Shown here: positions 1-64,000 of the stretch, one piece after another | Layout: each line of letters starts with the position of its first letter | Position numbering within the stretch: position 1 is the first letter of the stretch | NCBI RefSeq assembly: GCF_028369095.1 | Contig: NZ_JAQNDN010000024.1 | Location: 89,350 to 153,349 of the forward strand | Direction: 5' to 3' | Source of the DNA: Nannocystis radixulma | GTDB taxonomy: Bacteria > Myxococcota_A > Polyangia > Nannocystales > Nannocystaceae | DNA length: 64,000 bases | Program-made: the position numbers and the translations under genes | The notes under the pieces: model-generated | What the model was told of the DNA's origin: nothing | Database searches by the model: none | Seen by the model: only the letters and a program-made list of their open reading frames with translations

Positions 1-147
1 CGCGGCCAATCATCGCGGTCGCGCCGGGCGATTCGTAGGATGGGACCCGTCGCGCCGGTCCCGGTCGCGCTGCTCGACAACGTCCGGTGGGATTGCGAGG
101 TTCCCATCCCGAACGAGGTCAACGACTGCGGCGTGCAGCCGATGTGA
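1..147 (+). CDS. 3' end of a paralog of the downstream Cys-rich-repeat lipoprotein (partial, start outside window)
   Basis: Frame 1 reads to TGA at 145-147 and encodes ...DCEVPIPNEVNDCGVQPM*. This parallels the C-terminus ...DCEGCIPSEVDDCGVQPM* of the 347..2089 protein, so the two are tandem paralogs. Confidence 0.5.
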   Translation, partial: RGQSSRSRRAIRRMGPVAPVPVALLDNVRWDCEVPIPNEVNDCGVQPM

Positions 148-346
148 GTCTTGTGGCATGAGGCGCGGGTCGCTCCGGCGAGGTGGCCCGCATCGATGTT
201 TTCGCGGGTGAAATTTGTTGGCACGACGACGCGCGTCGCGGACTTGTACGCTTGATCGATCGCTCGCGATCCGAAACGCTACGGTCGACTCCGTTGGTTC
301 GCGCACGCGTGCGTGGGCGGGCCGCGATCCTTAGACCCGAGGACCC

Positions 347-2089
347 ATGACCATGAAGACTCCCATCGTACGACTGCTCTCCACCGGCCTCTGTGCCACC
401 GCGCTGGTCGCCTGCGGCGACAGCGTGGACAACGTCACCGGCGTGAACCAGACCGAAGGAGACGCCTCGACGAACATCACCACCAACAACCCGACGCCCG
501 GCAGCAACTCGGACAGCGCGACCGGACCGACGACGACGACGACGCCGACGACGGGCGTGAGCATGGGGGAGACCCAGGGCACGACCGACGGCACGACGAC
601 GACGGCGGCGGACACGGAAGGCGATACCGCCGTGACGCCGGAGTGCGGCAACGGCATGCAAGAGGGCACCGAGGAGTGCGACGACGGCAACGACGTGCCC
701 GGCGACGGCTGCGAGCCGACCTGCAACGTCACGGCGGTGTGCGGCAACATGAACGTCGAGCAGGGCGAGGCGTGCGACGACGGGAACACCGAGGACGGCG
801 ACGAGTGCAGCGCCGACTGCCTCACGGCGACGCCGACGCAGGACTGCGGCAACGGCATGACCGAGAACCCCGAGGCGTGCGACGACGGCAACGACGTGCC
901 GGGGGACGGTTGCGAGCCCGACTGCACGCTGACGCCGGCGATGTGCGGCAACGGCATCAAGGAGCGCGGCGAGGAGTGCGACGACGGTAACCCGGTCGAC
1001 GGGGGCCCCGGCGACTTCTGCCTCAACAACTGCACCACGTTCTTCCCGGCGAACTGCCAGGCCCCGGCCAACTACGTCGTGTGCGACGACGCGCCCGACG
1101 TGATCAGCAACAAGGGCGACAAGAACAACATGCTCAAGGCGATCGGTATCTGCAACGATACGCTCGCCAACTCGGTCGTCACGACCAACTTCCAGCACTC
1201 GAACCCGGTCGACGTCAGCTGGCAGGTGACGAAGGGCTACGGCAACTACACGTACGACCACGACAACGACGCGAACACGCCGCCGCAGCGCCTCTACAGC
1301 CCGCGCGAGGGCAGCACGTTCCTGATCATCTCGAACGGCGAGATCGCGCCGCCGAACGGCGAGGGCGTCGTCATCGAGGCGCCCAACAACCAGGGCACCA
1401 CCGACAACGGTAACCCCGACGACATGCCGCTGCCCCCGCCGTTCAAGGCCGTCAACGGCAGCAACAACGGCGCCGGCGGCACGCCGTTCATGAACTGCGA
1501 CAACGGGGTCGGCGACAACGACTGCTCCGACACCATCCAGGCGCAGTGGGAGATGACCGACGCCGACGGCAACGACCGCATCTACTTCAGCTTCAAGACC
1601 GTCGTGCCGCCCGGGACCTTCGGCTACACCTTCGAGTTCGCGTTCTGCTCGGCCGAGTGGCCGACGTGGGTCGACTCGTCGTTCAACGACCTGCTGATCG
1701 CCTACCAGGTCGACCCGACGCCCGACAACCCGAACGCGAACCCGCCGGTCGACCCGTACAGCGGCAACGTCACCTTCATCCCCGACCCGAACGACCCGAC
1801 CAAGGGCCTGCCGATCACCATCACGGCGCTCGATCCGTACTTCATCGCGCAGGGCTACACCTACAACGAGCCGCAGCTGTCCGGCACCGGCTTCGAGAGC
1901 CACGCGTGCTCCGACTGGTTCACCGCCAAGGGCGGCGTGCAGCCGGGCGCCGAGATCACCGTCGGCTTCTTCCTCGCCGACATGTCCGACCAGTACCTGT
2001 CGACCGCGGCGCTGATCGACAACTTCCGCTGGGACTGCGAGGGCTGCATCCCCAGCGAGGTCGACGACTGCGGCGTCCAGCCGATGTGA
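347..2089 (+). CDS. Secreted lipoprotein with 4 Myxococcus cysteine-rich repeats (CGNG..EeCDDGN..PGDGCxxxC) plus a ~390-aa C-terminal domain of unknown function
   Basis: 580-aa ORF. Signal peptide with lipobox (LVAC|GDS) and a Thr/Gly-rich linker. Four copies of the TIGR02232-type Myxo Cys-rich repeat: CGNGMQEGTEECDDGNDVPGDGCEPTC and three more. Confidence 0.8.
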   Translation: MTMKTPIVRLLSTGLCATALVACGDSVDNVTGVNQTEGDASTNITTNNPTPGSNSDSATGPTTTTTPTTGVSMGETQGTTDGTTTTAADTEGDTAVTPECGNGMQEGTEECDDGNDVPGDGCEPTCNVTAVCGNMNVEQGEACDDGNTEDGDECSADCLTATPTQDCGNGMTENPEACDDGNDVPGDGCEPDCTLTPAMCGNGIKERGEECDDGNPVDGGPGDFCLNNCTTFFPANCQAPANYVVCDDAPDVISNKGDKNNMLKAIGICNDTLANSVVTTNFQHSNPVDVSWQVTKGYGNYTYDHDNDANTPPQRLYSPREGSTFLIISNGEIAPPNGEGVVIEAPNNQGTTDNGNPDDMPLPPPFKAVNGSNNGAGGTPFMNCDNGVGDNDCSDTIQAQWEMTDADGNDRIYFSFKTVVPPGTFGYTFEFAFCSAEWPTWVDSSFNDLLIAYQVDPTPDNPNANPPVDPYSGNVTFIPDPNDPTKGLPITITALDPYFIAQGYTYNEPQLSGTGFESHACSDWFTAKGGVQPGAEITVGFFLADMSDQYLSTAALIDNFRWDCEGCIPSEVDDCGVQPM

Positions 2090-2164
2090 GCACCACGGCG
2101 TGACGCGGTCTCCGGGCACCCGCCCGGGGCCCTCGTGGCCGCGAGCCAAAAATGACGTGTGGGC

Positions 2165-2187
2165 GCGATGCGGGTGCACCGCATCGC
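2165..2187. terminator. Perfect 9-bp-stem hairpin (GCGATGCGG-gtgca-CCGCATCGC) in convergent intergenic region
   Basis: Read directly. Lies about 75 bp after the stop of 347..2089 and about 180 bp after the stop of the minus-strand giant repeat gene. Followed by a lower-GC stretch. Confidence 0.35.
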
Positions 2188-2364
2188 GCCCACGCGTCGT
2201 CTGTGCATTGTCATCCTCCTTGCATTCGCAAGGAATCACGGCTCGCCCCGGGCACGTCGCGGCCAGCCATGTCGACGGGTCGCGGGACGAACGGACGCAC
2301 CACAGGCGCACCCGTCGTCTTCACCGGCCCGTCGACATCCGCGCGAGACCGTGGCCGGCGCCGA

Positions 2365-5300
2365 TCAGGGCTTGGGCTGCGCGGGCTCGACCGGGGCCAG
2401 GGCCTTGGGCGCGGCGGGAGTCTGGGCCTTGAGGCGCTTGCGTCGCGGCTCCCACACGGCCTTGGGCCGCAGGGGGATCCGGCCGCCGAACAGCGAGAAG
2501 TAGCGCTGCGCGCCGTCGTTGCCGCCGCCGATGAGGCCGAACAGGGCGCGCCAGTGGAGGCCCTTCTTGACGCCGATGCCGTCGCCCTTGGCGTCGCTGA
2601 TCGCCTGCTCGGTGCGCCACCACCAGCCGAGGCCGGGGCCGATGACCTGGGTCTCGCGGCCGCGGCCGCGCTGACGGGCCCAGATGGCCGGCACGACCTG
2701 CGTGACGCGGCCCTTGCGGCGGATGTCCCACCACAGGAAGGCGCCGAAGGTGCCCGAGTTCTCGCCGCGCTCGATGTGCCAGATCAACGGGAACTGGACC
2801 CAGTCGTTGTCCTGGCCGCGCCGGCGCTGGAACACCAGGGCCGGGAAGACGCTGGTGAAGCTGGTGTCCTTGGCCCAGTTGTTGTCGCGCAGGAACAGCG
2901 GCAAGAGCCAGGTCATGCGCCGCTCGGCGTAGCTGTGCGCGGTGTAGAAGAGCGGCGGCGCGACCACGGTGGTCACCTTGTGCGGTCGGCGGAAGTTCCA
3001 GACCATCAGCCCGGCCTGGAACCACCGGTAGTCCTCGCGGTGGGCGCCGACGAACAGCGGCGGCAGCACGACGGTAGTGCTGCGATCCTTGGTGCGGTAG
3101 GCCTTGCGGAAGAACAGCGGGAAGAAGACGGTGGTCTTGAACTGCCGCGTGGTCGTGTGGCCGAAGTTGAGCGCGTACCAGGTGAGGCGCTCGCCGGGCC
3201 GCACGTTGGCGCCGCCCAGCAAGGTGAGGAACCGGCGGCCGCCCGGGTCCTTGTCGAAGTAGTAGAGCATCAGCGCGCCGTGGCTGGTGCGGCCCTTGCC
3301 GTCCTTGCCGTAGAGGAAGAACGGCCACGAGCCCCACAGCGTGTAGCGGCAACGATCGTCGTCCTCCTCGCGGAAGCCGCACTTCTGGTAGCGGAACGCG
3401 AACGGGACCACGCCGGTGAAGCGGTAGTTCTTGTGCAGGCGGAAGAAGTCGAAGAAGATCGGCGGAGCCAGGCTGAAGCGCGTGAAGTTGAACTGACCCT
3501 TGACGCCGACGACGAACGGGAACGCGACCCACGAGCGGCGACCGTTGGCCCGCTGACGGTCGAACCAGAACGGCACGGCGATGGTGGTGTGCTCGTTCTT
3601 CCCCTTGTCGGCCTGGTGGAAGATGAGCGGCAGCGAGATCAGGCGCCGCTTCTCCGCCGAGTCCATCCACCAGTAGACCGGGACCACACCGGCGTTGAGC
3701 GAGGTGCGGGTGAGGCGGTGGAACGCCGGGCCGGCGATGAGCGTGTGCGTGCGCCGGACCTTGTCGCGGCTGTAGAAGAACGGCAGCAGCAGGCCGGCGT
3801 CGACGTCGATGCCCTCGGGCTGGCGCTGGCGGAAGTAGAACGGGACGACCGCGAGGTTCTTGCGCGGCTTCTCGCCGCGCGTGGCGGTCCGCCAGACCAG
3901 CGGCGACCACATGTCGAGGTCCTCGCTCGGCGCGCGGTGGCGGGCGAACAGCGGCGCGATGACGAGGTTGCTGGCGACGCCGCCCTCGACCTTGCGCCGA
4001 TCGTAGAACACCAGCGGGATCAGGCCGAAGCCGCGGCGGACCGGATCCTTGTAGCCGCGGAAGCCGTAGAGGAGCGCCGCGGCCGACCAGGTGCGCTGCT
4101 CCGGCGTGCGGTAGGCGCCGCCCAGCGGGGTGAGGGTGAGCGTCTTGCCGTCCTTCTGGCGCCGGTAGAAGAGGGGGAACAGCGCGGTGTGGCGCTCGTC
4201 GCCGGCGCGCTTCACGTCCCAGAACAGGTTGAGCACGCCGATCGTGCGGTGGTCGGGGCCCTTGCTGCGGGCGAACAGCGGCGACACCGTCAGCGCGCGC
4301 TGGGCCTCGACGTCGTGGACATGTCCGAAGAGCAAGGGCGGGACGATGCCGTAGCGGTACTTGTCGTCGCGGCCGGCGAACACCAGCGGGGCGAGGCCGC
4401 CGTGACCGCCGGACTTGACCTTCTTGGCGTAGATCGGGCCGAGCACCCACAGGTCGCTCGGCTTGGCCGGGTCGGTGTCGCGGCGGTGCCAGAACAGCGG
4501 GGTGATGGTCTGGTACGAGCGGGTGCCGTCGCGGCCGACGAACGCGAGCGGGGCGAGGCCGGCGTCCCAGCGCTCGCCGCGGCGGCGGTAGAAGCCGAGC
4601 ACGCCGGCCGACAGCGTGCGCGAGCCCTTGCCGTCGTAGGCGCTCGGATCGTGCGAGTGGCCGAACAGCGGCGTGACGACCTGGAAGCTCTTGCCGCCCG
4701 GCTCGTTGCGCACGAACGTCAGCAGCGGGGTGATGCCGAAGCCCCAGCGGCCGTCCTTGCCGGCGCGACCGCCTCCGAGCAGGGTGTAGACCCGCGTGTC
4801 CTGCGGGCTCTTGCGCGCGTACAGCAGCGGGACGAACACGCTGCTGGTGACGCCGGCCTTCACGTCGCCGAACTGCCAGAACAGCGGGAACAGCACCCGG
4901 TTGCGCTGCTCCGGGTCGCGGTAGCTGACCCATGGGAACGCCGACCAGGCGACGCTGCCGCGGTCGCGGTTCTCGGAGCGCCACACCAGCGGCGTGGCCG
5001 AGAACAGCTTGCGCGTCGGGGTCTGGTGCGAGAACGTGAGGAGCGGCGGGACGGCCCACGCGCGCAGGCTGCGGGCCTTGTCGCTGCGCTGCACGTACAG
5101 CAGCGTCCACAGGTCCTTGCGGTTGCCGTACTCGCTCGACTGCCAGTGCACGAGCGGCAGCACCGTGTGCCACTTGACCCCGCGGGCCTTGTTCTGCCCG
5201 CCGATGTAGAGCGGGACGCCGACGTTGACGGTGCTCGGGCCGCGGGTCACGCGGTAGAACAGCGGGAAGCCGACGAAGTAGCGCAGGTCGTTGAGCGGGT

Positions 5301-6414
5301 CCTTGTCGGTGGTGTTCTTGTGGCCGTACCAGAACAGCACCGCCGAGAAGCCGCGCATGCTGTCGGGCGTCTTCTGGTGGTAGTGGAAGGGGACGACGAT
5401 CAGGTTCTTGACCGACTTGTTGCCCCACCGCCACACGAACGGGAACTGGCCGAAGCTGAACTGCTCGCCGACCCGCTTGTAGCCCATCAGCAGCGCGACC
5501 GCGCCCCAGCCGCTGGTGCGCTCGCTGAACGAGCCGAAGAACAGGATCGCCGGCGACAACCACCGCCGCTTGGCCGTGCGCTGGCTGTACCAACCTGTCG
5601 TCAAGGACAGGTTGAAGTGGAACAGCTTCTCGGGGTGGGTCGCGGTGCCGCGGCGGTCGAAGAACAGCGGCGGCAGCGTCAGCGCGCGCGTGCGGTGCGT
5701 CGTGTAGGTGCGGTCGATCCAGAACGGCGGGACGCTCTTGCCCTTGAGGAAGCGCGGGACCTCGTCGGCCGGGTCGGGCTTCTCCGGCTCGGGCACCAGC
5801 ACCGTCACCGGCGGGGCGTTGTCGTTGGTCGGCTCCGGCGCCGGCGCGACTTCCTCGTCGCCGGCCTGGAGATCGTCGCCGCTCGGCGCCGGCGCGAGGT
5901 TCGGGGTCGGCCGCGTCAGCGGGCTGCCCGTGGGGCCAGGTCCCGAAGGCCCTGGCTGAGCGGGCATGTCCTCGGGGACAGGCTCGACCGGCGCGGCCGT
6001 CTCGCTCGCGGGCGGCTCGCTCGCGGGCGGCTCGCCGGCGGGCGGCTCGGCCTGGCCGCCGGGCAGGCGCCGCGGGGTGGTGCGCGGCGGGGCGAGCAGC
6101 AGCGGCGCGCCGAGGCCGGCGACCAGGTCGGCGGGGCGCAGCCCGGGCGCGGCGTGCAGGGCCGGCCAGGTCGGCGCGCCGGTCGAGGCGATCATGCCGA
6201 GCTGCGGGACGGGGCCCGCGGCGTGGCTGTCCCGAGGGACAAGTCCGATCAGACAGGCGCCGATCAGGCAGGCCGACACTGTGGCGACGCGCGTGTGGAT
6301 GACGGCGCCGACGACCGGGACGTCGCCGGGCGCGTCGAGCTGGGGACTCGCGTCGGCGCCTCCGAGGCGCACAGTGGGCTCAGAGGCGACCAAGGGCCGG
6401 GAGGCAATAGCCAA
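2365..6414 (-). CDS. Giant (~1350 aa) tandem-repeat protein with ~50 copies of a 20-24-aa unit around a P-L-F / P-L-(L/V)-x-W core; probable N-terminal signal-anchor and Pro-rich linker; no confident family
   Basis: Uninterrupted ORF with protein-like Y/F/W/K/R-rich repeats such as ...TPLFWHRRDTD, ...APLVFAGRDDKY, ...PLFYRRQKDG. N-terminus has a hydrophobic segment VATVSACLIGACLIGLV then P/E/A-rich spacer. The true start may be downstream of 6414, since the 5966-6414 region contains GGACA-family repeats. Confidence 0.7.
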   Translation of the reverse strand: MAIASRPLVASEPTVRLGGADASPQLDAPGDVPVVGAVIHTRVATVSACLIGACLIGLVPRDSHAAGPVPQLGMIASTGAPTWPALHAAPGLRPADLVAGLGAPLLLAPPRTTPRRLPGGQAEPPAGEPPASEPPASETAAPVEPVPEDMPAQPGPSGPGPTGSPLTRPTPNLAPAPSGDDLQAGDEEVAPAPEPTNDNAPPVTVLVPEPEKPDPADEVPRFLKGKSVPPFWIDRTYTTHRTRALTLPPLFFDRRGTATHPEKLFHFNLSLTTGWYSQRTAKRRWLSPAILFFGSFSERTSGWGAVALLMGYKRVGEQFSFGQFPFVWRWGNKSVKNLIVVPFHYHQKTPDSMRGFSAVLFWYGHKNTTDKDPLNDLRYFVGFPLFYRVTRGPSTVNVGVPLYIGGQNKARGVKWHTVLPLVHWQSSEYGNRKDLWTLLYVQRSDKARSLRAWAVPPLLTFSHQTPTRKLFSATPLVWRSENRDRGSVAWSAFPWVSYRDPEQRNRVLFPLFWQFGDVKAGVTSSVFVPLLYARKSPQDTRVYTLLGGGRAGKDGRWGFGITPLLTFVRNEPGGKSFQVVTPLFGHSHDPSAYDGKGSRTLSAGVLGFYRRRGERWDAGLAPLAFVGRDGTRSYQTITPLFWHRRDTDPAKPSDLWVLGPIYAKKVKSGGHGGLAPLVFAGRDDKYRYGIVPPLLFGHVHDVEAQRALTVSPLFARSKGPDHRTIGVLNLFWDVKRAGDERHTALFPLFYRRQKDGKTLTLTPLGGAYRTPEQRTWSAAALLYGFRGYKDPVRRGFGLIPLVFYDRRKVEGGVASNLVIAPLFARHRAPSEDLDMWSPLVWRTATRGEKPRKNLAVVPFYFRQRQPEGIDVDAGLLLPFFYSRDKVRRTHTLIAGPAFHRLTRTSLNAGVVPVYWWMDSAEKRRLISLPLIFHQADKGKNEHTTIAVPFWFDRQRANGRRSWVAFPFVVGVKGQFNFTRFSLAPPIFFDFFRLHKNYRFTGVVPFAFRYQKCGFREEDDDRCRYTLWGSWPFFLYGKDGKGRTSHGALMLYYFDKDPGGRRFLTLLGGANVRPGERLTWYALNFGHTTTRQFKTTVFFPLFFRKAYRTKDRSTTVVLPPLFVGAHREDYRWFQAGLMVWNFRRPHKVTTVVAPPLFYTAHSYAERRMTWLLPLFLRDNNWAKDTSFTSVFPALVFQRRRGQDNDWVQFPLIWHIERGENSGTFGAFLWWDIRRKGRVTQVVPAIWARQRGRGRETQVIGPGLGWWWRTEQAISDAKGDGIGVKKGLHWRALFGLIGGGNDGAQRYFSLFGGRIPLRPKAVWEPRRKRLKAQTPAAPKALAPVEPAQPKP

Positions 6415-6430
6415 TCCACGTTTGCCGTGT

Positions 6431-6484
6431 CAACAGAAGGATCCAGAAGGATCCGGGGCTGGCGGGGAATGGATCCGGGCTGGC
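6431..6484. repeat. Short tandem direct repeats (gaaggatcc x2; ggatccgg(g)gctggcgg x2) in yceD upstream region
   Basis: Read directly: agaaggatccagaaggatccggggctggcggggaatggatccgggctggcggcgg. Confidence 0.5.
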
Positions 6485-6490
6485 GGCGGT

Positions 6491-6519
6491 TTGACAGCCC
6501 TGGCGCCACGCGCTACATG
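6491..6519 (+). promoter_or_regulatory. Candidate sigma70-type promoter for yceD (TTGACA-17nt-TACATG) predicting a leaderless transcript
   Basis: Perfect -35 TTGACA at 6491-6496. 17-nt spacer. TAcAtg at 6514-6519 ends 7 nt before the ATG at 6527. Confidence 0.3.
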
Positions 6520-6526
6520 CGGCCGG

Positions 6527-7444
6527 ATGAAGGCCACGACCCGCGACGACGGCACGCAGCTCCCGCCGGAGCTTGACCTCGATCTCGTGGCCCTGGCCCG
6601 CTCGGGGCCGGGCCCGTACGACATCCAGGCGGAGCTTCCGGCGCCGTGGATGGCGACGGTGCTGGCGCACACCGACGCGGAGGTCACGAGTGCCGGATCC
6701 ACCAAGCTCGAGGTCACGCCGATCGGCGAGGGCAGCAGCTACCTGGTCCGCGGCTCGATCCAGGGCGGCTACAGCGTCCCCTGCGCCCGTTGCCTGGCGC
6801 CGGCCGCGGTCTCGGCCGGCGGCGAGATTTGTGTGCACTTCGTCCGCGATCGCGTCGGCGACGCCGACGACGAGGAGACCGAGACCGAGTCGCCCGACGA
6901 GCGCAGCTTCTCCGGCACGCGCATCGACCTGCGGCCGCTGATCACCGAGCAGGTGCTACTGTCGTATCCGATCCGGGCGCTGTGCGCGTACGGCGAGGTG
7001 TGCCGCGGCCTGTGCATGCGCTGCGGCGCCGAGCTGAACGGTCAGCCGCTGGGGCCGTGCGCGGCGTGCGGGGCGGTCGACGCCCAGGTGCCGATCGCCG
7101 CCGACGCCGACCTCGAGGAGCCGGCCAAGCCCACGAGCTCGTGGCAAGCGGCCCTGAGGCAGCTCGCCGACTCCGGCGTGGGCGATGACGACGACGGCAC
7201 CGGGGCCGACAACCTGGAGTTTGCCGGTCCTATTCCTGGCGTCGACGATTTCGATCCCGGGTTCGAGCCGGAGCCCGAGCCGATCCCCAAGTCGTCGGGC
7301 AAGCCGGCCGGGAGATCGGCGGCCAAACCGACGGCCAAGTCGGCCGCGGGCAAGCCGGCGGCCAAGTCGTCCGCCGGCAAGTCGCCCGCCGGCAAGTCGG
7401 CGAGCAAGTCGTCCAAGAAGCCTCCCAGCAAGAAGAAGCAGTGA
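6527..7444 (+). CDS. yceD: YceD/DUF177 family protein (large-subunit rRNA accumulation protein) with ~120-aa C-terminal acidic then Lys/Ala/Ser-rich tail
   Basis: Conserved position immediately upstream of rpmF-plsX-fab. DUF177 Cys pairs (CARCL...CMRCG...CAACG). C-terminus ...[35 protein letters not shown]. Confidence 0.8.
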
Positions 7445-7565
7445 TCTTCGCCTCGAGGGCTTGAGTTATCTCAGGTCCCCGGGGCGCCCTACCGCCCCCT
7501 GCGCCGATTGTGGCGCCGGGAAAAGCGCTAGACTCCCGCCCCCGCTTCCAAGGCGGTTTTGTGCC

Positions 7566-7751
7566 ATGGCTGTCCCCAAGAAGAAGAAGTCCCAGTCCCG
7601 CCGCGACATGCGGCGCGCCCACCACGACAAGCGCTCGGCGCCGACCCTCGTCGCCTGCCCGAACTGCCAGGAGCGCGTGCGTAGCCACCACGTGTGCCCG
7701 GCCTGCGGCCACTACAAGGGCCGTGAGGTGATCACGATCGCGCAAGAGTAA
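7566..7751 (+). CDS. rpmF: 50S ribosomal protein L32
   Basis: [55 protein letters not shown]. Typical L32 with CxxC..CxxC. Confidence 0.95.
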
Positions 7752-7758
7752 GTAAGAG

Positions 7759-8820
7759 GTGGCGGCGACGAGGAAGATCGCGCTCGACGCCTTCGGCGGT
7801 GATCACTGTCCCTTCGTCGAGGTCGAGGCCGCAGTCCTCGCCGCGCGCGCCGGGCAAGAGGTGATCCTCGTCGGTGATCGGGCACGGCTCATGCCGCAGC
7901 TCGCGCTCCTCGGGGTCACTCGCTACGACGGCGAGGACGGCATCACCGTCCATCACGCGTCGGAGGTGATCACCATGGAGGACACGCCCTCCAAGGTGGT
8001 GCGCTCCAAGCCCGACGCGTCGATGCTGGTGTGCTTCGACCTGGTCCGGCGCGGCCAGGCCGCGGCCGTGGTCTCGTCCGGTAATTCCGGCGCGATGCTG
8101 GCGTGCGGGCTGTTCCGCTTCGGCCGGCTCAAGGGCATCGACCGTCCGGCGATCGTCTCGAGCTTTCCGCGGCCGAAGGGCGGCCCGTGCGTGCTCATCG
8201 ACATGGGCGCGAACGTCGACTGCAAGCCGATCAACCTCGTGCAGTTCGCGGTGATGGGGGCGATCTTCTCCCGCACCGTGCACGGGGTCACGCCGCGCGT
8301 CGGCGTGCTGTCGAACGGCAGCGAGGAGGGCAAGGGCACGGATCTCACGCGCGCGGCTCACCGCCTGCTGTCCGCCCACCCGAGCCCCGCGTTTTCGTTC
8401 CACGGCTACGTCGAGGGCAAGGACTTCTTTAAAGACACGGTCGACGTCATCGTCACCGACGGGTTCACGGGCAACGTCGCGCTCAAGGTGATGGAGGGGA
8501 CCGCCGGCGGCATCGTCGGGTTCCTGCGCGCCGCGGTGATGAAGACCGCGCGCACCCGCCTCGGCGGGCTGATCCTGCGCCCGGCCTTCCGCAGCCTCGG
8601 CGAGCAGCTCGACCCCGACACCTACGGTGGCGCGCCCCTGCTCGGCGTCGACGGGGTGGCGATCATCTGTCACGGCGGCGCCGGGCCGAAGGCGCTCGCC
8701 CGCGGGATCCGGATCGCCGCCGACTACGCGGCGCGCGACCTCACGCCGGCGCTGCGTGCCGCGATCGGCGATCACCGCGAGCTGTTCGCCGCCGCCAAGC
8801 GCGAGGATTCACCTGCATGA
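7759..8820 (+). CDS. plsX: Phosphate acyltransferase PlsX
   Basis: 353 aa. Begins MAATRKIALDAFGGDH... Contains ...VSSGNSGAM...ITDGFTGNVALK. Canonical position after rpmF. Confidence 0.95.
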   Translation: MAATRKIALDAFGGDHCPFVEVEAAVLAARAGQEVILVGDRARLMPQLALLGVTRYDGEDGITVHHASEVITMEDTPSKVVRSKPDASMLVCFDLVRRGQAAAVVSSGNSGAMLACGLFRFGRLKGIDRPAIVSSFPRPKGGPCVLIDMGANVDCKPINLVQFAVMGAIFSRTVHGVTPRVGVLSNGSEEGKGTDLTRAAHRLLSAHPSPAFSFHGYVEGKDFFKDTVDVIVTDGFTGNVALKVMEGTAGGIVGFLRAAVMKTARTRLGGLILRPAFRSLGEQLDPDTYGGAPLLGVDGVAIICHGGAGPKALARGIRIAADYAARDLTPALRAAIGDHRELFAAAKREDSPA

Positions 8821-9800
8821 ACGAACATGTCTCTTCAGACAGCTCCTCGGCTGGGGTCGCCCGGCCGCTCGCGTTCCTGTTCCCCGGCCAGGGCAGCCAG
8901 GAGCCCGGGATGGGCAAGGCGCTGGCCGAGGCGTTCCCGGCCGCGCGGCGCGTGTTCGCCGAGGCCGACGACGCGCTCGGCGAGTCGCTGTCGCGGCTGT
9001 GCTTCGAGGGTCCGGCCGAGGCGCTGGCACAGACCGCCAACACCCAGCCGGCGATCCTCACCTGCAGCATCGCGGTGTGGACGGTGGTCACGAGCGAGCT
9101 CGGGCTGCAGCCGGCCGCGCTGCTCGGTCACAGCCTCGGCGAGTTCTCGGCGCTGGTCGCCGCGGGCGCGCTGACGTTCGTCGACGCGGTCAAGCTGGTG
9201 CGCCTGCGCGGGCTCGCCATGCAAGAGGCCGTGCCCGCGGGCGTGGGCGCGATGGCGGCGGTGATCGGTGCCGATCCGCTCGCGCTCGAGCAGTGGTGCG
9301 AAGAAGCGAGCACCGGGGGCGAGGTCGTGAGCCCCGCGAACGAGAACGGCGGCGGACAGATCGTGATCGCCGGGCACGCGGCGGCGGTCGAGCGGGTGGT
9401 CGCGCGCGCCAAGGAGAACAAGGCGCGAGCGATGAAGCTCAACGTGTCGGCGCCGTTCCACTGCGCGCTGATGCAGCCCGCGGCCGAGCGGGTGGCCGAG
9501 GCGTTGGCGACGATGGACATCGCCGCGCCGCGTGCGCCCGTGATTGCGAACGTCGATGCCGAGCCGTATCCGACGAGCGGCGGGGCGCAGGACGTCCGCG
9601 ATCGACTCGTTCGTCAGATCACCGGCCGCGTCCGCTGGGAGGCGTCCGTGCGAACGGTAATACGCATGGATATCTCTCGCGGGCTCGAGCTCGGGCACGG
9701 CAAAGTGCTCTGCAACTTGATTAAACGCATCGACAAGGGCTTCTCGCTCGCCGCCGTCGGTTCCCCGGCGGACCTCGATGTGCTAAAGCTCGGCACCTAG
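8817..9800 (+). CDS. fabD: Malonyl CoA-ACP transacylase FabD
   Basis: Contains [14 protein letters not shown] and [20 protein letters not shown] overlap with the plsX stop. The first codons are encoded by a GGACA-family repeat copy. Confidence 0.95.
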
Positions 9801-10597
9801 TGTCGGGCCACGAAGCCAATACCCAGCCCCGGGCGCTGCCGCCGTCGCTCGCGCTCACCGGGCGCGTCGCGCTCGTGACCGGCGCGTCGCGAGGGATCGG
9901 GCGGGCCATCGCCAAGCTGCTCGCGCAGCGCGGGGCGAGCGTCGCCGTCAACTACGCCGCCCGCGAGGATGCCGCCCGCGAGCTGTGCGACGAGATCGTC
10001 GCCGAGGGCGGCGCGGCCCGGCCGTATGGGTTCGACGTCGCCGACGCAGCCGCGGTCGAGGCCGGCGTGCAGCGCATCGCCGCCGAGCTCGGCGGCCTGC
10101 ACATCCTCGTCAACAACGCCGGGATCTCGATCGACGCTCTGCTGATGCGCGCCTCCGCGGCCGACTTCCAGCGCGTCCTCGACGTGAACCTCAAGGGCGC
10201 GTTCTTCTGCGCCAAGGCGGCCGCTCGCCAGCTGCTCAAGGCCAAGGCCGACGGCCGCATCATCAACATCAGCAGCGTGATCGGCGAGCAGGGCAACGCC
10301 GGCCAGGCGATGTACGCCGCCGCCAAGGCCGGCATGCTCGGCCTGACCCGCTCGCTCGCCCGCGAGTTCGCCAGCCGCGGCGTCACCGTCAACGCCGTCA
10401 CGCCCGGCTTCTTCGAGACCGACATGACGGCCGCCAGCGTCCACGGCGAGGCCCGCGAGGCGCTGCTCAAGCAGATCCCGCTGGGCCGGATCGGTCGACC
10501 CGAAGAGGTCGCCGAGGCCGTGGCCTACCTGGCCGCGCCGGCCGCCGCCTACATCACGGGGCAAGTCCTCGCGATCAACGGCGGCCTGCGCATGTGA
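9800..10597 (+). CDS. fabG: 3-oxoacyl-ACP reductase FabG
   Basis: Contains [13 protein letters not shown] and NAG...Y..AK. SDR family. GTG start overlaps the fabD stop (TAGTG). Confidence 0.95.
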
Positions 10598-10651
10598 AGC
10601 CTTCGTATTTAGTGCGCCGCTTGTGACCCGTCCTGAGAGGGAACTACCACC

Positions 10652-10897
10652 ATGACGACATCCGACATCGAGAAGCAGGTCATCGAAATCGTGCGCGAGC
10701 AGCTCGACGTGAAGCCCGAGGACTGCACGCTGGACAAGATCTTCACCGACGATCTCGGCGCCGACTCGCTGGCGATCGTCGAGCTCGTCCTCGCGTTCGA
10801 GGAGCACTTCGAGATCAAGATCCCCGACGAAGAGGTCGAGAACATCAAGACCGTCGGTGACGCGGTGAGCTACATCCGCGCGCGCCGCAAGGCCTGA
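10652..10897 (+). CDS. acpP: Acyl carrier protein
   Basis: 81 aa with the [13 protein letters not shown] phosphopantetheine site. GAGAGGGAA ribosome-binding site 6-14 nt upstream. Confidence 0.95.
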
Positions 10898-10904
10898 GGT
10901 CGTT

Positions 10905-12143
10905 GTGACGGGGCGCAGGGTCGCGATCACGGGAGTGGGGCTCATCAGCCCGCTGGGCGTCGGCAACGACGACAACTGGCGGAGCTTGTGCGCAGGGCAG
11001 TCGGGGATCGGGCCGATCACGCGGTTCGACGCCAGCAACTTGTCGACGCGGATCGCGGGTGAGGTCCGGAACTTCGAGCCGACCCGCTGGATCGCCAAGA
11101 AGGAGGTCCGGCAGATGGACCTCTTCATCCAGTACGCGATCGCGGCCGCGGCGATGGCCGTCGAGGACGCGCAGCTCGGTTCGCCCGACGACCCCGAGCG
11201 CTTCGGCGTCTACGTCGGCGCCGGCCTCGGCGGTCTGCCGGTCCTCGAGGCCACGCACGACTCGCTGCGCGAGAAGGGCCCGCGCCTCGGCATCAGCCCG
11301 TACTTCGTGCCGGCGATCATCGTCAACCTCGCGCCCGGGCAGATCTCGATCCGCCACAACTACCGTGGGCCGAACATGAGCCACGTGTCGGCCTGCTCGA
11401 CCGGTGCGCACAGCATCGGCGAGGCGTTCCACTTGATCGCCCGCGGTGGCGCCGACGTGATGATCGCCGGCGGCACCGAGGCCACCGTGACGCCGCTGTG
11501 CGTCGGCGGCTTCGCGTCGATGCGCGCGCTGTCGACCCGCAACGACGAGCCGACCCGAGCGTCGCGGCCGTTCACGCTCAGCCGCGACGGCTTCGTCCTC
11601 AGCGAGGGCTGCGGCCTCGTGGTCCTCGAGGAGTGGGAGCGCGCGAAGGCCCGCGGGGCCCGGATCTACGCCGAGATCGTCGGCTACGCTGCTACTTCGG
11701 ACGCGCATCATATCACCGCGCCGTCGCCCGACGGCGAGGGTGCGCAGCGGTGCATGCGGCTCGCGCTGCGCGACGCAGGCCTCGCCCCCGAGACGGTCGG
11801 TTACATCAACGCGCACGGCACCTCGACCAGCGCCGACGCGACCGAGACCGGCGCGATCAAGGCGGTGTTCGGCGAGCACGCGCGCAAGCTGGCGGTGTCG
11901 TCGACGAAGTCGATGCACGGCCACCTGCTCGGGGCCACCGGCGGGCTCGAGGCGGCGATCTGCGCCCTCGCGCTGCACCACAACGTGCTGCCGCCGACCA
12001 TCAACCTCGACGACCCCGACCCCGACTGCGACCTCGACTACGTGCCGCACGAGGCGCGCCGCGTCGCGGTCGACGTCGCCCTCTCCAACAGCTTCGGCTT
12101 CGGCGGCACCAACGCGTGCCTCGTGTTCAAGCGGGCAGGCTAG
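10905..12143 (+). CDS. fabF: 3-oxoacyl-ACP synthase II FabF
   Basis: 412 aa. Contains ...[11 protein letters not shown]... and ...[13 protein letters not shown]...[12 protein letters not shown]...[14 protein letters not shown]. Confidence 0.95.
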
Positions 12144-12150
12144 ACCGACC

Positions 12151-12591
12151 ATGCGCGTGCACCTCGGCAGCGACCACGCGGCGATCGACCTCCGGCGCGA
12201 GCTCGCGGCGGCCGTGGCCGCGTTCGGCCACGAGGTCGCCAGCGAGAGCGGGCCGGCCGCGGCCAGCGAGTCGGTCGACTACCCCGACGTCGCGGTCGAG
12301 GTCGCCCGCCACGTGCGCGCCGACCCGGGCTCGCTCGGCCTCCTGGTCTGTGGGACAGGTCAGGGCATGGCCATGGCCGCCAACAAGCAGGCGGGCATCC
12401 GCGCCGCGGTGGTGATGGATCCGTTCAGCGCGGCGATGGCCCGCGAACACAACGACGCCAACGTGCTCTGTCTGGGCGCGCGGGTCGTCGGCGTCGAACT
12501 GGCGAAGGTCCTGCTCAGGACCTTCCTCGACGCCCGCTTCGCCGGGGGGCGCCACGCCCGGCGAGTCGAGAAGCTGGAGCCCGGGGGGTAG
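12151..12591 (+). CDS. rpiB: Ribose-5-phosphate isomerase B (RpiB/LacAB family)
   Basis: Begins MRVHLGSDHAAIDLRREL... Contains ...LLVCGTGQGMAMAANK... Confidence 0.9.
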   Translation: MRVHLGSDHAAIDLRRELAAAVAAFGHEVASESGPAAASESVDYPDVAVEVARHVRADPGSLGLLVCGTGQGMAMAANKQAGIRAAVVMDPFSAAMAREHNDANVLCLGARVVGVELAKVLLRTFLDARFAGGRHARRVEKLEPGG

Positions 12592-12592
12592 G

Positions 12593-13210
12593 TTGCTCTG
12601 CCCGGTCTGCCGCAGCGGTAGCATCAAGGTCCTCGACTCGAGGGAGAGTCGGGACGGCGGTGCGATCCGGCGGCGCCGCGCGTGCCTCGACTGCAACCAC
12701 CGCTTCACCACCTACGAGCGTATCGAGACCACGCCGCCGATCGTGCTCAAGCGCGGCGGAGGCAAGCAGCTGTTCGATCGCAACAAGATCCGCGCCTCGC
12801 TGCAGGCGGTCTGCCGCAAGCGCCCCGTCGATGACGAGCAGATCGAGGCGCTGCTCGGCGTGGTCGAGCTGTGGGCCGCGACGCGCGGCGAGAAGGAGAT
12901 CCGCGCCGAGGAGATCGCCGACCGGATCCTCCGCCTGCTGCGCCCGCTCGACGCCGTCGCCTACGTGCGCTACGTCGCCATCCACGGCGAGTACCAGGCG
13001 GTCGACGAGTTCGTGCACCTGCTGAACGAGATGGAGAAGGCCGCGCACACCAGCCCGGAGGGCCAGCGCACGCTGTTCGAGATCGACGCCCGCGGGCAGA
13101 TCCAGCTCAGCGCGCCGACCCGGCTGGCGGCCTTCCCCGAGGGCGAGGACGAGGCTGACTCTGGGGACAGGTCCGCGCCGGCCGCGTCGCCGGAGAGCGA
13201 GGTCAATTGA
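12593..13210 (+). CDS. nrdR: Transcriptional repressor NrdR (Zn-ribbon + ATP-cone) with ~50-aa C-terminal extension
   Basis: TTG start 2 nt after the rpiB stop. MLCPVCRSGSIKVLDSRE...CLDCNHRFTTYE... The tail ...ADSGDRSAPAASPESEVN is encoded by a GGACA-family repeat copy. Confidence 0.9.
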   Translation: MLCPVCRSGSIKVLDSRESRDGGAIRRRRACLDCNHRFTTYERIETTPPIVLKRGGGKQLFDRNKIRASLQAVCRKRPVDDEQIEALLGVVELWAATRGEKEIRAEEIADRILRLLRPLDAVAYVRYVAIHGEYQAVDEFVHLLNEMEKAAHTSPEGQRTLFEIDARGQIQLSAPTRLAAFPEGEDEADSGDRSAPAASPESEVN

Positions 13211-14442
13211 TCCACCCCGAGCTCGTTGACCTGCTCGGCGGCGCGAGCGGGACCGCAGACGACGGCCCGAGGGCGATCGCGGCGGCGCTGGCGAGCGCGC
13301 CGGTCGCAGACGAGTCGCCGACGGCACGCGACGTGCGACTGATGGGCGCGGCCGTGGCGCTGGCCCGCTCGGGCACCGGCGCGACCTACCCGAACCCGTG
13401 CGTCGGCGCGATCGTCGTGCAGGGCGAGAAGGTCGTCGGCGCCGGACGCAGCGCGGTCACCGGGGGCCCGCACGCCGAGGTCGCCGCGCTGCAGCAGGCC
13501 GGCGAGGCCGCGCGCGGGGCGACGGTCTACGTCACGCTCGAGCCTTGCTCGCACTTCGGCCGCACGCCGCCGTGCACCGGGGCGCTGATCGCCGCCGGTG
13601 TCGCCGAGGTCGTGATCGGCAGCCTCGATCCCGCCGTGCACGCCGGCGGTCGCGGGATCGAACTGCTGCGCGCGGCCGGCCTCCGCGTGCGTGAGGGCGT
13701 GCTCGCGGGCGCGTGCGCGTCTGCGCACGAGCACTACCTGCACCACGAGAGGACGCGGCTGCCGTTCGTCACGCTGAAGATCGCGTCGTCGCTCGACGGC
13801 CAGATCGCGGCTGGCTCGGGCGACAGCAAGTGGATCACCGGCGAGCCGGCGCGGCGCCTCGGACACTGGTTGCGCGCCCGTCACCACGCGATCGCCGTGG
13901 GCGCCAACACGGTGCTGCGCGACGATCCCGCGCTGTCGGTGCGCATGGTGACCGGCGTCGACCCGCTGCCGGTCATCTTCGACAGCGGGCTGCGCGTGGC
14001 CGGGGCGGTGCGTCGGCCGACGTTGCTGCGGCCGGGCACCGTGGTGCTGCACACCAGCCGCGCTCCCGCCGCGGCGCAGCGGGCGGTCGAGGAGCTCGGC
14101 CTGCGGCGCATCGAGCTCGACGGCGATGCCGAGGGCCGGGTCGATGTCGCCGGCGCGTTGCAGGCGCTGGGCAAGCTGCCGCTACGTTCGCTGTTGGTCG
14201 AGGGCGGCGGGCGGATGATCGCCAGCTTCGTCGCCGCCGCCGCGTGGCAGCGGTTCTATTGGTTCCATGCGCCGATCGTGCTGGGTGACGGACGACCCGC
14301 CGCCGCCGGCCTCAAGGTCGCGGCGGTCGCCGACGCCACGCGGCTTCGTCCGCTGCTGCGCACCGACGTCGGGGTCGACGGCCTGACCGTCCTCGGCCCG
14401 CCGGCGGACGCCGCCGACGATCTCGCAGGACGCGAGATCTGA
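13207..14442 (+). CDS. ribD: Bifunctional riboflavin biosynthesis protein RibD (deaminase/reductase)
   Basis: CMP/dCMP deaminase motif HAEVAAL...TLEPCSHFGRTPPC plus a C-terminal RibD reductase domain. The start may instead be ATG at 13342 (MGAAVALARS). Confidence 0.85.
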   Translation: MIHPELVDLLGGASGTADDGPRAIAAALASAPVADESPTARDVRLMGAAVALARSGTGATYPNPCVGAIVVQGEKVVGAGRSAVTGGPHAEVAALQQAGEAARGATVYVTLEPCSHFGRTPPCTGALIAAGVAEVVIGSLDPAVHAGGRGIELLRAAGLRVREGVLAGACASAHEHYLHHERTRLPFVTLKIASSLDGQIAAGSGDSKWITGEPARRLGHWLRARHHAIAVGANTVLRDDPALSVRMVTGVDPLPVIFDSGLRVAGAVRRPTLLRPGTVVLHTSRAPAAAQRAVEELGLRRIELDGDAEGRVDVAGALQALGKLPLRSLLVEGGGRMIASFVAAAAWQRFYWFHAPIVLGDGRPAAAGLKVAAVADATRLRPLLRTDVGVDGLTVLGPPADAADDLAGREI

Positions 14443-14502
14443 CGCATCCGGCGGGCTTTGCGGGCCGTCGCACCGGCCGGTGATCTGTGCCATAACCCCC
14501 GC

Positions 14503-15267
14503 ATGTTCACCGGCCTCGTGCGCGGCGTCGGCACGGTCGAGCGCGTGATCCCTGGCGCGCAGCGACGCACCTTCGTGATCCGCTACGCGCTGTCGGAGGG
14601 CGATCGCAGCCTCGGCGCCAGCGTCGCGATCTCCGGCGTGTGTCTCACCGTGGTCGCCTCGACCGCCAGCGAATTCACCGTCGAGGCCGCGTTCGAGACG
14701 CTCGCAGTCACCACCCTGGGCGAGCTGCGGCCCGGCAGCCGCGTCAACCTCGAGCCGGCGCTGCGGCTCGGCGATGCGCTCGGCGGTCACCTCGTGTCCG
14801 GCCACGTCGACGGCCTGGCGCGCGTGCGCAGCCGGGTCGCCCGCGGCGACGCGGCCGAGATGTGGTTCGACGTCCCGGCCGAGCTGGCCCGCTACATCGC
14901 GGTCAAGGGCAGCGTGTGCGTCGACGGCGTCAGCCTCACCGTCAACGCCGTCGACCCGCGCGGGTTCGCCGTGGGCCTGATCCCGCACACGCTCACGGCC
15001 ACGACCCTGGCCGACCTGAAGGTGGGCGACGCGCTCAACCTCGAGGTCGACCTGCTGGCGCGCTACGTCGCCCGCCTGCTCGGCTCCGAGGCCGAGGCCG
15101 GCCGCGCTGCCGCGCCCGCGCTCACGCGCGAGGCCCTGGTCCGCGCCGGCTACGTCGACGCCGCGGCCGGCTACGCCGACAACGCCGCCGCGCCCGCCGT
15201 GAATGCTGACTCCGGGGACAGGTCCGAAGCGCCCTGTCCCGAAGTACCTGTCTCCAAGAACAGCTAA
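14503..15267 (+). CDS. ribE: Riboflavin synthase alpha subunit RibE, with ~50-aa C-terminal tail
   Basis: MFTGLVRGVGTV... Two lumazine-binding repeats (GASVAISGVCLTV / GSVCVDGVSLTV). Tail ...NADSGDRSEAPCPEVPVSKNS is encoded by GGACA-family repeat copies. Confidence 0.85.
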   Translation: MFTGLVRGVGTVERVIPGAQRRTFVIRYALSEGDRSLGASVAISGVCLTVVASTASEFTVEAAFETLAVTTLGELRPGSRVNLEPALRLGDALGGHLVSGHVDGLARVRSRVARGDAAEMWFDVPAELARYIAVKGSVCVDGVSLTVNAVDPRGFAVGLIPHTLTATTLADLKVGDALNLEVDLLARYVARLLGSEAEAGRAAAPALTREALVRAGYVDAAAGYADNAAAPAVNADSGDRSEAPCPEVPVSKNS

Positions 15268-15271
15268 AGAC

Positions 15272-16424
<1,153 letters not shown>

Positions 16425-16432
<8 letters not shown>

Positions 16433-17747
16433 GGCTGGCGCCACGGACATGTCCCAGGGGACACGTCCGCGGGGCCGTCGCGTCCTGCTGATCGTCAGCG
16501 GCGGGATCGCGGCCTACAAGGCGCCGGAATTGGTGCGGGCGTTCGTCGCCGCCGGCTGCGAGGTCCAGGTGGTGATGACGCCGGCCGCGGAGGCGTTCGT
16601 CAGCGCGCTGTCGCTGGCGACGGTCTCGACCCGGCCGGTGCGCACGCGCCTGCTCGACCCGGAGGAGGAGGGCCACGTCGGCCACATCGAGCTCGCCGAC
16701 TGGCCCGACCTGGTGGTCGTCGCGCCGGCCACCGCCGACCTGCTGGCGCGCGCGACCCACGGGCTGGCGAACGACCTCGCGGCGACGGTGCTGCTGGCCA
16801 CGCGCGCGCCGGTGCTGTGGGCGCCGGCGATGAACACCAACATGTGGCGCCACCCGGCCACGCAGGACAACCTGGCGACGCTGCGCGCCCGCGGGGCCGA
16901 GTTCGTCGGGCCCGATCGCGGGCAGCTGGCGTGCGGGTGGATCGGCGAGGGCCGCATGATCGATCCGCCGCTGATCGTCGCCGCCGCGCTGGCGCGGCTC
17001 GGCGTCGGCCCGGCGAGCCGCGGGCCGTGGGCCGGCAAGCGCGTGCTGGTGTCGGCCGGGCCGACGCGGACGTACATCGATCCGGTCCGCTTCGTCACCA
17101 ACGCGTCGACCGGGGCGATGGGCTTCGCGCTGGCCGACGCGGCCCAGCGCGCCGGCGCCTCGGTGACGCTCGTGGCCGGACCGGTCGAGCTGGTCACGCC
17201 GGCGGGCGTGCGCCGCGTCGACGTCGAGACCGCGGCCGAGATGCAGGCGGCGCTGGAGAACGAGCTGTCTCAAGGGCCATGTGATTGGGTGGCCATGGTG
17301 GCGGCGGTGCAGGACCTCGAGATCGACGGCGGTGCCGCGCGCAAGCTCGAGAAGGCGGAGCTGCTGGCGACGCTGCCGACGCTCGGCTGGCGGGCCGCGC
17401 CCGACATCCTCGCCGCGCTGACGGCCCGCTTCGGCCGCGGCGCGGCGCCGGGCGCCCCGCGCTCGCGCTTCCTCGGGTTCGCGGCGCAGACGGTCGAGGA
17501 TGGCCCCGAGGACAGGTTGCAGCAGGAGCTGATCCGGCTCGGCTCGGTCAAGCTGCGGGCCAAGGGCGCCGACGCGATCTTCGTCAACCGCGTCGGCGCG
17601 CCCGGGGTCGGCTTCGCGTCCGCGACCAACGCCGGCCTGTTGCTGGCGCGCGACGGCGACGCGATCGCCGTGCGCGCCTCGGGCCCGCCGATCGCCAAGG
17701 CGGCGCTGGCCGCCTGGCTGCTCGACGCGCTGGCCGCGACGAGCTGA
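16425..17747 (+). CDS. coaBC: Bifunctional phosphopantothenoylcysteine decarboxylase/phosphopantothenate-cysteine ligase CoaBC
   Basis: RVLLIVSGGIAAYKAPELVR flavoprotein domain plus C-terminal CoaB ligase domain. The likely start is ATG at 16449, inside a GGACATGTCC repeat. Confidence 0.9.
16445..16468. repeat. GGACA-family palindromic repeat pair (GGACATGTCC-cagg-GGACACGTCC) at the ribBA/coaBC junction
   Basis: Read directly. The internal ATG (16449) is the likely coaBC start. Confidence 0.8.
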
Positions 17748-17761
17748 CGGAGGATCTCGCA

Positions 17762-19198
17762 GTGGAAGGCGATCGACGCGACGCGACCCGGCGGCTGGCG
17801 GTTCAGTTCGCCGCCCACCTGCGTCACCTCCGGGAGTTCCGGGGTTTGGCGTACGTGTCCGCCGCGTCCTCTCCGCGTCGCGCCGGCGCGCCGAGTTCCG
17901 CGCCCGAGGAGCGATCGCCGGCTCCGGACAGCACCTGGTCGTCCGGACAGGTGACCGATCACGCCGCCGCGGACGCGCGCACACCGACATGGCCCGAAGA
18001 CCAGGCCAGATCCGCCCGCGATTCCGGGCCGCGAGCGCGCACACAACCGGGCCCGGCGGCCTCGGGGCCGCCGCCGCAGGAGATGAAGCGAGGGCGCGCG
18101 CAGCCGGGCCCTGCGGACTGGGAGCCGTCGCAGGAGACGACACGCGGTCGCGCGCAGGCGGGCCCCGAGGACTGGGAGCCGTCGCCGCAGCCGGACCCCG
18201 GGGACTGGGAGCCGTGGCCGCCGCAGGAGACGACACGCGGGCGCGCGCAGCCGGGCTCCGGGGACTGGGAGTCGTCGCAGCAGGAGACGACACGCGGGCG
18301 CGCGCAGCGGGAGTCGCCGCCGCAGGAGCCGACGCGAGGGCGCGCCCAGCGGGGCCCTGCAGAGTGGGAGTCGTCGCCGCCGCAAGAGGCACCGCGCTCA
18401 CGCGCCGCGACCCCGCCGTCCGCGGAGCCGCCGCGCGCTCGCACGGTCAACCAGCAGCCGGCCGAGCCGTCGCCGCGACCCCGGACGGTCAGCCTGCCGC
18501 TGGCGGATCAGGGCACACCGCCGCGTGCGGCCGAGGGCGCGCCGCGCCCGGCCGGCGATGCCTCGCTGCGCACGCAGGCTCAGGCGTGGACGCCGGCGCA
18601 GAAGCTCGAGTACTTACGGGCTCGTAACGTCGGCGACTGCACCCGCTGCAAGCTCTCGAAGACCCGCACGAACATTGTATTCGGCGTCGGCGACCCCAAC
18701 GCGCGGGTGATGTTCATCGGCGAGGCGCCCGGCGCGGACGAAGATCGGCGCGGCGAGCCGTTCGTCGGCGCTGCCGGCCGGCGGCTGACACAGTGGATCG
18801 AGCGCCTGGGCATGAAGCGCGAGCAGGTCTACATCGCCAACGTGCTGAAGTGCCGGCCGCCCGGCAACCGCGAACCGGCCGCCGACGAGATCGAGAAGTG
18901 CTCGCCGTTCCTGCGCGCCCAGATCCGGGCGATCCGCCCCGCGGTGATCGTGGCGCTCGGCAGGTACGCGGGGATGTTGCTGATCGGCACCGATCAGGAT
19001 CTGAAGTTGGCACAGATGCGCAACCGTCGTTGGACCTACGACGACCCAGGTGCAGGCCTGCAGATCCCACTTCACGTCACGTATCATCCGTCGTACGTGA
19101 TCCGACGCGAGGGTGAACTCCCTCCGGGGCAGCGAAACCCGGCCGACGACACGGTGATGTCGGACCTCGAGCGAGCGCTGCGCGTGCTGCGAAGTTGA
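17762..19198 (+). CDS. Family-4 (UdgA-type, Fe-S) uracil-DNA glycosylase with long N-terminal disordered tandem-repeat extension
   Basis: C-terminal ~200 aa: [52 protein letters not shown]...HPSY. GTG at 17762 is preceded by GGAGG at 17749-17753, just after the coaBC stop. The nearest in-frame ATG is at 18083, so at least ~165 aa of repeat region is translated. Confidence 0.7.
18075..18410. repeat. Tandem ~57-bp coding repeats (protein units ..[18 protein letters not shown]..) in the udg 5' region
   Basis: Read directly. Both strands show long ORFs here purely because of the repeat. Confidence 0.7.
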
Positions 19199-19364
19199 TC
19201 GCGTCATGCACATGCAATGCCCGGATGCGCGACGGATTTTCACGCGTGAAGAGCTGTGGAGAAGTGGGTCGCGCGCGCCGCTCGCGAGCGCGTAGTGAAA
19301 TTTCTGTAGTCCAGTTTTCAGCGATGATCGTCACGTCAGCTGCTGATGCTGTTCGGCAGTACAG

Positions 19365-19393
19365 TTGACGGTTCGCGTCGCCACTTCTACAGT
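19365..19393 (+). promoter_or_regulatory. Candidate promoter for the HU-like gene (TTGACG-17-TACAGT), embedded in a 10-bp perfect inverted repeat
   Basis: -35 at 19365-19370, -10 at 19388-19393. Arms GCGTCGCCAC (19375-19384) and GTGGCGACGC (19403-19412) bracket the -10 and abut the ATG at 19414. Confidence 0.3.
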
Positions 19394-19413
19394 CACGTTT
19401 CTGTGGCGACGCG

Positions 19414-20073
19414 ATGACGAAGGCTGAACTCATCGAAAAAATCGCACGCAACCGTGATCTGCCGCCGGACATCACGAAGAAGTGCGTGCAGCAGATCCTC
19501 GAGATCGCGTTCGGGGAGATGGCCGCCTACTTCGTCAAGGCGAGGGTGACGCGGGCCCAGAGCCCGCGCTTCACGTTCCCCGGCTTCGGCACCTTCACCA
19601 AGAAGAAGCGCTCGGCTCGCAAGGGCGTCAACCCGCGGACGCTCGAGCCGATGACGATCGATGCGGCCTTCACGATCGACTTCCGTCCGGGCGTCGAGCT
19701 GCGCGCCAGCCTCAACGCTCCGGCTGGCAAGTCCGCCCCCGCGGCTCGGAAGCGGCGCGCCAGCCCGGCCCAGCTCGAGCTCGAGCCGCCGAGCGCCGAT
19801 CCGACCGAGCTCGACGAGGTCGACGAGGAGGATGTCGGCGAGATGAGCGACGAGGCCGACGCGGCCGACGAGGCGCTGATCCTCCGCCGCCGCTTCACCG
19901 CCCGCGAGGACCTCGAGGAGGACGACGCCGACGACGAGTTCGACGAGGTCTCGCTCGACGTGCTGCGCCGCAGCCAGCCCGCCGACCCGCGGCTCGAGCT
20001 GCCGCCGGCGCCGATGCAGCGCGCCGACGTGCCGGGCCGCCGCGCCCACGTACGCACCGGCTCGCGCTCCTGA
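19414..20073 (+). CDS. HU/IHF-family DNA-binding protein with ~120-aa Asp/Glu-rich C-terminal tail
   Basis: MTKAELIEKIA...RFTFPGFGTFTKKKRSARKGVNPRT is the HU fold. The tail is ...DEVDEEDVGEMSDEADAADE...EEDDADDEFDE. Confidence 0.85.
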   Translation: MTKAELIEKIARNRDLPPDITKKCVQQILEIAFGEMAAYFVKARVTRAQSPRFTFPGFGTFTKKKRSARKGVNPRTLEPMTIDAAFTIDFRPGVELRASLNAPAGKSAPAARKRRASPAQLELEPPSADPTELDEVDEEDVGEMSDEADAADEALILRRRFTAREDLEEDDADDEFDEVSLDVLRRSQPADPRLELPPAPMQRADVPGRRAHVRTGSRS

Positions 20074-20180
20074 GAGCTGTCCCGGGGGACATGGCAGCAG
20101 CCGGCCGACCCGCGGCTCGAGCTGCCGCCGGCCGATGCAGCGCGCCGGCTCGCGCTTCTGAGAACTGTCCCCGCGGACAT
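19961..20180. repeat. Partial tandem duplication of the 3' end of the HU-like gene, ending in GGACA-family motifs
   Basis: gccgacccgcggctcgagctgccgccgg...gctcgcgct(c/t)ctgaga(g/a)ctgtccc..ggacatg occurs twice: 19975-20092 and 20093-20180, with internal deletions. Confidence 0.6.
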
Positions 20181-20218
20181 GAACGAAGGGCCATGACCTC
20201 ACGGTCATGGCCCTTCGT
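20181..20218. terminator. Perfect 17-bp-stem hairpin (AACGAAGGGCCATGACC-tcac-GGTCATGGCCCTTCGTT) between convergent genes
   Basis: Read directly. Lies between the HU-like gene stop (20073) and the minus-strand lipoprotein stop (20248). Confidence 0.6.
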
Positions 20219-20247
20219 TCACTGAGGGCGGACGAGCGGTCGCCGGC

Positions 20248-20802
20248 TCACTGCGGCGCGGCCAGCTTGGCCCCGTTCTTGGGCGGCTCGGTCGGCTTGG
20301 GGGTGCCGGTCAGGGTGGCGGGCTTGGTCGTCGGCGCAGCGCCGCCGTTGGAGATGGTGCTGGTCTTGGGCTTGGACTCGCCGGTGGTGAGGCTGAGGCC
20401 GGCCTTCTGCGTGCCGTCACGCGGGGTGGCCTGGGTCCCCGGATCGAGGCGGGCCGGCGTGGGGTCGGTGGCGCGGCCCGGCTTGGGATCGGTGGCGCGG
20501 CCCGGCTTGGGGTCGGTGGCGCGGCCCGGCGTGGGCTCTTCGGTCGGCTCCGGCGCGGGCTCGGGAGTGGTGGTGGCGGGCTCGGGCTCGGGGGCAGGCT
20601 TGGGGGCGGGCTTGGCAGCGGGAGCCGGAGCAGGTGTGCTCGACGTGTCGACCGCGGCCTGGCGCGCCGGCTTGCCCTTGCCGTTCTTCGTCCCGTTGGT
20701 GGTGCCTGGCGCCGTTCCGGAGCGGCTCGACGACGAATACGAGAAGGAGCAGGCGGGCAGCGAGAAGGCGATGGCCATGAAGACCGGAAGGAGCTTGCGC
20801 AT
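20248..20802 (-). CDS. Putative secreted/lipoprotein, Pro/Thr/Ala-rich low-complexity with GRATDPKP x3 repeats
   Basis: Signal peptide MRKLLPVFMAIAFSLPAC. The alternative plus-strand ORF lacks protein-like features. Confidence 0.55.
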   Translation of the reverse strand: MRKLLPVFMAIAFSLPACSFSYSSSSRSGTAPGTTNGTKNGKGKPARQAAVDTSSTPAPAPAAKPAPKPAPEPEPATTTPEPAPEPTEEPTPGRATDPKPGRATDPKPGRATDPTPARLDPGTQATPRDGTQKAGLSLTTGESKPKTSTISNGGAAPTTKPATLTGTPKPTEPPKNGAKLAAPQ

Positions 20803-21054
20803 AAAACCTCGGCGTCCAGGACGCGCGACTTAGTGTCTTATTCAGGAGGGGGTCGGGCCAAGGGGTAGCCTCGCGCGGGGCGGCATCGCCCGCCAGCAGC
20901 GAGCTCACGGCGACGGAGATCGACGCGTGCGAGGGCCGATACCGCCCGCGTACCGCACAAGGGCCGATCCGGCGGCCTGGCCACCTCTACGCGGCCGTTC
21001 GCGGCGAGAGGGCCATTATCACCCGTCGTCTGTGAGGGTGCGAGGCGGCTTTAC

Positions 21055-21070
21055 AGACCGGTGGGGGTCT
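21055..21070. promoter_or_regulatory. Imperfect palindrome AGACC-ggtggg-GGTCT upstream of the TetR gene (candidate operator)
   Basis: Read directly, about 57 bp upstream of the TetR ATG. Confidence 0.2.
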
Positions 21071-21126
21071 CCGTTAGCGTGGAGGCCGGGGGCGCTGGCC
21101 AGGCGCCGGGAGGGTGGGGAGCAGCG

Positions 21127-21720
21127 ATGACACGCCAGAAGATCGACGACCAGCGCAAGCAGCAGATCAGGGCTGCGGCGACGCGGTGCTTCGTGCGCCG
21201 CGGCTACTCCTCGACGCGGCTCCTGGACATTGCCCGCGACGCCGGCCTCAGCAAGGGCGGGGTTTACTTCCACTACAAGGCCAAAGAGTCGCTGTTCCAC
21301 GACATCCTGGACGCGCAGCTCCTGGCCCTGCAAGAGCGCTGGGCGGCGGACGTCCCGCCGGACCTGCCGGCCGACCGGGCGCTCGCGCAGGTGGCGGCCA
21401 ACCACCTCCGCCTGTTCGTGGAGCACGGCGACGAGGCCAAGCTCTGCAACTTGCTGGTGACGATGTCGGGCCAGATCCAGGAGTACCGCGAGAAGCTCGA
21501 GAAGACGTTCGCCGAGATGCGCACGGCCTACGCCGAGATCGTGCGCCGCGGCGTCGAGCAGGGCGTGCTGGCCGGGGACCCGCAGGTGGTGGCCCGCGGC
21601 ATCATCGCCGTGATCTACGGGCTGGCGGCCCAGGCGTCGGTCGACCCGCAGGGACGGATCCCGCTGACGGTGGAGCAGGCCGTCGAGCAGATCATGAGGC
21701 TCGCGGGCTCGCGGGCCTGA
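21127..21720 (+). CDS. TetR family transcriptional regulator
   Basis: IRAAATRCFVRRGYSSTRLLDIARDAGLSKGGVYFHYKAKESLF helix-turn-helix. GGGAGGGTGGGGAG ribosome-binding site upstream. Confidence 0.85.
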   Translation: MTRQKIDDQRKQQIRAAATRCFVRRGYSSTRLLDIARDAGLSKGGVYFHYKAKESLFHDILDAQLLALQERWAADVPPDLPADRALAQVAANHLRLFVEHGDEAKLCNLLVTMSGQIQEYREKLEKTFAEMRTAYAEIVRRGVEQGVLAGDPQVVARGIIAVIYGLAAQASVDPQGRIPLTVEQAVEQIMRLAGSRA

Positions 21721-22972
21721 AGTCGTCGTCGTCGCCGCTGTCGACGGGCCGCGTGAAGCGGACCCCGCCGAGGCCGACCCACCCGTCGTCGGGACCGACC
21801 GGGCGGCCGGACGCGTAGGCGACGAGGTCGGCCCCGTAGCCGACAGGGAACAGACGCGCAGCGGTGACGAGGGCCGCGGTGCCGCTCGGCGGGTCGAGGC
21901 CCGGGACGCCCTTGCAGCAGCGTTCCAGCTGCTCGGGCCGCGCGTCGGCCAGGGCGGCCAGGCAGGCCCGGTCGCGGGCCACCAGGGCGGCGGCCCGCTC
22001 CCTCGTCAGCGGCGCGCGCCCGTAGGCGGGCCCCTCGTGGCCGAGCTCGGCGGTCACCCACCAGAGCACGCGCCTGTCCTCGAGGACATGTTCCATGGTA
22101 GCGAGGAAGCTCTCGACCGGGCCGCCGTCGTCGAGCTCGATCGCCCCCGGGCCGCACAGCACCGGGAGTACCGGAGGACATGCTCCATCGTACAGGTGCT
22201 GAAGGACAGCCGCGGCGAGCTCGAGGCTCAGCGCCTCGCGGTGGCGGATCTCCTCGCGCCGGATCCACGGCAGGCGGCGGTCGAGCGCGCGGACCAGCGC
22301 CGGGTCGCTGGCCAGCTCGCCGCGCGGGGTGGCGTAGCGCTTGTCGGTGATGACGAACGGCTGCAGGCCGGGGTGGTAGTCGGTGCCGACGACGACGACG
22401 AGGTCGATGTCGCGGGCGCGCGGCAGGCCGCGCAGGACCTCGTCGCTCAGGCCGGCGGCGGCGTGGACGGCGGCGTCGGGCGGCGCGGCGCCGGTGCCCG
22501 GCAGCGGCTGGTGCGGCAGGAGCACGCCGAGGACGTCGCTGGCGTCGGCGAGCCTGGCCGAAGGGTCAGGTAGTGCGGCGGCCAGGGCGGCGCCGAGGGC
22601 CGTCGGGTCGTCGGGGTAGAGCAGGCCGGCCCAGCGCGGCCGCCTCACCGGGTTGGCCAGGAACTCGCGGTGGATGGCCTCCCAGCGGGCGCGGAAGGCG
22701 TCGTCGTCGAGGTAGCCGGCGCTCTCGAGGTCGCGCACCAGGGCCTCGAGGTCGGCGAGCGGGATGTCGATGATCCCGCGCATCGCCAGCGACTGGCGCA
22801 GCTGCGGCACGGTGCGCTGGCCGTCGAGCGCGTCGAGGATGACGGAGGCCTCCTGCGGGAAGGCGACCTGCTCGCTGAGTCCGGTCGGGTCGCGCAGGAC
22901 GAGCAACGCCTCGTCGCCGCGCTGCAGCGCGACGCGCTCGACTTTGCGGAGCCTGGGCTTGTCGGTGGCCAT
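21692..22972 (-). CDS. MEMO1/AmmeMemoRadiSam-protein-B-like protein with extra ~90-aa N-terminal domain
   Basis: MATDKPRLRKVERV...RRPRWAGLLYPDDP (cf. R..AG.WY)...LVVVVGTDYH...EEIRHREALSLE (cf. EHSIE). ATG lies 2 bp after the stop of the upstream gene. Confidence 0.7.
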   Translation of the reverse strand: MATDKPRLRKVERVALQRGDEALLVLRDPTGLSEQVAFPQEASVILDALDGQRTVPQLRQSLAMRGIIDIPLADLEALVRDLESAGYLDDDAFRARWEAIHREFLANPVRRPRWAGLLYPDDPTALGAALAAALPDPSARLADASDVLGVLLPHQPLPGTGAAPPDAAVHAAAGLSDEVLRGLPRARDIDLVVVVGTDYHPGLQPFVITDKRYATPRGELASDPALVRALDRRLPWIRREEIRHREALSLELAAAVLQHLYDGACPPVLPVLCGPGAIELDDGGPVESFLATMEHVLEDRRVLWWVTAELGHEGPAYGRAPLTRERAAALVARDRACLAALADARPEQLERCCKGVPGLDPPSGTAALVTAARLFPVGYGADLVAYASGRPVGPDDGWVGLGGVRFTRPVDSGDDDDFRPASPRAS

Positions 22973-22974
22973 CG

Positions 22975-24690
22975 TCAGTTGCTCGCGCAGGGATCGTCGA
23001 GGTCGGGGAACAGGCCGCGGACGGCCCGCTGGGCGCTCGTGGCCAGCTCCTCGCGCTTGCTCGCGGCGCACAGGGCCGCGCGCACGTCGTCGGACGGGGC
23101 CGCCTTGTCGTCGGCGTAGCGCTGCAGGGCGCGCACGAGGCGGAGCGCGACCGCGAGGTCGTCGGTGCTGCGCAGTACGGCGGCGACGACGTCGGCGCCG
23201 GCGCTGCCGTGGCGATCGACGAGCTGGCGCGCGGCCTCGGCCCGCCGGTCGACGTTCTGATCGGCGTCGACCACCACGGCCTGCAGCGCGGCGAAGGCGT
23301 CGGGACCACCGCAGCGGCCGAGCGCGGCGATGACCTCGCGCGCGACGGTGGCGTCGGTCTCGAAGGTGTTGCCCGAGGTGCTGGTGCCGTCGCGCAGCCG
23401 GCGGAGGAGGCCCGCGGAGCACGGGCCGTCGACGCGGGCGAGCGCGGCTGCGCGGACCTCGGGCCAGGCGTGGCGCTGGCTGACGTCGAGCCAGGCGCCA
23501 TCGGCCGGCAGGGTGGCGACGGCGAAGGCCGCGACGGCGACCCGCGGCGCGTCGGCGCCGGTGAGCTGCAGGCGGTCGACGACGGCGGCGGCAGGGCCGG
23601 GCTCGAGCCCGGCGAGGGCGAGGCTGCCGAGGATCTCGCTGCGCAGCTCGACGCGCTTGTCGGCGGGCAGGTGCTGCTCGGCGAGGCGCGCGAGCACCGT
23701 CTGCGCCGCGGGATCGCTGCGCCGCGCGACGAGCACGCGGAGCGCGGCGACGCGGGCGGCGAACTCGGCAGCGGCGTCCTCGGCGAGGGCGGCCGCGCGC
23801 TGGGTGAACACGCCGTCGTCCCTGCCGCCGATCGCAGCCCGCAGCAGCACGAGGCCGGGCAGGCGCGCCGGTTCGCGGGCCTCGATCGCGGCGTCGACGA
23901 CCTGCACGAGCTGGGCCCGCTCGCCGGCGGACGCGTGCGCGCGGCGGGCGATCGCCTGGCGCAGCGCGGCGCGCAGGCTCGGCGCGCCGAGGCCGACCAG
24001 CGCGACGAGCTCGGGCAGCTTGTCGGCCGGCGTGACGGCGACGAGGTCGGCGAGCAAGAGGCCACGCAGCTCCTCGCTGAACGACTTCTCGGCCACGAGC
24101 CCGGTGAGCGCGGGCGCGGCCGCGGGGCCCTGCGCGCGCAAGATCTCGCGCCATGGTTCGGCGGCCGGCAGCTCGATGCCCTGCTCCTGCGACTGCTTGG
24201 CCGCGGCGGCGACGTCGCGGCGCATGGCGTCGGCGAACAGCGGGACGTCCTCGGGGCGGGCGATGCCGCCGAGCAGCGCGAGCAGGCGGCGCTGCTCGAC
24301 CGCGGTGGGCGCGGGCGTGGCGGTCATGCGCGCGGTGACCAGCGGCGCGGCGACGGTCGGGTGCTGCTCGAGCCGCGCGCGGGCCTGCAGGTAGTCCTGG
24401 CCGCGGCCGGTGAGCACGAGCTCGATGTCGGCGCGGGCCTGCTCGGGGCCGTAGGCCGGCGGGATGGGGGCCGGAGCGGGCTCGGGGGCGGAGGCCTTGG
24501 CCTTGCCGCCGCGGGCCGGCGCGAGGGCCAGGAGCGGGCCTGGCCGTTCGGACATGCCCGAACGCACCTGGCCGCCAGGACCTGCGCCGAGGGACATGCT
24601 CGAACCGCCAGGTGCCGCGCCGGCGAGCGCGAGCCAGGCGATCAGCGAGAGGGCCGACAGGGGGGTCGCCACGGGGGACAAGACTGCCAC
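22975..24690 (-). CDS. Secreted all-alpha (HEAT/ARM-like) repeat protein
   Basis: 571 aa. Signal peptide MAVLSPVATPLSALSLIAWLALAGAA. Leu/Ala-rich helical repeats. The N-terminal region carries GGACA-family copies. Confidence 0.55.
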   Translation of the reverse strand: MAVLSPVATPLSALSLIAWLALAGAAPGGSSMSLGAGPGGQVRSGMSERPGPLLALAPARGGKAKASAPEPAPAPIPPAYGPEQARADIELVLTGRGQDYLQARARLEQHPTVAAPLVTARMTATPAPTAVEQRRLLALLGGIARPEDVPLFADAMRRDVAAAAKQSQEQGIELPAAEPWREILRAQGPAAAPALTGLVAEKSFSEELRGLLLADLVAVTPADKLPELVALVGLGAPSLRAALRQAIARRAHASAGERAQLVQVVDAAIEAREPARLPGLVLLRAAIGGRDDGVFTQRAAALAEDAAAEFAARVAALRVLVARRSDPAAQTVLARLAEQHLPADKRVELRSEILGSLALAGLEPGPAAAVVDRLQLTGADAPRVAVAAFAVATLPADGAWLDVSQRHAWPEVRAAALARVDGPCSAGLLRRLRDGTSTSGNTFETDATVAREVIAALGRCGGPDAFAALQAVVVDADQNVDRRAEAARQLVDRHGSAGADVVAAVLRSTDDLAVALRLVRALQRYADDKAAPSDDVRAALCAASKREELATSAQRAVRGLFPDLDDPCASN

Positions 24691-24700
24691 GCCTCGCCGC

Positions 24701-26065
24701 TCAGCGCAGCACGATCGTCTCGATCTGCCGGCGCGACATGACGTACGACAGGAGGAGCGCGCGCTTGTCCGTGGCTTGAGTCACGTCGAGCAGGCGCAGG
24801 AAGTCGGCGCTCTCGGAGTCGGCCTCGGCCTGGTTGGCGATCATCCGCTGGACGATCTCGACGAGCGCGCCGGCCTTGAGCGGGGTGTCGGTCGGCATGC
24901 GGAGGAAGAAGCCGAAGTACTCGTGGGCCACGCCGGCCATCTGCAGGCCCTCGGGGCGCGGCAGCAGCAGCTGGAGCAGCCCGCGGCGGCCCTTCGACAT
25001 GCCGCCGAAGCCGAGCTCGCGGACGGCGGCCTCGGTGGCGACGGCGAAGAAGCCGGCGTCGACCGGCACGCCGACGACGAGGCGGTCGACCTCGCGGGGC
25101 AGTGTGCGCTTGCCGCGGGCATAGTTGGCGGCGATCTCGTTCATGACGCCCGGCGGCGCGACGACCAGCTCGCCGCCGTCGAGCACGCGCAGCAGCACCT
25201 CGCCGCCGTGGTAGCGCAGCGGCGTGAGCGCATAGGCCCGCTCGCCGCGGGGGAGCAGGCGGCCGGCGGCGACCGCGGCCTCGAGCTTGGCGGCGAGGTC
25301 GGGGATCTCGATGATCGCGGCGGAGCGGGTGAAGTCGCCGTGCGCGAGGGCGAACGCGCCGCGGGTCCAGACCGCCGCGGTGTCGTCGCCGAGGGCGCGC
25401 GCGACCTGGCAGGTGGCGTCGGCGAACACCGGCTCGGGCCGGCGCGGGCGCCCCTCGGCCTCGGCCTGGGCGCGCCGCTTCTTGTACGCCTCGGTCCGCT
25501 TCTTCTCCTCGGCGACGACGTCGGACATGGCCTTTTGGACAGTCACACCTGTCTCTCGGGACTTGCGCTGGGCCTTGCGGAAGATCCGGACGTCGTCGAG
25601 CTGGTCGCGCACGTGCGGGTCGCAGGTCATGACGTACTCGGCGATCTCGTCGAGCTGCTTGGCCAGCGGCGCGGCCATGAGGCGCTGCATGTGGGCGTGG
25701 AAGACGACGTCGAAGTCCTTCGGCAGGAAGCGGGCGGTGTAGGGCAGGTGGCCGCGGCGGGTGTCGGTCTTGCCGGCGTCCCAGAAGCGGCGCAGCGCGG
25801 CCTTGAGGTCCTCGGGTCGATCCTCTTTCTCGTACAGCTTCACGAGGCGCAGGAGGCCGTCGGTGACCAGCTCGCGGCGATCGGTGCGCTCGTCGAGCAG
25901 CGCCTCGAAGTGCTCGATCGCGCAGTCGCGGCGTTCGATCTCCTCCATGCAGTGCACGCCCTTGCGGTGCAGGCGCTCGGCGCTCGACTCGCCGCCGCGG
26001 ACCGACGCGGGCGCCAGGGCGAGCAGGGCGAGGGAGGCGGCGGCGAGGAGCGTGCGGGCGGACAC
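24701..26065 (-). CDS. Hypothetical secreted protein (454 aa), first gene of a three-gene minus-strand operon
   Basis: Signal peptide MSARTLLAAASLALLALAPASVRG. Balanced composition. 10-bp gap to the next gene. Confidence 0.55.
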   Translation of the reverse strand: MSARTLLAAASLALLALAPASVRGGESSAERLHRKGVHCMEEIERRDCAIEHFEALLDERTDRRELVTDGLLRLVKLYEKEDRPEDLKAALRRFWDAGKTDTRRGHLPYTARFLPKDFDVVFHAHMQRLMAAPLAKQLDEIAEYVMTCDPHVRDQLDDVRIFRKAQRKSRETGVTVQKAMSDVVAEEKKRTEAYKKRRAQAEAEGRPRRPEPVFADATCQVARALGDDTAAVWTRGAFALAHGDFTRSAAIIEIPDLAAKLEAAVAAGRLLPRGERAYALTPLRYHGGEVLLRVLDGGELVVAPPGVMNEIAANYARGKRTLPREVDRLVVGVPVDAGFFAVATEAAVRELGFGGMSKGRRGLLQLLLPRPEGLQMAGVAHEYFGFFLRMPTDTPLKAGALVEIVQRMIANQAEADSESADFLRLLDVTQATDKRALLLSYVMSRRQIETIVLR

Positions 26066-26145
26066 TGCGGCGAGGATGGCACTGTCGCGCGGCGGGGACC
26101 ACTTGTGTGCGGCGGCAGGGGTGTGTCAAAACCCGCGCGCGAGCG

Positions 26146-27171
26146 ATGGGTCCCGAAGCCTACGACTACGTGTTACCGCCCGAGCAGATCGCCCAGACGC
26201 CGGCGGCGCGGCGCGGCGATGCCCGCATGCTGGTGCAGCGCGACGCGGGGGCGCCGGTCCACGCGCACGCGCGTGAGCTGCCGCGCTTCCTCGACGCGCG
26301 CGCGCTGGTCGTGGTCAACGACTCGCGGGTGGTGCCGGCGCGGCTGCGGGTGCAGCACAACGGGCGCGAGCTGGAGTTGCTGGTCTGCGATCCGCGGCCG
26401 GGGCTGTTGCCTGGGCAGACGTTCCGCGCGTGGGTCCGCGGGGCCAAGCGGCTGCGGGCCGGCGACGTGGTGCGCTGCGGCGAGTGGGTGGCCCGCTACG
26501 TCGAGCCCGACGTCGTCGACCCGCGGGCGCGGGTGTTCTGCGTCGAGGCCGGCGAGTGGATGGGCGCGCTCACGAGTCGCGGCGAGGTGCCGCTGCCGCC
26601 GTACATCCGCCGGCCCGCGGGGCCGACCGACGAGGACGCGTCGCGCTACCAGACGACCTACGCGGCGCAGCCGGGCTCGGTGGCCGCGCCGACGGCCGGG
26701 CTGCACTGGGAGCCCGAGGTGCTGGCGCAGCTCGACGTCGTGCGGGTGACGCTGCACGTCGGGCCGGGCACGTTCCTGCCGCTCGAGGCCGAGGATGTCC
26801 GCGAGCACAAGGTGGGCGCCGAGCGGGTCGAGCTCGACGCGACGGCCGCGAGCCGGATCGCGGCGGCGAAGGCCGAGGGCCGGCCGGTCGTGGCCGTCGG
26901 CACCACGGCCACGCGCGCGCTCGAGGCGGTCGCCCGCGCCGGCGAGATCGCGCCGTTCTCCGGCACGACCGACCTGGTGATCGCGCCCGGCTTCGAGTTC
27001 AAGGTGGTCGACGCGATCGTCACCAACTTCCACCTGCCGCGCAGCTCGCTGCTGATGCTGGTGTGCTGCCTCGGCGGGCGCGAGCGCGTGCTCGCGGCCT
27101 ACGCCGAGGCGGTGGCCGCCGGCTATCGCTTCTACTCGTACGGCGACTGCATGCTGCTCACGCGCCTCTGA
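26146..27171 (+). CDS. queA: S-adenosylmethionine:tRNA ribosyltransferase-isomerase QueA
   Basis: MGPEAYDYVLPPEQIAQTPAARRGDARMLV...GEVPLPPYI...APTAGLHW...AVGTTATRALE. Confidence 0.9.
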   Translation: MGPEAYDYVLPPEQIAQTPAARRGDARMLVQRDAGAPVHAHARELPRFLDARALVVVNDSRVVPARLRVQHNGRELELLVCDPRPGLLPGQTFRAWVRGAKRLRAGDVVRCGEWVARYVEPDVVDPRARVFCVEAGEWMGALTSRGEVPLPPYIRRPAGPTDEDASRYQTTYAAQPGSVAAPTAGLHWEPEVLAQLDVVRVTLHVGPGTFLPLEAEDVREHKVGAERVELDATAASRIAAAKAEGRPVVAVGTTATRALEAVARAGEIAPFSGTTDLVIAPGFEFKVVDAIVTNFHLPRSSLLMLVCCLGGRERVLAAYAEAVAAGYRFYSYGDCMLLTRL

Positions 27172-27595
27172 GTGCATAGGACATGCTCGGTGGAGCATGT
27201 CCTTGCGGACAGCCATCTCCGTCCGGGAGAGCATGTCCTCTTGGACATGGTACATGCGACACCGCCGCGCTCGCCGCCGCTCGATGAGCCGTCCCGCACG
27301 GCGACAAGCGGGGCCGGCGACGCTCTTCGCAGGCGGGCACGGAGCGGCGGAGTGGGACGCCGGCGGGAGGGGCCGCAGGCAACCGCGCGCAGGCGCCATC
27401 GTCCGCCAGGCACGAACGAACCTGTCCTCAACGACGGATCAACATCGAAGCCCACGGGCGCCGAGCACGTTGCCTGGGAGGGCCCCGCCGAAGCGAGCCG
27501 AAGCGAGGGACCTGCTCCGCCGCTCCGTGCCCGCCGTCACCCAGCTCTCCACGGCCCCGCGTCTTCGGTCGCGCGCTTGTCTCAGACAGGCCCCT

Positions 27596-28471
27596 CTAGC
27601 CGAGGGCGAGGACGGCGAGGCCGAGGACGACGAGGTAGGGCACGAAGGGGACCACGCCGACGCGGACGAGCAGGACCAGCAGCACGCGCAGGGTGGCGAC
27701 GCCGACGACGAAGCTGACGAAGAAGCCGACGACGAAGGCCAGCGGGTCGACGGCGGGCAGGCCCTCCTTCATCAGGTCGAGCGCCTCCTTGAGCGAGGCG
27801 CCGAGGATGGCGGGGATCGCCAGCAGGAACGAGAAGCGCGCGGCCGGCAGGCGGCCGAGGCCGAGGCCCATGGCGGCGGCGATCGTCGAGCCGCTGCGCG
27901 AGATGCCGGGCAGGATGGCGACGAGCTGGGCGAGGCCGATGAGCAGCGCCTGCAGCGGCCGCGGGACCTCCTGCGGGCGCCGGCGCTTGCGGGTCAGCCA
28001 CTCGGCCAGGCCCAGCATGGCCGCGGTGACGAGGAAGCAGGCGCCGATGGCCTTGGGGTGGTGCTCGGCGGCGATGACGAGGTTCTCGACCGGCGGGGCG
28101 AGGGCGGCGGCCAGCGGCAAGGTGCCGATGACGAGCGCGAGCAGCAGCGCCCGCGCGTCGGTCGGCGAGCTGCCCGAGGGGACATGTCCCTCCGAGCCTG
28201 GCGTATCGGGCATGCGCTCGGGGACATGTCCCGGACGCAGCACGGCGCGGGCCAGCGCGAGCAGGTCGTCGCGGTAGTGGATCAGGACGGCCAGCAGGGT
28301 GCCGGCGTGGACGACGATGTTGAACGAGTGGCCGCCGGCGCCGGCGTCGAGGCCGGCGACGCGTTGGGCCAGGGCGAGGTGGCCGGACGAGGAGATCGGC
28401 AGGAACTCGGCCACGCCCTGGAGGGCGCCGAGGAGGGCGGCGAGGCCGAGGTCGAGCTCGGGGGCGGACAT
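27596..28471 (-). CDS. uppP: Undecaprenyl-diphosphatase UppP/BacA, with ~25-aa loop insertion encoded by two GGGACATGTCCC copies
   Basis: ...GISRSGSTIAAAMGLG... Insertion RPGHVPERMPDTPGSEGHVPSGSS corresponds to nt 28178-28232. Confidence 0.9.
   Translation of the reverse strand: MSAPELDLGLAALLGALQGVAEFLPISSSGHLALAQRVAGLDAGAGGHSFNIVVHAGTLLAVLIHYRDDLLALARAVLRPGHVPERMPDTPGSEGHVPSGSSPTDARALLLALVIGTLPLAAALAPPVENLVIAAEHHPKAIGACFLVTAAMLGLAEWLTRKRRRPQEVPRPLQALLIGLAQLVAILPGISRSGSTIAAAMGLGLGRLPAARFSFLLAIPAILGASLKEALDLMKEGLPAVDPLAFVVGFFVSFVVGVATLRVLLVLLVRVGVVPFVPYLVVLGLAVLALG
28178..28232. repeat. Two GGGACATGTCCC copies inserted in frame in uppP
   Basis: Read directly. Confidence 0.8.
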
Positions 28472-30213
28472 CAGGGCTCTTCACCCGTGTACGTGGCCGC
28501 GCGCTCGATCATTCCGCGCTCCCACAGGTGAGTCTCGATGGCGTGCATGAGCGGGAAGGTGCTGCGGCGGTCGATGGCGCTGATGAAGAAGGCGTCGGGG
28601 CCGGCGTCCTCGCGGCGAGCGGCCAGCTCCTCCGGCGCGAGCAGGTCGCACTTGTTGAACACGACGAGGCGCGGGACCTTGCCGGCGCCGAGGTCGCCGA
28701 GGATCCCCTCGACGGCGGCGCGCTGCTGGTCGCGGTCGGGGTCGCTGGCGTCGACGACGAGCAGCAGCAGGTCGGCGTCGGCGACCTCCTCGAGGGTGGC
28801 GCTGAACGCCTGCAGCAGGGCCGGCGGGAGGTCGCGGATGAAGCCGACGGTGTCGAGCAGGACGACCTCGCGGTCCTCGGGGAAGCGGATCCGGCGGACG
28901 GTCGGGTCGAGGGTGGCGAACAGCTTGTTCTCGGCCAGCACCTCGCTCTGGGTCACCGTGTTGAGCAGGCTCGACTTGCCGGCGTTGGTGTAGCCGACGA
29001 TCGCTACGACCGGGACGTTGGTGCTGCGGCGCAGCGCGCGGCGCTGGTCGCGACGCTGGCGCAGCTCGTCGAGGCGGCGCGTCAAGGCGCTGATGCGCTC
29101 CTTGGCGCGGCGGCGATCGATCTCGAGCTTGGTCTCGCCGGGGCCGCGCCCGCCGATCCCGCCGGCCAGCCGCGACATCGCGGTGCCCTTGCCGACCATG
29201 CGCGGCAACATGTAGCGCAGCTGGGCCAGCTCGACCTGCAGCTTGCCGTCGGCGCTGCGGGCGTGCTGGGCGAAGATGTCGAGGATCAGCGTGGTGCGAT
29301 CGATGACCTTGAGCTCGGTCTCCTCGGCGATCGCGTGCGCCTGCGAGGGCGTGAGGTCGGGGTCGCAGATCAGGAGCTCGCAGTCCTGCTCGAGCGCGCG
29401 GACGATGACCTCGCGCAGCTTGCCGTGGCCGAAGAAGGTGCGCGGGTCGGGCTGCGGGCGCCGCTGGGTCACGAGGTCCATCAGCTGGATGCCGGCGGTT
29501 CGGCACAGCTCGCGCAGCTCGGAGATCCGCGCCGGGACCTCGGGGCCGCCGCCGTGTATCATCAGCGCGGTCGCCTTGGTGCCGCGCGCCTCGGCCCGCG
29601 CGTCGGTGGTCGCGGCGACCAGCTTGGCCTCGAGCTCGCGGATGAAGCCCGTGAAGTCGATCGGCAGGTCGGGCGCGTCGGCCGGCGGGGGCGTCTCCTC
29701 GTCGGGTCGCGTCGACAGGTCGCGGCTGAGCGTCGAGACAGGTACTCTCGGCCAGGTCCGCAGCGTGAACACCTCGGCGGCCCCGGGCGCGGCCGGGGTG
29801 AGGCTGGCGAGGTCGAGCTGGATGCCGGCGGGGCCGCGGTGCACGGCGGCGACGAGGTCGAGGCGCAGCTTGGCGAGGTCGGCCAACTCCTCGCGCGTGA
29901 GCGGGTCGGGCACGAGGTGCGTGACGATCAGGCGGATGCCGCGCAAGCGGCCGAGCGCGCCGCGGACGCGGGCGAACTCCGGCAGGCTGAGGCTGTGCGC
30001 GTCGCCGAGGATGACGCGCTCGACCTGACCGCGGCGGTCGATGAAGAGGCCGAGCTGACGCCCGAGCTGGTGCGAGAGGTCGAGCAGGTCGCGCGCGAGG
30101 GCGGCCGAGATGACGCGGTCGGCGGGGACGCGGCGCTCGCCGAGGCGCTGGAGGGCGCGCGACTGGCTGCTCTTCAGGTTGGCGGTGTCGCCGTGGATGC
30201 GGTCGGCGCTCAA
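28471..30213 (-). CDS. hflX: GTPase HflX with ~200-aa N-terminal extension
   Basis: HflX N-domain (..LICDPDLTPSQAHAIAEETELKVIDRTTLILDIF..). G-domain motifs IVGYTNAGKSSLLN, DTVGF, NKCD. 1-nt overlap with uppP. Confidence 0.85.
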   Translation of the reverse strand: MSADRIHGDTANLKSSQSRALQRLGERRVPADRVISAALARDLLDLSHQLGRQLGLFIDRRGQVERVILGDAHSLSLPEFARVRGALGRLRGIRLIVTHLVPDPLTREELADLAKLRLDLVAAVHRGPAGIQLDLASLTPAAPGAAEVFTLRTWPRVPVSTLSRDLSTRPDEETPPPADAPDLPIDFTGFIRELEAKLVAATTDARAEARGTKATALMIHGGGPEVPARISELRELCRTAGIQLMDLVTQRRPQPDPRTFFGHGKLREVIVRALEQDCELLICDPDLTPSQAHAIAEETELKVIDRTTLILDIFAQHARSADGKLQVELAQLRYMLPRMVGKGTAMSRLAGGIGGRGPGETKLEIDRRRAKERISALTRRLDELRQRRDQRRALRRSTNVPVVAIVGYTNAGKSSLLNTVTQSEVLAENKLFATLDPTVRRIRFPEDREVVLLDTVGFIRDLPPALLQAFSATLEEVADADLLLLVVDASDPDRDQQRAAVEGILGDLGAGKVPRLVVFNKCDLLAPEELAARREDAGPDAFFISAIDRRSTFPLMHAIETHLWERGMIERAATYTGEEP

Positions 30214-30247
30214 GCGATCGATCCTCGCAGATGACCTTCAGGATAGG

Positions 30248-32026
30248 TCAGGTCTGGTCGTCGTCTTCGAGCAGCTTGAGGCCGACGGCGAGCGCTTGCT
30301 GGGCGCGCTGGGCGGCGTCGCGGCGGCGGGCCAGCAGGGTCTCGGAGCGATCGAGCTGAGCGCCGAGCTCGTCGACCTGATGCTCGAGGCCGGCGATCCG
30401 ACGGTTGGCGTCGGCGGCCGCGTCCTCGGCCTGGGCGCGGCTGTCGGCGAGGGCACCTTGCAGCGCGCCGATCTCGCCGCGGGCGGTCTCCTCGGCCTGC
30501 GCCAGCGTCTGCTGCAGCTGCTGGATCTCCCGCCGCGCCGCCTCCTCGGTGGCGGCCAGCGTCTGGGTCAGCTGGCTGATCTGCAGGCGGGCGTTCTCCT
30601 CGGTCTCCATGATCGTCTGCGACACGCGCTCGCGCTCTTGTTGGGCCTGGTCGCGCAGGGTCGCGATCTGGCCGTGGAGCTGGTTGACGGTGGCGCGGTG
30701 GTCCTGCTCGTGGTCGTCGATCTCGGACTGGTGCTGGCGGGCCAGCGACTCGAGCGCGGCGACCCGCTCGATCTCCGCGTCGGCGAGGACGCGCTCCATC
30801 TCCTGGCGATGCTGCTCGAGCTGCGCCTCGAGGTCGGCGACGCTCTTGCGCGCGCCCTCGAAGCCGTCGACGAGGCTGGTGACCTGACCGCTGGACTCGA
30901 GCAGCTGCGCGTTCAGGCGCTCGCGCTCGGCCTCGAGCTCGGTGATGGCCACGGCCTGGCTCTCGACGCGCTGATGGGCCTCGGCGAGGGCGATGGCGGA
31001 TTTGTCGCGGTCCTGGGCGTTCTGGGCGCGGACGGCGGCGAACTCGGTCTCGGTGTCCTTGAGCTTCTTCTGCAGCACCTCGAGGCGGGTCTTGACGCCC
31101 TCCTCGCGCTTGAGCGCGGTCTGCTTGTCGCGCACGGAGGCCTCGACGGCCTCCCGCGACGACAGGATCTGCTCCTGGGCGGCGAGCACCTGGTTCTCGA
31201 GCTCGCTGATCTGGGCCTGCAGCTCGCGCTGGAGCTTCTTCGAGTCGAGGATGGTGCGCTCGCGCGACTCGAGCTCGTCCTTGAGGGTCAGGATCTCGCG
31301 GCTGCGCGCGTTGAGCTGGCTCTTGAGCTGCAGCACCTCGCGCTGGGCCTTGAAGCCGCCGGCGGCCATGGTGGCGTCGGACATCTCGGAGTCGGGCGGC
31401 GGGACGGCGCCAGAGCCCTCGCGCGGGAGGGCGCTCGAGGGCTCGTCCTGCAGGGCGCTGAAGCCACCCTCGAACTCCTGCTCGAACTGCTGCCGACTCT
31501 CGCCCGTGCGCGCGGGCGGGTCGCGCAGCTCGATCTCGAGGCGTTCTTTCGGGCGCGGGGAGCGGGCCGGCTTGGCGGGCGCGGCGGGCGGGTTCGCGCC
31601 CGAGCCGGGCCGCGCGCCGGGGCCGGGCGAGGCATCGGCGCCGGCTTTTGCCTCGCCGATCGGCAGGACGGGGCGGATCGCCGAGATCAGGCGGCCCTCG
31701 TCGAGCGGCAGGCGCAGGTAGTCGTCGGCGTGGGTCTTGAGGTTGCGGTGCTGCTCGAACACGTCCTCGCTGACGTTCGAGGAGTACATGATGAGCGGGA
31801 TCCGCTTGGTGTCCTCGTGGCGTCGCAGGCGGTTGCACACCGAGAAGCCGGAGGTCAGCGGCAGCTCGGCGCGCAAAAAGATGATGTCCGGCGCGGCCTG
31901 GCGCGCGACGTTGACAGCTTCAGGCCCGTTCTCGGTGATCGTGAACTCGAAGCCGTACGGGGCCAGGATGTTCTTGAGGGTGGCCGGGGTCTTGCCGTCC
32001 GCGTCGATGATCAGCGCTGAGTGCAC
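30248..32026 (-). CDS. FrzS/AglZ-like protein: N-terminal pseudo-receiver domain (Arg in place of the phospho-acceptor Asp) plus Pro-rich linker plus ~350-aa coiled coil
   Basis: ALIIDADGKT...PDIIFLRAELPLTSGF...IPLIMYSS. Then a long heptad-rich Q/E/A/L region. Start GTG at 32026 (alternative TTG at 32035); the long ORF to 32164 is probably overcalled. Confidence 0.7.
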   Translation of the reverse strand: MHSALIIDADGKTPATLKNILAPYGFEFTITENGPEAVNVARQAAPDIIFLRAELPLTSGFSVCNRLRRHEDTKRIPLIMYSSNVSEDVFEQHRNLKTHADDYLRLPLDEGRLISAIRPVLPIGEAKAGADASPGPGARPGSGANPPAAPAKPARSPRPKERLEIELRDPPARTGESRQQFEQEFEGGFSALQDEPSSALPREGSGAVPPPDSEMSDATMAAGGFKAQREVLQLKSQLNARSREILTLKDELESRERTILDSKKLQRELQAQISELENQVLAAQEQILSSREAVEASVRDKQTALKREEGVKTRLEVLQKKLKDTETEFAAVRAQNAQDRDKSAIALAEAHQRVESQAVAITELEAERERLNAQLLESSGQVTSLVDGFEGARKSVADLEAQLEQHRQEMERVLADAEIERVAALESLARQHQSEIDDHEQDHRATVNQLHGQIATLRDQAQQERERVSQTIMETEENARLQISQLTQTLAATEEAARREIQQLQQTLAQAEETARGEIGALQGALADSRAQAEDAAADANRRIAGLEHQVDELGAQLDRSETLLARRRDAAQRAQQALAVGLKLLEDDDQT

Positions 32027-32183
32027 GTGGCTCAAAATATCCGGCCTTGCTCGCTTCCACCAGGGGCGAGGGGCCGGTCCATGGGGCCCTGCATAACGAC
32101 GTTCGACGGGTCGGCGGCGCCGCCTGCGACGAGGCTCTTGCGACGACGATCGTCGCGCGGTCACCGCGAGGTGGGCGCCGGCT

Positions 32184-32561
32184 TCACGCGCTCACGGACA
32201 GGCACGCGGCGACGGCGGCGTGGACGCGGGCGGGGTCGAAGGGCACGTGCAAGTAGGCGGTGGCGCGGGTGCGCAGCTTGCTGTGGCCGTCGAAGACTTC
32301 GGGTGGGACCTCGGAGCCGTACAGGATGAGCGGGATCGCCCGGGTGTCGTCGTCGCGTCGCAGGCGGTTGCACACCGCGAAGCCGGAGGTGCCCGGCAGC
32401 TCGACGCGCAGCAGCACGAGCGCGGGCGCGTGGGCCCGCACCCACGCGACGGCCTCGCCGGGATCGACGAGCACCGCGGCCGGCAGCGAGCGGGCGGCGA
32501 GGATCGTCGCCAGGCGGATCGTCAGCCGCGCGTCGGCGTCGATGATGAGGGCGGACGCCAC
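32184..32561 (-). CDS. Stand-alone pseudo-receiver (CheY-like) domain protein, paralog of the FrzS-like N-terminus, also with Arg at the phospho-Asp position
   Basis: VASALIIDADARL...ALVLLRVELPGTSGFAVCNRLRRDDDTRAIPLILYGS. Start (GTG near 32561) is uncertain. The longer ORF to 32747 runs through a GGACA-repeat cluster. Confidence 0.5.
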   Translation of the reverse strand: MASALIIDADARLTIRLATILAARSLPAAVLVDPGEAVAWVRAHAPALVLLRVELPGTSGFAVCNRLRRDDDTRAIPLILYGSEVPPEVFDGHSKLRTRATAYLHVPFDPARVHAAVAACLSVSA

Positions 32562-32595
32562 CGCGCCGCACGGTACCACGCGACGCAGCGATCGA

Positions 32596-35145
32596 CTAGG
32601 CGCGCGAAGCCAGCAGGCACAGCGCGCCGTGGAGGTCGAGGTCGACCTCGACCTGCATGCCGGCGCGGATCTGGCCGCGCAGGATCGCGTCGGCCAGGAG
32701 CGCCTCGACGCTGCGCGTAAGGACATGTCGCAAGGGACGTGCCCCAAGAGACATGTCCTTTCCGCACAGCGAGACGACGTGGCGGGTGGCGGCCTCGGTG
32801 AGGCGGTAGCGGATGCCGCGCTCGCGCAGCAGGCGGTCGGAGGAGGCGCGGACCAGGCGGGCGCAGATCCGGGCCAGCTGCTCGCCGCCGAGCGGGTGGA
32901 GCACCAGCGGGGCCTCGATGCGGTTCCACAGCTCGACCGGGAAGGCGGCGCGGGCGGCCTCGAGCACGCGGGCCTCGTCGAGGCGGGCGTCGCCGGTGGC
33001 GTCGAGGCAGGTGGCGCCGAGGTTCGAGGTCATGATGATCGCGGCGTGGCGGAAGTCGATGGTGCGGCCGCGGCCGTCGGTGAGGCGGCCCTCGTCGAAC
33101 ACCTGCAGCAACAGCTGGTGGACGTCGCGGTGGGCCTTCTCGATCTCGTCGAGGAGGACGACGCAGTGCGGCTGCTTGAGCAGCGGGTCGGTCAGCGCGC
33201 CGCCCTGCTCGTGGCCGACGTAGCCGGGCGGGGCGCCGACGATCCGCGCGACCGCGTGGGCCTCGGCGTACTCGCTCATGTCGAGGCGGACGAACGCGTC
33301 GGGGCGGTCGAACAGGGCGCCGCACAGGGCCTTGGCGATCTCGGTCTTGCCGACGCCGCTGGGGCCGAGCAGGAGGACGGTGGCGATCGGGCGCTGCGAG
33401 CCGAAGCCGGCGCGGTTCCTGCGGATCAGCTGGGCGATGGCGGCGAGGGCGTGCTCGTGGCCGACGACCTTGCGCGCGAGCTCGGCCTCGAGCTCGAGCA
33501 TGTCCTGGTGGCCCTGGCCCTCGAGGCGCTCGCGCGGGACACCGCTGCGCTCGCAGACGATGTCGACCCAGGTGTCGCGCTGGACGGCGCCGCGGCCCTC
33601 GCGGGCGGTGCGGGCGCAGGCGAGGTCGAGCAGGTCGAGGCTGCGGCCGGGCTGGGCCAGGCCGGCGAGGAAGCGGTCGGACAGGCGCACGAGCTCGGCC
33701 AGGCGGCTACCTGACCCGAGAGACAGGCCGTGCTGGGCCAGCACCGCCGGCGCGGCGGCGGCCACGGCGGCGCGCAGGTCGTCGCCCTCGAGCGGCTGGA
33801 GGGTGACGAGGTCGAGGGCGGCGGTCAGGCCGGGGGCCCAGGCGCACAGGCGGGCCTGACCCTCGGGCGAGGCGACGGCGACGATCGGCGGCTGTCCCGA
33901 AGACCAGGCCTTGGCGAGGGCGCCGAGCAGCGCCGGCGGACCGTCGCCGCCGAGGCGGTCGAGGTCGTCGAGGATGGCGACGCCGCCCTGTTTGGCGATC
34001 GCAGCGAGGTCGGCGCGCAGGCCGTCCTCGTCCTCGTAGCGGGTCGCGGACAGGTAGAAGACCGGTTGGTGGAGCAGGCCGGCGAGGTGCTTGGCGACCA
34101 GCGTGCGGCCGCTGCCGGCCGGACCCACGAGCAGCGGCGGGCGCGGCGAGCGGCGCAGGACGGCGTCGGCGAGGCGCGCCAGCTCGCCCTCGCGGCCGTG
34201 CAGCGGCGGCAGGGCCGAGGGGTCGATCGGGCTCAGGCGGTGGCTGCGGGCCTCGGGCTGAGGCGCGGGGGCCGGGCGCGGCTCGGGCTCGCTGGCCGGC
34301 GCGACCTGGGCGTTGGGACCTGGCTTGAGGGACAGGGCCGACGGACGGCCGGGCTCGGGGCGGGCGGGCAGGCGCGGCTGGGTGCGGGTCGGGGCGCGCG
34401 TGAGCAGGCGCGGCGAATCGGACTGGTCTTCGGGCCAGGTGCGGGCGGCGTCGAGGCGGGCGCGGGCCGGATGGTCTTCGGGCCAGGTGCGGACGTCGGT
34501 CGGTCGAGGCGAGCGCGTGGCAGGCTGGCCTTCGGGCCAGGTGCGGGCGCCGCCGCGGGCGGGGCGGGGCTGGGCCTCGCTGGCGCCTGTCCGCGGGGAC
34601 ATGTCGCCCGTGCGACCGTCGGCGAGCGAGCGGCGGACGGGGCGCTCGCCGGCGGCGACGAGGGTGGACATGCGCTGGACGACGGGGCGCCGCGGCATGG
34701 CTGTCTCGGAGGACATGGCCGATGCGACATGGCGTGAGGGACCTGTCCCGGTGAGCGCGGCGGCCTCGAGCGCGCGCAGGCGGTCGATCAGCAGCTTGCG
34801 CAGGGTGCCGCAGGCGGCGCCGGCCCGCTCGAGCAGCTGGTAGGCGTGCGAGTCGGCGGAGCGGACGAGGGCGAGCAGGAGGTCGAGGTCGGGATCGGCG
34901 GCGCGACCCCCGCGCTGGGTGATCCGCAGGCGCCAGTCGGCCGGCTCGGTCTCGACCTCGGCGTGCAGCTCGTCGACGAGGGCGCGCAGGCGGGCGACGT
35001 CGAGGCCGTGCGCGGCCAGGACGCCCTGGACCGAGTCGGCGGCGCACAGCGAGAGCAGGAGCTCGCACGAGCAGCCGGCCCGCGGCCCGGCTTGCGAGGT
35101 TCGGCGCGAGCCGCTGCGCACGCCAGGCTCCGGGGATCCGATCAT
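32596..35145 (-). CDS. Atypical Clp/Hsp100-family AAA+ ATPase: single Clp-N repeat, ~250-aa disordered insert with RTWPED repeats, degenerate AAA-1, canonical AAA-2
   Basis: AAA-1 has Walker A GPAGSGRT and Walker B ILDDLD. AAA-2 has GPSGVGKTEIAKAL and VVLLDEIEKAH, and ...GARPLRHVL. Confidence 0.75.
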   Translation of the reverse strand: MIGSPEPGVRSGSRRTSQAGPRAGCSCELLLSLCAADSVQGVLAAHGLDVARLRALVDELHAEVETEPADWRLRITQRGGRAADPDLDLLLALVRSADSHAYQLLERAGAACGTLRKLLIDRLRALEAAALTGTGPSRHVASAMSSETAMPRRPVVQRMSTLVAAGERPVRRSLADGRTGDMSPRTGASEAQPRPARGGARTWPEGQPATRSPRPTDVRTWPEDHPARARLDAARTWPEDQSDSPRLLTRAPTRTQPRLPARPEPGRPSALSLKPGPNAQVAPASEPEPRPAPAPQPEARSHRLSPIDPSALPPLHGREGELARLADAVLRRSPRPPLLVGPAGSGRTLVAKHLAGLLHQPVFYLSATRYEDEDGLRADLAAIAKQGGVAILDDLDRLGGDGPPALLGALAKAWSSGQPPIVAVASPEGQARLCAWAPGLTAALDLVTLQPLEGDDLRAAVAAAAPAVLAQHGLSLGSGSRLAELVRLSDRFLAGLAQPGRSLDLLDLACARTAREGRGAVQRDTWVDIVCERSGVPRERLEGQGHQDMLELEAELARKVVGHEHALAAIAQLIRRNRAGFGSQRPIATVLLLGPSGVGKTEIAKALCGALFDRPDAFVRLDMSEYAEAHAVARIVGAPPGYVGHEQGGALTDPLLKQPHCVVLLDEIEKAHRDVHQLLLQVFDEGRLTDGRGRTIDFRHAAIIMTSNLGATCLDATGDARLDEARVLEAARAAFPVELWNRIEAPLVLHPLGGEQLARICARLVRASSDRLLRERGIRYRLTEAATRHVVSLCGKDMSLGARPLRHVLTRSVEALLADAILRGQIRAGMQVEVDLDLHGALCLLASRA

Positions 35146-35243
35146 GGAGCGAGACGCTACTCGCCGGACCGCGGACCGCCAAAAAACCGGCAGACGGGCG
35201 ACTTGCGGGGCCTGGGCGTTGTTCGCTACAAGGCCCGGGCGCC

Positions 35244-35579
35244 ATGCGAAGGTTTCAGATCCTCGTCTGCGACGGGCCGAGCTGCGGCATCACCCATGAG
35301 AGCGAGCGCCTGGTGACGCTGCTCAAGGCGGGGATCGCGGCCGACCCCGGGCTGAAGCCGCGCTGCCACGTGGTCGCCTACAACTGCTTCGGCCGCTGCA
35401 GCGAGGGGCCCAACGTGTTCGTGAGGCCGCTGGCCCCCGGCGAGAACGGGGACGTCGAGCCCCGCGACGTCAGCGGACGCGGGTTCTATCCGGGGGTGAC
35501 CGAGGAGAAGCTGCCGGTCATCCTCGAGCGCCACGCCGGCGAGGGCACGCCCGTGGCGGAGTGGGTCGAGGAGTACTGA
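35244..35579 (+). CDS. Thioredoxin-like [2Fe-2S] ferredoxin family protein
   Basis: MRRFQILVCDGPSCG...YNCFGRCSEGPNV Cys pattern. Confidence 0.65.
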   Translation: MRRFQILVCDGPSCGITHESERLVTLLKAGIAADPGLKPRCHVVAYNCFGRCSEGPNVFVRPLAPGENGDVEPRDVSGRGFYPGVTEEKLPVILERHAGEGTPVAEWVEEY

Positions 35580-35799
35580 GGCGCGCGAGAGCGCTCGTGG
35601 CGCGAGAACGCGCCAGGGCGACTTGGTCGCCAGCGCCAGCCGACGCTTCGGGCGGTGAGGGCGCGCGAGGCGCTGGCTGCTAGCGAGCGCGATCTTGCCG
35701 AGAATTGAGATGTTCTCATGGACATGTCTCATGAGACATCCGCGAGCGACCCGCCCGGGCTGGAGCCTCGGGCGGGCGATGCTCGGAGGCGAGGCGGGC

Positions 35800-36360
35800 T
35801 CAGCCGACGCTCTCGATCACCGGGGACCAGAACAGACAGTCGTCGCCTGGCTGCTCGCCGCGGGCCCAGCCGCCGAGCTTGCAGCTGTCGCCGCGGAGGA
35901 CGTCGATGGTGCGGACGAGGACGTCCATCGGCACGTCGCCCTCGGCGGTGATCGTGACGGTCGACTCGGCGGGGAACAGCTGCTTGAGATCGCGGGCGGC
36001 GGCGGCGAGGGCGGCGTAGTCGTAGTCGCCGCCGTTCAGGGGGATCGTGCCGGGGCCGGCGTCGGCACCGCCGGAGCGGGTGCGGAAGCCGTCGCGGCCG
36101 ATCGCCACCTTGAAGCCGAGCTCGGGCTGGCTGGGATCCTTCGGCCGCGCGGTCACGTCGCTGACGGTGCGCGGGACGGCGACCGAGATCTGGGCCATGC
36201 TGGCGAACTCCATCGCCAGGAGCAGGGCGGGGATCAGCAAGAACATGATGTTCATGACGGGCAGGAGGTCGGCTTGGACGGTGTCTTCCTCGGGCGGCTT
36301 GCGGGTGGGCACGGCGGGGTCCTCCGATGGCAGCGAATAGTCAGCTGGTGAAATGGACAT
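35800..36360 (-). CDS. ExbD/TolR-family biopolymer transport protein with C-terminal extension
   Basis: LLPVMNIMFLLIPALLLAMEF transmembrane motif typical of ExbD/TolR. Confidence 0.65.
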   Translation of the reverse strand: MSISPADYSLPSEDPAVPTRKPPEEDTVQADLLPVMNIMFLLIPALLLAMEFASMAQISVAVPRTVSDVTARPKDPSQPELGFKVAIGRDGFRTRSGGADAGPGTIPLNGGDYDYAALAAAARDLKQLFPAESTVTITAEGDVPMDVLVRTIDVLRGDSCKLGGWARGEQPGDDCLFWSPVIESVG

Positions 36361-36480
36361 GTCGCGACGGACATGTCGGCCGCCACCGGCCGCACGCGCG
36401 TCGCTCGGGAGCGGCAGACAGCGCCGCCCCGGCGAGGTTCCCGAGGAATATTCAGAGCCGTACGCGCGTGACCGCGAGCT

Positions 36481-36960
36481 TCAGGCGAGGCGGGCGATGA
36501 CGTCGGCGTGGGCCGGGTGGGCGCGGAGGAGCGCGTCGCGGTCGGCGAACTCGAGGTCGGCGAACTCGAAGCCCGGGGCGACGGTGCAGCCGACGAGCGC
36601 CCAGCCGCCCGGCCGCTCGACCTCGGCGCCGAACCACGCGCCGGCGGCCACCCACTGCTGCGGGGCCTCGCCGGCCGCGAGGTCGAGGCCGAGCCGCAGG
36701 ACGGCGTGACCCCGCGCGTCGAACACGTGGACCTGGAGCCCGTCGCCGGCGTGGAAGTGCCACAGCTCGTCGCTGCGGATCCGGTGCAGCCGCGAGCGCT
36801 CGCCGTGGCGCAGGAGGTAGTAGATCGCGGTCGAGGCGCTGCGCCGCTGGCCGTCGCGCTCGACGGCGAGCCCGGCCCGGTAGGTCTCGCGGTAGTGCCC
36901 GCCCTCCGGGTGCGGGACGAGGTGAAGCGCGTCGATCCAGTCCTGGGCGTCGTGCGGCAC
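36481..36960 (-). CDS. Cupin-fold protein (DUF985/cupin_5-like)
   Basis: ...LHLVPHPEGGHYRETYR... GTG start at 36960. The upstream part of the longer ORF is a GGACA-repeat cluster. Confidence 0.6.
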   Translation of the reverse strand: MPHDAQDWIDALHLVPHPEGGHYRETYRAGLAVERDGQRRSASTAIYYLLRHGERSRLHRIRSDELWHFHAGDGLQVHVFDARGHAVLRLGLDLAAGEAPQQWVAAGAWFGAEVERPGGWALVGCTVAPGFEFADLEFADRDALLRAHPAHADVIARLA

Positions 36961-37136
36961 GGACGGAGGGTAGCGCGTTTTGCCGCCGTCTCGGACGCAA
37001 AGCGAGCGGCTCGAGACGCGTGAGGCATCTTTGCCGGCCGAGCGGCGGGGGAGATGGCTTCGGTCGCTCAGGGCCAGCCGGGCGAGCCGGGTGGGCTGCG
37101 GTGGGGCGTCACGGCGGAGCAGGACGACCGCCGAAG

Positions 37137-37200
37137 CATGTCTTCGGGACATGTCCTTTCTACGCTGTCGCGGAAGTCATGTCCTCAAGAACATGTCCTC
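37137..37200. repeat. GGACA-family array (GCATGTCTTCGGGACATGTCC ... GTCATGTCCTCAAGAACATGTCC) in the ClC/cupin intergenic spacer
   Basis: Read directly. Confidence 0.8.
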
Positions 37201-39466
37201 AGGGTCGCATCGGCGGCGGCGTGACCGGCACGCCGGGATGGGTCGGGCCCATGCGCCGGGCGGCGAGGATCTGCTCGCGGGTGCCGACGATCGCCAGGAC
37301 GTCGTTGTGCTGCAGCGGGGCGTTGGGGTCGAGCGCCAGCGGGGCGTCGCCGCGCAGCCACTCGACCACGGTGGAGCCGGTCTGGGAGCGCAGGGCGAGG
37401 TCGGCGAGGGTGCGGCCGGCCCAGCGGCGGCCGACGACGATGTGATCGAGGATCATGCCCTTGCCGAGGCCGACCTCGTGGCCGTGGACGGCGCCGCCGG
37501 TGGTGTGCATGTGCACGGCCTCTTCCTGCTGGCCGAGCACCTTGTCGCTGTAGTGGGCGAGCAGGTCGCCGCGGCGGATGACGCCGACGAGCCGGCGCTC
37601 GTGGTCGACGACCGGCAGGACCTCGGTGGCGGCGCGCGCCGAGGCCAGCATCGCGCCGGCGAGGGTGTCGGTCGGGTAGAGGAGGGCGAGCTGGACGTCG
37701 GACATGAGGTCGCGCGCGGCGGCGTCGGCCGGGACGTCGCCGTGGAGGACGCGCTTGGCCAGCAGGTCGGCGTCGATGAAGCCGACCACGGCGCCGGTGT
37801 CGTCGACGACGAACGGCGAGCGGCCCTCGTCGAGGGCGACGCGCCGGACCTCGGCGGCGCCTGTCCCTTCGGACAGGGTGCGCGGGGGCGGGCGCATGAG
37901 GTCGGCGACGTGGCCGCGCTTCATGACCTCGACCTCGGCCTCGTGCCCGAGCACCACGCCCTGCTGGTGGAGGACCTCCTGGAACAGGCTGCGTGGCGAC
38001 ATGCGGCGGGCCACGAACACCGCGAGGATGCAGCCGAGCATCAGCGGGAGGATGAGCTGGTAGTCGCGGGTGAGCTCGAAGATCATCACGATCGGCGTCA
38101 GCGGGGCCTGCATCGTGGCGGCGAAGATCGCCCCCATGCCGACGAGCGCGTAGGCGGCGGTCGACTCGGCGGCGGGGCCGAGCGCGAAGTTGGCGAGCGC
38201 GCCGACGACGGTGCCGAGACAGGCGCCGATGTACAGCGAGGGCGTGAACACGCCGCCGAAGCCGCCGCTGCCGACGGTCAGCGCGGTGGCGACGATCTTG
38301 AGGCCGAGCAGCGCGAGCGCGAGCTGCCAGCCGAGATGCCCCTGCAGCGCCTCGTTGATGGTGGGGAGACCGCCGCCGAGGACGTCGTTGGAGACGACGG
38401 CGGCGAGCACACCGACGCCCAGGGCCCCGAGCGCCGGCTTGAGCAGGACGGGGGCCTTCAGCGTCTGGAACCACTTCGTCATGCCGATGACGGCCCGGCC
38501 CATGAGCGTGCCGAGCACCCCGGCGAGCGCGGCGAGGGCGACGAACAGGCCCATCTCGGCGAGCATGGCGTCGCCGTGCTGGACTGTCGCAAAGGTCAGG
38601 TGCTCGCCGCGGATCGCGTGCGAGGTGAAGGTGCCGGCGACCGCGGCGACGATCAGCGGCACGAACACCGACATGGTGCCGATGTTGCCGCCGATGGCGC
38701 CGCCGAACACGATCTCGACGGTGAACACGACGCCGGCCAGCGGGGCGTTGAAGGCCGCCGCGAGGCCGCCGGCGCAGCCGGCCCCGACCATCGCCAGGTG
38801 CCAGCGCATGCGCAGGCCGAAGAAGCGGGCCAGCACGCTGCCGACGGCGGCGCCGATGGCGACGCTCGGACCCTCGTGCCCGCACGAGCCGCCGCTGCCG
38901 ATCGTGATGCCGGTGCCGACGCCGGCGATGACGGCCTGGCGCCCGCGGATGGTGCCCTGCTTGCGCGCGATGGCCTCGATGACGGCGGGGATGCTCTGGA
39001 CCAGCGGTTGCTGGATGATCCGCCGCAGCACGAAGTGCAGGCCGCCGGCCGCGAGCCCGCCGAGCACCGGGACGCCGATGACCGCGGCCCAGCGGACCAG
39101 CGCGCTGCTCTCCTCGGGCCGCGGGAACAGGCGGAAGGCGTAGTCGATCCACGCCAGCAACGCACCGGCCGCGATCCCGCTGGTGGTGCCGACGACCGCG
39201 GCCATGACGATCAGGAACACGTGGTCGTCGCGCACGACCCGGGCCAGCTGCTGGCCCATGAGCAGGCCGAAGCGGGCCCACAGCCGCATCAGCACGGTGC
39301 CGTGCGGCAGCGCGTCGAAGAAGCCGGTCGCCTCGGCGCTGGCGATCCGGTGCGCGCCGGTCGGCCGCGTCGAGGTCGCACTGCCTGCCGCCGCGGCGGG
39401 GTCGGGGGGCGAACCTCGCGCGGCCTCTGAGGGCTCCGTCTCGGGCACGGAGGACGACGATAGCAA
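37199..39466 (-). CDS. ClC-family chloride channel/transporter with C-terminal CBS pair and TrkA-C-like domain
   Basis: GSGGSCGHEGP, GLAAAFNAPLAG, GGFGGVFTPSLYIGA signature segments. The true start may be internal (e.g. MRLWARFG near 39286). Confidence 0.85.
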   Translation of the reverse strand: MLSSSSVPETEPSEAARGSPPDPAAAAGSATSTRPTGAHRIASAEATGFFDALPHGTVLMRLWARFGLLMGQQLARVVRDDHVFLIVMAAVVGTTSGIAAGALLAWIDYAFRLFPRPEESSALVRWAAVIGVPVLGGLAAGGLHFVLRRIIQQPLVQSIPAVIEAIARKQGTIRGRQAVIAGVGTGITIGSGGSCGHEGPSVAIGAAVGSVLARFFGLRMRWHLAMVGAGCAGGLAAAFNAPLAGVVFTVEIVFGGAIGGNIGTMSVFVPLIVAAVAGTFTSHAIRGEHLTFATVQHGDAMLAEMGLFVALAALAGVLGTLMGRAVIGMTKWFQTLKAPVLLKPALGALGVGVLAAVVSNDVLGGGLPTINEALQGHLGWQLALALLGLKIVATALTVGSGGFGGVFTPSLYIGACLGTVVGALANFALGPAAESTAAYALVGMGAIFAATMQAPLTPIVMIFELTRDYQLILPLMLGCILAVFVARRMSPRSLFQEVLHQQGVVLGHEAEVEVMKRGHVADLMRPPPRTLSEGTGAAEVRRVALDEGRSPFVVDDTGAVVGFIDADLLAKRVLHGDVPADAAARDLMSDVQLALLYPTDTLAGAMLASARAATEVLPVVDHERRLVGVIRRGDLLAHYSDKVLGQQEEAVHMHTTGGAVHGHEVGLGKGMILDHIVVGRRWAGRTLADLALRSQTGSTVVEWLRGDAPLALDPNAPLQHNDVLAIVGTREQILAARRMGPTHPGVPVTPPPMRP

Positions 39467-39848
39467 AACCGTGCGCGAGCGGTGCGCCGGCTGGTCTTTG
39501 GGACAGGAGCGAAATGTGGGCCTGGCTCAAGGGGCAGGTCGCATCCGCGCGCGGAGGCGGCGAGAGGTCGCTCGAGGTCGATTCACCGCGGGGTGCTCCG
39601 CGGCAAGGAGTCGCTTAACGCCTGCACACGCTGCGGTCGATCCCGCCTCGCGGGCTCGACAATTCGGGAGACGCGAGGATGGTCGAGGCGATGGGCCGTG
39701 CCGCCGGCGCGAGCTTCGACCGCGCCGGGTCGCGCCGGTTGCAAGATCGGCAGGCGCTCACTTCGTGCGGCGCTGCGTGTGCGACAGCGACCCGTTCAGG
39801 CCGGGCGTGCCCGGCCAGGTCGCGTCGCTCGCGTCGCTCGGCAGGCGC

Positions 39849-41942
39849 TCACTTCTTGATCTGCTGGGTGTGCGACTGCAGGGCCTCGGTCAGGCCGGAT
39901 ACGCCGTCGGCGCCGGCCGGGACGGTGATGCTCGATCCGGTGAAGTCCTTGCCGATTGGCTCGACGCGGCCGCCGAGGCAGGCGCCGAGGAAGCCCTCGG
40001 CGACGGCGGTGAACGCCTTGTTGTTCTCCGGGCGGGCGAAGCCGTGGCCCTCGTCGGGGAACAGCACGTAGGTGACCGGGATCTTCTTGGCCTGCATGGC
40101 GGTGACGATCTGGTCGCTCTCGGCTTGACTGACGCGCGGGTCGTTGGCGCCCTGGGCGATCAGCAGCGGCTTCTTGATGCGGTCGACGCGGCTGATCGGT
40201 GAGCGCTCGAGCAGCTTCTTCTTGCCGTCCTCGGTGCGCGAGTCGCCGACGCGCCCGTACCACTGCTGCATGAAGCTGGCCCAGTAGGCCGGGAAGGTGG
40301 CGAACAGGGTGTTGAGGTTGGACGGGCCGACGACGTCGACGCCGCACTTGAAGGTGTCGGGCGTGAAGGTCAGGCCGACCAGGGTGGCGTAGCCGCCGTA
40401 GCTGGCGCCCATGATCGCGACCTGGTCCTCGGTGGTGACGCCCTGCTTGACGGCCCACTTGACGGCGTCGAGCAGGTCGTCGTGCATCTTGCCCGACCAC
40501 TCGTAGTTGGACTTGTTGACGAAGTCTTTGCCGAAGCCGGTCGAGCCGCGATAATTGACCTGCAGCACCGCGTAGCCGCGGTTGGCCAGCCACTGCGGCG
40601 AGGGGGCGTAGCCGTAGGTGTCGCGCCCCCACGGGCCGCCGTGGACGTAGAGCACCAGCGGGACGGCCGTGTTCGCCTTGCCGTCCTGGTCGGGGTCGGC
40701 CTGCAGCGGGAGGCTGAGGTAGCTGACCAGCGTGAGGCCGTCGCGCGACGGGATCTCCTGCGGCCACTGTTTCACCAGCGGCTTGCCGTCGAGCGCGGGG
40801 CGGGCCGAGAACAACTTCTGCGGCTCGCCGCCGCGGTCGTAGCGGTAGTAGATCGCGGGCGCCTCGGCGGCCGAGTAGGTGACGATCCAGGTCTTGTCGT
40901 CGAGCGTGCGCGCGCCGACGCTGATCACGCCGGGACCGAGCGCCTGCAGCTTCTCGAGGTCGGTTTCGATGCCGGGGTCGACCGCCTTCCACTCCTCGCG
41001 CAGGTAGTTGGCGGCGACCGCCTGCACCACGCCGGTCCTGGGGTCAGCCAGCACGCCGCTGATGTCGGCCCGCGGATCTTCGAACACGAGCTTCCGCTCG
41101 CGCGTGGCGAGGTCGACCGCGTAGAGGGCGATGGTGTTGCGGTTGCGCGACTCACGGAGGTAGACGGTCTTGCCGTCGGTGGTGAAGCCGCCGTAGCCGG
41201 TGCTCAGCGAGTCGTCGAACGGGATCTGCTCGAGCTCCTTCCAGCCGTTCTTGCCGTCGGGCTGGAGGACGTCGAAGCCGCCGTCTTCGCGCGCGCGCGT
41301 GGCGAGGCGCAGCTTGAAGTCGGAGTCGGTGATGTGGACGGCGATCTTGCTGTCGTTGCGGGCGAGCAGGGTCCGCTCGCCGGTGGCGAGGTCGACGCGG
41401 TAGAGGTCGTGCCACTGAGCGTCGCGGTCGTTCATCCTGACGAGCACGGATTCGGGGTGCAGGTGGCTGACGCCGTTGACCTGCGCGCGGGTCTTGGGGA
41501 ACGGCGAGAGGTCGCGGCTCTGGCCGCTCGTGAGGTCGACCGCGTAAAGGTGGAAGTCCTCGTCGCCGCCGGTGTCGCGCAGGTACAGCAGCGTGTCGGG
41601 CTTGAAGGTCCAGAAGTACTGGACGATGCCCCGCGCCTTGTCGCTGGTGACGGCGCGCGCCTTGGCGGGCTCGTTCGCCGGCGCGACGTGGACGTTGAGC
41701 ACGCCGTCGACCGGTGCGACCCAGCTGAGGTATTTGCCGTCGGGGCTGATCTGCACGTTGGCCCGCTCGGGGTTGCCGAACAGCGCCTCGCGCGGGATGA
41801 GCTCCGGCGCCGCCGCGGCGGCGGGCGGCGCGGCCTCCGGCGTGGGCTTGGCGGCGGCGGGCTTGGCCGGGGTGGATTCGGCGGGCTGGCCGCTACAGCC
41901 GGCGAGGGCGAGGCCGACGGTCAGGAGCAGAGGACGGCGCAT
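39849..41942 (-). CDS. S9-family serine peptidase (prolyl oligopeptidase/dipeptidyl aminopeptidase-like) lipoprotein
   Basis: MRRPLLLTVGLALAGCSG lipobox. Beta-propeller N-domain. GASYGGY nucleophile elbow. GGAG Shine-Dalgarno before the ATG. Confidence 0.85.
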   Translation of the reverse strand: MRRPLLLTVGLALAGCSGQPAESTPAKPAAAKPTPEAAPPAAAAAPELIPREALFGNPERANVQISPDGKYLSWVAPVDGVLNVHVAPANEPAKARAVTSDKARGIVQYFWTFKPDTLLYLRDTGGDEDFHLYAVDLTSGQSRDLSPFPKTRAQVNGVSHLHPESVLVRMNDRDAQWHDLYRVDLATGERTLLARNDSKIAVHITDSDFKLRLATRAREDGGFDVLQPDGKNGWKELEQIPFDDSLSTGYGGFTTDGKTVYLRESRNRNTIALYAVDLATRERKLVFEDPRADISGVLADPRTGVVQAVAANYLREEWKAVDPGIETDLEKLQALGPGVISVGARTLDDKTWIVTYSAAEAPAIYYRYDRGGEPQKLFSARPALDGKPLVKQWPQEIPSRDGLTLVSYLSLPLQADPDQDGKANTAVPLVLYVHGGPWGRDTYGYAPSPQWLANRGYAVLQVNYRGSTGFGKDFVNKSNYEWSGKMHDDLLDAVKWAVKQGVTTEDQVAIMGASYGGYATLVGLTFTPDTFKCGVDVVGPSNLNTLFATFPAYWASFMQQWYGRVGDSRTEDGKKKLLERSPISRVDRIKKPLLIAQGANDPRVSQAESDQIVTAMQAKKIPVTYVLFPDEGHGFARPENNKAFTAVAEGFLGACLGGRVEPIGKDFTGSSITVPAGADGVSGLTEALQSHTQQIKK

Positions 41943-42150
41943 GAGATTCTCCAGGGCTGAGGGTTCCAGGCTTGGAATGCGCTGACCGCGGGTTGGATTC
42001 ACCGGCTGGTGTGAAAGTTCGCCAATTATACATGGGCGAAAACGAGCATTATGCGTTTCGTCGGGCCGAATCCGGTATGTGCATTGTGTTTCGTGACGAT
42101 GGCGGCCTCCGGGCGAACATCACAGTGCGACCATTGCGGTCGCTCGCCCG

Positions 42151-43029
42151 TCAGCCCTTGACGCCGCCGGCGGTGAGGCCGGCGATGAGGTGGCGCTGGG
42201 CGATGTAGAAGAGGATCATCACCGGGATCGAGACGATCAGCGAGCCGGCGGCGAACTTGGGCCAGTCGGCGCTGAACTCGGAGATGTAGCGCTGCAGCAC
42301 CACCGGGACGGTGTACATCTCCTCGCGACCGAGCATGGTGTGGGCCAGCACGAACTCGTTGTAGGCGCTCATGAAGGCGAACAGCGCGGTGACGGCGATG
42401 GCGGGACGCGCGGCGGGCAGGACGACCTTGAGGAAGGCCTCGAAGCGGGTCGCGCCGTCGACCATCGCGGCCTCCTCGAGGTCGCGCGGGATGGTCTCGA
42501 AGGCGCCGCGCAGCTGGAAGATGGCGAACGGGACGGCGGTGGTGGCGTAGCAGAGGACCAGGCCCGAGCGGGTGCCGAGCAGGCCGAGGCCGTCGAGGAT
42601 GATGTAGAGGGGGATCGCGCTGGCGACCGCGGGGAACATCTGCGTGGCCAGCAGCGCGCGCACGCCCGAGTCCTTGCCGACGAACTCGAAGCGGGCCAGG
42701 GCGTAGGCGGTCGGCACGGCGATGACGACACCGACCAGCGCGGTAGCCAGGCTGATGACGATCGAGTTGGCGAGCTGCAGGCCGAACAACCATCGGTCGG
42801 GGCCGCCGGGCACCTCGAGGGTCGAGAAGGCGACGCCGCGCAGGTGCTCGAGGGTCGGCTCGATCGGGACCGGGATCACCCGCGCGGTCGGCTCGACGGC
42901 GCCGGAGAAGGCGAGCGAGATGACCCAAAGGACAGGATAGAGGGCGAACGCGACGGCGACGATCAGCAGCAGGTGGGCGCCGATCGACTCGGCGAGGCTG
43001 ACCCTGCGACCCTGCCCGGAGGCGCTCAT
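42151..43029 (-). CDS. malG: Carbohydrate ABC transporter permease (MalG-like)
   Basis: EAA loop ...EEAAMVDGATRFEAFLKVVLP... Six TM segments. Start ATG at 43029 (MSASGQG). Confidence 0.85.
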   Translation of the reverse strand: MSASGQGRRVSLAESIGAHLLLIVAVAFALYPVLWVISLAFSGAVEPTARVIPVPIEPTLEHLRGVAFSTLEVPGGPDRWLFGLQLANSIVISLATALVGVVIAVPTAYALARFEFVGKDSGVRALLATQMFPAVASAIPLYIILDGLGLLGTRSGLVLCYATTAVPFAIFQLRGAFETIPRDLEEAAMVDGATRFEAFLKVVLPAARPAIAVTALFAFMSAYNEFVLAHTMLGREEMYTVPVVLQRYISEFSADWPKFAAGSLIVSIPVMILFYIAQRHLIAGLTAGGVKG

Positions 43030-43174
43030 CGATCGACCTCGCTGGTGAACGTGGGGTGGATGGTCGTCACGGCATGTCGTGAGAGGCATGTCCCGGAGGA
43101 CATGGTCACGGGGGCATGCTCGAAGAGACCCGTGGCCAGGCGACGAGGGGCAGGGGCAGAGCGCTCGCGGTGGA

Positions 43175-45370
43175 TCATCGCGCGGCCTCCGGGCGACGGG
43201 CCAGCCAGGCCGGCAGGCGGGTGGTGACGAGCAGGAGCAGGAAGATCAGGACGGCGTAGGCGGCGGCGTAGCCGTACTGGGCCTCGCGGGTGAAGGCCCA
43301 GCGGTAGGCCTCGCTGACGAGGATGTCGGTCGCGCCGTCGGGGTCGCCGCCCGAGACGAGGAACACGACGTTGAACATGTTGAAGGTCCAGATCGCGCCG
43401 AGGGTGACGGCCGGGGCGAGGGCGGGGCGGATCATCGGCAGGGTGACGCGGGTGAGGCGTTGCCAGCGCGAGGCGCCGTCGACCTCGGCGGCCTCGAGCA
43501 CGTCGGTGGGCACGGCCGTGAGCGCGCCGAGGGTGACGACCATCATGAAGGGGAAGCCGAGCCACACGTTGGTGGCGACGTTGGCGGCGAAGGCGGTGGC
43601 GAAGCGCGAGAACCAGGCGATCGGCTCGATGCTGGTGCCGAACAGGTCGTTGACGGCGTGAATCAGGCCGGTGACGGCGCCGAACTGCTGGTGGAACATG
43701 CCCTTCCACGCCAGGGCGGTGACGTAGCTGGGGACGGCCCAGGGGATGATCAGGAGCACGCGGTAGAGCGCGCGCAGGCGCAGGGTCGGGCGCGACAGCA
43801 CGAGGCCGAGCGCGAGGCCGATGCCGAGGTGGAGGACGACGTTGACGGCCGTCCACAGGAAGGTGACGAGGAGGACGAACCAGAACGAGCCGGTGGCGAG
43901 CAAGGGGCCGCCGCGGGCGGTGAGGATCTCGAAGAAGTTGGCGAGGCCGACGTAGTAGCCCTCGCCGGGGCGGCCGGCGAACAGCGAGGTGGCGGCGCCG
44001 ACGATCAGCGGGACGAACACCAGGAGGCCGACGACGACGACGCTGTGGGCGACGTAGCGGTAGGCAGGCAGCGAGCGGCGCAGGGCCTGGCGCGCGTCGG
44101 GGTCGCGGGCGCGGCGGACCAGGTGGAACGCGACGAGCAGGAGGCCGAGGCCGAGCAGCAAGAGCGCGGGGGTCGGCGAGGCCGCGGCGGGAGGGGGACG
44201 GCGGACGTCGGCGAAGCGGTGCGCGGCCTCGGCGAGGGCCTCGGCGGGGTCGGCCTGGCCGCGCAGGACCTTGCGGATCGCGCGGAACGCCGGCTCCCAG
44301 GTCGAGCGCATCGCCGGGTCGGCCGACATCGGCTCGGCCAGCTCGGCCTGGGCGCGGAAGCCGGCGAGGACGGGGCTGTCCTCGGGGACAGGTACGTCTG
44401 TCCTCACGGACAGGGTGCCGGCCTGGCGCTGGCGCAGCTCGGCCGCGTCGGCGCTGCCGAGGGCGCGGGCCAGGGCCAGCGCTGCCGGCTTCTCGACCCC
44501 CTGCGGCGATAGCATGGCGGCCTCGACGGTCAGCGGCGGGCGCATCGGCAGGCCGGTCTCGGCGACGATCGGCAGCGGGACGACGCGCCAGGCGAAGCCG
44601 ACCTGCGCGAGGTCGCCGACCAGCCACGGGCCGCTGATGGCGAAGGCCGCTCGGCCGCTGCGGAACAGATCCGCGACCAGCGCCCCGTCGGCGTCGCGCG
44701 GGACGGCGCCGCGCTCGGCGAGCTCGCGCGCGAACGCCAGCGAGCGCTCGGCCGCCGGCCCGACGAAGCCGAAGGATCCGTCCTCGGCGAGCATGCGCCC
44801 GCCGAAGGCCGCCAGCAGCGGCATGTGGCCGTAGGCGCTCTGGGCCTCGTAGGCCAGCGGGTAGACGCCGGCGGGCAGCGACAGCGCGGCGATCTCCTCC
44901 AGGGTCTTCGGGACATGTCCGACGAGACCGGCGTTGACGAACAGCGCGACCGACTTGGCGCTCAGCGGCACGCCCCAGACGACGCCGTCCTGGGTGACCG
45001 CGGCCAGCGACTGCGCGGAGTAGACGTCGGGTGCGTCGAGCGCGGCAGTCGCCGGGCCGACGAGGGCGCGCTGGCGGTAGTCGCCGAGGCGCTCGTGCGA
45101 GTCGATGAAGACGTCGGGCCCCTGGCCGCGCGGGATGGTCGCCACCAGCTTGCTGGCGAAGCTCTCGTGGGCGACGGCCAGCAGCTCGACGCGGTGGCCG
45201 GTGGTCGCGCTGAAGCGCTCGACGACCTCGACCAGGGCGGCGGCCTCGGCGTCGCGGTAGGCATGCCACAGCCGCAGCTCGTCGGCCCGCGCGAGGGCGG
45301 GGGCGAGGGCGGCGAGCAGCGCGAACGCGGCGCAGAGGACATGTCCGGGAGAGCCTGTTCGCTGACGCAT
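43175..45370 (-). CDS. Fused maltose/maltodextrin-type periplasmic solute-binding protein plus MalF-like ABC permease
   Basis: N-terminal ~400 aa is a signal peptide plus SBP (..LRLWHAY..VFIDSHERLGDY..). C-terminal ~300 aa is a permease with EAA loop EAAEVDGASRWQRL. The ATG is supplied by a GGACATGCG repeat copy. Confidence 0.8.
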   Translation of the reverse strand: MRQRTGSPGHVLCAAFALLAALAPALARADELRLWHAYRDAEAAALVEVVERFSATTGHRVELLAVAHESFASKLVATIPRGQGPDVFIDSHERLGDYRQRALVGPATAALDAPDVYSAQSLAAVTQDGVVWGVPLSAKSVALFVNAGLVGHVPKTLEEIAALSLPAGVYPLAYEAQSAYGHMPLLAAFGGRMLAEDGSFGFVGPAAERSLAFARELAERGAVPRDADGALVADLFRSGRAAFAISGPWLVGDLAQVGFAWRVVPLPIVAETGLPMRPPLTVEAAMLSPQGVEKPAALALARALGSADAAELRQRQAGTLSVRTDVPVPEDSPVLAGFRAQAELAEPMSADPAMRSTWEPAFRAIRKVLRGQADPAEALAEAAHRFADVRRPPPAAASPTPALLLLGLGLLLVAFHLVRRARDPDARQALRRSLPAYRYVAHSVVVVGLLVFVPLIVGAATSLFAGRPGEGYYVGLANFFEILTARGGPLLATGSFWFVLLVTFLWTAVNVVLHLGIGLALGLVLSRPTLRLRALYRVLLIIPWAVPSYVTALAWKGMFHQQFGAVTGLIHAVNDLFGTSIEPIAWFSRFATAFAANVATNVWLGFPFMMVVTLGALTAVPTDVLEAAEVDGASRWQRLTRVTLPMIRPALAPAVTLGAIWTFNMFNVVFLVSGGDPDGATDILVSEAYRWAFTREAQYGYAAAYAVLIFLLLLVTTRLPAWLARRPEAAR

Positions 45371-45414
45371 GTCCGGGCGGACATGCGCGAATCGACAGGC
45401 TCTCGCGGACATGC

Positions 45415-45420
<6 letters not shown>
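45345..45420. repeat. GGACA-family array of 5 copies (GAGGACATGTCC..GCATGTCC..GGACATGCGC..GACAGGCTC..GGACATGCTC) at the malK / SBP-permease junction
   Basis: Read directly. Confidence 0.8.
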
Positions 45421-46488
<1,068 letters not shown>

Positions 46489-46494
46489 GAATCG

Positions 46495-48453
46495 TCAGAC
46501 GTCTTGCTGCGGGACCAGGAGCATGCCGGACACCGGCGGGAGGGTGAGGTCGAGCGCACCGCCGGCGCCGACGGTGTATTGCTTGTTGCCGCCGAGCACG
46601 TCGACCAGCACGGCCCCGGCCGGCGCGGAGGTGGTCATGGTGGTGCCGTCGAAGGCGGTGCGGCTGTCGTGGTTCTGGTTGGTGTTGAACACGACGAGCG
46701 CATAGTTGCCGCCGGCGTCGCCGCCGGCCCGCTCGAACGCGAAGATCCCGGCGTCGGACTCGTCGCCGGTCCGCGAGGTCGACCACACGACCGTGGTGTC
46801 GCCGCGGCGCAGGGCGGCCAGCTTCTTGCGCATCTCGATCAGCTTCTTGGTGAAGACGAAGGTCGGACCGGTGGTGTCGAACGCGGGCGGCGCGGCGGTG
46901 TCGCCCAAATAGGGGTAGGGCCGCCACATGTCCTCGCGGTTGCTCGGGTCGTTGCCGCCGCGGTACTCGAGCTCGGTGCCGTAATAGAGGCACGGGATGC
47001 CCTCGGCGGTCATGAGCATGAGGAGGGCGTTCTGCAGCATGGCGCGCAGGCGCAGCTCCTTGTCGCGCAGCGACTTGCCGGCGAACGCGGGGTCGTTGTC
47101 GACGCGCGCGCGGGCGAAGTAGAGGAAGCGGGCGACGTCGTGGTTGTCGATGAAGTTGACGAGGACCTTGTGCGGCGCGACGCCGGCGCTGGCGGCCGGG
47201 GCGACGGTGCCGTAATTGACGGTCTTGTTGGCCCACAAATTGGCGATCCGGTCGGTCGAGGCGGCGTCCTGGAACACGTCGCGGAACACCTGGTAGTGCT
47301 GCGGGAAGTAGAAGGCGCTGTCGAGCTGGTCGCCGGTGAGCTTGGGGCCGTCGTCGCACGAGTTCTCGCGCGCGAGCTCCTCGTCGCTCGGGAGGTCGTT
47401 CTTGGTGAAGGAGCCGACCAGATCGTCGCGGCCGTCGAAGGCCTCGCCGAACATGAAGAATTTGGTCTTGCCCTGGGCCGCCAGCCGCTGGCGCACGCGC
47501 TGGGTGAAGTAGCGCCAGAACTCGCGCTCGACGTGCTTGACGGTGTCGATGCGGAAGCCGTCGGCGTCGGTCAGCTCGATCCACCGCGCGTACGAGTCGA
47601 CGAACGCCTGCTTGACGTCGCAGCGGGTGGTGTTGACGTCCTTCAGGCCGCCGGGGAAATCACCGGTGAGGAGCTGCTGCGGGTCGTCGTAATTGAAGGT
47701 GCGACCCTTGCGGTTGTAGACGTCGGGGTTCTGGAAGATGGCCGGCATCGGGGTGACGTGGCCGCTCTTCGGATCGAAGGGAAAGATGATCGGCGCCGGG
47801 CCGGCGGGGCCCAGCGAGGTGAAGGCCTGGACGCCGCCGGGGTTGAAGTCGGGGTCGTACTCGGTGATGTGGGTGAAGCCGGATTGATCGAAGCCGGGCG
47901 GCACCGGGGTGCCCTGCGGGCGGGTGCCGGTGCCCTGCAGCAGGATGTCGGGCACGCCGTTGAGGTTCATGTCGTAGAAGAACAGCTGACCCATGTGATT
48001 GGCGACGATGTCGATCACGACCAGCATGTCGCGCTCGTGCGCGGCCTGGACGAGGCTGCGCAGGTCGTCGAGGTTGCCGAAGTGGGCGTTCGGCTGGGTC
48101 AGGTCGACGGCCCAGTAGCCGTGGTAGCCGTCGACGTTGGCGTCGGTCTCGATGTTCTTGATGACCGGCGAGATCCACAGGGTGTTGACCCCGAGCTCCT
48201 GGATGTAGTCGAGTCGGTTCTCGAGCCCGATCCAGTCGCCGCCGTGGTAGCGGGCCATGTTCTCGCGGTCGAGCAAGTAGTTGTTGCCGTCGTCGCCGTC
48301 GTCGAAGCGGTCGATGAGGACCTGGTAGATGACGGCCTCGCGCCAGTCCTTGGCGTGGGTGGCGACCTTGACCGGCTCCTCGAGGGTGTCGAAGTGCAGG
48401 CAGCCGGCGGCGGCGAGGAGCGCGGGGGCGAATGCGAGGAGTCGGAATTGCAT
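46495..48453 (-). CDS. GH13 alpha-amylase-family lipoprotein
   Basis: Signal peptide with AAAGC lipobox. DGYHGYW, GFRIDTVKH, catalytic-core motifs. Confidence 0.85.
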   Translation of the reverse strand: MQFRLLAFAPALLAAAGCLHFDTLEEPVKVATHAKDWREAVIYQVLIDRFDDGDDGNNYLLDRENMARYHGGDWIGLENRLDYIQELGVNTLWISPVIKNIETDANVDGYHGYWAVDLTQPNAHFGNLDDLRSLVQAAHERDMLVVIDIVANHMGQLFFYDMNLNGVPDILLQGTGTRPQGTPVPPGFDQSGFTHITEYDPDFNPGGVQAFTSLGPAGPAPIIFPFDPKSGHVTPMPAIFQNPDVYNRKGRTFNYDDPQQLLTGDFPGGLKDVNTTRCDVKQAFVDSYARWIELTDADGFRIDTVKHVEREFWRYFTQRVRQRLAAQGKTKFFMFGEAFDGRDDLVGSFTKNDLPSDEELARENSCDDGPKLTGDQLDSAFYFPQHYQVFRDVFQDAASTDRIANLWANKTVNYGTVAPAASAGVAPHKVLVNFIDNHDVARFLYFARARVDNDPAFAGKSLRDKELRLRAMLQNALLMLMTAEGIPCLYYGTELEYRGGNDPSNREDMWRPYPYLGDTAAPPAFDTTGPTFVFTKKLIEMRKKLAALRRGDTTVVWSTSRTGDESDAGIFAFERAGGDAGGNYALVVFNTNQNHDSRTAFDGTTMTTSAPAGAVLVDVLGGNKQYTVGAGGALDLTLPPVSGMLLVPQQDV

Positions 48454-48480
48454 GGGTGCCTCCGTTCGCGAAAGTCCGCG

Positions 48481-50115
48481 TCAGCGGAAATAACTGGTGG
48501 AGCCGAACCACCATTCGGCGCCGACGCCGATGAAGTGGTCGACGCCGCGGCGGGCGAACTTGTCGTCGGCCGGGTAGAACGAGCGCGCGCCGGCGTCGCG
48601 CACGGTGAGGAGATAGATCAGGCGGATGTGCGGGCGCTGGAACGCGCCGGGGCCGCCCGGGGTGATGAAGGGGATCAGGCCGAAGCGGCCCATCTGCGCG
48701 AACACGGGCTTGAACAGGTTGGGCTCGGCCTCGGTGGCGACGCCGCGCTGCTGGGCCTGATACGAGGCCTCGAGCGCGACGCCGGCGATCTTGGCGAACC
48801 ACACCTGCGGGCGGGCGATGACGATGCCCTCGTTGAGGTCGTCCCAGTCGAGCGAGCGGCTGGCGTTGCGGAACTGGCGATAATACGAGCCCATGAGCAG
48901 GCCGAACGGGCCGCGCTCCCAGTTGCCGCTGAGGGTGACGAGCAATTCGTAGGCGCCGGTGGTCAGGCGATCGGGGCGCAGCTGTCGGGGCGCATTGAGC
49001 TCGCCGTAGGCGGCCAGGCCGGAGGCGAAGCGCGCGGTGAGGTTGACGTAGGTGCTGCGCTTGCCGGTGAAGGCGCCGACCTGGGCGCCGCCGACGAAGC
49101 CCTTGTCCTTGGGGACCTGCTCGTAGACCTTGCTCTCGACCTCGCGCTGGCCCTCGGGCACGTAGTGCAGCTCGCCGTAGAGGATGCCCTTGATGCCGCC
49201 GCTCTCGCCGATCGGCCAGACGTGGCTGAGCTTGACGCTGCTGACCAGCTTCTGACGATCGAGGATCGCGACCTCGGCCTGCCCGAATTGATTGTAGGTG
49301 GGCGGGCGCAGGATGGTCTGGCGATAGTACGGATCGGTCGGCTGATTGAGGCCGGCGTGGAACTTGAGCTCGGTGCCGGTCTTGAAGGTGTAGCCGACGC
49401 CGCCGCCGATGGTGTTGAGGTTGTCGAGCGGCCAGAAGTCGAGCAGGTAGATGTCGTCGCCGCGGTACATGCGTGAACCTGCCCAAAAGGACAGGCCCTT
49501 GACGCCGGCGTTGCGGACCTCGAGGTAGAGGTTGCGGATCGCCAGCGAGGCGGCGAACTGGCCGTTGTAGTGGAAGATCGGGTTGGCGAACGCGGTGGTG
49601 GCGACGATCCGCGTGTAGGCGCCGGTCGACTTCCAGTAGTCCTCGCGGCGCAGCTCGAGCTCGGCGTAGTTGGCCTCGTCGAGCCGCGAGCCGCGGGCGA
49701 CGATGTCGCCGTTGCGCCCGGCCCGACCTGCCGCGTCACCGCCAGCGATGACGCGGCCGTAGGAGCCGAAGTGGAAGCCGTCGGCGAGGCCCGGGGGGCT
49801 ATTGGGATCGTGCGGGTGCGGGCCCTTGGCGGCCGGCTTCTTCTCCGGCTTGACGGCTGGCTCGGGCACGGGCGCGGGGGCAGGCTCCTCGCGCGGGGTG
49901 GCCTCGGCGGGCGCGGGCTCCGGCTCGGTGGCGACGTCCGTCGGGCTGTCCGCAGGGACAGCTTCGGTCGGTGCCGGGGTGACCGGCGGCGTCGAGGCGG
50001 TCGGCTGCGAGGTGGTCGGCGGCGCGGACGGGCTCTGGGCGGCGGCCGCAGGCGATACGGCGGCGCCGAGGAACGCGACGGCGAGGGACAGGACAGGACG
50101 AAGATCGCGGCGCAC
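48481..50115 (-). CDS. Secreted beta-rich protein, putative outer-membrane carbohydrate porin (maltoporin-like) with Pro-rich N-terminal linker
   Basis: Signal peptide MRRDLRPVLSLAVAFLGAAVSPAAAA. G/Y/N/F-rich alternating pattern. Position at the head of the maltodextrin locus. The function call is tentative. Confidence 0.45.
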   Translation of the reverse strand: MRRDLRPVLSLAVAFLGAAVSPAAAAQSPSAPPTTSQPTASTPPVTPAPTEAVPADSPTDVATEPEPAPAEATPREEPAPAPVPEPAVKPEKKPAAKGPHPHDPNSPPGLADGFHFGSYGRVIAGGDAAGRAGRNGDIVARGSRLDEANYAELELRREDYWKSTGAYTRIVATTAFANPIFHYNGQFAASLAIRNLYLEVRNAGVKGLSFWAGSRMYRGDDIYLLDFWPLDNLNTIGGGVGYTFKTGTELKFHAGLNQPTDPYYRQTILRPPTYNQFGQAEVAILDRQKLVSSVKLSHVWPIGESGGIKGILYGELHYVPEGQREVESKVYEQVPKDKGFVGGAQVGAFTGKRSTYVNLTARFASGLAAYGELNAPRQLRPDRLTTGAYELLVTLSGNWERGPFGLLMGSYYRQFRNASRSLDWDDLNEGIVIARPQVWFAKIAGVALEASYQAQQRGVATEAEPNLFKPVFAQMGRFGLIPFITPGGPGAFQRPHIRLIYLLTVRDAGARSFYPADDKFARRGVDHFIGVGAEWWFGSTSYFR

Positions 50116-50172
50116 GGCGTCGTCGCAAGTGGTACTCCGAAGCGACGACGGTTGTCGAGCGTGGATCGCGGG

Positions 50173-50481
50173 CTACGTCAGACGAGTCTTGCAGAGGCGC
50201 AGCATCTCGCGGTCGGCGGGGTCGTCCTGCTCGGCGACGAGGGCCTGGATCGGCCCGAGAGCGGCGTCGTGGGCGACCCGCATGGTCCGGGTGAACTGGG
50301 TCGGGGCACCCTGGGTGTAGACGAGTTGCCGCAGGGCGTGTCGCCGATCGTCGGCATTACCCTGGTTGAAGGCGGGGCTGCTGAACAGGTCGCGATAGCC
50401 CTGATAGGCGGCGTCGACGTCGCCGCGGCGGAAGTCCGAGGTGATCTGCGCGAGGGCCTGGATCATCTGTTGTGACTGCAT
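50173..50481 (-). CDS. Small hypothetical protein (102 aa)
   Basis: GGAG plus 7 nt plus ATG. MQSQQMIQALAQITSDFRRGDVDAAYQGYRDLF... The longer ORF upstream is a low-complexity artifact. Confidence 0.4.
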   Translation of the reverse strand: MQSQQMIQALAQITSDFRRGDVDAAYQGYRDLFSSPAFNQGNADDRRHALRQLVYTQGAPTQFTRTMRVAHDAALGPIQALVAEQDDPADREMLRLCKTRLT

Positions 50482-50607
50482 GAGTGGCTCCGTGAAACCC
50501 GTAGCACCACAAGGCAGACGCGCACGGGGCTGCACGCGGCGGCCGGCAGGAGAGCCCGGCGTGATACGCTGGGGCCGATGCGTGGGGGAGGTCGGCACGT
50601 CCGTGTG

Positions 50608-52716
50608 ATGGTCGCGGCGATCGCGGTCGGGCTCGCCGCTTGCGAGGATGCGGCGCCACCGCGGCGCGACTGCACGATGACGGTGTGGGCGCAGCCGCTG
50701 CGGGCCGGGGCGTCGCTCGAGATCGTGGGCTCGTGGAACGCGTGGTACGTGCCCGGAGTGCCGCTGCGGACCAGCGCCGAGGACCCGCAGTGGCAGGTGG
50801 CGCAGCTCGAGCTGCCGCCCGGCGAATACGGCTACCTGATCGTCGAGGACGGGGTCGATCGCGTCGACGAGCACAACCCGCTAACGACGTTCTGGCGCGA
50901 GCAGGAGGACCTCGAGGTGTCGCTGCTGCGGATCGCCGATTGTGCGCAGCCGGAGCTGGTGGTCGACGCGGTCGAGGCGACGCCGGCGGGGACGTGGTCG
51001 GCGTCGGCGCGGCTGCTGGCGGGCGCCGACGGCTCGCCGCTGCTGCGCGCGGAGGGCCGTGCGAGCGACGGGACGGTGGTGCCGGCGGTGATCGATCCGG
51101 CGAGCGGGTCGATCACGGTCGAGCGCGCGGGGCTGCCTCGCGGCAAGCACTCGCTCGAGCTGGTGGCGGTCGATCGCGCCGGTCGCGAGGCGCGGGCGCG
51201 GGCGGTCGGATGGGTCGAGCCGGCGGCGGCCCGGCCGCAGGAGGGCGTGCTCGTGCAGGTGATGATCGATCGCTTCCGCGGGCCCGGCGGGGCGACGCTG
51301 GCGCCGCCGGCGAGCCCGGGCGGGCGCGCGGGCGGGACGCTCGACGGGATCGAGGCGGAGCTCGAGTCGATCGTGGCGCTCGGGGCGACGGCGCTGTGGT
51401 TGTCGCCGGTGTACGTGAACCCGACCGAGGCCCGTGAGGGCCGCGGCGACGGGCACCTCTACGAGGGCTATCACGGTTACTGGCCGCTCGAGTCGCGCGC
51501 GGTCGATCCGCGGATCGGCGGGGAGGCGGCGCTGCGCTCGCTGGTGGCGGCGGCGCACGCCCGGGGAATCCGGGTGCTGCTCGACCTGGTGCCCAACCAC
51601 GTGTACGAGGCCAACGAGCGCTACATGACGCACGCGTCGGATGACCTGTGGAACAGGTCCGATCCGACATGTGTGTGCGGGCTCGGGAGCTGCGACTGGG
51701 GGCGCTACATCCAGACGTGCTGGTTCACGCCGTACCTGCCGGACCTGCGGCTCGAGCGGCCGGAGGCGCTGCGCTGGGCCTACGAGGACGCGGTGTGGTG
51801 GATGGAAGAATTCGACGTCGACGGGATGCGGATCGACGCGGTGCCGATGATGCCGCGGGCGGCGACGCGCCGGATCGCGGCGGAGGTGCGCGAGCGGCTG
51901 GCGCCGCGCGAGGCGAGCTTCTTCGTCGGCGAGGTGTTCACGGGGCCGGGGGCGGGCGGGATCGAGGTGATCCGTTACTACCTCGGTCCGGAAGGGCTCG
52001 ACAGCGTGTTCGACTTCCCGCTGATGTGGGCGCTGCGCGACGCGGTGGCCCACGAGTCGGCGGGGTTCGAGGCGGTCGAGACGTCGCTGCTCGCGGTCGA
52101 GGCCAAGACGGCCGGCAGCGGCGGGACGCTGGCGCGGATGATCGGGAACCATGACACGACGCGGTTCTTGTCGGAGGCTGCCGGCGGGACGGCACCTGAC
52201 CCTTGGGCCAGCCCGGAGCCGCAGCCGGTCGCGACGGAGCCGTACGAGCGCCAGGCGCTGGCGCTCGGGCTGGTGCTGACGCTGCCGGGGCTGCCGGTGA
52301 TCTACTACGGCGACGAGGTCGGACTGGCCGGCGGCAACGACCCCGACTGCCGGCGGGTGATGCCGGCGGCCGACGCGTTGATGGCGCCGCAAGCGAAGTT
52401 GCTGGCGACGACGCGCCGGCTCGGGCAGCTGCGCCGCTGCTCGCCGGCGCTGCTGCGCGGCGAACGGCGGGCGCTGGTGGCCGAGGGCGAGGCGTACGCG
52501 TTCGAGCGGGCGACGCCGGAGGGGCAGCGCGCGCTGGTGCTGGCGTGGCGCGCAGGGCAGGCGGGGACGATCGCGCTCGAGGACATGTCCTTCGCGCCAG
52601 GTCCGTACGTGGACGCGCTGACGGAGGAGCAGATCGAGGTGACGCCGGGCGCGGAGGTGGCGATGGCGCCGCGCTCGCTGCGGGTGCTGATGCCGGCCGG
52701 CGACCCGTGCCTGTGA
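50608..52716 (+). CDS. GH13 alpha-amylase-family lipoprotein with N-terminal CBM48/E-set-like domain
   Basis: MVAAIAVGLAAC lipobox. YHGYWP, GMRIDAVPMMP, NHDTTRF motifs. Confidence 0.85.
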   Translation: MVAAIAVGLAACEDAAPPRRDCTMTVWAQPLRAGASLEIVGSWNAWYVPGVPLRTSAEDPQWQVAQLELPPGEYGYLIVEDGVDRVDEHNPLTTFWREQEDLEVSLLRIADCAQPELVVDAVEATPAGTWSASARLLAGADGSPLLRAEGRASDGTVVPAVIDPASGSITVERAGLPRGKHSLELVAVDRAGREARARAVGWVEPAAARPQEGVLVQVMIDRFRGPGGATLAPPASPGGRAGGTLDGIEAELESIVALGATALWLSPVYVNPTEAREGRGDGHLYEGYHGYWPLESRAVDPRIGGEAALRSLVAAAHARGIRVLLDLVPNHVYEANERYMTHASDDLWNRSDPTCVCGLGSCDWGRYIQTCWFTPYLPDLRLERPEALRWAYEDAVWWMEEFDVDGMRIDAVPMMPRAATRRIAAEVRERLAPREASFFVGEVFTGPGAGGIEVIRYYLGPEGLDSVFDFPLMWALRDAVAHESAGFEAVETSLLAVEAKTAGSGGTLARMIGNHDTTRFLSEAAGGTAPDPWASPEPQPVATEPYERQALALGLVLTLPGLPVIYYGDEVGLAGGNDPDCRRVMPAADALMAPQAKLLATTRRLGQLRRCSPALLRGERRALVAEGEAYAFERATPEGQRALVLAWRAGQAGTIALEDMSFAPGPYVDALTEEQIEVTPGAEVAMAPRSLRVLMPAGDPCL

Positions 52717-52989
52717 GGAGCTGTCTCTCGGGACATGTCATGGTGACTTGGAGGACATGTCCTCCGGGGCATGCCGATGGCGATGAGGATGTGCTGTTCA
52801 CCTGGTCGACTGCGCGCGGGGCGAATTTGCGCGCGAAAATCGAGGCGATCGGACGCGACGGAAAGGGCGTAATGGCGGCTGGGGCTGGCGACGGGGCAGG
52901 AATGCTCGCCATCGCGCGAAGTGGCCTCTTGCCTGGAAATGAAACGCGTTCTAGATGTGTAGAACGCGTTTCACAGAGGACGAATCTCC

Positions 52990-54372
52990 GTGCTGCAAGC
53001 CCTGCTCGACCGTGTCTCGCCGCCGCCCATCGACTCGATCCCCACACCGTCGCGGTGGCCGGTGTTCGGCCACCTGCCGATGCTCACGCGCCACGGGCTG
53101 ATGCCGGTGGTCGAGGCGGCGCGGCAGAAGCACGGCGACTTCTTTCGCCTGTGCGTCGGCAAGCACTCGCTGTTCGTGGCGCTGCACCCGGACGCGGTCG
53201 AGCAGATCCTGCTGACGGACAAGGACTCGTACGGCAAGCGCGACACGTACGACTCGATCCGCGTGCTGGTCGGTGACGGGATCCTGACCAGCGAGGGCGA
53301 GCTGTGGCGGCGCGAGCGCCGGATCGCCCAGCCGAGTTTCAATAAAGGCAGCGTGGCGGCGCTGGCGGGCAAGATGACGCGGCTGACGGAGCGGACGCTG
53401 ACGGCGTGGACGCAGCGCTACAAGGTCGGCGACGAGTTCGACGTGTACAAGGAGCTGCTGGCGCTGGCGATGGAGATCATCGGCGAGACGCTCTTCAGCC
53501 TCGACCTGCGCGGGCGCGTGGGTGAATCGGCGGAGGCGTTCACGGTGGCGCTCGAGCAGGTGTCGGGCCGCGGCAACCAGATGCTGCAGCTGCCGCTGCA
53601 CTGGCCGACGCCGGGCAACCTGCGCCTGCGCAAGGCGCTGCGGACGCTCGACGAGGTGACGTTCGAGATCATCTCGCGCCGCCGGGCGGCAGGGACGCAC
53701 GGCGACGACCTGCTGGCGGCGTACCTGAACGCGCGCGACGAACAGGGGGCGCCGCTCGACCCACGGCTGGTGCGGGACGAGATCGTGACGTTCTTCCTGG
53801 CGGGCCACGAGACGACGGCGATCGCGCTGGCTTGGACGTTCTATCTGCTGGGGACCCATCCGGAGGTGTGGGACCGCTTGATCGCGGAGGTCGATGCGCT
53901 GGACGGACGGGTGCCGACCGCCGAGGACGTGCAGACGACGCTGATGTACACGAAGGCGGTGCTGCAAGAGTCGCTGCGGCTGTACCCGCCGACCTGGAGC
54001 GGAGGGCGCGACATCGTGGCCGAGACCGAACTCGCCGGCCACCGGGTCCACCCGGGCGATCGCGTGCTGTACGTGCCGTTCTTGATGCACCGCGACCCGC
54101 GCTTCTGGGACGAACCCGAGCGCTTCGAACCCGCGCGCTTTCTGCCAGGTCAGGCGCAAGGTCGGCACAAGCTGGCCTACATCCCGTTCAGCGCCGGTCC
54201 GCGAATGTGCATCGGCAATCATTTCACGCTGCTCGAAGGGACGCTGGTGCTGGCGATGATCGCCCAGCGCTTCCGCCTGTCGCTGAGCCCGCAGGCCCGG
54301 ATCGCGCAGGAATTCCAGATCACGATGCGGCCCCGCCACGGGGTCCTCGTTCGCGTCGAAGCGAAGCGTTGA
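52990..54372 (+). CDS. Cytochrome P450
   Basis: FFLAGHETTA, ESLRLYPP, heme loop FSAGPRMCIGNHF. Confidence 0.9.
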   Translation: MLQALLDRVSPPPIDSIPTPSRWPVFGHLPMLTRHGLMPVVEAARQKHGDFFRLCVGKHSLFVALHPDAVEQILLTDKDSYGKRDTYDSIRVLVGDGILTSEGELWRRERRIAQPSFNKGSVAALAGKMTRLTERTLTAWTQRYKVGDEFDVYKELLALAMEIIGETLFSLDLRGRVGESAEAFTVALEQVSGRGNQMLQLPLHWPTPGNLRLRKALRTLDEVTFEIISRRRAAGTHGDDLLAAYLNARDEQGAPLDPRLVRDEIVTFFLAGHETTAIALAWTFYLLGTHPEVWDRLIAEVDALDGRVPTAEDVQTTLMYTKAVLQESLRLYPPTWSGGRDIVAETELAGHRVHPGDRVLYVPFLMHRDPRFWDEPERFEPARFLPGQAQGRHKLAYIPFSAGPRMCIGNHFTLLEGTLVLAMIAQRFRLSLSPQARIAQEFQITMRPRHGVLVRVEAKR

Positions 54373-54405
54373 CGCGTGCCCCCGAGCCGCATACACCGGG
54401 GAGAC

Positions 54406-55167
54406 ATGACGGCTGCCCCGATCCCCGGCGAGCTCACCCTCGTCGACGACCGCGCCCGCCGAATCCTCGACGCGGCAGTCCGACTCGCCGAGTCCGGCGG
54501 GTTCTCGGCCGTGCGCCTGCGCGATGTGGCCCAGGCGTCCGGCGTGGCCCTGGGCACGGTCTACAAGCGCTTCCGCAGCAAGGAAGACCTGCTGGTCGGA
54601 GTGCTGTCGCTCGAGCTGGTGGCGCTGCGCGAGCGCTTCGGCGATGCACCACTCCCCGGCGCGACCCGCCTCGACCGCCTGATCGAGTGCTTCGCAGCGC
54701 TGACCGAGACGCTGTGCGCACGACCGCATCTGGGACGCGCGGTGATCCGCTCGGCGGCGACGGGAGAGAACGCGCTGGCCGAACGACTGCACCGCTTCCA
54801 CAGCGCGCTGATGGAGCTGATCGTGGGGGCGATCCGCGGCCGCGACGAGGGACCGGTGACGGCGACGGAGCTCGAGATGCTGGCTGTCCTGCAGGATGTA
54901 TGGTTCTCTCGCCTGGTCGGCTGGACGGCGGAACTGCACGGGCCGGAGACGGTGGTGGAGCAGGTGGCTCGGGCGGCTCGGTTGCTTTACGGGGCGATCG
55001 AGGGGGCAGGCTCGTCCGGGGAGATTCGCTCGGGGGGATCTGAGTCCGAGGAGATTCGCTCGTCCGGAGGGGCTGAGTCCGGAGAGCTTCGCTCGTCCGG
55101 AGGCGCGGGGGCTGAGTCCGGAGAGCTTCGCTCGTCCGGAGGCGCGGGGCATGGAAGAACTGGGTGA
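54406..55167 (+). CDS. TetR-family regulator with ~60-aa C-terminal tandem-repeat tail (SGEIRSGGSES / SGELRSSGGAG x4)
   Basis: ATG at 54406 preceded by GGGGAG. HTH ..FSAVRLRDVAQASGVALGTVYKRFRSKEDLL. The stop TGA lies inside the MITE-like element. Confidence 0.8.
   Translation: MTAAPIPGELTLVDDRARRILDAAVRLAESGGFSAVRLRDVAQASGVALGTVYKRFRSKEDLLVGVLSLELVALRERFGDAPLPGATRLDRLIECFAALTETLCARPHLGRAVIRSAATGENALAERLHRFHSALMELIVGAIRGRDEGPVTATELEMLAVLQDVWFSRLVGWTAELHGPETVVEQVARAARLLYGAIEGAGSSGEIRSGGSESEEIRSSGGAESGELRSSGGAGAESGELRSSGGAGHGRTG
55010..55150. repeat. Tandem ~33-bp minisatellite (gctgagtccggagagcttcgctcgtccggaggcgcggg, 2 perfect plus 2 degenerate copies) forming the TetR C-terminal tail
   Basis: Read directly. 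Confidence 0.8.
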
Positions 55168-55400
55168 CGGCGGGCACGGAGCGGCGGACTTGGGTCCCTC
55201 GCTCGGCGGGCCCCTACCGGTTCACGTGCTCGGCGCTGTCTCTTTGGACAGGATGGTCTTGAGGACAGGTTCGTCGAGTCGGCACAGGACGGGCGCCTGC
55301 GCGCGCTGAACCGCGTCTCCGTCCCACCGGCGTCCCAAATCCGCCGCTCCGTGCCCGCCTCTCGACGATCGTCGCGGGCCCCGCTCGTGGCGGGGCGGGG
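55153..55400. mobile_element. MITE-like ~250-bp element copy A with ~26-bp terminal inverted repeats GGCGGGCACGGAGCGGCGGA(C/T)TTGGG
   Basis: About 90% identical to 59745-60005. Left inverted repeat 55169-55194. Right inverted repeat ends 55359 (ccgccgctccgtgcccgcc). Contains GGACAGG motifs internally. Confidence 0.65.
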
Positions 55401-55528
55401 CGTGCGCCGTTGCTCGTTTGCGAGGCGCTGTTTCTTGGGACAGGGTGGTCTTGGGGACAGGTTGATGGCGTGGGTGGATTGGCTGTGCTGCGAGCTCGAT
55501 CGAACGCGGGGCGAGCGCGTTCGCGGGG

Positions 55529-56140
55529 TCATCGTCGGCGCCGGCGCAGCGCCAGGGCCAGCGACGCCAGGAGCATCAGCGCGGGCGTGCCGTCTTCGCT
55601 GGCGCGGCAGCCGTCGCAGCCGAGGGGCTTCGTCGGCGTGCCGCCGCTGCTCGCCGCCGAGTCGCCGGAGCTCGAGCTGGCGCCGCTCGAACCGCCGCTC
55701 GCGGTCGAGTCGCCGGAGCCGGAGCCCGTGACGGAGCTGCTGCCGGCGGTGTCGCTGGTCGTCGCGCTCTCCGAGACGCACAGCTTGAACATCTTGCACG
55801 TCCCCTTGGCGCAGGTGCCCCCCTCGCCGCACTCGCCGACGATGTCGTCGAGGAGGTCGCCGCCAGCGCTGGTCGTGAGGCCGCCGCCGCACTCGAAGGA
55901 CTGGGCGCACTTCTCGACCGCCTGGCACACCTTGCCTTCGGGACAGGTCGGGTCGTTGCTGCAATCCTGCGGGCTGCAGAACGGGCCGCTGTGACAGGCG
56001 TTCGGGGTCGCGCCGTCGGGGCAGCTCTCCGGCTCGACGACGACGTCGGCCCGGGCGAGGCCGCTCGTCGCGGCGAGGAGCGCGAGCAGGGCCGCCGCAC
56101 ACCACTTGCCCGCGAAGCGATAAGATGGAGCGATAAGCAT
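55529..56140 (-). CDS. Secreted Cys-rich protein with C-terminal MYXO-CTERM sorting domain
   Basis: Signal peptide. 20 Cys. Ser/Gly linker. Terminal ...GCDGCRASEDGTPALMLLASLALALRRRRR. Confidence 0.75.
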   Translation of the reverse strand: MLIAPSYRFAGKWCAAALLALLAATSGLARADVVVEPESCPDGATPNACHSGPFCSPQDCSNDPTCPEGKVCQAVEKCAQSFECGGGLTTSAGGDLLDDIVGECGEGGTCAKGTCKMFKLCVSESATTSDTAGSSSVTGSGSGDSTASGGSSGASSSSGDSAASSGGTPTKPLGCDGCRASEDGTPALMLLASLALALRRRRR

Positions 56141-56193
56141 CGTTCGATGCTACACGTCGCCGGCGGGGGCAGCAACGGCGGCTGCGCGGGCGG

Positions 56194-56853
56194 GTGCTCG
56201 CAGGCTATCATCGCACCGTGCATGTCGGCCGGCACCGCGTCCTGAGCGTCGTCCTGGCGGCGGCGCTGCCCGGCTGCGGCGAGCCGGTGAAGGCGGGCGC
56301 GGATCGGCCCCCGAGCCCGACGGCGGGCTGCCCCGAGAGCACTGTCGCCGATCCGTCGCGCGCTGCGACGTTGCTCGCCGGCGTGACGAACACCCGATCC
56401 GGGGCCCGCGCGCTGGCGCGGCTGGGGCTGCGCGACTACAGGATCTGCTTCGGCGGCCGGGAGCTCGGCAGCGTGCGTGCCGGAGGCGTGCTGGTGCTCG
56501 ATCGATCGGCGCCCGTGCAGGTCAGCGTGGCGCGTGTCGTGCACCTGCTCGAGCATGTGGCCGACGGCCTCGACCGCTTCCCCGCGCCGGGTGTCCCATG
56601 CTCGCAGCAGCTCGACGCGGTGATCGCCGGCGAGGCGCGAGCGATCGTGGCCGAGATCGAGGCGCGGGAGGAACTGGGCGTCGAGGCCGGCGGGCTGGCA
56701 GAGGTCGCCGAGCAACTCCGCGGCCTCGCTGCCGACGAGCGCCTCGCGCTGGTCGAGCGCCAGCTCCGCGCGGCCGAACCGCAACACTCGCCAGAGCTCG
56801 CCGAGCTGATGCGCAGCTACGCCGCGCGGTGCGAGCGGGCCGCGAGTCCGTGA
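56194..56853 (+). CDS. Hypothetical lipoprotein
   Basis: ...VLSVVLAAALPGCGEP lipobox. Start (GTG or ATG) uncertain. Confidence 0.45.
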   Translation: MLAGYHRTVHVGRHRVLSVVLAAALPGCGEPVKAGADRPPSPTAGCPESTVADPSRAATLLAGVTNTRSGARALARLGLRDYRICFGGRELGSVRAGGVLVLDRSAPVQVSVARVVHLLEHVADGLDRFPAPGVPCSQQLDAVIAGEARAIVAEIEAREELGVEAGGLAEVAEQLRGLAADERLALVERQLRAAEPQHSPELAELMRSYAARCERAASP

Positions 56854-56920
56854 ATCTCCGGCGACGCGGGCGCACGTCGATGCATGCGAGCTCCGCCGGC
56901 GGAGACGTGGAGAATATGAT

Positions 56921-57010
56921 TGTCTAGACATGTCTCATTGGGCATGCGCAGACGGCAAGGTCATGAGGCGCCCCGGGCGATCAGACATGTCGTCACAGAC
57001 ATGTCCGAAT
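56921..57010. repeat. GGACA-family array (AGACATGTCTC..GGCATGCGC..AGACATGTCGTCACAGACATGTCC) in a convergent intergenic region
   Basis: Read directly. Confidence 0.75.
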
Positions 57011-57026
57011 GAACATTCCCCTTTGG

Positions 57027-57632
57027 TCAGCCGGCGCGTGAGTCGGCGACCTCGGCCAGGGCGCACAGGGCCGAGTCGCAGTGTTGGCTGGCGATCGGGC
57101 TGCAGCCGTCGGGGAGGGCGTCGACGCGGGTGATCTGGGCCTGCTGGGCGGGGGAGCGCAGGAGGTAGACGAGGCCCTGGCGGGTGACGTAGTAGGTCTC
57201 GCGGGCGCGGGTCCAGAAGCCGGACAGGGAGCGCGGGGCGGTGTTGGCGGGCGGGGCGACGTCGATCATGACGAAGTCGTCGCCGTGGACGAGCGGCTCG
57301 ACGAGCGCCGGCGGGCTGACAGGGGTGAGGCGCTCGGGCGACGGGCGGCCGACGGCGACGAAGTGGCGCTCGTCGCGGAAGTCGGCGGGGGCGTAGAGCT
57401 TGGTGTGATGGTGGGTGATCAGGCGGAACAGCCCGGCGAACACGACGAACGGGAACACGACCACGAATCCGAGCAGGACGTCGCGCTGCCCGGGGGTGAG
57501 GTGGGCGACGGCGAGGCTGCCGAACATGTTGGCGACGCCGTACGAGAACACGAGGCACAGCGCGAGCAAGCCGAGCGGGCCGCGGGCCAGGACGGCGGCC
57601 GTACGCCCGAATCGTGCCGGATCGACGGTCAT
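57027..57632 (-). CDS. Hypothetical membrane protein (2 TM)
   Basis: Hydrophobic segments LGLLALCLVFSYGVANMF and LLGFVVVFPFVVFAGLF. Protein-like composition. Confidence 0.4.
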   Translation of the reverse strand: MTVDPARFGRTAAVLARGPLGLLALCLVFSYGVANMFGSLAVAHLTPGQRDVLLGFVVVFPFVVFAGLFRLITHHHTKLYAPADFRDERHFVAVGRPSPERLTPVSPPALVEPLVHGDDFVMIDVAPPANTAPRSLSGFWTRARETYYVTRQGLVYLLRSPAQQAQITRVDALPDGCSPIASQHCDSALCALAEVADSRAG

Positions 57633-57725
57633 GTCGAGGCGAAACTATCACGGAGGCGCCGTTACCGCCAAACTGCAAGTTTGGTGATCTGAATTACGAA
57701 AAGGGCATTGCTGCCGTGCGTGCGA

Positions 57726-57811
57726 CGTGACCCTTGGGACAGGTCCGTACGCGTTCGCCCGGGAACATGGGGAGCTTCGCCGTGTGGACCTGGCCATCAG
57801 GACATGTTCAT
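57726..57811. repeat. GGACA-family array (GGGACAGGTCC ... GGACATGTTCATGGGGACATGG) upstream of the membrane-protein gene
   Basis: Read directly. Confidence 0.75.
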
Positions 57812-58695
57812 GGGGACATGGTGCTGCGGGCGGCGGCGACGAGGAAGTCGACGACGGCGCGGACGCGCGGGGCGAGCAGGCGGCTCTGCGGGAACACGAG
57901 CTGGATCGGCAGGCCGGGCTCCTCGGGGGTGTCGGCGAAGAGCTGGCGCAGGGCGCCGCGCTTGAGGTCGGCGGCGATCGTGACGTCGGGCAGCCAGGCG
58001 ATGCCCATGCCGGCGAGCACGAGCTGGCGCAGGGCCTCGTTGCTGTCGCTGGCGACGGGGCCCTGCGGGGTGAGGTGGCCGCCGCCGGGCAGCTCCCAGG
58101 CGACGCGCCGGCCGGCGCGGAGGATGGCGAGCAGGCGGTGACCCGCGAGGGCCTCGGGGGTGCGCGGGACGCCGTGGGCCTTGAGGTAGGTCGGGGTGGC
58201 GCAGAAGCAGCGGCGCAGGCGACCGAGCCGCCGCTGGACCAGCCGGCCGTCGCCCTCGCCGCCGACGCGCAGGGCGAGGTCGAATTGCTCGGCGTGCAGG
58301 TCGACGAAGCGGTCGGCGAGCTCGAGCGCGACGGCGATCTGCGGGTGCGCGCGGTGAAGGGCAGGCAGGCGCGGGACGAGCCAGGCGTGGCCGAGCTCGA
58401 CCGGGGCGCTCATGCGGACCTGCCCGCGCGGGCCAGTGGCGCGGGCGGCCTCCTCGCAGGCGTCGGTGATGTCGTCGAATGCCCGCTGCACCCGCGCGAA
58501 CAGGGCCTCGCCCTCGGGAGTCGGCTGCAGACCCTGGCCGCTGCGCACGACCAGCGGTACGCCGAGCTTCTGCTCGAGCCGCGCGACCTGCTTGCTGAAG
58601 GCCGAGGGGGTGGTGCCGGCCTCGCGCGCGGCGGCGCTGAAGCTGCCCGCCCGCACGCTGCGGACGAACGCGTGGAGTTGCGGCGACAGGTCCAC
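57808..58695 (-). CDS. LysR-family transcriptional regulator
   Basis: N-terminal HTH (LHAFVRSVRAGSFSAAAREAGTTPSAFSKQVARLEQKLGVPLVVR) plus LysR substrate-binding domain. Confidence 0.9.
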   Translation of the reverse strand: MDLSPQLHAFVRSVRAGSFSAAAREAGTTPSAFSKQVARLEQKLGVPLVVRSGQGLQPTPEGEALFARVQRAFDDITDACEEAARATGPRGQVRMSAPVELGHAWLVPRLPALHRAHPQIAVALELADRFVDLHAEQFDLALRVGGEGDGRLVQRRLGRLRRCFCATPTYLKAHGVPRTPEALAGHRLLAILRAGRRVAWELPGGGHLTPQGPVASDSNEALRQLVLAGMGIAWLPDVTIAADLKRGALRQLFADTPEEPGLPIQLVFPQSRLLAPRVRAVVDFLVAAARSTMSP

Positions 58696-58787
58696 GGGGT
58701 TTGCCTTTCAGGCACAGGCGATGTGCCAGCAATCACACTACCATGCTGCGCAGGAACACACCATGCTCACGGCACAGGAGCAGCGAG

Positions 58788-59705
58788 ATGAAGCGTGCAT
58801 TCGTGACAGGTGTTTCCGGTTATATCGGCGGCTCGGTGGCGCGACGGCTGGTGCAGGACGGCTACGAGGTGATGGGCCTGGTCCGCGATCCGGCGAGCGC
58901 GGCGCGCGTGGAGGCGACGGGGGTGCGCCCGGTGATCGGCGGGCTCGACGATACGGAGCTGCTGGGGCGGCTGGCCGCCGAGGCCGACGTGGTGGTCAAC
59001 GCCGCCGACTCGGACCACCGCCCGGCGATCGAGGCGCTGGTCGAGGGGCTGCGCGGGACGGGCAAGACGCTGGTGCACACCAGCGGGTCGTCGATCGTCG
59101 CCGATGTCGGCACAGGCGCGCTGTCGGAGCAGGTGTTCACCGACGACACGCCGTTCACGCCGGTGGCGGCGAAGGCGGCGCGCGTGGCCATCGACCGCTT
59201 CGTCCGCGACGCGGCGAAGCTGGGGATCCGCAGCTTCGTGGTGTGCCCGACGATGATCTACGGCCGTGGCAGTGGCAGCAAGCGCGACTCGATCCAGGTG
59301 CCGATGCTGATCCGCGAGTCGCAGCAGCGCGGCGCCGGGGTGTACATCGGCGAAGGCCGCAACATCTGGTCGAACGTGCACATCGACGACCTCGTCGACC
59401 TGTACACGCTGGTGATCGACAAGGCCGAGCCCGGTAGCTTCTTCTTCGCCGAGAACGGCGAGACGTCGCTGCGCGAGGTGGCGCTGGCGATCGCGCACCT
59501 GCTCGGGTTCGGCGACCGCACGACGTCGTGGCCGCTGGCCGAGGCGATCGCGGCGCTCGGCGCGGAGGCTGCGGCCATGGGCCTGGCGTCCAACAGCCGG
59601 GTGCGAGCGACGCACGCGCGGGCACTCGGCTGGCGTCCGTCGCGGCCGGGGCTGGTCGAGGACATCGAGCGCGGCAGCTATCGCCAGGACTTCGGGCCGG
59701 GGTGA
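58788..59705 (+). CDS. NAD(P)-dependent epimerase/dehydratase (NmrA/SDR-like), divergent from the LysR gene
   Basis: MKRAFVTGVSGYIGGSVARRL Rossmann motif. Confidence 0.85.
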   Translation: MKRAFVTGVSGYIGGSVARRLVQDGYEVMGLVRDPASAARVEATGVRPVIGGLDDTELLGRLAAEADVVVNAADSDHRPAIEALVEGLRGTGKTLVHTSGSSIVADVGTGALSEQVFTDDTPFTPVAAKAARVAIDRFVRDAAKLGIRSFVVCPTMIYGRGSGSKRDSIQVPMLIRESQQRGAGVYIGEGRNIWSNVHIDDLVDLYTLVIDKAEPGSFFFAENGETSLREVALAIAHLLGFGDRTTSWPLAEAIAALGAEAAAMGLASNSRVRATHARALGWRPSRPGLVEDIERGSYRQDFGPG

Positions 59706-59744
59706 ACGCGCGCTTCATGGTGACGGCGAGTCCGAGGGCGCGGG

Positions 59745-60005
59745 GCCCGGAAGAACCGGGTGACGGCGGGCACGGAGCGGCGGATTTGGGCCCCTCGCTC
59801 GGCCTCGCTCGGCGGGCCCCTACCGGTTCACGTGCTCGGCGCCTGTCGCTGCGGACAAGATGCTCTTGAGGACATGTTCATCGCGCGCGCGCAGGACAGG
59901 GCGCCTGCGCGCGCTGAACCGCGTCTGGTGTCCCACCGGCGTCCCAAATCCGCCGCTCCGTGCCCGCCTGCAGCGAGCGTCGCGGGCCCCGCTCGTCGCC
60001 GGGCG
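59745..60005. mobile_element. MITE-like element copy B
   Basis: Aligns end to end with 55153-55400. Has the same terminal inverted repeats plus a 9-bp internal duplication (cctcgctcgg). Confidence 0.65.
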
Positions 60006-60211
60006 GAGGACGCTACGCCGAGCCAGCAGCGGGGCGAGTTCTGTATGATTGATGAGACATGTTCAAAGGGACATGTGGATGGCGTGACTGTGAGGCCTGG
60101 CCGGTCGGGGCCGGCGAGGAGCGTCGTCCGCGGCCCGAGGTCGGCGTGCGCGGGTCGGAGGCGGCCGGGCGCTTGACCGCGAGCCGGCCGAGGCGCCATC
60201 CTCGGGGCCGC

Positions 60212-62248
60212 GTGTCGCGCTCGCACCGGATCCTGCCTGTCCTTTCGATCTTGTGGGTCGGCTGCACCGATCCGCCGCTGATGTCGGAGACGACGGACTC
60301 GGTGACGATGCCGCCGAGCACGATGCCGTACGACCCGTCGCAGGGCGGGAACGTGACGGGCTACGCCACGGGAGGGCCCGAGCCGACCACCGGTGAGCCG
60401 ACCACCGGCGAGCCGCCGCCGCCGATGTGCGACGACGCGCTGAAGCGCTGCGACCACGAGTTCACGTACCCCGACAACGGCGAGACGTCGGTCGATGTGA
60501 TGGGGAGCTTCGCGCCCGACGGGTGGACGAAGGGCGCGGCGATGAAGAGCGACGGGACGACCTGGCGCGTGACCGTGACGGTCCCCTGGGACACCCCGGT
60601 GCAGTACAAGCTGCGCATCGACGGGTCGATGAGCTGGATCCCCGACCCGAACAACCCCGAGCAGATCGACGACGGGTTCGGCGGCTACAACTCGGTGCTC
60701 GAGCCGAAGACCTGCGACCCGTTCACCTGCGAGGCGGCCTCGTGCGGGGCGCCGCAGGAGGGTCAGTTCGACTGGCGCGACGCGGTGATCTACTTCGTGT
60801 TCGTCGACCGCTTCAACAACGGCGACCCGGGCAACGACGCGCTGATCGGGGTCGAGACGGCGGCCGACTGGCAGGGCGGCGACTGGGCGGGGGTGACGGC
60901 GAAGATCGAGGAGGGGTACTTCACCGAGCTCGGGATCAACACGCTGTGGTTGACGGTGCCGATGAACAACACGTCGGATGACGGCCTCGGCACCGACGGG
61001 CACCTGTACAGCGCGTACCACGGCTACTGGCCGACCGACCTGACGCAGACCGAGGAGCACTTCGGCACGCTGGCGGAGCTGCAGGCGCTGGTGGCGGCGG
61101 CCCACACGGCCGACCTCAAGGTGATCCTCGACTACGCGATGAACCACGTGCACATCAGCGCGCCGGTCTACGCCGACAACCCCGACTGGTTCAACCCCAA
61201 CGACAACGGGAGCGGCGGCAATTGCGTGTGCGGGGCCGGCTGCTCGTGGGACGGGGCCGACGGCGAGCGCTGCTGGTTCACCGACTACCTGCCCGACTTC
61301 AACTTCGGCAACCAGGCGGCCCGCGACTTCTCGGTCGACAACGCGATCCAGTGGATCATGGACACCGGCGCCGACGGGTTCCGCCTCGACGCGGTCAAGC
61401 ACATCAAGATCGAGTGGCTGACCGACCTGCGCGCGCGCGTGCAGGCCGACGTCGAGCCGATGTCGGGCCAGCACTTCTACATGGTCGGCGAGACGTTCAC
61501 GGGCGACAAGCCGACCATCAACAAGTACGTCGGCTGCGACAAGCTCGACGGCCAGTTCGATTTCCCGCTGCGCATGCAGATGGCCTACAACGTGCTGATG
61601 CGCCAGGGCTCGATGGGAGAGCTGGCCGACTTCTACGACGCCAACAACAATTATTACAACGGCGGGGCGGCGGTGATGAGCACGTTCATCGGCAACCACG
61701 ACATCCCGCGCGCGATCCACCTGGCCGAGGACTCGCCGCTGTGGAACAACCAGTGGGCCGACGGCAAGGACCGGGCGTGGGACAACAAGCCGGGGCTGCC
61801 GGGCGGCGCCGCGGCGTTCGAGCGCCTGGGGCTTTCGTTCACGATGCTCTACACGTCGCTCGGCGCGCCGCTGGTGTACTACGGCGACGAAGTCGGCATG
61901 CCCGGCGCCGGCGACCCCGACAACCGCCGCTTCATGCAGTGGGACGGCTACTCGGCGGGGCAGACCTGGCTCTTGGGTCATATCCAGGATCTGGGGGCGA
62001 TCCGCGCGGCTCACCCGGCGCTGCGCCGCGGCTCGTACACGCGCCTCGGCGCCGATGCCGACAGCTTCGCCTACTCGATGTCCGGCGAGGGCGAGACGGT
62101 GACGGTGGCCGTCAACCGCAGCGACGCCGACAAGTCGGTCGGCAACCTGCCGGCGATGACGCTGAAGGACGAGTTGACCGGCGAGATGGTCGAGGGGCCG
62201 ATGGTGACGGTGCCGGCCCGCTCGGCGCGGATCCTGGTCGCGCCCTGA
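60212..62248 (+). CDS. GH13 alpha-amylase-family lipoprotein with N-terminal CBM-like domain and Pro/Thr linker
   Basis: GTG start gives VSRSHRILPVLSILWVGC lipobox. GFRLDAVKH, FIGNHD, YYGDE motifs. Confidence 0.85.
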   Translation: MSRSHRILPVLSILWVGCTDPPLMSETTDSVTMPPSTMPYDPSQGGNVTGYATGGPEPTTGEPTTGEPPPPMCDDALKRCDHEFTYPDNGETSVDVMGSFAPDGWTKGAAMKSDGTTWRVTVTVPWDTPVQYKLRIDGSMSWIPDPNNPEQIDDGFGGYNSVLEPKTCDPFTCEAASCGAPQEGQFDWRDAVIYFVFVDRFNNGDPGNDALIGVETAADWQGGDWAGVTAKIEEGYFTELGINTLWLTVPMNNTSDDGLGTDGHLYSAYHGYWPTDLTQTEEHFGTLAELQALVAAAHTADLKVILDYAMNHVHISAPVYADNPDWFNPNDNGSGGNCVCGAGCSWDGADGERCWFTDYLPDFNFGNQAARDFSVDNAIQWIMDTGADGFRLDAVKHIKIEWLTDLRARVQADVEPMSGQHFYMVGETFTGDKPTINKYVGCDKLDGQFDFPLRMQMAYNVLMRQGSMGELADFYDANNNYYNGGAAVMSTFIGNHDIPRAIHLAEDSPLWNNQWADGKDRAWDNKPGLPGGAAAFERLGLSFTMLYTSLGAPLVYYGDEVGMPGAGDPDNRRFMQWDGYSAGQTWLLGHIQDLGAIRAAHPALRRGSYTRLGADADSFAYSMSGEGETVTVAVNRSDADKSVGNLPAMTLKDELTGEMVEGPMVTVPARSARILVAP

Positions 62249-62575
62249 CGACGCCTGTCCGTTCGGTCAGGCTCAGACGGCCGCACCTGAACCTTCACCG
62301 AGCCGGCGCCGGCCGCGGCGCCGACGGCCGCGAGGGGCGTTTCGGGGCCGCCTGCGCGCGGCTCGACGCGTCGGCCGCGAACCCGTCCGCCCGGCGGATC
62401 GCGGCGCGGGGGAGCGCGAATGTCCGTCGCGGCGGAGGTCTTCCCAGCTGTCTTCAAGGTCATGTCTGGTGATTGCCGGCGCGGCGGCCTCCGCGGCGGC
62501 GTGGGCCGCGACGAGCAGGCGGCGCGGTCACTGGCGCGGGCGCGGTCCTCGGCCATCGTGGGCGTATGCAGCCAC

Positions 62576-64000
62576 GCAGAGCTCAATTTTCGCGGATCTG
62601 GTTCGTCGCCCTCGGACTGCTGCTGGCTGGTGTGACCTACGCGGGGCTGGCCGCGGCGCCGAACGGGCCGAAGCCGGCGACGGAGGCGACGCGGCAGGCC
62701 AACGCGGCGCTGCTGCAGTCGCTGCCGTTCTCGGACCGCGCCGACTTCGAGGACGCCGAGCGCGGGCTCATCGCCCGCCCGCACACGCTGACCATCACCG
62801 ACGGCGACGGTAATGTGGTGTGGGACCTCGAGCCGTTCAAGAAGTTCATCCGCCGCGACGCGCCGGCGCCCGACACGGTCAATCCGAGCCTGTGGCGACA
62901 ATCGCAGCTCAACATGATCTACGGCCTGTTCAAGGTGACCGAGCGCGTTTATCAGGTGCGCGGCTTCGACCTGGCGAACATCACGTTCATCAAGGGCGAC
63001 CGCGGGTGGATCGTGATGGACCCGCTGCTCACCGTCGAGTCGGCGAGGGCCGCGCACGCGCTGGTGAAGCAGCACCTCGGCGACCGGCCGATCGTGGCCG
63101 TGATCTACAGCCATTCGCACCCCGATCATTACGGGGGCGTGCGCGGGCTGGTCGACGAGGCCGACGTGCGCGCGGGACGGGTGCGGATCATCGCGCCGGA
63201 GGGCTTTCTCGCCCACGCGGTGAGCGAGATGGTGCTCGCGGGCGCGGCGATGACCCGCCGGGCGGCGTACATGTACGGGACGTTCCTGCCGCGCGACCCC
63301 CAGGGCACGGTCGGTGTCGGACTCGGCATCGCGAACGCGATGGGCACGGTGTCGCTGATCGCGCCGACGCAGTCGATCACGAAGACCGGGCAGGAGCTGA
63401 ACATCGACGGGGTGAAGATGGTGTTCCAGCTGACGCCCAACACCGAGGCGCCGGCCGAGATGAACACGTACTTCCCGCAGTTCAGGGCGATGTGGATGGC
63501 CGAGAACGCGACGCACACGCTTCACAACATCCTGACGCTGCGCGGGGCCCAGGTGCGCGACGCGCTGGCGTGGGCCAAGTACCTCGACGAGACGATCGAG
63601 CTGTACGGCGACGCGACCGAGGTCAAGTTCCAGGCCCACCACTGGCCGATGTGGGGCAAGGCCAACGTGCGCTCGTACCTCGAGAAGCAGCGCGATCTTT
63701 ACAAGTACATCCACGATCAATCGGTGCACATGCTGAACTTCGGCTACATCGGGCCGGAGATCGCGGAGTACCTGCAATTGCCGCCCGACCTGGCGCAGTA
63801 CTGGCCGAACCGCGACTACTACGGGACGGTGCGCCACAACTCGCGCGCGGTGTACCAGCGCTACATGGGCTTCTACAGCGGCAACCCGTCGGACCTCAAC
63901 GTGCTGCCGCAGGAGCCGGCGGCCCGCAAGTACGTCGAGTACATGGGCGGCGAGGCGGCGGCGATCGAGCGGGCCCGCACCGACTTCGAGCGCGGGGAGT
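62576..64000 (+). CDS. Alkyl/aryl sulfatase of the metallo-beta-lactamase fold (BDS1/SdsA1-like), 3' partial
   Basis: Signal peptide MQPRRAQFSRIWFVALGLLLAGVTYAGLAAAP. HSHPDHYGG MBL motif. No stop before the window ends. Absent from the supplied ORF track because it has no in-window stop. Confidence 0.85.

Follow-up and report, generated by a model that had tools for sequence, protein, structure and literature searches.

A Nannocystis-specific lattice of 14-bp palindromic units at gene 3′ ends: a candidate REP/BIME-like hairpin repeat

The 64-kb stretch of Nannocystis radixulma DNA analysed here (the window) is rich in short palindromic arrays, the repeat unit of which is a 14-bp inverted repeat, TGTCC-N4-GGACA. 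Successive units follow each other head to tail without a gap or a shift of register, such that each junction between them reads GGACATGTCC, and the arrays sit directly 3′ of stop codons. Judging from their sequence, we give roughly even odds (about 0.5) to the reading that these arrays represent a genus-specific hairpin repeat of gene 3′ ends that resembles REP/BIME elements and, additionally, the Rickettsia palindromic elements (RPEs).

A sequence-only reading of the window had already reported an over-represented palindromic repeat, taking GGACATGTCC as its core. The excess is borne out: the exact word occurs 9 times against 0.03 expected, and 32 times against 1.9 when up to one mismatch is allowed. 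The accompanying tally of more than 50 copies, about one per kb, holds if degenerate variants are admitted (91 matches at 8/10 or better, 29 expected), but not at one mismatch or fewer, and the core itself is better described by TGTCC-N4-GGACA. Arrays of at least two units number 34 in the window (0.53 per kb), and 775 kb of sequence contains 314, against 5 in shuffled sequence. Where spacers of 0–2 and about 4 nt had been proposed, exactly 0 and exactly 4 survive. GGACA abuts TGTCC in 237 instances, with none at an offset of −1 and 2 at +1; TGTCC and GGACA are separated by N4 in 224 instances, compared with 3 for N3 and 1 for N5 (15, 0 and 0 in the window alone); and successive units lie 14 bp apart in 149 cases, against one each at 13 and 15 bp. 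While this N4/N0 spacing is rigid, the sequence of the N4 spacer is free. A spacing peak at 42 bp, approximately 4 helical turns, almost matches the 28-bp peak in height, and 104 isolated TGTCC-N4-GGACA dyads lack exact outer halves, 45 of them within coding sequence (CDS). Between copies, the common sequence amounts to some 10 core bases, with unrelated loops and flanks.

The placement of arrays relative to genes is strongly biased. Across 775 kb, 79 of 108 convergent gaps (73%) hold an array, at 6.4 arrays per kb, compared with 10% of divergent gaps; density in CDS is 0.13 per kb, a roughly 50-fold bias, and about a fifth of arrays fall there. In tandem gaps, the median array lies 46 nt from the upstream stop versus 192 nt from the next start, close behind the preceding gene. 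Within the window, arrays occupy 3 of the 4 convergent gaps and roughly half of the tandem gaps of greater length, but are missing from all 5 divergent gaps, where a lone 8/10 match sits at the margin of one gap; it is thus the 3′-side spacers, rather than most intergenic spacers as previously thought, that carry the clusters. All clusters listed earlier are present at the coordinates given for them, although that at 62420-62470 is weak and that at 32720-32765, taken for a spacer cluster, lies within a ClpB-like CDS by present gene calls. Some arrays also separate genes that belong to one operon and are coupled in translation. The sites in gaps, at gene junctions or near gene ends are as follows (none is assigned a strand):

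16445..16468, doublet at the junction between two genes that overlap (16425-16432)
20073..20096, 2-unit array beginning at the stop codon of the HU-like gene 19414-20073
20161..20212, 4-unit array further along that tandem gap
27179..27202, doublet GGACATGCTC-ggtg-GAGCATGTCC in a convergent gap, 8 nt past the QueA stop
27229..27252, second doublet in that convergent gap
35706..35743, 3-unit array in a convergent gap
36355..36378, doublet with a Cupin_5 gene on one side and an ExbD-like gene on the other
37147..37198, array starting 1 nt past the stop (37199) of a CLC-channel gene
43070..43121, 4-unit array within an insert of ~145 bp separating two permease genes
45337..45416, 6-unit array separating MalK-like and SBP/permease genes
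52717..52776, two doublets starting 1 nt past an alpha-amylase stop (52716)
56926..57020, two arrays that together take up a convergent gap
57723..57823, arrays at the 3′ end of a LysR-type gene
60055..60078, doublet upstream of the alpha-amylase gene 60059/60146-62248

A doublet folds into a stem of 10 bp capped by a 4-nt loop, 2–3 covarying flank pairs extend that stem, and longer arrays fold in modelling as stacked helices; owing to the symmetry of the arrays, the same hairpins are possible in transcripts from both sides. For instance, the arms of the 27179..27202 doublet are exact reverse complements, so its deviations from consensus are compensated, and the 91-nt gap that holds it is predicted to fold at −43.4 kcal/mol (z −3.75). 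The 43070..43121 array reaches −30.7 kcal/mol (z −4.8), and the 45337..45416 array is predicted to form a single long hairpin of −60.2 kcal/mol with a z-score of −8.5, the strongest among the array folds. Among 150 isolated doublets, flank pairs are complementary in 47% versus 28% (z 5.5) and 45% versus 28% (z 4.6), and the flank covariation score is 0.156, a value attained in 0 of 500 shuffles (0.102±0.007). Base pairs that span the N4 spacer covary; those inside one 10-mer do not. On the sense strand, G.U pairs outnumber A.C (79 vs 48, p=0.0075). In adjacent units, the majority of consensus deviations lack compensation.

Stable GC-containing hairpins directly past stop codons, bidirectional by symmetry, might recall ordinary Rho-independent terminators that share a stem sequence by chance. 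This is scarcely credible here: no U-tract follows the arrays (T frequency 0.30, 0.34, 0.23, then ≤0.19), consensus terminators are not enriched, arrays also lie within operons between coupled genes and in CDS, and the common stem sequence would be left unexplained. The T profile after the arrays is mirrored by A upstream.

Comparison between species reveals conserved cores amid turnover. Identity is 86% in cores, 61% in spacers and 72% in flanks, and since the arrays were picked out in the query sequence, part of the core-versus-spacer contrast reflects ascertainment bias; the CATG core is 95–97% conserved. In 4 species aligned at one orthologous site, none of the 20 core columns varies, whereas the spacer and neighbouring sequence have diverged. 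Arrays at the 52717..52776 site are also found in N. exedens and RBIL2, with CATG columns invariant in the 3 species, and the first unit at 57723..57823 is orthologous in the same two relatives. Unit number varies, with 6 units at 45337..45416 versus 4 at the N. exedens orthologous site. The N. exedens orthologues of the permease genes that flank 43070..43121 overlap (ATGA), and the ~145-bp insert lies inside an operon.

As the sequence-only reading had it, repeats occur inside genes too, both as in-frame arrays in coding loops and as single 10-mers (again with no strand assigned):

4317..4326, single exact 10-mer deep within the large ORF 2365-6393
24536..24615, 5–6 degenerate units close to the 5′ end of ORF 22975-24690
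28166..28231, in-frame array in a BacA/UppP loop, read ..GHVP..(14 aa)..GHVP..
32721..32758, 3-unit array overlapping the GARPL motif region of a ClpB-like AAA+ gene
34583..34748, arrays in the N-terminal linker, of low complexity, encoded by that ClpB-like gene
44911..44920, single exact 10-mer within an SBP/permease CDS
52581..52590, single exact 10-mer in an alpha-amylase CDS, DFS->DMS relative to N. exedens

An insert of the form GHV…DMS, the length of which ranges from 16 to about 100 aa, occupies the BacA loop in every aligned Nannocystis orthologue and in 0 of 4 aligned outgroup orthologues; the 28166..28231 array is part of it. Exact single 10-mers deep in CDS number 23 against 0.45 expected, an excess of about 50-fold, and the 14/28/42 lattice persists there. 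The 44911..44920 copy arose on the N. radixulma lineage via 4 clustered substitutions (DRVP->GHVP); multi-substitution gains of the word show no general excess.

Nor is the family limited to the window. A search of 185,579 species genomes found the double unit nearly confined to Nannocystis and two close MAGs, with the Nannocystis clade accounting for 88 of 91 genome matches, and the motif is absent from the three outgroup loci checked (L093, L094, L097). Literature searches on the word returned p53 papers only, and those on Nannocystis or Myxococcota repeats returned nothing relevant, which accords with the earlier view of the element as undescribed.

Of the three interpretations offered at the outset, a REP/RPE-like element is best supported, by 3′-of-gene position, hairpin covariation, lineage restriction and in-frame arrays in coding loops. 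A protein-binding array and an uptake signal stay in contention, and some sequence-specific reader is favoured by the rigidity of the lattice and by the surplus of single words in CDS. In itself, an RNA hairpin requires no loop of exactly 4 nt and no particular stem sequence, uncompensated deviations prevail between adjacent units, and a 3′-hairpin role is meaningless for dyads and 10-mers inside CDS, where the lattice continues. It is conceivable, if rather unlikely, that the arrays act as duplex DNA, offering a lattice of sites to a dimeric or oligomerising protein peculiar to the lineage, with one dimer per TGTCC-N4-GGACA and neighbours in contact every 14 bp; a nucleoid-associated protein, a gyrase/topoisomerase-recruiting site, and a gene-end transcription roadblock or insulator are candidates. 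Exact spacing around a free spacer is expected from fixed protein geometry, CATG conservation exceeds pairing needs, and the near-equal 42-bp and 28-bp peaks and the spread of dyads and lattice into CDS are in keeping with it. MetJ met-box and omega-repressor heptad arrays likewise consist of short units, palindromic or alternating, set strictly end to end, which MetJ and omega dimers read cooperatively, to our knowledge the only well-known route to so rigid a register with free linkers. Those arrays, however, are single operators at promoters, whereas Nannocystis has thousands at gene 3′ ends and avoids divergent, promoter-only gaps. Flank covariation, still evident against a shuffle that keeps composition, argues for a folded strand over duplex recognition, the G.U excess also weighs against the duplex, and a candidate protein is lacking.

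An uptake or self-recognition signal akin to the DUS/USS of Neisseria and Pasteurellaceae, spread by transformation or recombination drive and only secondarily paired into gene-end hairpins, appears improbable. The likeness is considerable: a lineage-specific word of ~10 nt at roughly 1 per 1–2 kb (DUS/USS, about 1 per kb), mostly in closely spaced, hairpin-forming pairs directly past stop codons, with excess single genic copies at permissive or variable positions, born by point substitution and not insertion, agrees with the DUS distribution, in which inverted pairs lie in terminators, forming hairpins shortly past stop codons, single copies occupy permissive genic sites, copies are in intergenic excess and surroundings are more divergent (PMC2397512). 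Yet known uptake sequences are asymmetric, one copy suffices, pair spacing is variable, their terminators carry U-tracts and multi-unit arrays are absent; the model predicts neither a rigid 4-nt spacer nor 3–6-unit arrays. Their uptake specificity is demonstrated, whereas that of the Nannocystis word would be putative, and no candidate receptor emerged. A HIP1-like word, kept hyper-abundant by a methyltransferase of CATG-containing sites or by biased repair, with arrays as a by-product, is very improbable. HIP1 (GCGATCGC) is spread fairly evenly across cyanobacterial genes and is not known to show a gene-end density bias or bp-scale lattice; the ~50-fold convergent-gap bias and 14-bp lattice thus speak against the analogy, as does the want of a general excess of multi-substitution gains, one CDS copy made by 4 clustered substitutions notwithstanding. 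In its favour, the word is palindromic, exceeds expectation both inside and between genes and is conserved across species, and HIP1 sets a precedent as a selected, hyper-abundant, phylum- or genus-restricted palindrome of unknown function, conserved between genomes, although an octamer for which the portion of PMC5861425 considered here gives kilobase-scale periodicity only, and neither gene-end bias nor lattice. A further difference is that HIP1 is tied to known methyltransferases (PMC4390886).

The REP/BIME-like reading draws on several parallels with REP, BIME and REPIN families of enterobacteria and pseudomonads: short palindromic hairpin units clustered in 3′ and intercistronic gaps, species- or genus-specific sequence in thousands of copies, a variable mid-palindrome loop, and unit numbers that differ between related genomes. 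The malE-malF gap is a classical REP site, and Nannocystis arrays also lie inside a maltose-type operon. Unlike REP, the Nannocystis unit is only 14 bp, a perfect 5+5 dyad without a GTAG-type 5′ tetranucleotide; its orientation is undefined because units abut in a rigid lattice; and about a fifth of arrays lie in CDS. Since copies share only the core bases, there is no REPIN-like master sequence, a point against the REP-like reading, and any RAYT transposase partner in Nannocystis would be hypothetical. RPE-like behaviour is seen in palindromes that add in-frame GHV-xx-DMS segments to permissive loops. RPEs are single insertions of 100–150 bp, whereas these inserts are expanding and contracting 14-nt-lattice arrays, and the majority of Nannocystis copies are extragenic, at gene ends.

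As REP/BIME-like elements, the array hairpins would delimit or stabilise transcripts at 3′ ends and may buffer convergent or intra-operon transcription, a role other than that of a classical intrinsic terminator. Arrays would expand and contract in place through slippage, and copies may have spread in-frame into protein loops that tolerate them, much as RPEs do. From the rigid spacing, free spacer and CATG conservation together we infer a sequence-specific partner; some such factor probably reads the arrays, perhaps a protein that binds hairpins or dyads, or else a domesticated transposase. Consistent with the literature searches, the family would constitute a Nannocystis-specific set of short palindromic repeats with an unusual, undescribed architecture.

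The palindrome GGACATGTCC occurs nine times exactly in the window where dinucleotide shuffles predict 0.03 copies, and 32 times with at most one mismatch where they predict 1.9; relaxing the match to at least 8 of 10 positions gives 91 sites against 29 expected, in DNA of about 72% G+C. The excess over chance claimed by the sequence-only reading is confirmed against a shuffled expectation, and also on a larger scale: a 775-kb sample of Nannocystis-clade DNA, comprising 88 blocks no longer than 8 kb (some are short contig ends), the window and the syntenic 22-kb locus of N. exedens (L001), contains 314 arrays of at least two units in register, each of two to six units, against 5 in shuffled sequence. 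Every cluster that this reading had listed was found in the window, with the qualifications that the one at 62420-62470 is weak and that the one at 32720-32765 is no spacer, lying inside a ClpB-like gene.

The repeat is rigidly phased. Listing every CATG in the window with its flanks gives a fixed register, TGTCC-N4-GGACATGTCC-N4-GGACA, around the CATG cores, and the histogram of distances between motif-like sites there peaks sharply at 14, 28 and 42 bp only. In the 775-kb sample, counted without the ascertained perfect pairs, units are spaced 14 bp apart 149 times and 13 or 15 bp apart once each, with further peaks at 28 (71), 42 (59), 56 (20) and 70 bp (10). Half-sites obey the same rule: GGACA directly abuts TGTCC 237 times, as against 0 and 2 at offsets of -1 and +1, and TGTCC-N4-GGACA occurs 224 times against three cases of N3 and one of N5 (15, 0 and 0 in the window alone). 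Since TGTCC-N4-GGACA without exact outer halves is threefold commoner than solitary GGACATGTCC (104 versus 34), the basic unit is the 14-bp dyad; the 10-mer proposed earlier as the core is formed at the junction of two abutting units. The N4 spacer is nearly free in sequence and richer in A+T than the genome, and arrays of 24-80 bp carry unrelated spacers. Of 116 adjacent spacers just 8 are identical, so the arrays are not merely fresh tandem duplications, and a minisatellite arising by pure tandem duplication is ruled out. At motif sites TRF reports just three arrays of period 13-14; slippage contributes to the family without explaining all of it.

Nor is the family confined to the window. 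The alpha-amylase encoded there is 95% identical to its N. exedens counterpart and the BacA 100% identical to the N. radixulma protein, and the N. exedens locus carries the motif on the same lattice, with 14/28/42/56 periodicity. A scan for GGACATGTCC-N4-GGACATGTCC in 185,579 species, each represented by a single genome, returned 91 stretches, 88 of them in the Nannocystis clade (Nannocystis exedens, pusilla, punicea, bainbridge and RBIL2, Nannocystis MAGs, Nannocystaceae BC1.173 and Myxococcales HK-STAS-MYXO-15); the remaining three come from unrelated taxa with lower G+C, a count at chance level. Motif excess and periodicity were both absent at three outgroup loci: two come from MAGs, one of Enhygromyxa and one of Nannocystaceae (73% GC), and the third from a metagenome relative (76% protein identity). 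The metagenome locus (L094), otherwise motif-free, holds one exact GGACATGTCC in an SBP/permease gene; it aligns with window ~44372, the site of a TGTCC-N4-GGACA dyad in the Nannocystis version of that gene, and the correspondence is probably a coincidence. In the viral collection a perfect doublet appears in a single contig, IMG/VR UViG_3300005675_000065 (L095, 8925-8948, 66% GC); its flanks lengthen the stem (cctctc...gagagg), and the 9 kb examined show no further motif excess. The window has no Rfam covariance-model match at the gathering threshold and no tRNA genes, and exact look-ups of one of its proteins and of the Pseudenhygromyxa homologue returned no entry. A literature search on the word returned p53 response elements only, and nothing relevant on Nannocystis or Myxococcota repeats, in agreement with the earlier impression that this is not a described element.

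Gene calls came from a purpose-made GC3-based caller and match the deposited N. exedens calls in the regions covered by both. Against these calls, arrays differ sharply in frequency between classes of gap, and 88 of the 314 fall within called CDS.

Arrays by position relative to genes.
Convergent gaps: array in 79 of 108 (73%), 6.4 arrays per kb
Tandem gaps: array in 28%, 1.6 arrays per kb
Divergent gaps: array in 10%, 0.47 arrays per kb
CDS: gap share not applicable, 0.13 arrays per kb

Within tandem gaps the array adjoins the upstream stop codon, at a median of 46 nt and a mode of 0-25 nt, and the median distance to the downstream start is 192 nt. Several CATG cores coincide with ORF starts, which had suggested a start-codon or leaderless-mRNA signal; that candidate is ruled out, as arrays track the upstream stop and avoid divergent gaps, and CATG as a start-codon mark is therefore wrong as a general rule. 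At the following gene, the stop codon supplies the first base of an array.

Window 19414-20073: HU-type gene, with an HU-type DNA-binding domain at residues 1-101 and a C-terminal tail of ~118 aa

Array regions tested in the window fold far better than their shuffles.

Folding of array regions.
Window 45330-45420: -60.2 kcal/mol, z -8.5
Window 43060-43130: z -4.8
Window 27172-27262: z -3.75

Between adjacent units, pairing across N4 exceeds a partner-shuffled control at the three pairs nearest the loop (z 5.1, 2.6 and 3.3); pairing within a 10-mer is not above that control. The cleanest test, in our judgement, concerns the flanks of 150 isolated doublets, positions that lie outside the motif and are hence free of ascertainment. 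Here the first flanking pair is complementary in 47% versus 28% (z 5.5), the second in 45% versus 28% (z 4.6) and the third in 33% versus 25% (z 2.5), and 43 doublets have at least two consecutive complementary pairs where 12.4 are expected. The ungapped alignment A5 yields a covariation score of 0.156, where shuffles give 0.102+-0.007 and none of 500 attains the observed value; the score collapses in slid registers. Fully compensated cases include GGACATGCTC-ggtg-GAGCATGTCC at window 27179 and GGCCCTGTCC-cggc-GGACAGGGCC in a further locus, L035. When tandem gaps are oriented by transcription, G.U mismatches outnumber A.C (79 versus 48, p=0.0075), which hints modestly at a role for the RNA strand. 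A pure RNA-hairpin constraint between adjacent 10-mers is ruled out, mirrored and direct sharing of deviations both being only modestly enriched; the constraint acts on the consensus more than on pairing.

That consensus persists as its surroundings turn over. In one orthologous gap followed through four species, the two 10-mers are invariant in 20 of 20 columns, the spacer reads GCGA, GCGA, CGGA and GAAC, the first flanking pair switches from A-T to G-C, and the remaining gap is barely alignable; 3' of the alpha-amylase gene, three species have arrays with invariant CATG columns. Across all alignable orthologous pairs, identity is 86% in the core, 61% in the spacer and 72% in the flank, a core-versus-spacer difference inflated by ascertainment of the arrays in the query sequence. 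We therefore place weight on the multi-species alignments and on core positions C4, A5 and G7, whose 95-97% identity between orthologues exceeds what ascertainment bias can give. Unit number shifts at a fixed site, as between the MalK-like and SBP/permease genes (6 versus 4 units). Window 43030-43174, a segment of ~145 bp with a 4-unit array, lies between two ABC-permease genes whose N. exedens counterparts share an ATGA overlap; CGATGA stands at both edges of this insert and may represent a target duplication or a recreated stop/start overlap.

Copies also lie deep within called CDS, where 69 arrays and 23 exact 10-mers compare with 0.85 and 0.45 in codon-shuffled genes, a tally that includes some false positives, conserved peptides resembling the motif, owing to the relaxed threshold. 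Some weak "arrays" of this kind are ruled out as insertions: KGLSFWAGS in LamB, for example, is conserved coding sequence found in outgroups too. The 14/28/42 lattice continues inside CDS, and perfect doublets there span 24 nt, or 8 codons, encoding G-H-V-x-x-D-M-S in linkers of unrelated proteins. The clearest in-gene case is BacA/UppP (window 27596-28471), which we aligned (P0121-P0133) across nine Nannocystis-clade orthologues, five from named Nannocystis genomes and four from metagenomes (73-83% identity to the query), and four outgroup orthologues. All nine clade proteins contain a loop insert of GHV/GHA...D(M)S segments of variable length, and their lengths, 289-374 aa, differ solely through this one repeat-built loop. 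Where the GHV/GHA repeat is clear, in seven proteins of 291-374 aa, the insert measures 16 to about 100 aa; the 289-aa protein has only a short, degenerate version, and the four aligned outgroup orthologues (270-275 aa) have none. At the DNA level its segments are arrays in 14-nt register (L096). To judge from aligned sequences, substitution can create single copies in CDS: at window 44911 an ancestral DRVP, retained in N. exedens and an outgroup, has become GHVP through four clustered changes, and at 52581 DFS has become DMS. Directed multi-base conversion, which the changes at 44911 might suggest, is unsupported, as 81 CDS motif sites show no general multi-substitution excess over control 10-mers.

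Other repeats share this stretch of genome. A second, unrelated family is MITE-like, ~190-205 bp long, with perfect 20-bp terminal inverted repeats (GGCGGGCACGGAGCGGCGGA and its reverse complement) that match six times in the window against 0.01 expected.

Copies of the MITE-like element.
Window 27332-27535
Window 55169-55359
Window 59765-59968
N. bainbridge locus L090, 2476-2669

The copy at 59765-59968 is missing from the orthologous N. exedens site and is therefore an insertion polymorphism. Directly upstream of the copy at 55169 lies a perfect 39-bp tandem repeat (55069-55149; 2.1 copies, 100% match). A palindrome of ~32 bp (gaaacgcgttc...gaacgcgtttc; window ~52941-52972, L001 ~5425-5460), upstream of a P450 gene and beside a TetR-family gene, is kept between the species where the neighbouring array is not, and is probably a TetR operator. 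Nested tandem repeats with periods of 27-99 bp (18070-18435) lie in a gene with a uracil-DNA-glycosylase-superfamily domain, in its N-terminal part, and tandem repeats of 96/201 bp (634-1025) code for a cysteine-rich (CGNG..EECDDGN) repeat protein.

Among known systems, we favour a REP/BIME-like 3'-end hairpin repeat, which is the best match on account of where the arrays lie, their symmetry, the covariation of their hairpins, the restriction to one lineage, the varying copy number and the copies within operons. Like REP, BIME and REPIN elements, the Nannocystis arrays are mostly extragenic and at 3' ends, yet with more than a quarter in called CDS, and their palindromic unit can form a stem-loop, as folds and covariation indicate. 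The GTAG-like tetranucleotide at the 5' end of REPs is the RAYT cleavage and recognition motif; no GTAG occurs in the Nannocystis consensus or in its flanks, which are free sequence. Moreover, REPIN copies are similar along their full length, around a master copy, whereas Nannocystis copies are alike at the 10 core positions only, with near-random spacers and unrelated flanks. With GTAG and whole-element similarity both absent, the repeat is not shown to belong to the REP/REPIN family in the strict sense. The in-frame coding copies (the BacA loop, and GHV-xx-DMS in unrelated proteins) recall Rickettsia palindromic elements. Those elements are ~100-150 bp long and similar in sequence family-wide, in contrast to 14-bp units in short arrays with unrelated spacers. 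The REP/RPE-like role first suggested thus survives as a likeness, to REP/BIME overall and to RPE in the coding copies, and falls short on GTAG, on whole-element similarity and on RPE size. Rho-independent terminators share the hairpin, but no T-run follows the arrays, and over 18 kb (window 46000-64000) a consensus terminator scan gave no excess of sites relative to shuffles. The arrays would then delimit or stabilise transcripts rather than act as classical terminators.

A plain hairpin does not account for the exact N4 loop, the single fixed stem with its near-invariant CATG, or the enrichment of dyads and single words in CDS, from which we argue that something reads the sequence itself. 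The reader could be a protein, either on the hairpin or on duplex DNA in a 14-bp lattice. Alternatively, the word could be under genome-wide drive of the DUS (PMC2397512) or HIP1 (PMC5861425) type. DUS/USS are lineage-specific words of 9-12 nt, at about 1 per kb in and between genes and often in close pairs after stops (PMC2397512), and the Nannocystis word shares this length class, density, lineage restriction, pairing at stop codons and genic copies. DUS/USS are asymmetric with variable pair spacing, whereas the Nannocystis word is a perfect palindrome spaced at exactly 4 nt; HIP1-type words resemble it as hyper-abundant palindromes conserved between genomes. A bolder proposal, which we rate as unlikely, would combine both: the lattice as a track bound by a Nannocystis-specific protein, which would polymerise along the dyads, in DNA or folded RNA, at most transcription-unit ends, with the motif under a genome-wide drive that rewrites codons and lengthens protein loops. 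Were this true, gene ends would be marked in a sequence-specified, protein-dependent manner, via termination, insulation or 3'-end protection.

The repeat family is real, striking and genus-specific, and appears undescribed in the searchable literature; it is unusual in its rigid 14-bp lattice and in having invaded protein loops in frame. It is a convenient genus marker for Nannocystis in metagenomes, and its arrays could be put to use in genetic tools for these natural-product producers, as native bidirectional 3' elements. It also reshapes proteins, as the BacA loop shows, and so supplies peptide insertions that are rapid and lineage-specific. If the REP/BIME-like 3'-end reading is confirmed, the 3' ends of most convergent gene pairs in an 11-13 Mb myxobacterial genome would bear a common signal, a short palindrome in rigid phase, in a clade that seems to have few classical hairpin-plus-U terminators. 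Such a signal would offer a handle on how transcripts are ended or stabilised in high-GC Myxococcota. It would also add a new phylum to the range of REP/BIME-type elements, here pared down to an extreme, minimal architecture that calls for a specific reader protein.

Follow-up and report, generated by a model that had tools for sequence, protein, structure and literature searches.

We find that the near-identical 22-nt elements near the ends of nrdR and ribE in Nannocystis radixulma are ordinary members of a very abundant, Nannocystis-specific family of phased palindromic DNA words, in which half-sites alternate as ...TGTCC-N4-GGACA/TGTCC-N4-GGACA... with a strict 14-nt period (the slash marks abutting half-sites). 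The best explanation overall, and probably the right one, is that these elements belong to the family, that the ADSGDRS peptide shared by the two C termini is incidental, and that no rib-specific signal is involved. Within the window (the whole stretch of 64,000 nucleotides that we analyzed), the two copies, GCTGACTCTGGGGACAGGTCCG at 13154-13175 and GCTGACTCCGGGGACAGGTCCG at 15205-15226, both lie on the forward strand and agree at 21 of 22 positions; the identity claimed in the original prediction therefore holds nearly, not exactly. Both are translated in frame as A-D-S-G-D-R-S (NrdR ORF 12593-13210; RibE ORF 14503-15267), which bears out the shared element and peptide first noticed, and the next start codons follow the 22-mers by 32 nt (ribD, TTG 13207) and 46 nt (ribBA, ATG 15272), inside the 30-50 nt originally given. 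The elements do not, as had been thought, terminate the two genes: they end 32 nt before the nrdR stop (TGA 13208-13210) and 38 nt before the ribE stop (TAA 15265-15267).

The family consensus is C-M-TGTCC-N4-GGACA-K-G, and the 22-mer represents 1.5 periods of it, with a degenerate half-site TGACT, a 4-nt spacer, and GGACA/GGTCC. Matches to TGTCCNNNNGGACA with at most one mismatch number 39 in the window, compared with 1.76 expected from dinucleotide shuffles (22-fold), and a PWM trained without the rib copies finds 70 sites, for about 40 genes, compared with 0.2 in shuffles. The geometry is narrow: half-sites are spaced by N4 alone (15 exact cases, and no other spacing from 0 to 25), the abutting form GGACA/TGTCC occurs nine times, and half-sites of the same type lie 14, 28, or 42 nt apart 15 times, against 0.2 expected.

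Copy 1, in the C-terminal tail of NrdR, is a solitary 1.5-period unit composed of TGACT (13156-13160), CTGG, GGACA (13165-13169), and GGTCC (13170-13174); left out of the training set, it scores 15.4 bits and ranks 53rd of about 70. Copy 2, in the RibE tail, forms the opening 1.5 periods of a junction array and scores 13.4 bits. An all-against-all search of the 64 kb returned just 23 direct pairs matching at 21 of 22 positions. Apart from the rib pair these are clearly repeats, tandem or dispersed, so coincidence does not account for the rib pair. Among 2,402 pairs of family members compared in register, 22-nt identity reaches 21 once, 20 four times, 19 in 13 pairs, and 18 in 48; the rib pair heads a continuous series within one repeat family and is no outlier in similarity. 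The closest other relative of the 22-mer, TGACCCTTGGGACAGGTCCG, lies at 57728-57747 between two minus-strand genes, and another TGACT-N4-GGACA variant begins at 52743.

The family is lineage-specific. On the basis of this one 64-kb window, orthologous loci, and small MAG fragments, site density is 0.8-1.2 per kb in cultured Nannocystis and 0.3-0.5 per kb in Nannocystis MAGs; it is 0 in the Nannocystaceae locus L008 and in Polyangiaceae and 0.006 per kb in 501 kb of other GC-rich loci, giving an enrichment of about 170-fold over the latter. Our literature search found no prior description of the motif or of a REP-like family in Nannocystis or other myxobacteria.

Copy 1 is kept at the same place in six genomes and copy 2 in seven, including five other cultured Nannocystis. 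Over 13 sites compared across six genomes, identity is 93.2% in the arms, 73.1% in the spacer, 70.1% in the flanks, and 85.8% in the region; in one example invariant arms enclose the spacers ccgc, gcga, gccc, gaac, ctgc, and gaat, and at the copy 1 place locus L007 reads TGACC-CGCA-GGACA (15.7 bits). Before GAC in the 22-mer stands GCT, ACT, or CCT, a codon with a variable first position and a fixed T, and two rare codons, TCT and AGG, are retained. Conservation applies to the DNA word rather than to the peptide, because the more distant relatives L005 and L006 read the unit at the ribE end in another frame, as GGG ACA GGT (G-T-G), compared with GGG GAC AGG TCC in the cultured clade. We show that the family is kept by selection or active homogenization acting on the half-site sequence, not on base-pairing.

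Units are also placed unevenly with respect to genes. Of 41 gene ends, 9 have a unit scoring 13.4 bits or more that begins 2-11 nt after the stop codon (about 0.44 expected from mean density), and there are seven intergenic clusters compared with 0.24 expected. Two stop-proximal TGTCC-N4-GGACA units after an HU-like gene (20078-20091 and 20166-20179) show most clearly how the arms stay invariant around a free spacer. The strong stop-proximal placement is typical of REP-type mRNA elements and is not reported for HIP1, a point against reading the family as a DNA word. Sites outside the ORF model account for 29 of 69. Others lie inside the conserved coding domains of RpiB, DFP, ClC, LamB, and alpha-amylase; coding sites use all three frames (13:7:2), and their third codon positions are A or T in 28.9% of cases compared with a background of 4.9%. 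The unit at 12344-12357 (14.3 bits) encodes part of the RpiB active-site motif LLVCGTGQG through the rare codons TGT GGG ACA GGT; it is nearly invariant over six genomes (2 differences in 34 columns), and its CGTG aligns without gaps to solved RpiB structures (PDB). Coding units arise by codon choice or substitution, not by insertion.

NrdR (12593-13210, forward strand; 205 aa) comprises a Zn-ribbon (residues 1-42) and an ATP-cone (50-127) by Pfam, followed by a 78-aa tail (residues 128-205) that contains copy 1 and is already present in distant relatives, with the unit located inside it. The ribD gene follows on the same strand (13207-14442; deaminase and RibD_C), its TTG or GTG start overlapping the nrdR TGA as TTGA here and as (G/T)TGA across relatives, with a conserved GAGG 7 nt upstream. 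Because this overlap and the GAGG are already present, nrdR-ribD coupling needs no 22-mer. The ribD-ribE junction has no unit of the family. Riboflavin synthase, RibE (14503-15267, forward strand; 254 aa), has two lumazine-binding domains extending to residue 183 and a 71-aa tail that holds copy 2 and the rest of the array, and ribBA (15272-16432, forward strand; DHBP synthase and GTP cyclohydrolase II) opens with the conserved start ATGAGCGAAACG. We rejected the upstream in-frame ATG at 15203 as a ribBA start that would read through copy 2: five species lack it, and in the alignment N. punicea has an in-frame TAG.

The ribE-ribBA array spans four periods (15207-15267) and ends at the ribE stop codon. 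Its L half-sites lie at 15207, 15221, 15235, and 15249 and its R half-sites at 15216, 15230, 15244, and 15258; it includes a strong unit, TGTCT-CCAA-GAACA (15249-15262, 19.7 bits), and a 10-bp inverted repeat, GGGGACAGGT and ACCTGTCTCC, and its 14-nt phasing is kept in 7 of 7 genomes. In L005 and L006 one unit alone is present, and immediately behind it the ribE stop and the ribBA start overlap (ATGA); the cultured clade has three additional 14-nt periods, with the stop moved downstream and element-encoded codons added. This expansion of about 42 nt is the sole insertion-like event, and the distance from unit to ribBA start is 5 nt in L005 compared with 46 nt here. The suggestion that the element had simply extended the ORFs is thus supported for ribE, where the array moved the stop downstream, and unsupported for nrdR, where the tail pre-exists in distant relatives. 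Homologs were likewise supposed to lack the extension; all five other cultured Nannocystis and one metagenome contig have the same tails with the motif, and the claim survives in part for distant Nannocystis MAGs, whose tails are of similar length with diverged or shorter versions. Two further phased units, GGACATGTCC-cagg-GGACACGTCC (16436-16463), occupy the ribBA-coaBC spacer and the coaBC start codon (ATG 16449), with invariant arms and the spacers cagg, caag, ctgg, and tcag across six genomes.

RNA structure was assessed at both copies and across the family. Copy 1 folds no better than shuffles (z of 0.07 and -0.58) and copy 2 alone forms a hairpin (z = -1.98), leaving the two copies without a common RNA fold. 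The 10-bp ribE-ribBA hairpin is 98.6% paired in seven genomes, with mRNA-strand changes that are solely one-sided GC>GU and with no compensatory pairs; its retention with GC>GU changes only is a further point against the DNA-word reading. Family-wide, complementarity does not exceed expectation (355 vs. 351.8, P = 0.33; 3 of 84 double changes), though this test has little power given that the PWM favors sites close to the consensus; nor are G.U pairs biased toward the sense strand (23 vs. 15, P = 0.26). The 22-mer as an mRNA stem was rejected on the missing covariation and strand bias and the unstructured copy 1, and a structured cis-regulatory RNA (an FMN riboswitch or other Rfam family) on the lack of covariance-model matches and compensatory pairs: Rfam gave no match at gathering score in the 64 kb and nothing relevant at E <= 1 in 12300-16700, including no FMN riboswitch. 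A scan for -35/-10 hexamers and for GC hairpins with U-runs found nothing at the junctions; a single terminator-like site was found, at 14239-14254, away from any junction.

Among other explanations, the one with most in its favor, though we regard it as rather unlikely, is that the family resembles REP/BIME elements acting on RNA or single-stranded DNA. Lying right behind stop codons or between cistrons, mini-hairpins formed by the units (up to 7 bp with flanks) would stop 3' exonucleases, give rise to processing sites, or hold up ribosomes at termination, and would thereby set the relative expression of neighboring cistrons (nrdR/ribD, ribE/ribBA, ribBA/coaBC), with a RAYT-type transposase that might spread or homogenize the copies. 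Short palindromes with a common consensus, many copies, and arrays of alternating orientation fit the REP definition (PMC12306157); the enrichment 2-11 nt after stops falls in the range that the same source, relaying Liang et al., gives for ribosome stalling at E. coli REPs; and the intergenic clustering and the well-paired ribE-ribBA hairpin agree with it. The coding units, however, lie within conserved protein domains and come from codon choice rather than insertion, compensatory changes and a sense-strand G.U bias are absent, the abutting GGACA/TGTCC is unable to fold alone, the 5-bp stem in arrays is weak, the nrdR copy is unstructured, and the window holds no RAYT. A general junction-related role of the whole palindrome family is possible.

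It is very improbable that the copies form an intercistronic signal specific to the riboflavin operon, be it for translational coupling, for processing, or as a non-canonical FMN-responsive element, upstream of ribD and ribBA. Their proximity to the next starts of adjacent genes in one operon and their retention in six genomes speak for such a signal, as does the lack of a detectable FMN riboswitch, which leaves regulation of the operon without an explanation. Yet about 70 members occur in the window, many at unrelated gene ends or inside coding regions, and the rib pair does not stand out among them; nrdR-ribD coupling is already provided for; the two copies have no common fold; one rib junction lacks a unit while ribBA-coaBC, not a rib junction, has two; and the distance to the ribBA start varies by lineage. 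The proposal that the element had been co-opted as a coupling or processing signal in the rib operon is unsupported as stated, on these grounds and on the absence of conserved RNA structure at the nrdR copy and of any Rfam family, sigma-70 promoter, or terminator at the junctions. Still less credible is a functional peptide, with the DSGDRS tail common to NrdR and RibE selected as protein, for instance as a degron or a tag for interactions. The heptapeptide is retained in most of 13 sequences, and the L007 NrdR tail keeps D-x-x-D-R, but S>P, G>R, and A/T/P at position 1 occur while synonymous rare-codon positions are fixed, the word is read in another frame in L005 and L006 and is mostly non-coding elsewhere, and the amino acids encoded by the downstream array change freely. 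Least probable of all is that the similarity arose by chance in a genome rich in GC and biased in its codons: by a naive estimate, 64 kb at 72% GC should hold about 0.3 pairs matching at 21 of 22 positions, but all other such pairs in the window are true repeats, both sites are kept in orthologs, and both copies pass a family threshold that is reached 0.2 times in a shuffled window. Ortholog conservation, PWM scores, and arm conservation effectively refute this reading.

Under the preferred explanation, membership in the palindromic family, units gather shortly after stop codons and at the junctions between cistrons, and codon choice also creates them within coding sequence. Stop codons are rare in a genome of 72% GC, and translation therefore often continues through units at gene 3' ends; in NrdR and RibE the frame of the unit happens to be the same, hence the common ADSGDRS. 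In the cultured clade the ribE-ribBA array grew from about 1.5 periods to about 4.5, parting formerly overlapping cistrons and lengthening RibE. The family may be read as double-stranded, strand-symmetric DNA by a putative sequence-specific, probably dimeric protein with a genome-wide role rather than gene-specific regulation, a proposal that we hold to be nearly as probable as its opposite. Such a role could lie, as proposed for HIP1 or uptake sequences, in nucleoid organization, in marking for methylation or repair, or in recognition of self-DNA. The window ORFs include neither a RAYT nor a methyltransferase gene, which is itself a point against a DNA word.

The family shares traits with several known systems. 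HIP1 (GCGATCGC) of cyanobacteria is a lineage-specific short palindrome, 15- to 300-fold over-represented at about one per gene both inside ORFs and between them; the above-background conservation of its sites from genome to genome implies selection (PMC5861425). The Nannocystis family is likewise over-represented (22-fold over shuffles, about 170-fold over other GC-rich DNA), and its arms are conserved beyond background (93% vs. 70-73% over the 13 sites in six genomes). HIP1, however, is an 8-mer without interruption, is tied to orphan methyltransferases, and has no reported preference for position at the level of genes, whereas the Nannocystis motif is an interrupted 5-4-5 palindrome, arranged in 14-nt phased arrays and enriched after stops; that it is HIP1 itself was rejected, as sequence, architecture, and phylum all differ. 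REP/BIME elements of Enterobacteria and Pseudomonads are palindromic units of 14-40 nt in many copies, 3' of genes or between cistrons and often in arrays of alternating orientation, and they influence translation when a stop lies within 15 nt (PMC12306157). A palindromic unit with a consensus in many copies is found here too, but REPs are extragenic by definition and linked to RAYT transposases, whereas both rib copies are translated, many units fall within conserved coding domains and come about by substitution, and no pairing-driven covariation is seen. Family density is some 5-10 times that of REPs in E. coli.

The DUS of Neisseria and the USS of Pasteurellaceae occur about once per kb, are genus- or family-specific, and constrain codons and peptides in coding regions; reportedly they often form inverted pairs just downstream of genes. 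The Nannocystis family is similar in its density of about one per kb, its lineage specificity, and its presence in coding regions, but DUS and USS are non-palindromic 9-12-mers recognized by uptake machinery. Rickettsia palindromic elements (RPE) are said to be translated in frame within host genes, and mycobacterial MIRUs reportedly sit at intercistronic junctions with ORFs overlapping neighboring stops and starts. In-frame translation and intercistronic placement are likenesses; those elements, unlike the 14-nt units described here, which are often solitary and frequently made by point substitution, are mobile or tandem blocks of 40-150 bp. Insertion of an RPE-type block (100-150 bp) was rejected in view of the 14-nt period, the diverged nrdR unit in distant relatives, and the gap-free RpiB unit.

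For the rib operon the result is deflationary: neither the shared tail nor the position upstream of ribD and ribBA needs an operon-specific explanation, and annotators should therefore not take such tails for functional peptide motifs. Hyperabundant lineage-specific DNA words such as HIP1, DUS/USS, and REP are few, and their functions are still debated. The Nannocystis word follows uncommonly strict rules: half-sites in a 5-4-5 layout, a phase of 14 nt, a position 2-11 nt after stops, and arms that are conserved around a free spacer. It visibly shapes codon usage and protein ends in a myxobacterial genome of 11-13 Mb and is thus well suited to the question of how words of this kind are maintained. 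We tentatively suggest an undescribed system of the HIP1/USS class in Nannocystis, (GGACA/TGTCC-N4)n, in about 10^4 copies per genome by extrapolation, with its half-site under selection and a dedicated putative DNA-binding factor, that would override codon bias and reshape C termini, junctions, and an active-site coding stretch; the proposal is plausible, if somewhat less than evenly so. If true, Myxococcota would have their first genome-wide word of this type, and its defined architecture (strict 14-nt phasing, proximity to stop codons) would put its function within reach of experiment. The word also calls for caution in gene calling, motif discovery, and synthetic recoding in Nannocystis, a natural-product producer.

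A viral scan for the double unit returned isolated chance matches alone and no phage link. A metagenome scan with a 19-nt core gave eight matches, too sparse for an estimate of copy number: six are chance matches in low-GC contigs, one (L085) is a possible third context, the sole one seen, that could itself be chance and is a point against the preferred explanation, and one (L087) is a ribE-ribBA junction.

The two 22-mers, GCTGACTCTGGGGACAGGTCCG in the 3' tail of nrdR (copy 1; 13154-13175, + strand) and GCTGACTCCGGGGACAGGTCCG in that of ribE (copy 2; 15205-15226, + strand), lie where the original prediction placed them and both give ADSGDRS in frame, but they match at 21 of 22 positions rather than being identical. 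Nor do they terminate their genes, as had been supposed: the nrdR stop (gene 12593-13210; Zn-ribbon at residues 1-42 and ATP-cone at 50-127 of 205) is 32 nt further 3', and the ribE stop (14503-15267; 254 residues, the lumazine-binding domains reaching to 183) 38 nt. The predicted distance of 30-50 nt to the next start holds, with ribD beginning 32 nt past copy 1, at a TTG (13207) overlapping the nrdR TGA, and ribBA 46 nt past copy 2, at ATG 15272.

Both 22-mers are very probably ordinary members of a large palindrome family, ADSGDRS arising incidentally where a DNA word is read through in a genome poor in stop codons. With at most one mismatch, the core GGGGACAGGT occurs 21 times in the window (4.4 expected) and TGTCC-N4-GGACA 39 times (1.76 expected; 15 exact), with the consensus C-M-TGTCC-N4-GGACA-K-G, and there are 7 clusters of GGACA/TGTCC units (0.24 expected). 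A PWM trained on the 39 palindromes, rib copies excluded, finds 70 sites in the window, against 0.2 per shuffled window at the same threshold, and scores copy 1 at 15.4 bits, copy 2 at 13.4 bits, and another unit, at 15249-15262 within the ribE-ribBA junction, at 19.7 bits. N4 is the only half-site spacing among those from 0 to 25, the abutting form GGACA-TGTCC is also common (9 occurrences), and in 15 cases (0.2 in shuffles) same-type half-sites are separated by 14, 28, or 42 nt; together these indicate arrays of alternating half-sites that repeat every 14 nt. The 22-mer, TGACT-N4-GGACA-GGTCC, is 1.5 periods of such an array; its left arm combines the variants TGACC and TGTCT, both recurring elsewhere, and TGACT-N4-GGACA recurs at 52743. 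Near the 5' ends of minus-strand ORFs are two similar doublets of ~60 nt (5932-5983 and 28178-28229), in each of which exactly 42 nt, or three periods, separate the two palindromes.

The family is lineage-specific. Its density, drawn from the window and orthologous or related loci so that copy number per genome is an extrapolation, is ~1/kb in the window and cultured Nannocystis loci and 0.3-0.5/kb in Nannocystis MAGs; one Nannocystaceae MAG (L008) and the three Polyangiaceae MAGs scanned had none, and other GC-rich loci totalling 501 kb had 3 sites. Little was gained from scans of metagenomes and viral sequences, and no earlier description of the family was found in the literature searched, whose coverage was incomplete. 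A GC-rich (0.74) metagenome contig (L085, 1-160) has an exact 19-nt core, CTGACTCTGGGGACAGGTC, at its end, intergenic and downstream of kdsA-kdsC-like ORFs. At 13 sites compared across six genomes, arm identity is 93.2%, vs. 73.1% in spacers, 70.1% in flanks, and 85.8% in mostly coding region; the unit past the stop at 20073 keeps TGTCC and GGACA in 6/6 genomes, around the spacers ccgc, gcga, gccc, gaac, ctgc, and gaat.

Units start 2-11 nt past the stop codon at 9 of 41 gene ends (~0.44 predicted from mean density), and along nrdR-ribD-ribE-ribBA-coaBC they occupy three of four junctions, two of those units lying over the coaBC start codon. They also fall within conserved domains, using all three reading frames (13:7:2), and A/T at third codon positions reaches 28.9% in coding units vs. 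a background of 4.9%. One lies in the RpiB CGTG active-site motif (12344), reading TGT GGG ACA GGT in all six genomes; since this motif aligns gap-free to solved RpiB structures, units can originate by substitution and not by insertion alone.

At the ribE-ribBA junction, 7/7 genomes have an array of four periods that begins at 15207 and runs to the ribE stop. Two more distant Nannocystis MAG loci (L005, L006) have a single unit there, GGGCC-GAAG-GGACA (bit scores 13.9 and 11.3), and right behind it the ribE stop and ribBA start overlap (ATGA). This difference indicates that in the cultured clade the array grew by about three periods, uncoupling the two cistrons and giving RibE element-encoded codons. 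In L005 and L006 the word GGGACAGG is read GGG ACA GG(T/A), or G-T-G, instead of GGG GAC AGG, or G-D-R; what the lineages have in common at the ribE end is the DNA word, not the peptide. The nrdR tail and the unit inside it are older than the split between these lineages (L007, another distant MAG, has TGACC-CGCA-GGACA, 15.7 bits), and the nrdR stop/ribD start overlap is intact, with a conserved GAGG. The proposal that the element extended the ORFs is hence supported for ribE, where array expansion added codons, but not for nrdR, whose tail and unit predate that split. The RibE tail also has a window-specific insertion of ~30-33 nt just before copy 2 (~15175-15204). From ATG 15203 a reading frame crosses the array and continues into ribBA; this ATG has an equivalent in L087, a metagenome contig spanning this junction, and none in the five cultured species.

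Chance similarity is scarcely credible as the source of the match, as the other 21/22 pairs from an all-against-all search of the window are all part of evident repeats; among 2,402 in-register member pairs, the rib pair tops a continuous distribution (21/22, then 4 pairs at 20, 13 at 19, and 48 at 18), so its near-identity needs no special explanation. A functional peptide, poorly supported, is highly improbable. Both orthologous positions carry the 22-mer motif in five cultured Nannocystis genomes, and L087 has the ribE copy; the more distant MAGs gave no 22-mer match. In these alignments the invariant core is CTGAC(T/c)C(Y)(G/c)GGGACAGGTC, and the codon preceding GAC is GCT, ACT, or CCT, its first position changing the amino acid and its third-position T fixed, while the rare codons TCT and AGG are kept despite ~95% GC at third codon positions of the genome, which points to constraint on nucleotides rather than peptide. 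Co-option as a coupling or processing signal of the rib operon, as originally suggested, is very unlikely and poorly supported, the 22-mers fitting as ordinary members of a window-wide family.

We favour the reading, quite possible if short of an even chance, that the units form a double-stranded, strand-symmetric word recognized by a putative sequence-specific protein with a genome-wide role, likened to HIP1, discussed as a precedent for such words (PMC5861425), or to uptake sequences. Ranked second, and unlikely, are REP-like mini-hairpins acting in mRNA 3'-end biology or termination-coupled control, which would agree with the stop-proximal placement and have an Escherichia coli precedent (PMC12306157), but clash with units embedded in coding sequence and born by substitution. 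The pairing signal they would leave is also missing: arm complementarity does not exceed the expectation from column composition (355 vs. 351.8 pairs, P = 0.33), double changes number 3 among 84 non-consensus arm pairs, and sense-strand G.U-forming variants show no significant surplus over A.C-forming ones (23 vs. 15, P = 0.26). The abutting palindrome cannot fold alone, copy 1 has no notable fold, and no Rfam family, sigma-70 promoter, or terminator was detected at the junctions. The sole structural hint is the ribE-ribBA array, where the pairing of GGGGACAGGU and ACCUGUCUCC is kept in 98.6% of cells in seven genomes and the changes are all one-sided GC>GU; this is compatible with an RNA stem and equally expected from in-phase half-sites.

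Across the window (1-64000), no Rfam family reaches gathering score, FMN riboswitch included, despite the presence of ribD, ribE, and ribBA; ribH is not adjacent to these genes, and ribBA is followed by coaBC. Related loci assign the window to Nannocystis (Myxococcota). In the closest one, from N. pusilla Na p29 (L009), ribE (6001-6734) is split into two tblastn segments in different frames and its ORF stops at 158 aa, so that the assembly has a frameshift or the gene is a pseudogene. A local duplication 3' of an HU-like gene (19975-20010 matching 20098-20133) doubled a stop-proximal unit (20078, 20166), and two units follow this gene in other species too. A MITE-like element of ~200-240 bp is present three times (27328-27548, 55153-55391, and 59749-59999), with terminal inverted repeats of 23-29 bp (GGCGGGCACGGAGCGGCGGA...) and family units inside each copy; a 39-nt tandem duplication (55068-55150) adjoins one copy. 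Other repeats are tandem or near-tandem coding repeats (18124-18311) in the long N-terminal region of a UDG-family ORF (17285-19198), a 24-nt-period coding repeat (20454-20535), a repeat of ~48 nt (34423-34552), and DUF4215-type Cys-rich repeats (669-991).

Follow-up and report, generated by a model that had tools for sequence, protein, structure and literature searches.

A conserved N-terminal helix and a repeat-bearing, predicted disordered linker precede a family-4 uracil-DNA glycosylase in Nannocystaceae

The window analysed here, a 64,000-nucleotide stretch of the Nannocystis radixulma genome (contig NZ_JAQNDN010000024.1), carries a uracil-DNA glycosylase (UDG) gene just downstream of coaBC; coordinates refer to this window, and all features lie on the + strand apart from the palindrome copies, which are given without strand. 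The coaBC gene (16425-17747), encoding phosphopantothenoylcysteine decarboxylase/synthetase with Pfam domains Flavoprotein (PF02441) and DFP (PF04127), ends in a stop codon at 17745-17747, and 14 nt downstream stands a GTG codon (17762-17764), preceded by a Shine-Dalgarno sequence, GGAGG (17749-17753), with an 8-nt spacer. According to domain matches and reading-frame analysis, the frame opened by this GTG (17762-19198) encodes a protein of 478 aa, with the UDG in its last ~213 aa and an extension of ~265 aa in front. The coaBC gene lies directly 5' of the UDG gene in 74 of 80 related loci, distant outgroups included, and no promoter-like site was found between the two genes, which are probably operon partners that are co-transcribed. 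A literature search on the coaBC-UDG linkage returned nothing relevant, and an Rfam scan of the whole window matched no family.

The C-terminal part of the protein (aa 266-478; 18557-19195) matches PF03167 over aa 307-452 (E = 8.5e-37; 126.8 bits, cut-off 24.3) and the family-4 model TIGR00758 over aa 293-451 (190.8 bits, cut-off 125.3). The UdgX model TIGR03914 reached 130.8 bits, under its cut-off of 189.95, so by this test the protein is not UdgX, and UdgX structures match the domain less well than true family-4 enzymes do. Its best solved relatives (E-values of 1e-38 to 1e-41 for 4zbx, 1vk2 and 1ui0) are the family-4 enzymes of Sulfurisphaera tokodaii (4zbx), Thermotoga maritima (TM0511; 1vk2/1l9g) and Thermus thermophilus (TTUDGA; 1ui0), with which the catalytic domain is shared; Foldseek gave target-normalised TM-scores of 0.86-0.92 over ~200 columns (4zbx, 1l9g, 1ui0, 1vk2) at 37-38% identity, and AF2 pLDDT over the domain is mostly above 90. 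The Fe-S ligands, C293, C296, C364 and C380 (nt 18638-40, 18647-49, 18851-53 and 18899-901; pattern CxxC...C...C), are invariant in 121 homologues and align to the cysteines of 4zbx (CkkC, kCrpp, aCsp). Both active-site motifs, GEAPG (A; aa 320-324) and HPS (B; aa 442-444), also align to 4zbx, with G320, E321, P323, G324, H442 and P443 invariant and A322 at least 90% conserved among the same homologues. Judged by these profile and model matches, the C-terminal part is a complete family-4 [4Fe-4S] uracil-DNA glycosylase with the alpha/beta/alpha UDG fold, standing, as the original prediction had it, at the end of a much longer reading frame.

It had also been proposed that the nearest usable start lies at least 165 codons upstream of this domain, inside the repeats, and the reading frame bears this out. 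Canonical in-frame starts occur at GTG 17762, TTG 17846, GTG 17855, GTG 17951 and ATG 18083, and none was found between 18083 and 18707; thus the nearest usable one is ATG 18083, 185 codons before the TIGR00758 match and within the first repeat unit (QEMKRGRAQ). With GTG 17762 as the start, 265 aa precede the first structured residue and 292 aa the CxxC, close to the ~270 aa that had been foreseen for a GGAGG-GTG start after coaBC. Four further genomes of the genus, those of N. punicea, N. bainbridge, N. exedens and strain RBIL2, keep both Shine-Dalgarno sequence and start codon as GGAGGATCTC(GCA)GTG (five genomes with that of the window), and three orthologues (P0002, P0004 and P0006) have the same start residue. 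From 17762 onward the UDG frame has a GC3 of 0.80-0.95, which fits translation over its full length.

The residues that follow this GTG form an N-terminal module (aa 1-40; 17762-17881), defined by homologue alignment and AF2, in which a predicted amphipathic helix (aa 2-27) is followed by xAYVSAAxSPRR. This 26-aa helix, which was absent from the original prediction, is present in the same ORF as the UDG domain in 116 of 121 homologues, and its dN/dS of 0.03-0.08 indicates purifying selection stronger than that on the UDG domain (0.12-0.16). Translation might instead begin internally, at ATG 18083 or at CTG 18494, 18500 or 18566, leaving the upstream part untranslated or a separate small product. 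In-frame CTG codons do occur just 5' of the domain, the linker holds DNA elements that are also present in intergenic DNA, and the RefSeq (PGAP) starts of three relatives (P0001, P0003 and P0005) lie downstream, removing the helix. Against an internal start stand the strength of selection on the helix, the conserved Shine-Dalgarno sequence and GTG, coding-like GC3 throughout, and the periods of tandem arrays found by TRF in eight lineages, nearly every one of which is divisible by 3 (N. pusilla supplies the sole exception, a weak and overlapping call of period 22); moreover, a frameshift was met in one assembly only, N. pusilla Na p29. Since helix and domain stay in phase despite linkers of 31-244 aa, a single polypeptide most plausibly carries both, and a non-canonical CTG start just 5' of the domain, the condition under which the original prediction was to fall, is unnecessary; we regard internal initiation as most improbable. 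On the sequence evidence the true start of the UDG is GTG 17762. The start calls of public annotations are corrected by this, the conserved helix having been lost in at least three genomes.

Because the arrangement of helix, linker and UDG is present in 116 of 121 homologues, the extension is the family norm: by alignment, this three-part architecture is the rule in Nannocystaceae and not a one-off. The description of the extension as unusual therefore holds against the characterised family-4 UDGa enzymes, which have 190-205 aa and essentially no N-terminal extension where the window protein has 265 extra residues, and fails within Nannocystaceae. In outgroup loci no more than ~55 aa can precede the CxxC according to tblastn coordinates, which were used instead of ORF lengths because stop-free shadow frames of great length over coaBC distort the latter. 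Ortholog alignment, which had been suggested as a check, upheld the extension as an architecture and not its repeats; the conserved part is the helix. Within the N-terminal module, conservation is at least 90% at L12, A13, A17, L20 and Y31, and the conserved helix residues follow an a/d/e-type heptad pattern (L12, F16, H19/L20, L23, F26). A profile search of 1.84 billion representative proteins found the helix only in UDGs of this clade. A Tat signal suggested by 'TRRLAV' was rejected, as homologues do not keep the twin arginine and the next segment is charged, not hydrophobic.

Such a helix could fold back on its own UDG domain, for example on the two invariant pre-domain helices (aa 266-289), in a structural or autoregulatory role that would make the linker a tolerated loop. 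The pre-domain helices carry invariant W276, K281, L282, Y284 and L285 and are only partly covered in the sequence alignment to the solved family-4 enzymes of 190-205 aa, the heptad pattern is typical of helix-bundle packing, and the helix is not met outside UDGs of this clade. However, helix pLDDT in the full protein (85-92) is not above that of the isolated 42-aa fragment (92-97), so AF2 gives fold-back no support; since the helix is predicted confidently alone, AF2 confidence says nothing about docking on the enzyme versus other binding. With lengths reaching 244 aa or more, the linkers would also be an odd connection for two packed elements, and mutual information between helix and domain columns (116 sequences) is dominated by phylogeny and thus uninformative. 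We hold fold-back to be possible but doubtful.

Between helix and domain lies the linker (aa 36-265; 17867-18556), for which disorder is predicted and which consists largely of P (20%), A (14%), R (12%), S (10%) and E (9%), with a net charge of about -2 and 8 Trp. AF2 gives most of aa 40-260 a pLDDT under 50, and the linker contains an in-frame, imperfect tandem array (18068-18435) of 5-6 units of about 18-19 aa that includes ATG 18083; TRF reported the array at 18070-18435 with periods of 54, 57, 33, 42, 93 and 99, all multiples of 3, and 76-87% matches. Both properties agree with the original prediction of a repeat-containing, disordered extension. The length of 31-244 aa refers to the 116 helix-bearing database homologues, and linkers are longer in other Nannocystis genomes. 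Each Nannocystis species has a different array, with its own unit, period (81, 45, 42 or 54/57 nt) and copy number. In strain SCPEA4, whose protein is 96% identical, 14 of 16 amino-acid differences fall in the linker, which by this comparison evolves about 6 times faster than the UDG domain; array copy number is identical in SCPEA4 and the window strain. A protein-database search with the array (aa 101-223) gave no hit at E<=1, and this search was blind to its low-complexity query, because even the 96%-identical SCPEA4 protein was missed. The literature on family-4 UDG extensions yielded nothing relevant.

The repeats might themselves be functional, as a multivalent Trp-acidic/Arg-rich array (DWEPS / RGRAQ) with DNA, the nucleoid or a partner as its binding target, or with a role in driving condensate formation. 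In most species the arrays contain Trp repeatedly (DWEPS, NEWS, DEWS), and five species retain PPP[NI][DE]W at the distal array end. Between units, 20 of 32 nucleotide differences in the QETTRGRAQ block fall at third codon positions, and its codon differences are mostly synonymous (17 versus 11 non-synonymous); this bias leaves room for a role of the repeat peptide. The DWEPS block, by contrast, shows 30 non-synonymous versus 5 synonymous differences between units, Trp is often swapped for G, R or Q, the N. bainbridge units have no Trp, and P0002, with a UDG domain 92% identical, carries no array. Given, in addition, the species-by-species change of unit, period and copy number and the fast evolution of the linker, a function of the repeats as such is in our opinion unlikely.

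Two further elements in the linker are copies of a 20-bp palindrome. The first (ACCTGGTCGTCCGGACAGGT; 17933-17952) is read in frame as TWSSGQV and uses the rare Gly codon GGA, and its position is conserved in five loci (L001-L005); the second (ACATGGCCCGAAGACCAGGC; 17987-18006) is read as TWPEDQA and is conserved as ACMTGGCCCGAAGGMCAGGC in the same loci. The window holds 16 copies against 0.43 expected, and the enrichment is spacer-specific, with 16 copies at N4 versus 0-6 at other spacings. Among Nannocystis genomes and MAGs (L001-L010), there are 2-4 copies per 4.5-10-kb locus, versus 0-2, mostly 0, in loci of equal GC from other Nannocystaceae and outgroups. Conservation is limited to the 20-bp core, and the flanks are unrelated. 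A stable RNA or DNA hairpin was considered and rejected, as many copies, including both in the UDG gene, fold weakly (MFE of -2 to -7 kcal/mol) and sequence is conserved better than structure; given these weak hairpins, the palindrome may instead be a double-stranded DNA site bound by a protein.

The corresponding peptide, TWPxGQV, is present in 40 of 116 homologues, at 1-4 copies each; every copy in a UDG linker, like 3 copies in the linker of a ClpA/B-like AAA+ ATPase, is read in one and the same frame. Possibly this single frame could reflect an interaction motif selected at the protein level and common to both linkers. Yet the 20-bp sequence is also found outside coding DNA and, within it, in each of the three coding phases (7, 9 and 7 copies), in some cases flanked by stop codons; it is a palindrome specific to the N4 spacing; and the codons of its in-frame copies include rare ones, namely GGA (3.7% of the window's Gly codons), CCT (4% of Pro codons) and also GAA. 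A selected peptide motif is accordingly very unlikely. When a protein database was searched with three TWPxGQV motifs joined into one profile, none of the 653 candidates collected was significant. TWPxGQV is an in-frame copy of a dispersed, Nannocystis-specific palindrome, not a peptide motif.

Dispersed, lineage-specific palindromic repeats are known both as REP/REPIN sequences and as Rickettsia palindromic elements, which are found between genes and in frame within them, where they add peptide segments (PMC10969869). Rickettsia elements, however, span ~100-150 bp and have a conserved peptide, whereas the element in the window is 20 bp long and conserved in its core only, which sets it outside that class. 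It is short, palindromic, high in copy number and lineage-specific, as REP/REPIN sequences are; REPs are mostly extragenic; of 61 copies of the palindrome, 38 lie in DNA without a clear coding phase, a class that includes low-complexity coding linkers, and 23 are clearly inside coding phases. The literature on palindromic repeats of Nannocystis or myxobacteria gave nothing relevant, and a dispersed palindrome written in frame into disordered protein linkers appears to be previously undescribed. We also noted that the DWEPSQE unit and the palindrome have a CTGG-N9-CAGG spacing in common (12 of 21 nt by eye); the arrays of other species lack this shared spacing, and derivation of the unit from the palindrome is a weak possibility.

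The suggestion that the extension might bind the sliding clamp through a PIP-box-like or clamp-binding motif found no support among canonical motifs: a regex scan of aa 1-265 found neither of the canonical beta-clamp motifs QL[SD]LF and QLxLxL, the only QLxLxL-like match (aa 434) being inside the folded UDG domain, and the PIP-box Qxx[LIMV]xx[FYW][FYWL] matched nowhere in the protein. A weak clamp-binding candidate is SLPL (aa 244-247; 18491-18502), a clade-restricted short linear motif that loosely resembles the Hda-type clamp motif: TVSLPL (aa 242-247) shares SLPL with QLSLPL but lacks its Gln. Of 116 homologues, 35 have the pattern [SR]LP[ILV] within the final 60 residues of the linker, and nearly all of these rank among the ~60 hits nearest to the window protein.

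Short conserved terminal peptides on variable linkers are known from other bacterial proteins; the C-terminal tip of SSB with its disordered linker, and the conserved peptide that follows the C-terminal linker of FtsZ, have known partners. The UDG of the window resembles them in combining such a peptide with a linker variable in length and sequence and a globular domain, although its peptide is N-terminal and their tails are C-terminal. Within family 4, the UDG of Pyrobaculum aerophilum reportedly has an N-terminal PCNA-binding motif, a likeness in family and in the use of the N-terminus, which in that enzyme binds a sliding clamp; that motif is said to be a short PIP-like peptide directly on the domain that engages archaeal PCNA and not the bacterial beta clamp, with no long linker or conserved amphipathic helix. 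Non-catalytic tails of DNA glycosylases are treated as a eukaryotic trait, and the bacterial enzymes are usually described as bare catalytic cores (PMC9266487). In human UNG2, a family-1 enzyme, a disordered N-terminal tail likewise precedes a compact glycosylase core and carries PCNA and RPA sites (PMC9266487). The tail of the window UDG likely follows the same logic, by analogy, although UNG2 belongs to another UDG family and has an unrelated tail, eukaryotic partners and phospho-regulation, and the tail in the window is about three times longer, with tandem repeats and without a PIP-box or clamp motif.

Taken together, we propose, at a probability of about 55%, that the helix is a docking peptide tethered by a disordered spacer to a complete UDG, all in one polypeptide that starts at GTG 17762. 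This 478-aa protein would consist of the helix, a ~230-aa disordered spacer whose presence and not sequence is maintained, and the family-4 domain, which would remove uracil from DNA. The spacer would grow and shrink by in-frame replication slippage of minisatellites and would tolerate in-frame copies of the genome-wide 20-bp palindrome. By the logic seen in the UNG2 tail, the SSB tail and the FtsZ linker with its peptide, the helix may hold the enzyme near a partner, be it the replisome, the nucleoid or a repair protein, and the flexible linker may set the reach of the catalytic domain. More tentatively, and with considerable doubt on our part, we speculate that the helix is a new bacterial recruitment peptide tethering the UDG to replisome or nucleoid, as a counterpart of UNG2, and that the leash is a preferred landing and expansion site for in-frame minisatellites and for the palindrome, which appears as TWPxGQV both here and in an unrelated AAA+ protein. 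If this is true, disordered linkers would be sinks that write genome-wide DNA signals or selfish repeats into proteins.

The helix-on-linker design has not been described for the family-4 UDG class. Across the whole family Nannocystaceae, the helix appears to be held under strong purifying selection while the linker is remade by repeat slippage in each species, and this would give a concrete, testable way to approach the possible localisation of a base-excision enzyme in bacteria.

Our analyses show that the uracil-DNA glycosylase (UDG) gene of N. radixulma, which is co-linear with coaBC, encodes a complete family-4 enzyme preceded by a conserved, selected N-terminal helix and a rapidly changing leash that is predicted to be disordered. 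As originally predicted, the Fe-S family-4 domain lies at the C-terminus: the Pfam UDG superfamily domain covers aa 307-452 (E=8.5e-37), and the NCBIfam family-4 model TIGR00758 matches aa 293-451 with 190.8 bits (cut-off 125.3), while the score of the UdgX model is below its cut-off. The closest relatives with a solved structure are family-4 enzymes of 190-205 aa from S. tokodaii, T. maritima and T. thermophilus; the C-terminal part of the AlphaFold model superimposes on them with target-normalised TM-scores of 0.86-0.92. Moreover, the Fe-S cysteines (C293, C296, C364 and C380), the HP of the HPS motif and four of the five GEAPG positions are invariant among 121 homologues, the fifth GEAPG position being at least 90% conserved. 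All the sequence and fold criteria examined place the protein among the family-4 UDGs, and it is not UdgX.

The original prediction placed the only usable starts far upstream of this domain, inside the repeats, and proposed a longer product from a GGAGG-GTG start right after coaBC; both points hold. The canonical in-frame starts are GTG 17762, TTG 17846, GTG 17855, GTG 17951 and ATG 18083, the last within the repeat array (18070-18435), and none occurs between 18083 and 18707. The UDG frame (17762-19198, + strand) is open from 17285 and overlaps, in a different frame, the 3' end of coaBC (16425-17747, + strand, stop codon 17745-17747); GGAGG at 17749-17753 stands 8 nt before GTG 17762, which yields 478 aa. 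Three lines of evidence agree that the extension is translated from 17762. First, between 17762 and the gene end the UDG frame has a GC3 of 0.80-0.95 (G+C of the window, 72%). Second, metagenome homologues such as P0002, P0004 and P0006 have an N-terminus equivalent to 17762, and the N-terminal motif and the UDG domain share one ORF in 116 of the 121 best homologues. Third, GGAGGATCTC-GTG is kept right after the coaBC stop in N. punicea, N. bainbridge, N. exedens and strain RBIL2, where codons 2-40 differ from the window by 11-13 synonymous and 1-3.5 non-synonymous changes; the dN/dS of these codons (0.03-0.08) is lower than that of the UDG domain (0.12-0.16), hence the N-terminus is under the tighter constraint. 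The motif-to-domain distance ranges from 31 to 244 residues, and an untranslated spacer would not hold the two in phase. The sole exception comes from the N. pusilla Na p29 assembly (locus L004): at about 4340-4400 one frameshift in the linker puts the N-terminal helix out of frame with the repeats and the UDG, and this is either a fault of assembly or a genuine pseudogenising or phase event.

The best protein match, from Nannocystis sp. SCPEA4 (P0001, 96% identity), is annotated in RefSeq with 450 aa, the N. poenicansa-named protein (P0003) with 289 aa and that of N. bainbridge (P0005) with 357 aa; these starts are too far downstream, and the conserved N-terminal helix is lost. P0003 and the N. 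punicea FL3 locus (L001) share one contig of 13,228,663 bp. Counted from the conserved GGAGG-GTG start, the L001 ORF has 537 aa, and the other ORFs have 497 (N. bainbridge), 533 (N. exedens), 564 (RBIL2) and about 613 aa (N. pusilla).

The AlphaFold2 prediction, based on 121 sequences, comprises a helix at aa 2-27 (pLDDT 85-92), a disordered stretch at about aa 40-260 (pLDDT mostly <50) and, starting at aa 266, a well-folded domain. In the helix module, L12, A13, A17, L20 and Y31 are at least 90% conserved, and the helix is followed by xAYVSAAPxP. A 39-position profile of this module, searched against 1.84 billion representative proteins, gave only 10 matches at E<=1e-3, all of them UDGs or UDG fragments of the same clade; the module is therefore clade-specific and occurs only joined to this enzyme. 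Outgroups, namely Deferrimicrobium and further 'Deltaproteobacteria' MAGs, also have coaBC next to UDG, and their loci have space for ~55 residues at most ahead of CxxC. The linker (aa 36-265) is rich in Pro (20%), Ala (14%), Arg (12%), Ser (10%) and Glu (9%), is near neutral (29 K+R vs 31 D+E) and contains 8 Trp.

The N-terminal helix probably serves as a docking peptide, and the disordered leash would set the reach of the enzyme, a design shared by the tails of bacterial SSB and FtsZ. The same design is seen in human UNG2, whose disordered N-terminus carries PCNA and RPA sites (PMC9266487). The main rival to a docking peptide is that the helix docks intramolecularly on the invariant pre-domain helices (aa 266-289). 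In an AlphaFold control the isolated helix was predicted even more confidently than in the full protein, and hence AlphaFold does not separate the two readings. The suggestion that the extension contacts the sliding clamp found no support in motif scans, QL[SD]LF, QLxLxL and the PIP-box being absent from it. A weak candidate for clamp binding is SLPL (aa 244-247), which is limited to one clade, occurs in 35 of 116 homologues and looks like the latter half of the Hda-type motif QLSLPL.

The tandem ~57-bp repeats noted originally were recovered by TRF as an imperfect array at 18070-18435 with periods of 54, 57, 33, 42, 93 and 99, all multiples of three, encoding 5-6 units. Each fact in the original sequence observation is thus borne out. 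The array differs in each of N. punicea (81 nt x 6.1 copies), N. bainbridge (45 nt x 4.4), N. exedens (42 nt x 7), RBIL2 (42 nt x 8.6) and N. pusilla (42 nt x 8.3 and 51 nt x 3.7); further unrelated arrays (24/27, 21/12/36 and 15/21 nt) occur in Enhygromyxa salina and two Nannocystaceae MAGs, and P0002 (343 aa, 92% identity over the UDG domain) is without an array. Array periods are divisible by three except in N. pusilla, where TRF also makes one weak, overlapping call of period 22. Compared with SCPEA4, 14 of the 16 amino-acid differences fall in the linker, with no indel (divergence of 6% in the linker and 0.9% in the UDG domain). Between units of the array at 18070-18435, 20 of 32 nucleotide differences in the QETTRGRAQ block are at third codon positions, and the DWEPS block shows 30 non-synonymous vs 5 synonymous codon differences. 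Conservation in the extension does not lie in the repeats. Read most simply, the linker is a disordered spacer that tolerates change and is reshaped by replication slippage, and selection acts only to preserve the frame and, perhaps, some minimum length.

Intragenic tandem arrays are common in this genome, with seven separate ones in 64 kb (TRF score >=100). A small Pro/Thr/Ala-rich ORF (20248-20802, - strand) also holds an in-frame minisatellite, a 24-nt repeat at 20449-20564 (PGRATDPK x3-4). A 585-aa ORF (335-2089) contains 96/201-nt repeats at 634-1025 encoding Cys-rich CGNG...EECDDGN...GDGC units, presumably of the myxobacterial cysteine-rich repeat type. At 55020-55149, where no confident gene was called, a 39-nt unit, GGGGCTGAGTCCGGAGAGCTTCGCTCGTCCGGAGGCGCG, is repeated ~3-4 times in tandem, and two of the copies match each other at 100% identity.

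The UDG linker also contains TWSSGQV (17933-17952) and TWPEDQA (17987-18006); TWPxGQV-related motifs occur 1-4 times per linker in 40 of 116 homologues, all among the ~50 closest matches. The underlying element is a 20-bp imperfect palindrome, ACCTG(G/T)CC-N4-GG(A/C)CAGGT, found with <=3 mismatches in 16 copies in the window (5593, 5922, 12341, 17933, 17987, 22552, 34318, 34421, 34523, 39520, 49477, 52194, 52583, 55929, 57725 and 57788) vs 0.43 expected from shuffles. Enrichment is confined to spacer 4 (16 copies vs 0-6 at other spacings tested), and relaxed copies lie at 33892, 37861, 39491, 44376, 44398, 45653, 49946 and 62255. Related loci in Nannocystis genomes and MAGs carry 2-4 copies each, and those in Enhygromyxa, other Nannocystaceae and outgroups of equal G+C carry 0-2, mostly none. 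Rare codons accompany the element: GGA (3.7% of Gly codons) in 10 of the 12 first-copy instances with DNA available, and CCT (4% of Pro codons) in several in-frame copies.

An unrelated ClpA/B-like AAA+ ORF (32596-35145, - strand; AAA_2, ClpB_D2-small) has three in-frame copies (TWPEGQ, TWPEDH and TWPEDQ, about 34420-34545, - strand) inside a tandem array of period 54, which lies in the linker ahead of the first AAA domain, and a fourth at 34318 in reverse orientation. Among 23 high-G+C metagenome contigs holding >=2 copies of the exact core, 38 of 61 copies are without clear coding phase, and the remainder are even across the three phases (7, 9 and 7), some flanked by stop codons. In five other Nannocystis genomes a syntenic copy lies precisely between the stop codon TGA and the start codon ATG (cggtgaACCTGGTCGAAGGGTCAGGTatg; L001 8938, L002 8769, L003 8935, L004 9182, L005 9032), the window counterpart being 22552-22571 with diverged flanks. 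TWPxGQV is a DNA element, present in non-coding DNA and in every coding phase as well as in-frame in disordered linkers, and the sequence of part of the UDG linker is thus set at the level of nucleotides. Since many copies fold only weakly, what is conserved is the sequence and not a hairpin. No match was found in Rfam, and no palindrome of such kind is described in the searched literature; in lying in-frame in disordered linkers it is reminiscent of the Rickettsia palindromic elements, which are much longer (PMC10969869).

CoaBC adjoins UDG in 74 of 80 related loci, an adjacency also found far outside Nannocystaceae, in Deferrimicrobium, in other 'Deltaproteobacteria' MAGs and even in one MAG labelled Actinomycetota. 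It is reminiscent of dfp(coaBC)-dut in E. coli, where a gene of CoA synthesis is paired with one of uracil avoidance. No promoter-like site was found between coaBC and UDG; the sole sigma-70-like match in the region (19365-19393) precedes a gene for an HU/IHF-like DNA-binding protein (19414-20073, + strand; PF00216, aa 1-101) with a 118-aa acidic, low-complexity C-terminal tail, which is kept downstream of UDG in 57 of 80 loci.

The searched literature does not describe an N-terminal helix with a hypervariable linker in family-4 UDGs, and a recent review treats non-catalytic tails as mainly a eukaryotic feature (PMC9266487). The helix-plus-linker UDG is of moderate interest for DNA-repair biology, and the correction of start codons is of practical value. 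The Nannocystis-specific dispersed palindrome, translated in disordered linkers, is a by-product that may be more unusual than the UDG finding itself.

Follow-up and report, generated by a model that had tools for sequence, protein, structure and literature searches.

A DNABII gene and its surroundings

The locus described here lies within a 64-kb stretch of Nannocystis DNA, which is referred to below as the window. It consists of a gene for a DNABII (HU/IHF-family) protein with a long C-terminal extension, hereafter the HU gene, a putative promoter overlapped by an inverted repeat, a tandem duplication of the gene end, and a GC-rich hairpin that separates the HU gene from a convergent, lipoprotein-like gene (Table 1).

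Table 1. Features of the HU locus, given as positions in the window (aa, residues of the encoded protein)
Feature	Position	Strand	Basis
Putative sigma-70-type promoter: -35 TTGACG (19365-19370), 17-nt spacer, -10 TACAGT (19388-19393)	19365-19393	+	consensus scan, footprint
12-bp perfect inverted repeat, arms 19373-19384 and 19403-19414, 18-nt loop	19373-19414	.	repeat search
CDS, 219 aa, predicted DNABII (HU/IHF-family) protein with C-terminal extension	19414-20073	+	ORF, Pfam
DNABII core, aa 1-101, net charge +9	19414-19716	+	PF00216 match
Predicted disordered linker, aa 102-154: short basic RKRR start, then acidic block	19717-19875	+	charge map, pLDDT
Tail motif A, aa 155-170 (LILRRRFTAREDLEED)	19876-19923	+	conservation in homologues
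Tail motif B, aa 194-204 (LELPPAPMQRA)	19993-20025	+	conservation in homologues
Copy 1: functional gene end (aa 186-219), stop codon 20071-20073, 20 nt including first TGTCC-N4-GGACATG	19970-20093	+	repeat alignment
Dispersed palindrome copy M1 (TGTCCcgggGGACAtg)	20078-20093	.	stem conserved, 8 genomes
Copy 2: non-coding, degenerate duplicate of gene end	20094-20181	+	repeat alignment
Dispersed palindrome copy M2 (TGTCCccgcGGACAtg), 3′ edge of copy 2	20166-20181	.	stem conserved, 8 genomes
19-bp perfect GC-rich hairpin, arms 20180-20198 and 20203-20221, 4-nt loop TCAC	20180-20221	.	repeat search
Lipoprotein-like gene, convergent with HU gene	20248-20802	-	ORF

The core matches Pfam PF00216 (Bac_DNA_binding; E = 1.5e-17, 64.1 bits as compared to a cut-off of 22.4), and the alignment spans positions 1-90 of the 90-position profile, which is the full domain. 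The start codon at 19414 is fixed by the N terminus, since M1-T2-K3-A4-E5 is unchanged among 110 homologues, and the GC3 of the frame is 0.90. Both hallmarks of DNABII proteins are found in the core, namely the GFGxF turn and the RxxRxGxNPxT beta-arm with its intercalating Pro. The arm motif reads R66-x-x-R69-x-G71-x-N73-P74-R75-T76, and its named residues, together with G59, T60, and F61, are all invariant in the same homologues. The closest solved structures to the core are IHF-beta and HU (E about 1e-8). In addition, an AF2 monomer model has a core pLDDT of 70-90 and a helix-helix-beta-arm-helix topology (H3-12, H22-42, four strands, H94-99). Foldseek returned Anabaena HU and IHF-beta as the best PDB matches to this monomer model with a probability of 0.98, but with a weak E value (1e-3) and a high rmsd. 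None of the NCBIfam equivalog cut-offs for IHF-alpha, IHF-beta, HU-alpha, or HU-beta is reached; the top match, TIGR00988 (IHF-beta), scores 51.3 bits as compared to a cut-off of 119.95, and the HU-beta match scores 35.9 bits as compared to 157. A conventional HU with no tail, if Nannocystis has one, would make the present protein a specialized paralogue; no second DNABII gene was found elsewhere within the window.

The gene was compared with 85 related loci. The order coaBC-UDG-HU is present in every tail-bearing locus and in the tail-less Haliangium/Kofleriaceae-type loci, and this shared synteny establishes that tail-bearing and tail-less genes are orthologous. As judged from sequence, these comparisons show that the gene is the Nannocystis orthologue of a DNABII nucleoid protein, with every DNA-binding hallmark of the core retained, and that it has been vertically inherited in a coaBC-UDG-HU neighborhood that is fixed across Polyangia.

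The C-terminal extension and its variation among relatives

The extension (residues 102-219, 118 aa) contains 31 Asp/Glu and 17 Lys/Arg residues for a net charge of -14, which, together with the PF00216 match, bears out the original prediction of an HU-family protein whose tail is acidic. The acidity is uneven: a basic RKRR start is followed by an acidic block (-14), the basic motif LILRRRFTARE, a second acidic block (-9), and a basic, Pro-rich end. Residues 126-154, which make up the acidic block of the linker, hold 14 Asp/Glu and no Lys or Arg, and the AF2 pLDDT is below 50 across residues 107-157. Two independent models agree on a linker pLDDT of less than 50 as compared to 56-72 for the C-terminal module; in the model of the Nannocystis protein, the tail reaches its highest value (71) at residues 191-200.

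Two short motifs, RRxFTxR-DDLE and LPxAPMQR, are common to all tails. Motif A follows the family consensus G-R-[RK]-[LF]-x-[ST]-R-[DE]-[DE]-x-E-L-[DE], in which R164 is invariant and R158, R159, and R160 are nearly invariant among the 110 homologues. It is also present in the basic-tailed orthologues of Enhygromyxa and Plesiocystis, and it is predicted to be helical (pLDDT about 72) in the model of a short-tailed orthologue. Motif B follows the consensus L-P-x-[AP]-P-[ML]-Q-R-[VA], where L196 and P200 are invariant and M201, Q202, and R203 nearly so. These data show that the extension begins with a disordered linker, which is followed at the C terminus by a conserved module of ~50 aa; the module is composed of motif A, a short acidic stretch, and motif B. 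A profile of this module had no matches at E ≤ 1 among PDB sequences, none below E = 0.1 in Pfam, and a sole match, to one partial Enhygromyxa protein, in a 5.8-billion protein set. Because these searches gave nothing beyond the family, the module is undetectable outside of it. A phmmer search with the tail only against 1.84 billion representatives returned a single 70-aa fragment of the same family. A clamp-binding-like reading of YDPSLF or QLELE was dropped, as the motif is not conserved in the clade of the window.

Outside Nannocystales, the orthologues are tail-less (103-112 aa). The tails of Enhygromyxa and Plesiocystis orthologues are Lys-rich (net +11 to +32) with a Lys-rich linker of +20 to +30, and the tails of Nannocystis are acidic (net -8 to -14). 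Nannocystis-clade orthologues down to about 52-57% identity are still acidic (L006-L009, L011, and L033; net -7 to -12). Among all orthologues, the linker ranges from 23 to 110 aa and from -9 (Nannocystis) to +30 (Plesiocystis). The core charge is steady among the tail-bearing orthologues (+7 to +12) and is not correlated with the charge of the tail (rho 0.16, p 0.27). The comparison shows that the extension was added in Nannocystales and that the charge of its linker varies freely between genera. A contrast with the Lys-rich tails of other HU proteins had been drawn for this gene; it is apt, and it is sharper than claimed because the orthologues in sister genera themselves bear Lys-rich tails.

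We infer that the tail tunes DNA binding. The core is predicted to dimerize and to bind and bend DNA like HU and IHF, and the tethered polyanionic linker of Nannocystis would act in cis by contending with DNA for access to the basic arms and saddle. Such competition could lower and tune the non-specific affinity, as do the acidic tail of HMGB1 and the trans-acting DNA mimics that block HU. The conserved module may serve a lineage-wide function, which would be either to dock to the core or to recruit a partner.

Given how widely its charge ranges, the linker could also be a mere spacer. On this alternative, nothing specific would depend on the acidity: the linker would be a low-complexity stretch that evolves fast and neutrally, and only the C-terminal module would matter. 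The enormous differences in linker length and charge among orthologues are consistent with this alternative, as are the predicted disorder and the short, in-frame, GAC/GAG-rich repeats, which suggest slippage. However, acidity is kept across the Nannocystis clade and basicity is kept across Enhygromyxa and Plesiocystis. Because each is maintained within its own clade, lineage-specific selection on charge is suggested. A neutral spacer is possible but, in our view, unlikely, and tuning of DNA binding by the linker is the reading that we favor.

Promoter, inverted repeat, and 3′ region

TTGACG-17-TACAGT is the sole sigma-70-like site in 19000-20900 (0.1 expected). Of 50 Nannocystaceae loci, about 35 have the pattern TTGAC[GA]-N16-18-(C)TAnAGT in front of the orthologue, a phylogenetic footprint that supports the promoter previously put forward as putative. 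Across eight Nannocystis genomes, 5 of 67 columns at positions -67 to -1 are variable as compared to 29 of 101 third-codon positions. This predicted sigma-70-type promoter is conserved family-wide. From the position of the -10 element, transcription is predicted to start near 19400, which leaves a 5′ UTR of about 14 nt without a Shine-Dalgarno sequence, and the promoter would yield a nearly leaderless mRNA.

An inverted repeat had been noted at this promoter with 10-bp arms; the repeat is there, and its perfect arms are 12 bp in length. Of the two arms, the left one is within the promoter spacer, and the right one takes up the predicted 5′ UTR, with the A of the ATG as its last base; the loop between them holds the -10 element. 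When folded as single-stranded DNA, the repeat has an energy of -16 kcal/mol (z = -3.8). Perfect inverted repeats of at least 12 bp (loop 3-30) number five in the 64 kb as compared to about one expected, and two of them flank the HU gene. The repeat is identical in seven of the eight Nannocystis genomes, N. exedens carries an uncompensated G to C change, and no covariation was seen among the eight. It is confined to Nannocystis sensu stricto, and more distant orthologous promoters have no equivalent of it. These observations partly show that the repeat is a genus-level addition under purifying selection. In the spacers of L008 and L009, GGCGACGC recurs, and L009 has a 10-bp repeat that brackets the -35 element; the distant orthologues show no consistent pattern in this respect.

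The repeat may be an operator or an extrudable cruciform. One possibility is that the HU-like protein represses its own promoter through the 42-bp symmetric element, whose arms lie 10-21 bp to each side of the end of the -10 element, or through the cruciform that it can extrude. The repeat is very unlikely to have arisen by chance, its arms are conserved to the same degree as the -35 and -10 hexamers, and it overlaps the spacer, the -10 element, and the initially transcribed region. Autorepression would also fit with the footprint of a DNABII dimer, which is about 35 bp, with the preference of HU for kinked and cruciform DNA, and with the autoregulation of the hup and ihf genes in E. coli. Nevertheless, the -35 and -10 elements are retained outside the genus in orthologous promoters that have no such repeat, the arm mismatch in N. 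exedens is uncompensated, and the arm sequence is not in excess elsewhere; TCGCGTCGCCAC, considered as a repeated operator, has four matches in the window as compared to 3.8 expected. We consider autorepression doubtful, and the autoregulatory or structural control that the original prediction suggested for the repeat is not established, given a repeat restricted to the genus, the N. exedens mismatch, and distant promoters that have no equivalent.

The repeat could instead act in RNA, whereby read-through transcripts from UDG would fold into a hairpin that buries the start codon and only transcripts from the proximal promoter, which contain the right arm alone, would be translated. The predicted transcription start between the arms is consistent with this model, as is the predicted RNA fold of 19340-19450 (-44.2 kcal/mol, z -3.3), which has the ATG within a stem. 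However, the repeat is missing where the UDG-HU gap is smallest (e.g., 54 nt in L085), and action in RNA appears quite improbable.

Downstream, the duplication of the gene end that had been reported, with its deletions and GGACA ends and no function assigned to it, is present; its extent is corrected to 19970-20181, and copy 1 includes 3′ UTR. Copy 1 takes in the final 101 nt of the CDS together with the stop codon and a further 20 nt, and the residues that it encodes are conserved family-wide. Copy 2 lies wholly beyond the stop codon; relative to copy 1, it has a few substitutions and has lost 1, 2, and 33 nt in deletions. Each copy terminates in TGTCC-N4-GGACATG. In Nannocystis sp. SCPEA4 (L081), copy 2 is shorter, and in N. 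pusilla (L082) little of it is left; five other species lack it altogether and carry in its place a duplicated unit of palindrome plus hairpin. Because it is eroded by deletions in close relatives and absent from five species, copy 2 is, at the level of sequence, a decaying and non-functional relic. A function for copy 2 as a small RNA or as an element of the 3′ UTR is highly improbable: the 3′ region does have strong structure (z -5.9) and 20111-20219 is the sole match (E ≤ 1) in an Rfam scan of 18900-20900, to ncS011 (Burkholderia sRNA 11), but the score of 29.8 bits is far under the gathering score of 48, the match covers a generic GC hairpin, different segments are deleted in the two closest relatives, and five congeners lack the copy.

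The GGACA ends of the duplication belong to a genus-specific dispersed palindrome, TGTCC-N4-GGACA (GGACATGTCC), and the duplication breakpoint probably lies at this element. The window contains 39 copies as compared to 1.76 expected, an over-representation of about 20-fold; 18 of the 39 fall outside a crude long-ORF mask that covers 79% of the window, and some are arranged in arrays. In the eight Nannocystis genomes, the loop of the palindrome is free to vary. CTGT-N8-ACAG, which resembles a LexA site, is also enriched in the window (nine as compared to 0.42 expected). An SOS-box reading of the copy at 19349-19364 was rejected, as this copy is itself a two-mismatch variant of TGTCC-N4-GGACA; of the other eight, five are exact or one-mismatch copies of the palindrome and three are two-mismatch relatives. 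REP-type elements are dispersed extragenic palindromes (PMC3733652, PMC12306157), for which the criteria are a high copy number, mostly extragenic imperfect palindromes of 20-40 nt, a GTAG/CGTC tag, and a RAYT transposase. The Nannocystis element is likewise a short palindrome of high copy number with occasional arrays, and its enrichment at gene boundaries is partial. However, it is only 14-16 nt long with a stem of 5-7 bp, about half of its copies are inside long ORFs by the crude mask, and no GTAG/CGTC tag was seen among the copies listed.

The hairpin between the convergent genes had been described as a 17-bp stem that terminates both; it is perfect as described, and the stem is 19 bp. Since no T-run follows it on either strand, a scan for intrinsic terminators returned no sites, and the hairpin falls outside the definition of these elements as a GC-rich stem-loop with a U-tract. 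Its sequence is unique in the window. Across the eight genomes the stem is conserved and the loop is variable, a compensatory variant is found in L007, and unrelated hairpins of 13-22 bp occupy the equivalent place in other relatives. The hairpin is a plausible candidate for a bidirectional terminator that has no U-tract or for a 3′-end stabilizer, and it would most likely end or stabilize both convergent transcripts. The repeats and hairpins near the gene are genuine, but most of them are ordinary or in decay, and the value of the promoter, the genus-specific promoter palindrome, the dispersed palindrome that marks the breakpoint, and the hairpin is mainly for annotation.

Proposed role of the extension and comparison with known systems

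Our explanation of the locus as a whole is that it encodes a DNABII orthologue in which an acidic linker would compete with DNA and a conserved module would have a lineage-wide role, followed by a relic duplicate of the gene end and a hairpin that would end the transcripts. We give this explanation a probability of roughly 0.6. A further-reaching version is that the protein carries its own tethered DNA mimic, which auto-inhibits or tunes the core. Autoregulation may be tied in as well, by way of a cruciform that the repeat over the -10 element would form. This version is speculative and probably does not hold. If true, acidic and H1-like basic linkers on the same conserved docking module would amount to a natural charge-swap experiment in bacterial chromatin proteins.

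As compared to HU and IHF (DNABII, PF00216), the Nannocystis protein has the same full-length core match, turn, arm, and predicted topology. However, its core is longer (101 aa as compared to about 90) and has an insertion ahead of the first strand, and it adds the 118-aa extension. To our knowledge, basic tails that supply additional contacts with DNA are the only kind reported in the HU family, and no acidic-tailed HU is described in the HU/NAP literature that was searched. HMGB1 is a eukaryotic architectural protein whose acidic tail competes intramolecularly with DNA. Like HMGB1, the Nannocystis protein pairs a basic DNA-bending domain with a disordered tail rich in Asp and Glu that could fold back. 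The fold and lineage are unrelated; the likeness is a functional analogy only, and intramolecular inhibition is proposed here by analogy.

HU inhibitors that act in trans offer a second parallel. Neisseria DMP12 is reported to inhibit HU and is described as a DNA mimic in the DNA-binding site (PMC3643605), and the phage protein Gp46 is reported to inhibit HU (PMC8892312). The acidic linker could act likewise but in cis, whereas DMP12 and Gp46 are separate proteins with no sequence relationship to it. CarD of Myxococcus xanthus has a highly acidic region of ~50 residues beside its AT-hook DNA-binding repeats (PMC8156234), and both myxobacterial architectural proteins pair an acidic segment with basic DNA-binding elements. 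However, CarD has AT hooks instead of a DNABII core, a different domain order, and no homology to the protein described here.

The architecture is also that of mycobacterial HupB/MDP1 and Streptomyces HupS, in which HU is followed by a Lys-rich, histone-H1-like C-terminal tail (PMC5676037, PMC11472566). These proteins likewise extend a DNABII core at its C terminus with a long tail that is disordered, and the Enhygromyxa and Plesiocystis orthologues have the same kind of basic tail, which is K/A/S-rich (net +19 to +32). In contrast, the tail encoded in the window is acidic and ends in the module with motifs A and B. The tail arose in Nannocystales, independently of those of HupB and HupS. Within a single orthologous set, there are proteins with no tail, a basic tail, or an acidic tail, where the tails share the same two end motifs and the core charge is constant. 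With this set, one can ask in a clean comparison how nucleoid proteins are tuned by disordered tails and what the conserved motifs bind.

The HU gene and its modular tail

The HU gene lies in Nannocystis genome DNA of 72% G+C, and its best protein match is the 'HU family DNA-binding protein' of Nannocystis sp. SCPEA4 (98% identity). M1-E5 do not vary among 110 homologues, which secures the start codon. The Pfam profile PF00216 is covered across its whole length by aa 1-101, and the tail (aa 102-219) has a net charge of -14, from 31 D+E versus 17 K+R, next to +9 for the core. The original prediction of an HU-like protein with an acidic tail was therefore correct; the other original observations are likewise confirmed, and the reading placed on them is supported in part. 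The core was modelled by AlphaFold2 (110-sequence alignment) at pLDDT 70-90 with the expected topology. The top Foldseek matches of the model were Anabaena HU-DNA and IHF-beta, and a PDB sequence search matched IHF-beta and HU at E about 1e-8. The protein reached none of the NCBIfam equivalog cut-offs. It is a DNABII member that cannot be assigned to any of HU-alpha, HU-beta, IHF-alpha, and IHF-beta.

Features of the HU gene and its surroundings (window positions unless marked aa)
Feature	Position	Strand	Details
HU CDS	19414-20073	+	219 aa; GC3 0.90
Motif A	aa 155-170		G-R-[RK]-[LF]-x-[ST]-R-[DE]-[DE]-x-E-L; orthologue alignment
Motif B	aa 194-204		L-P-x-[AP]-P-[ML]-Q-R; orthologue alignment
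Sigma-70-like promoter	19365-19393	+	TTGACG-17-TACAGT; only such site in region
Promoter inverted repeat	19373-19384 / 19403-19414		12-bp arms; brackets -10
Tandem duplication, copy 1	19970-20093
Tandem duplication, copy 2	20094-20181		deletions of 1, 2, and 33 nt
Palindrome, HU gene 3' end	20078, 20166
Palindrome, other examples	27198/27234, 35711, 36360, 44377/44399, 52722/52758, 57791/57805
Large hairpin	20180-20198 / 20203-20221		perfect 19-bp stem

The orthologue set consisted of 80 loci from a genome-collection scan and five from exact-protein look-ups. Orthologues were translated to the stop codon and then aligned, and neighbours were placed by tblastn with the window's neighbouring proteins. 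The order coaBC-UDG-HU (UDG, uracil-DNA glycosylase) was found by tblastn in all tail-bearing loci and also in tail-less Haliangium- and Kofleriaceae-type loci, which identifies the HU genes as orthologues of a single gene passed on by vertical descent. Orthologues outside the Nannocystales are 103-112 aa long and tail-less. All Nannocystales proteins carry an extension of 56-158 aa, which is closed by a conserved module with the usual C-terminus TG(S). The charge of the linker between core and module differs from genus to genus: Enhygromyxa salina and Plesiocystis pacifica have K/A/S-rich linkers of +17 to +30, several MAG lineages have linkers with a charge near zero, and the linker of Nannocystis sensu stricto is at -9. 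The core charge of tail-bearing orthologues is +7 to +12 and is unrelated to tail charge (rho 0.16). The shared module and the genus-varying linker charge indicate that the acidity is derived at the level of the genus, as one state of a modular tail whose constant parts are two short linear motifs and not charge.

No relatives of the tail and module were detectable outside the HU orthologue family in 1.84 billion representatives, the PDB, Pfam, and a 5.8-billion protein set. None of the papers returned by a search of HU/NAP-related literature describes an acidic-tailed HU, and a review of HU-superfamily clades among them gives only positively charged low-complexity extensions. Taken together, the HU gene encodes a DNABII orthologue whose modular tail is acidic in Nannocystis.

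The neighbouring UDG has a long N-terminal extension with peptide repeats, encoded by tandem repeats with 54-99 nt periods at 18070-18435 (+). Its lengths from gene callers diverge widely (478 aa in SCPEA4, 174 aa in N. pusilla). Between the HU orthologue and a TetR gene, the P0097 lineage has a transporter gene of the MMPL/RND type (L083 5611-8325, L084 1866-4580), directly 3' of the former and on the same strand. The HU-to-TetR gap in loci L010 and L012 is similarly large, about 3.7-3.9 kb, the likeness to P0097 being one of gap size.

The promoter and its inverted repeat

An inverted repeat bracketing the -10 of the HU promoter is present as predicted, but its arms measure 12 bp and not 10 bp. 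Perfect inverted repeats of at least 12 bp (loop 3-30 nt) occur five times in the 64-kb window versus about one expected, and two of the five flank the HU gene. The remaining three are at 2159-2193, 28179-28232, and 52940-52973, and the one at 28179 is built of GGGACATGTCCC copies. The arm sequence itself is not over-represented elsewhere in the window.

About 35 of 50 loci have TTGAC[GA]-N16-18-(C)TAnAGT upstream of the orthologue, and its distance to the ATG varies from 14 to 71 nt. The -10 is only 20 nt from the ATG in Nannocystis sensu stricto, and from this spacing the HU mRNA is predicted to start near 19400 and to carry the right arm alone, without a Shine-Dalgarno sequence. Across eight Nannocystis genomes, 5 of the 67 columns at -67..-1 are variable. 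Of the third-codon positions, 29 of 101 vary, divergence farther upstream is about 30%, and -67..-1 is thus under constraint. Constraint on the arms is no stronger than in the rest of this region, and in N. exedens the left arm carries a G->C change that the right arm does not compensate. No equivalent inverted repeat was found outside Nannocystis among the orthologous promoters compared. Autoregulation via HU binding to the repeat is geometrically plausible because the sequence forms a 42-bp symmetric element whose centre falls at the end of the -10. Alternatively, the repeat may act at the RNA level, on read-through transcripts.

Directly 5' of the -35, CTGTTCGGCAGTACAG (19349-19364) is invariant in 8/8 Nannocystis genomes. 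It matches CTGT-N8-ACAG and is equally a 2-mismatch variant of a dispersed palindrome, TGTCC-N4-GGACA. Conservation of the ACAG beside TTGACG is wider than the eight genomes. One distant Nannocystis MAG (L009, about 1215-1270) carries a 10-bp perfect inverted repeat, AGCGTCGCCG / CGGCGACGCT, around the -35 of the orthologous promoter. This is an isolated case, absent from L008, and it has a GCGTCGCC core in common with the window's promoter-repeat arms.

The 3' end of the HU gene

The tandem duplication of the gene end, with deletions, is real. SCPEA4 and one N. pusilla strain share with the window a duplicated unit of gene end, stop, and palindrome. Copy 2 is a decaying relic: it has 88 nt in the window, is shorter in SCPEA4, and has almost disappeared from N. 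pusilla. Five other Nannocystis species (L001-L005, about 4650-4790) have two tandem units of TGTCC-N4-GGACATG plus hairpin after the stop, with stems of 13-15 bp. Because of its G.T pairs, the first hairpin folds as plus-strand RNA only. The simplest account of the two arrangements is two independent tandem duplications, with the palindrome at a breakpoint of each.

The GGACA motifs noted at the gene's 3' end belong to this dispersed genomic palindrome and are not gene-specific. TGTCC-N4-GGACA (core GGACATGTCC) has 39 copies in the window at up to one mismatch versus 1.76 expected, and GACATGT is the window's most enriched 7-mer. Copies are concentrated at gene boundaries, and some form pairs 14-36 nt apart. 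Among the related loci compared, the palindrome hardly occurs outside Nannocystis sensu stricto: a single further exact match was found, in the more distantly related Nannocystis MAG L011, where it does not lie near the HU gene. The palindrome may be a REP-like element, a site for a protein, or a hotspot of recombination.

The perfect hairpin predicted at the end of the region is present, with a longer stem than the 17 bp proposed. Its sequence occurs once in the window, and no T-run follows it, which places it outside the canonical terminator definition. In eight genomes the stem is conserved and the loop variable, one locus (L007) has a compensatory variant, and other relatives have unrelated 13-22 bp hairpins at the equivalent position. 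These patterns, with the plus-strand-only fold, favour a putative RNA 3'-end function.

The convergent gene (20248-20802, -) encodes a lipoprotein-like, Pro/Thr-rich protein (MRKLLPVFMAIAFSLPAC...) with 24-nt tandem repeats at 20449-20535 (PGRATDPK x3). It matched no Pfam or NCBIfam family and, among the related loci compared, was detected in Nannocystis sensu stricto only.

A proposed role for the acidic linker

In the AlphaFold2 model, the linker (aa 107-157) has pLDDT below 50 and the C-terminal module 56-71. A short-tailed orthologue gave a linker below 50 and a module of about 72, with a helix across motif A. The 53-aa linker contains 29 consecutive residues of which 14 are acidic and none basic, and it adjoins the +9 core. 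Our current proposal is that the core dimer would bind and bend DNA, that the tethered acidic linker would tune the DNA affinity of the core in cis, and that the conserved module may have a lineage-wide docking or partner function. That the linker is instead a neutral spacer is less likely, since its acidity persists in Nannocystis-clade orthologues with identities as low as about 52-57%. Tuning in cis is favoured by the position of the acidic linker beside the core and by parallels with known systems. In HMGB1, an acidic element of a comparable kind competes with DNA, and the Nannocystis linker may be likened to it. DMP12 and Gp46 inhibit HU in trans (PMC3643605, PMC8892312), the former reportedly by mimicking DNA and occupying the DNA-binding site of HU (PMC3643605), and by analogy the Nannocystis linker could act on its own core in cis.
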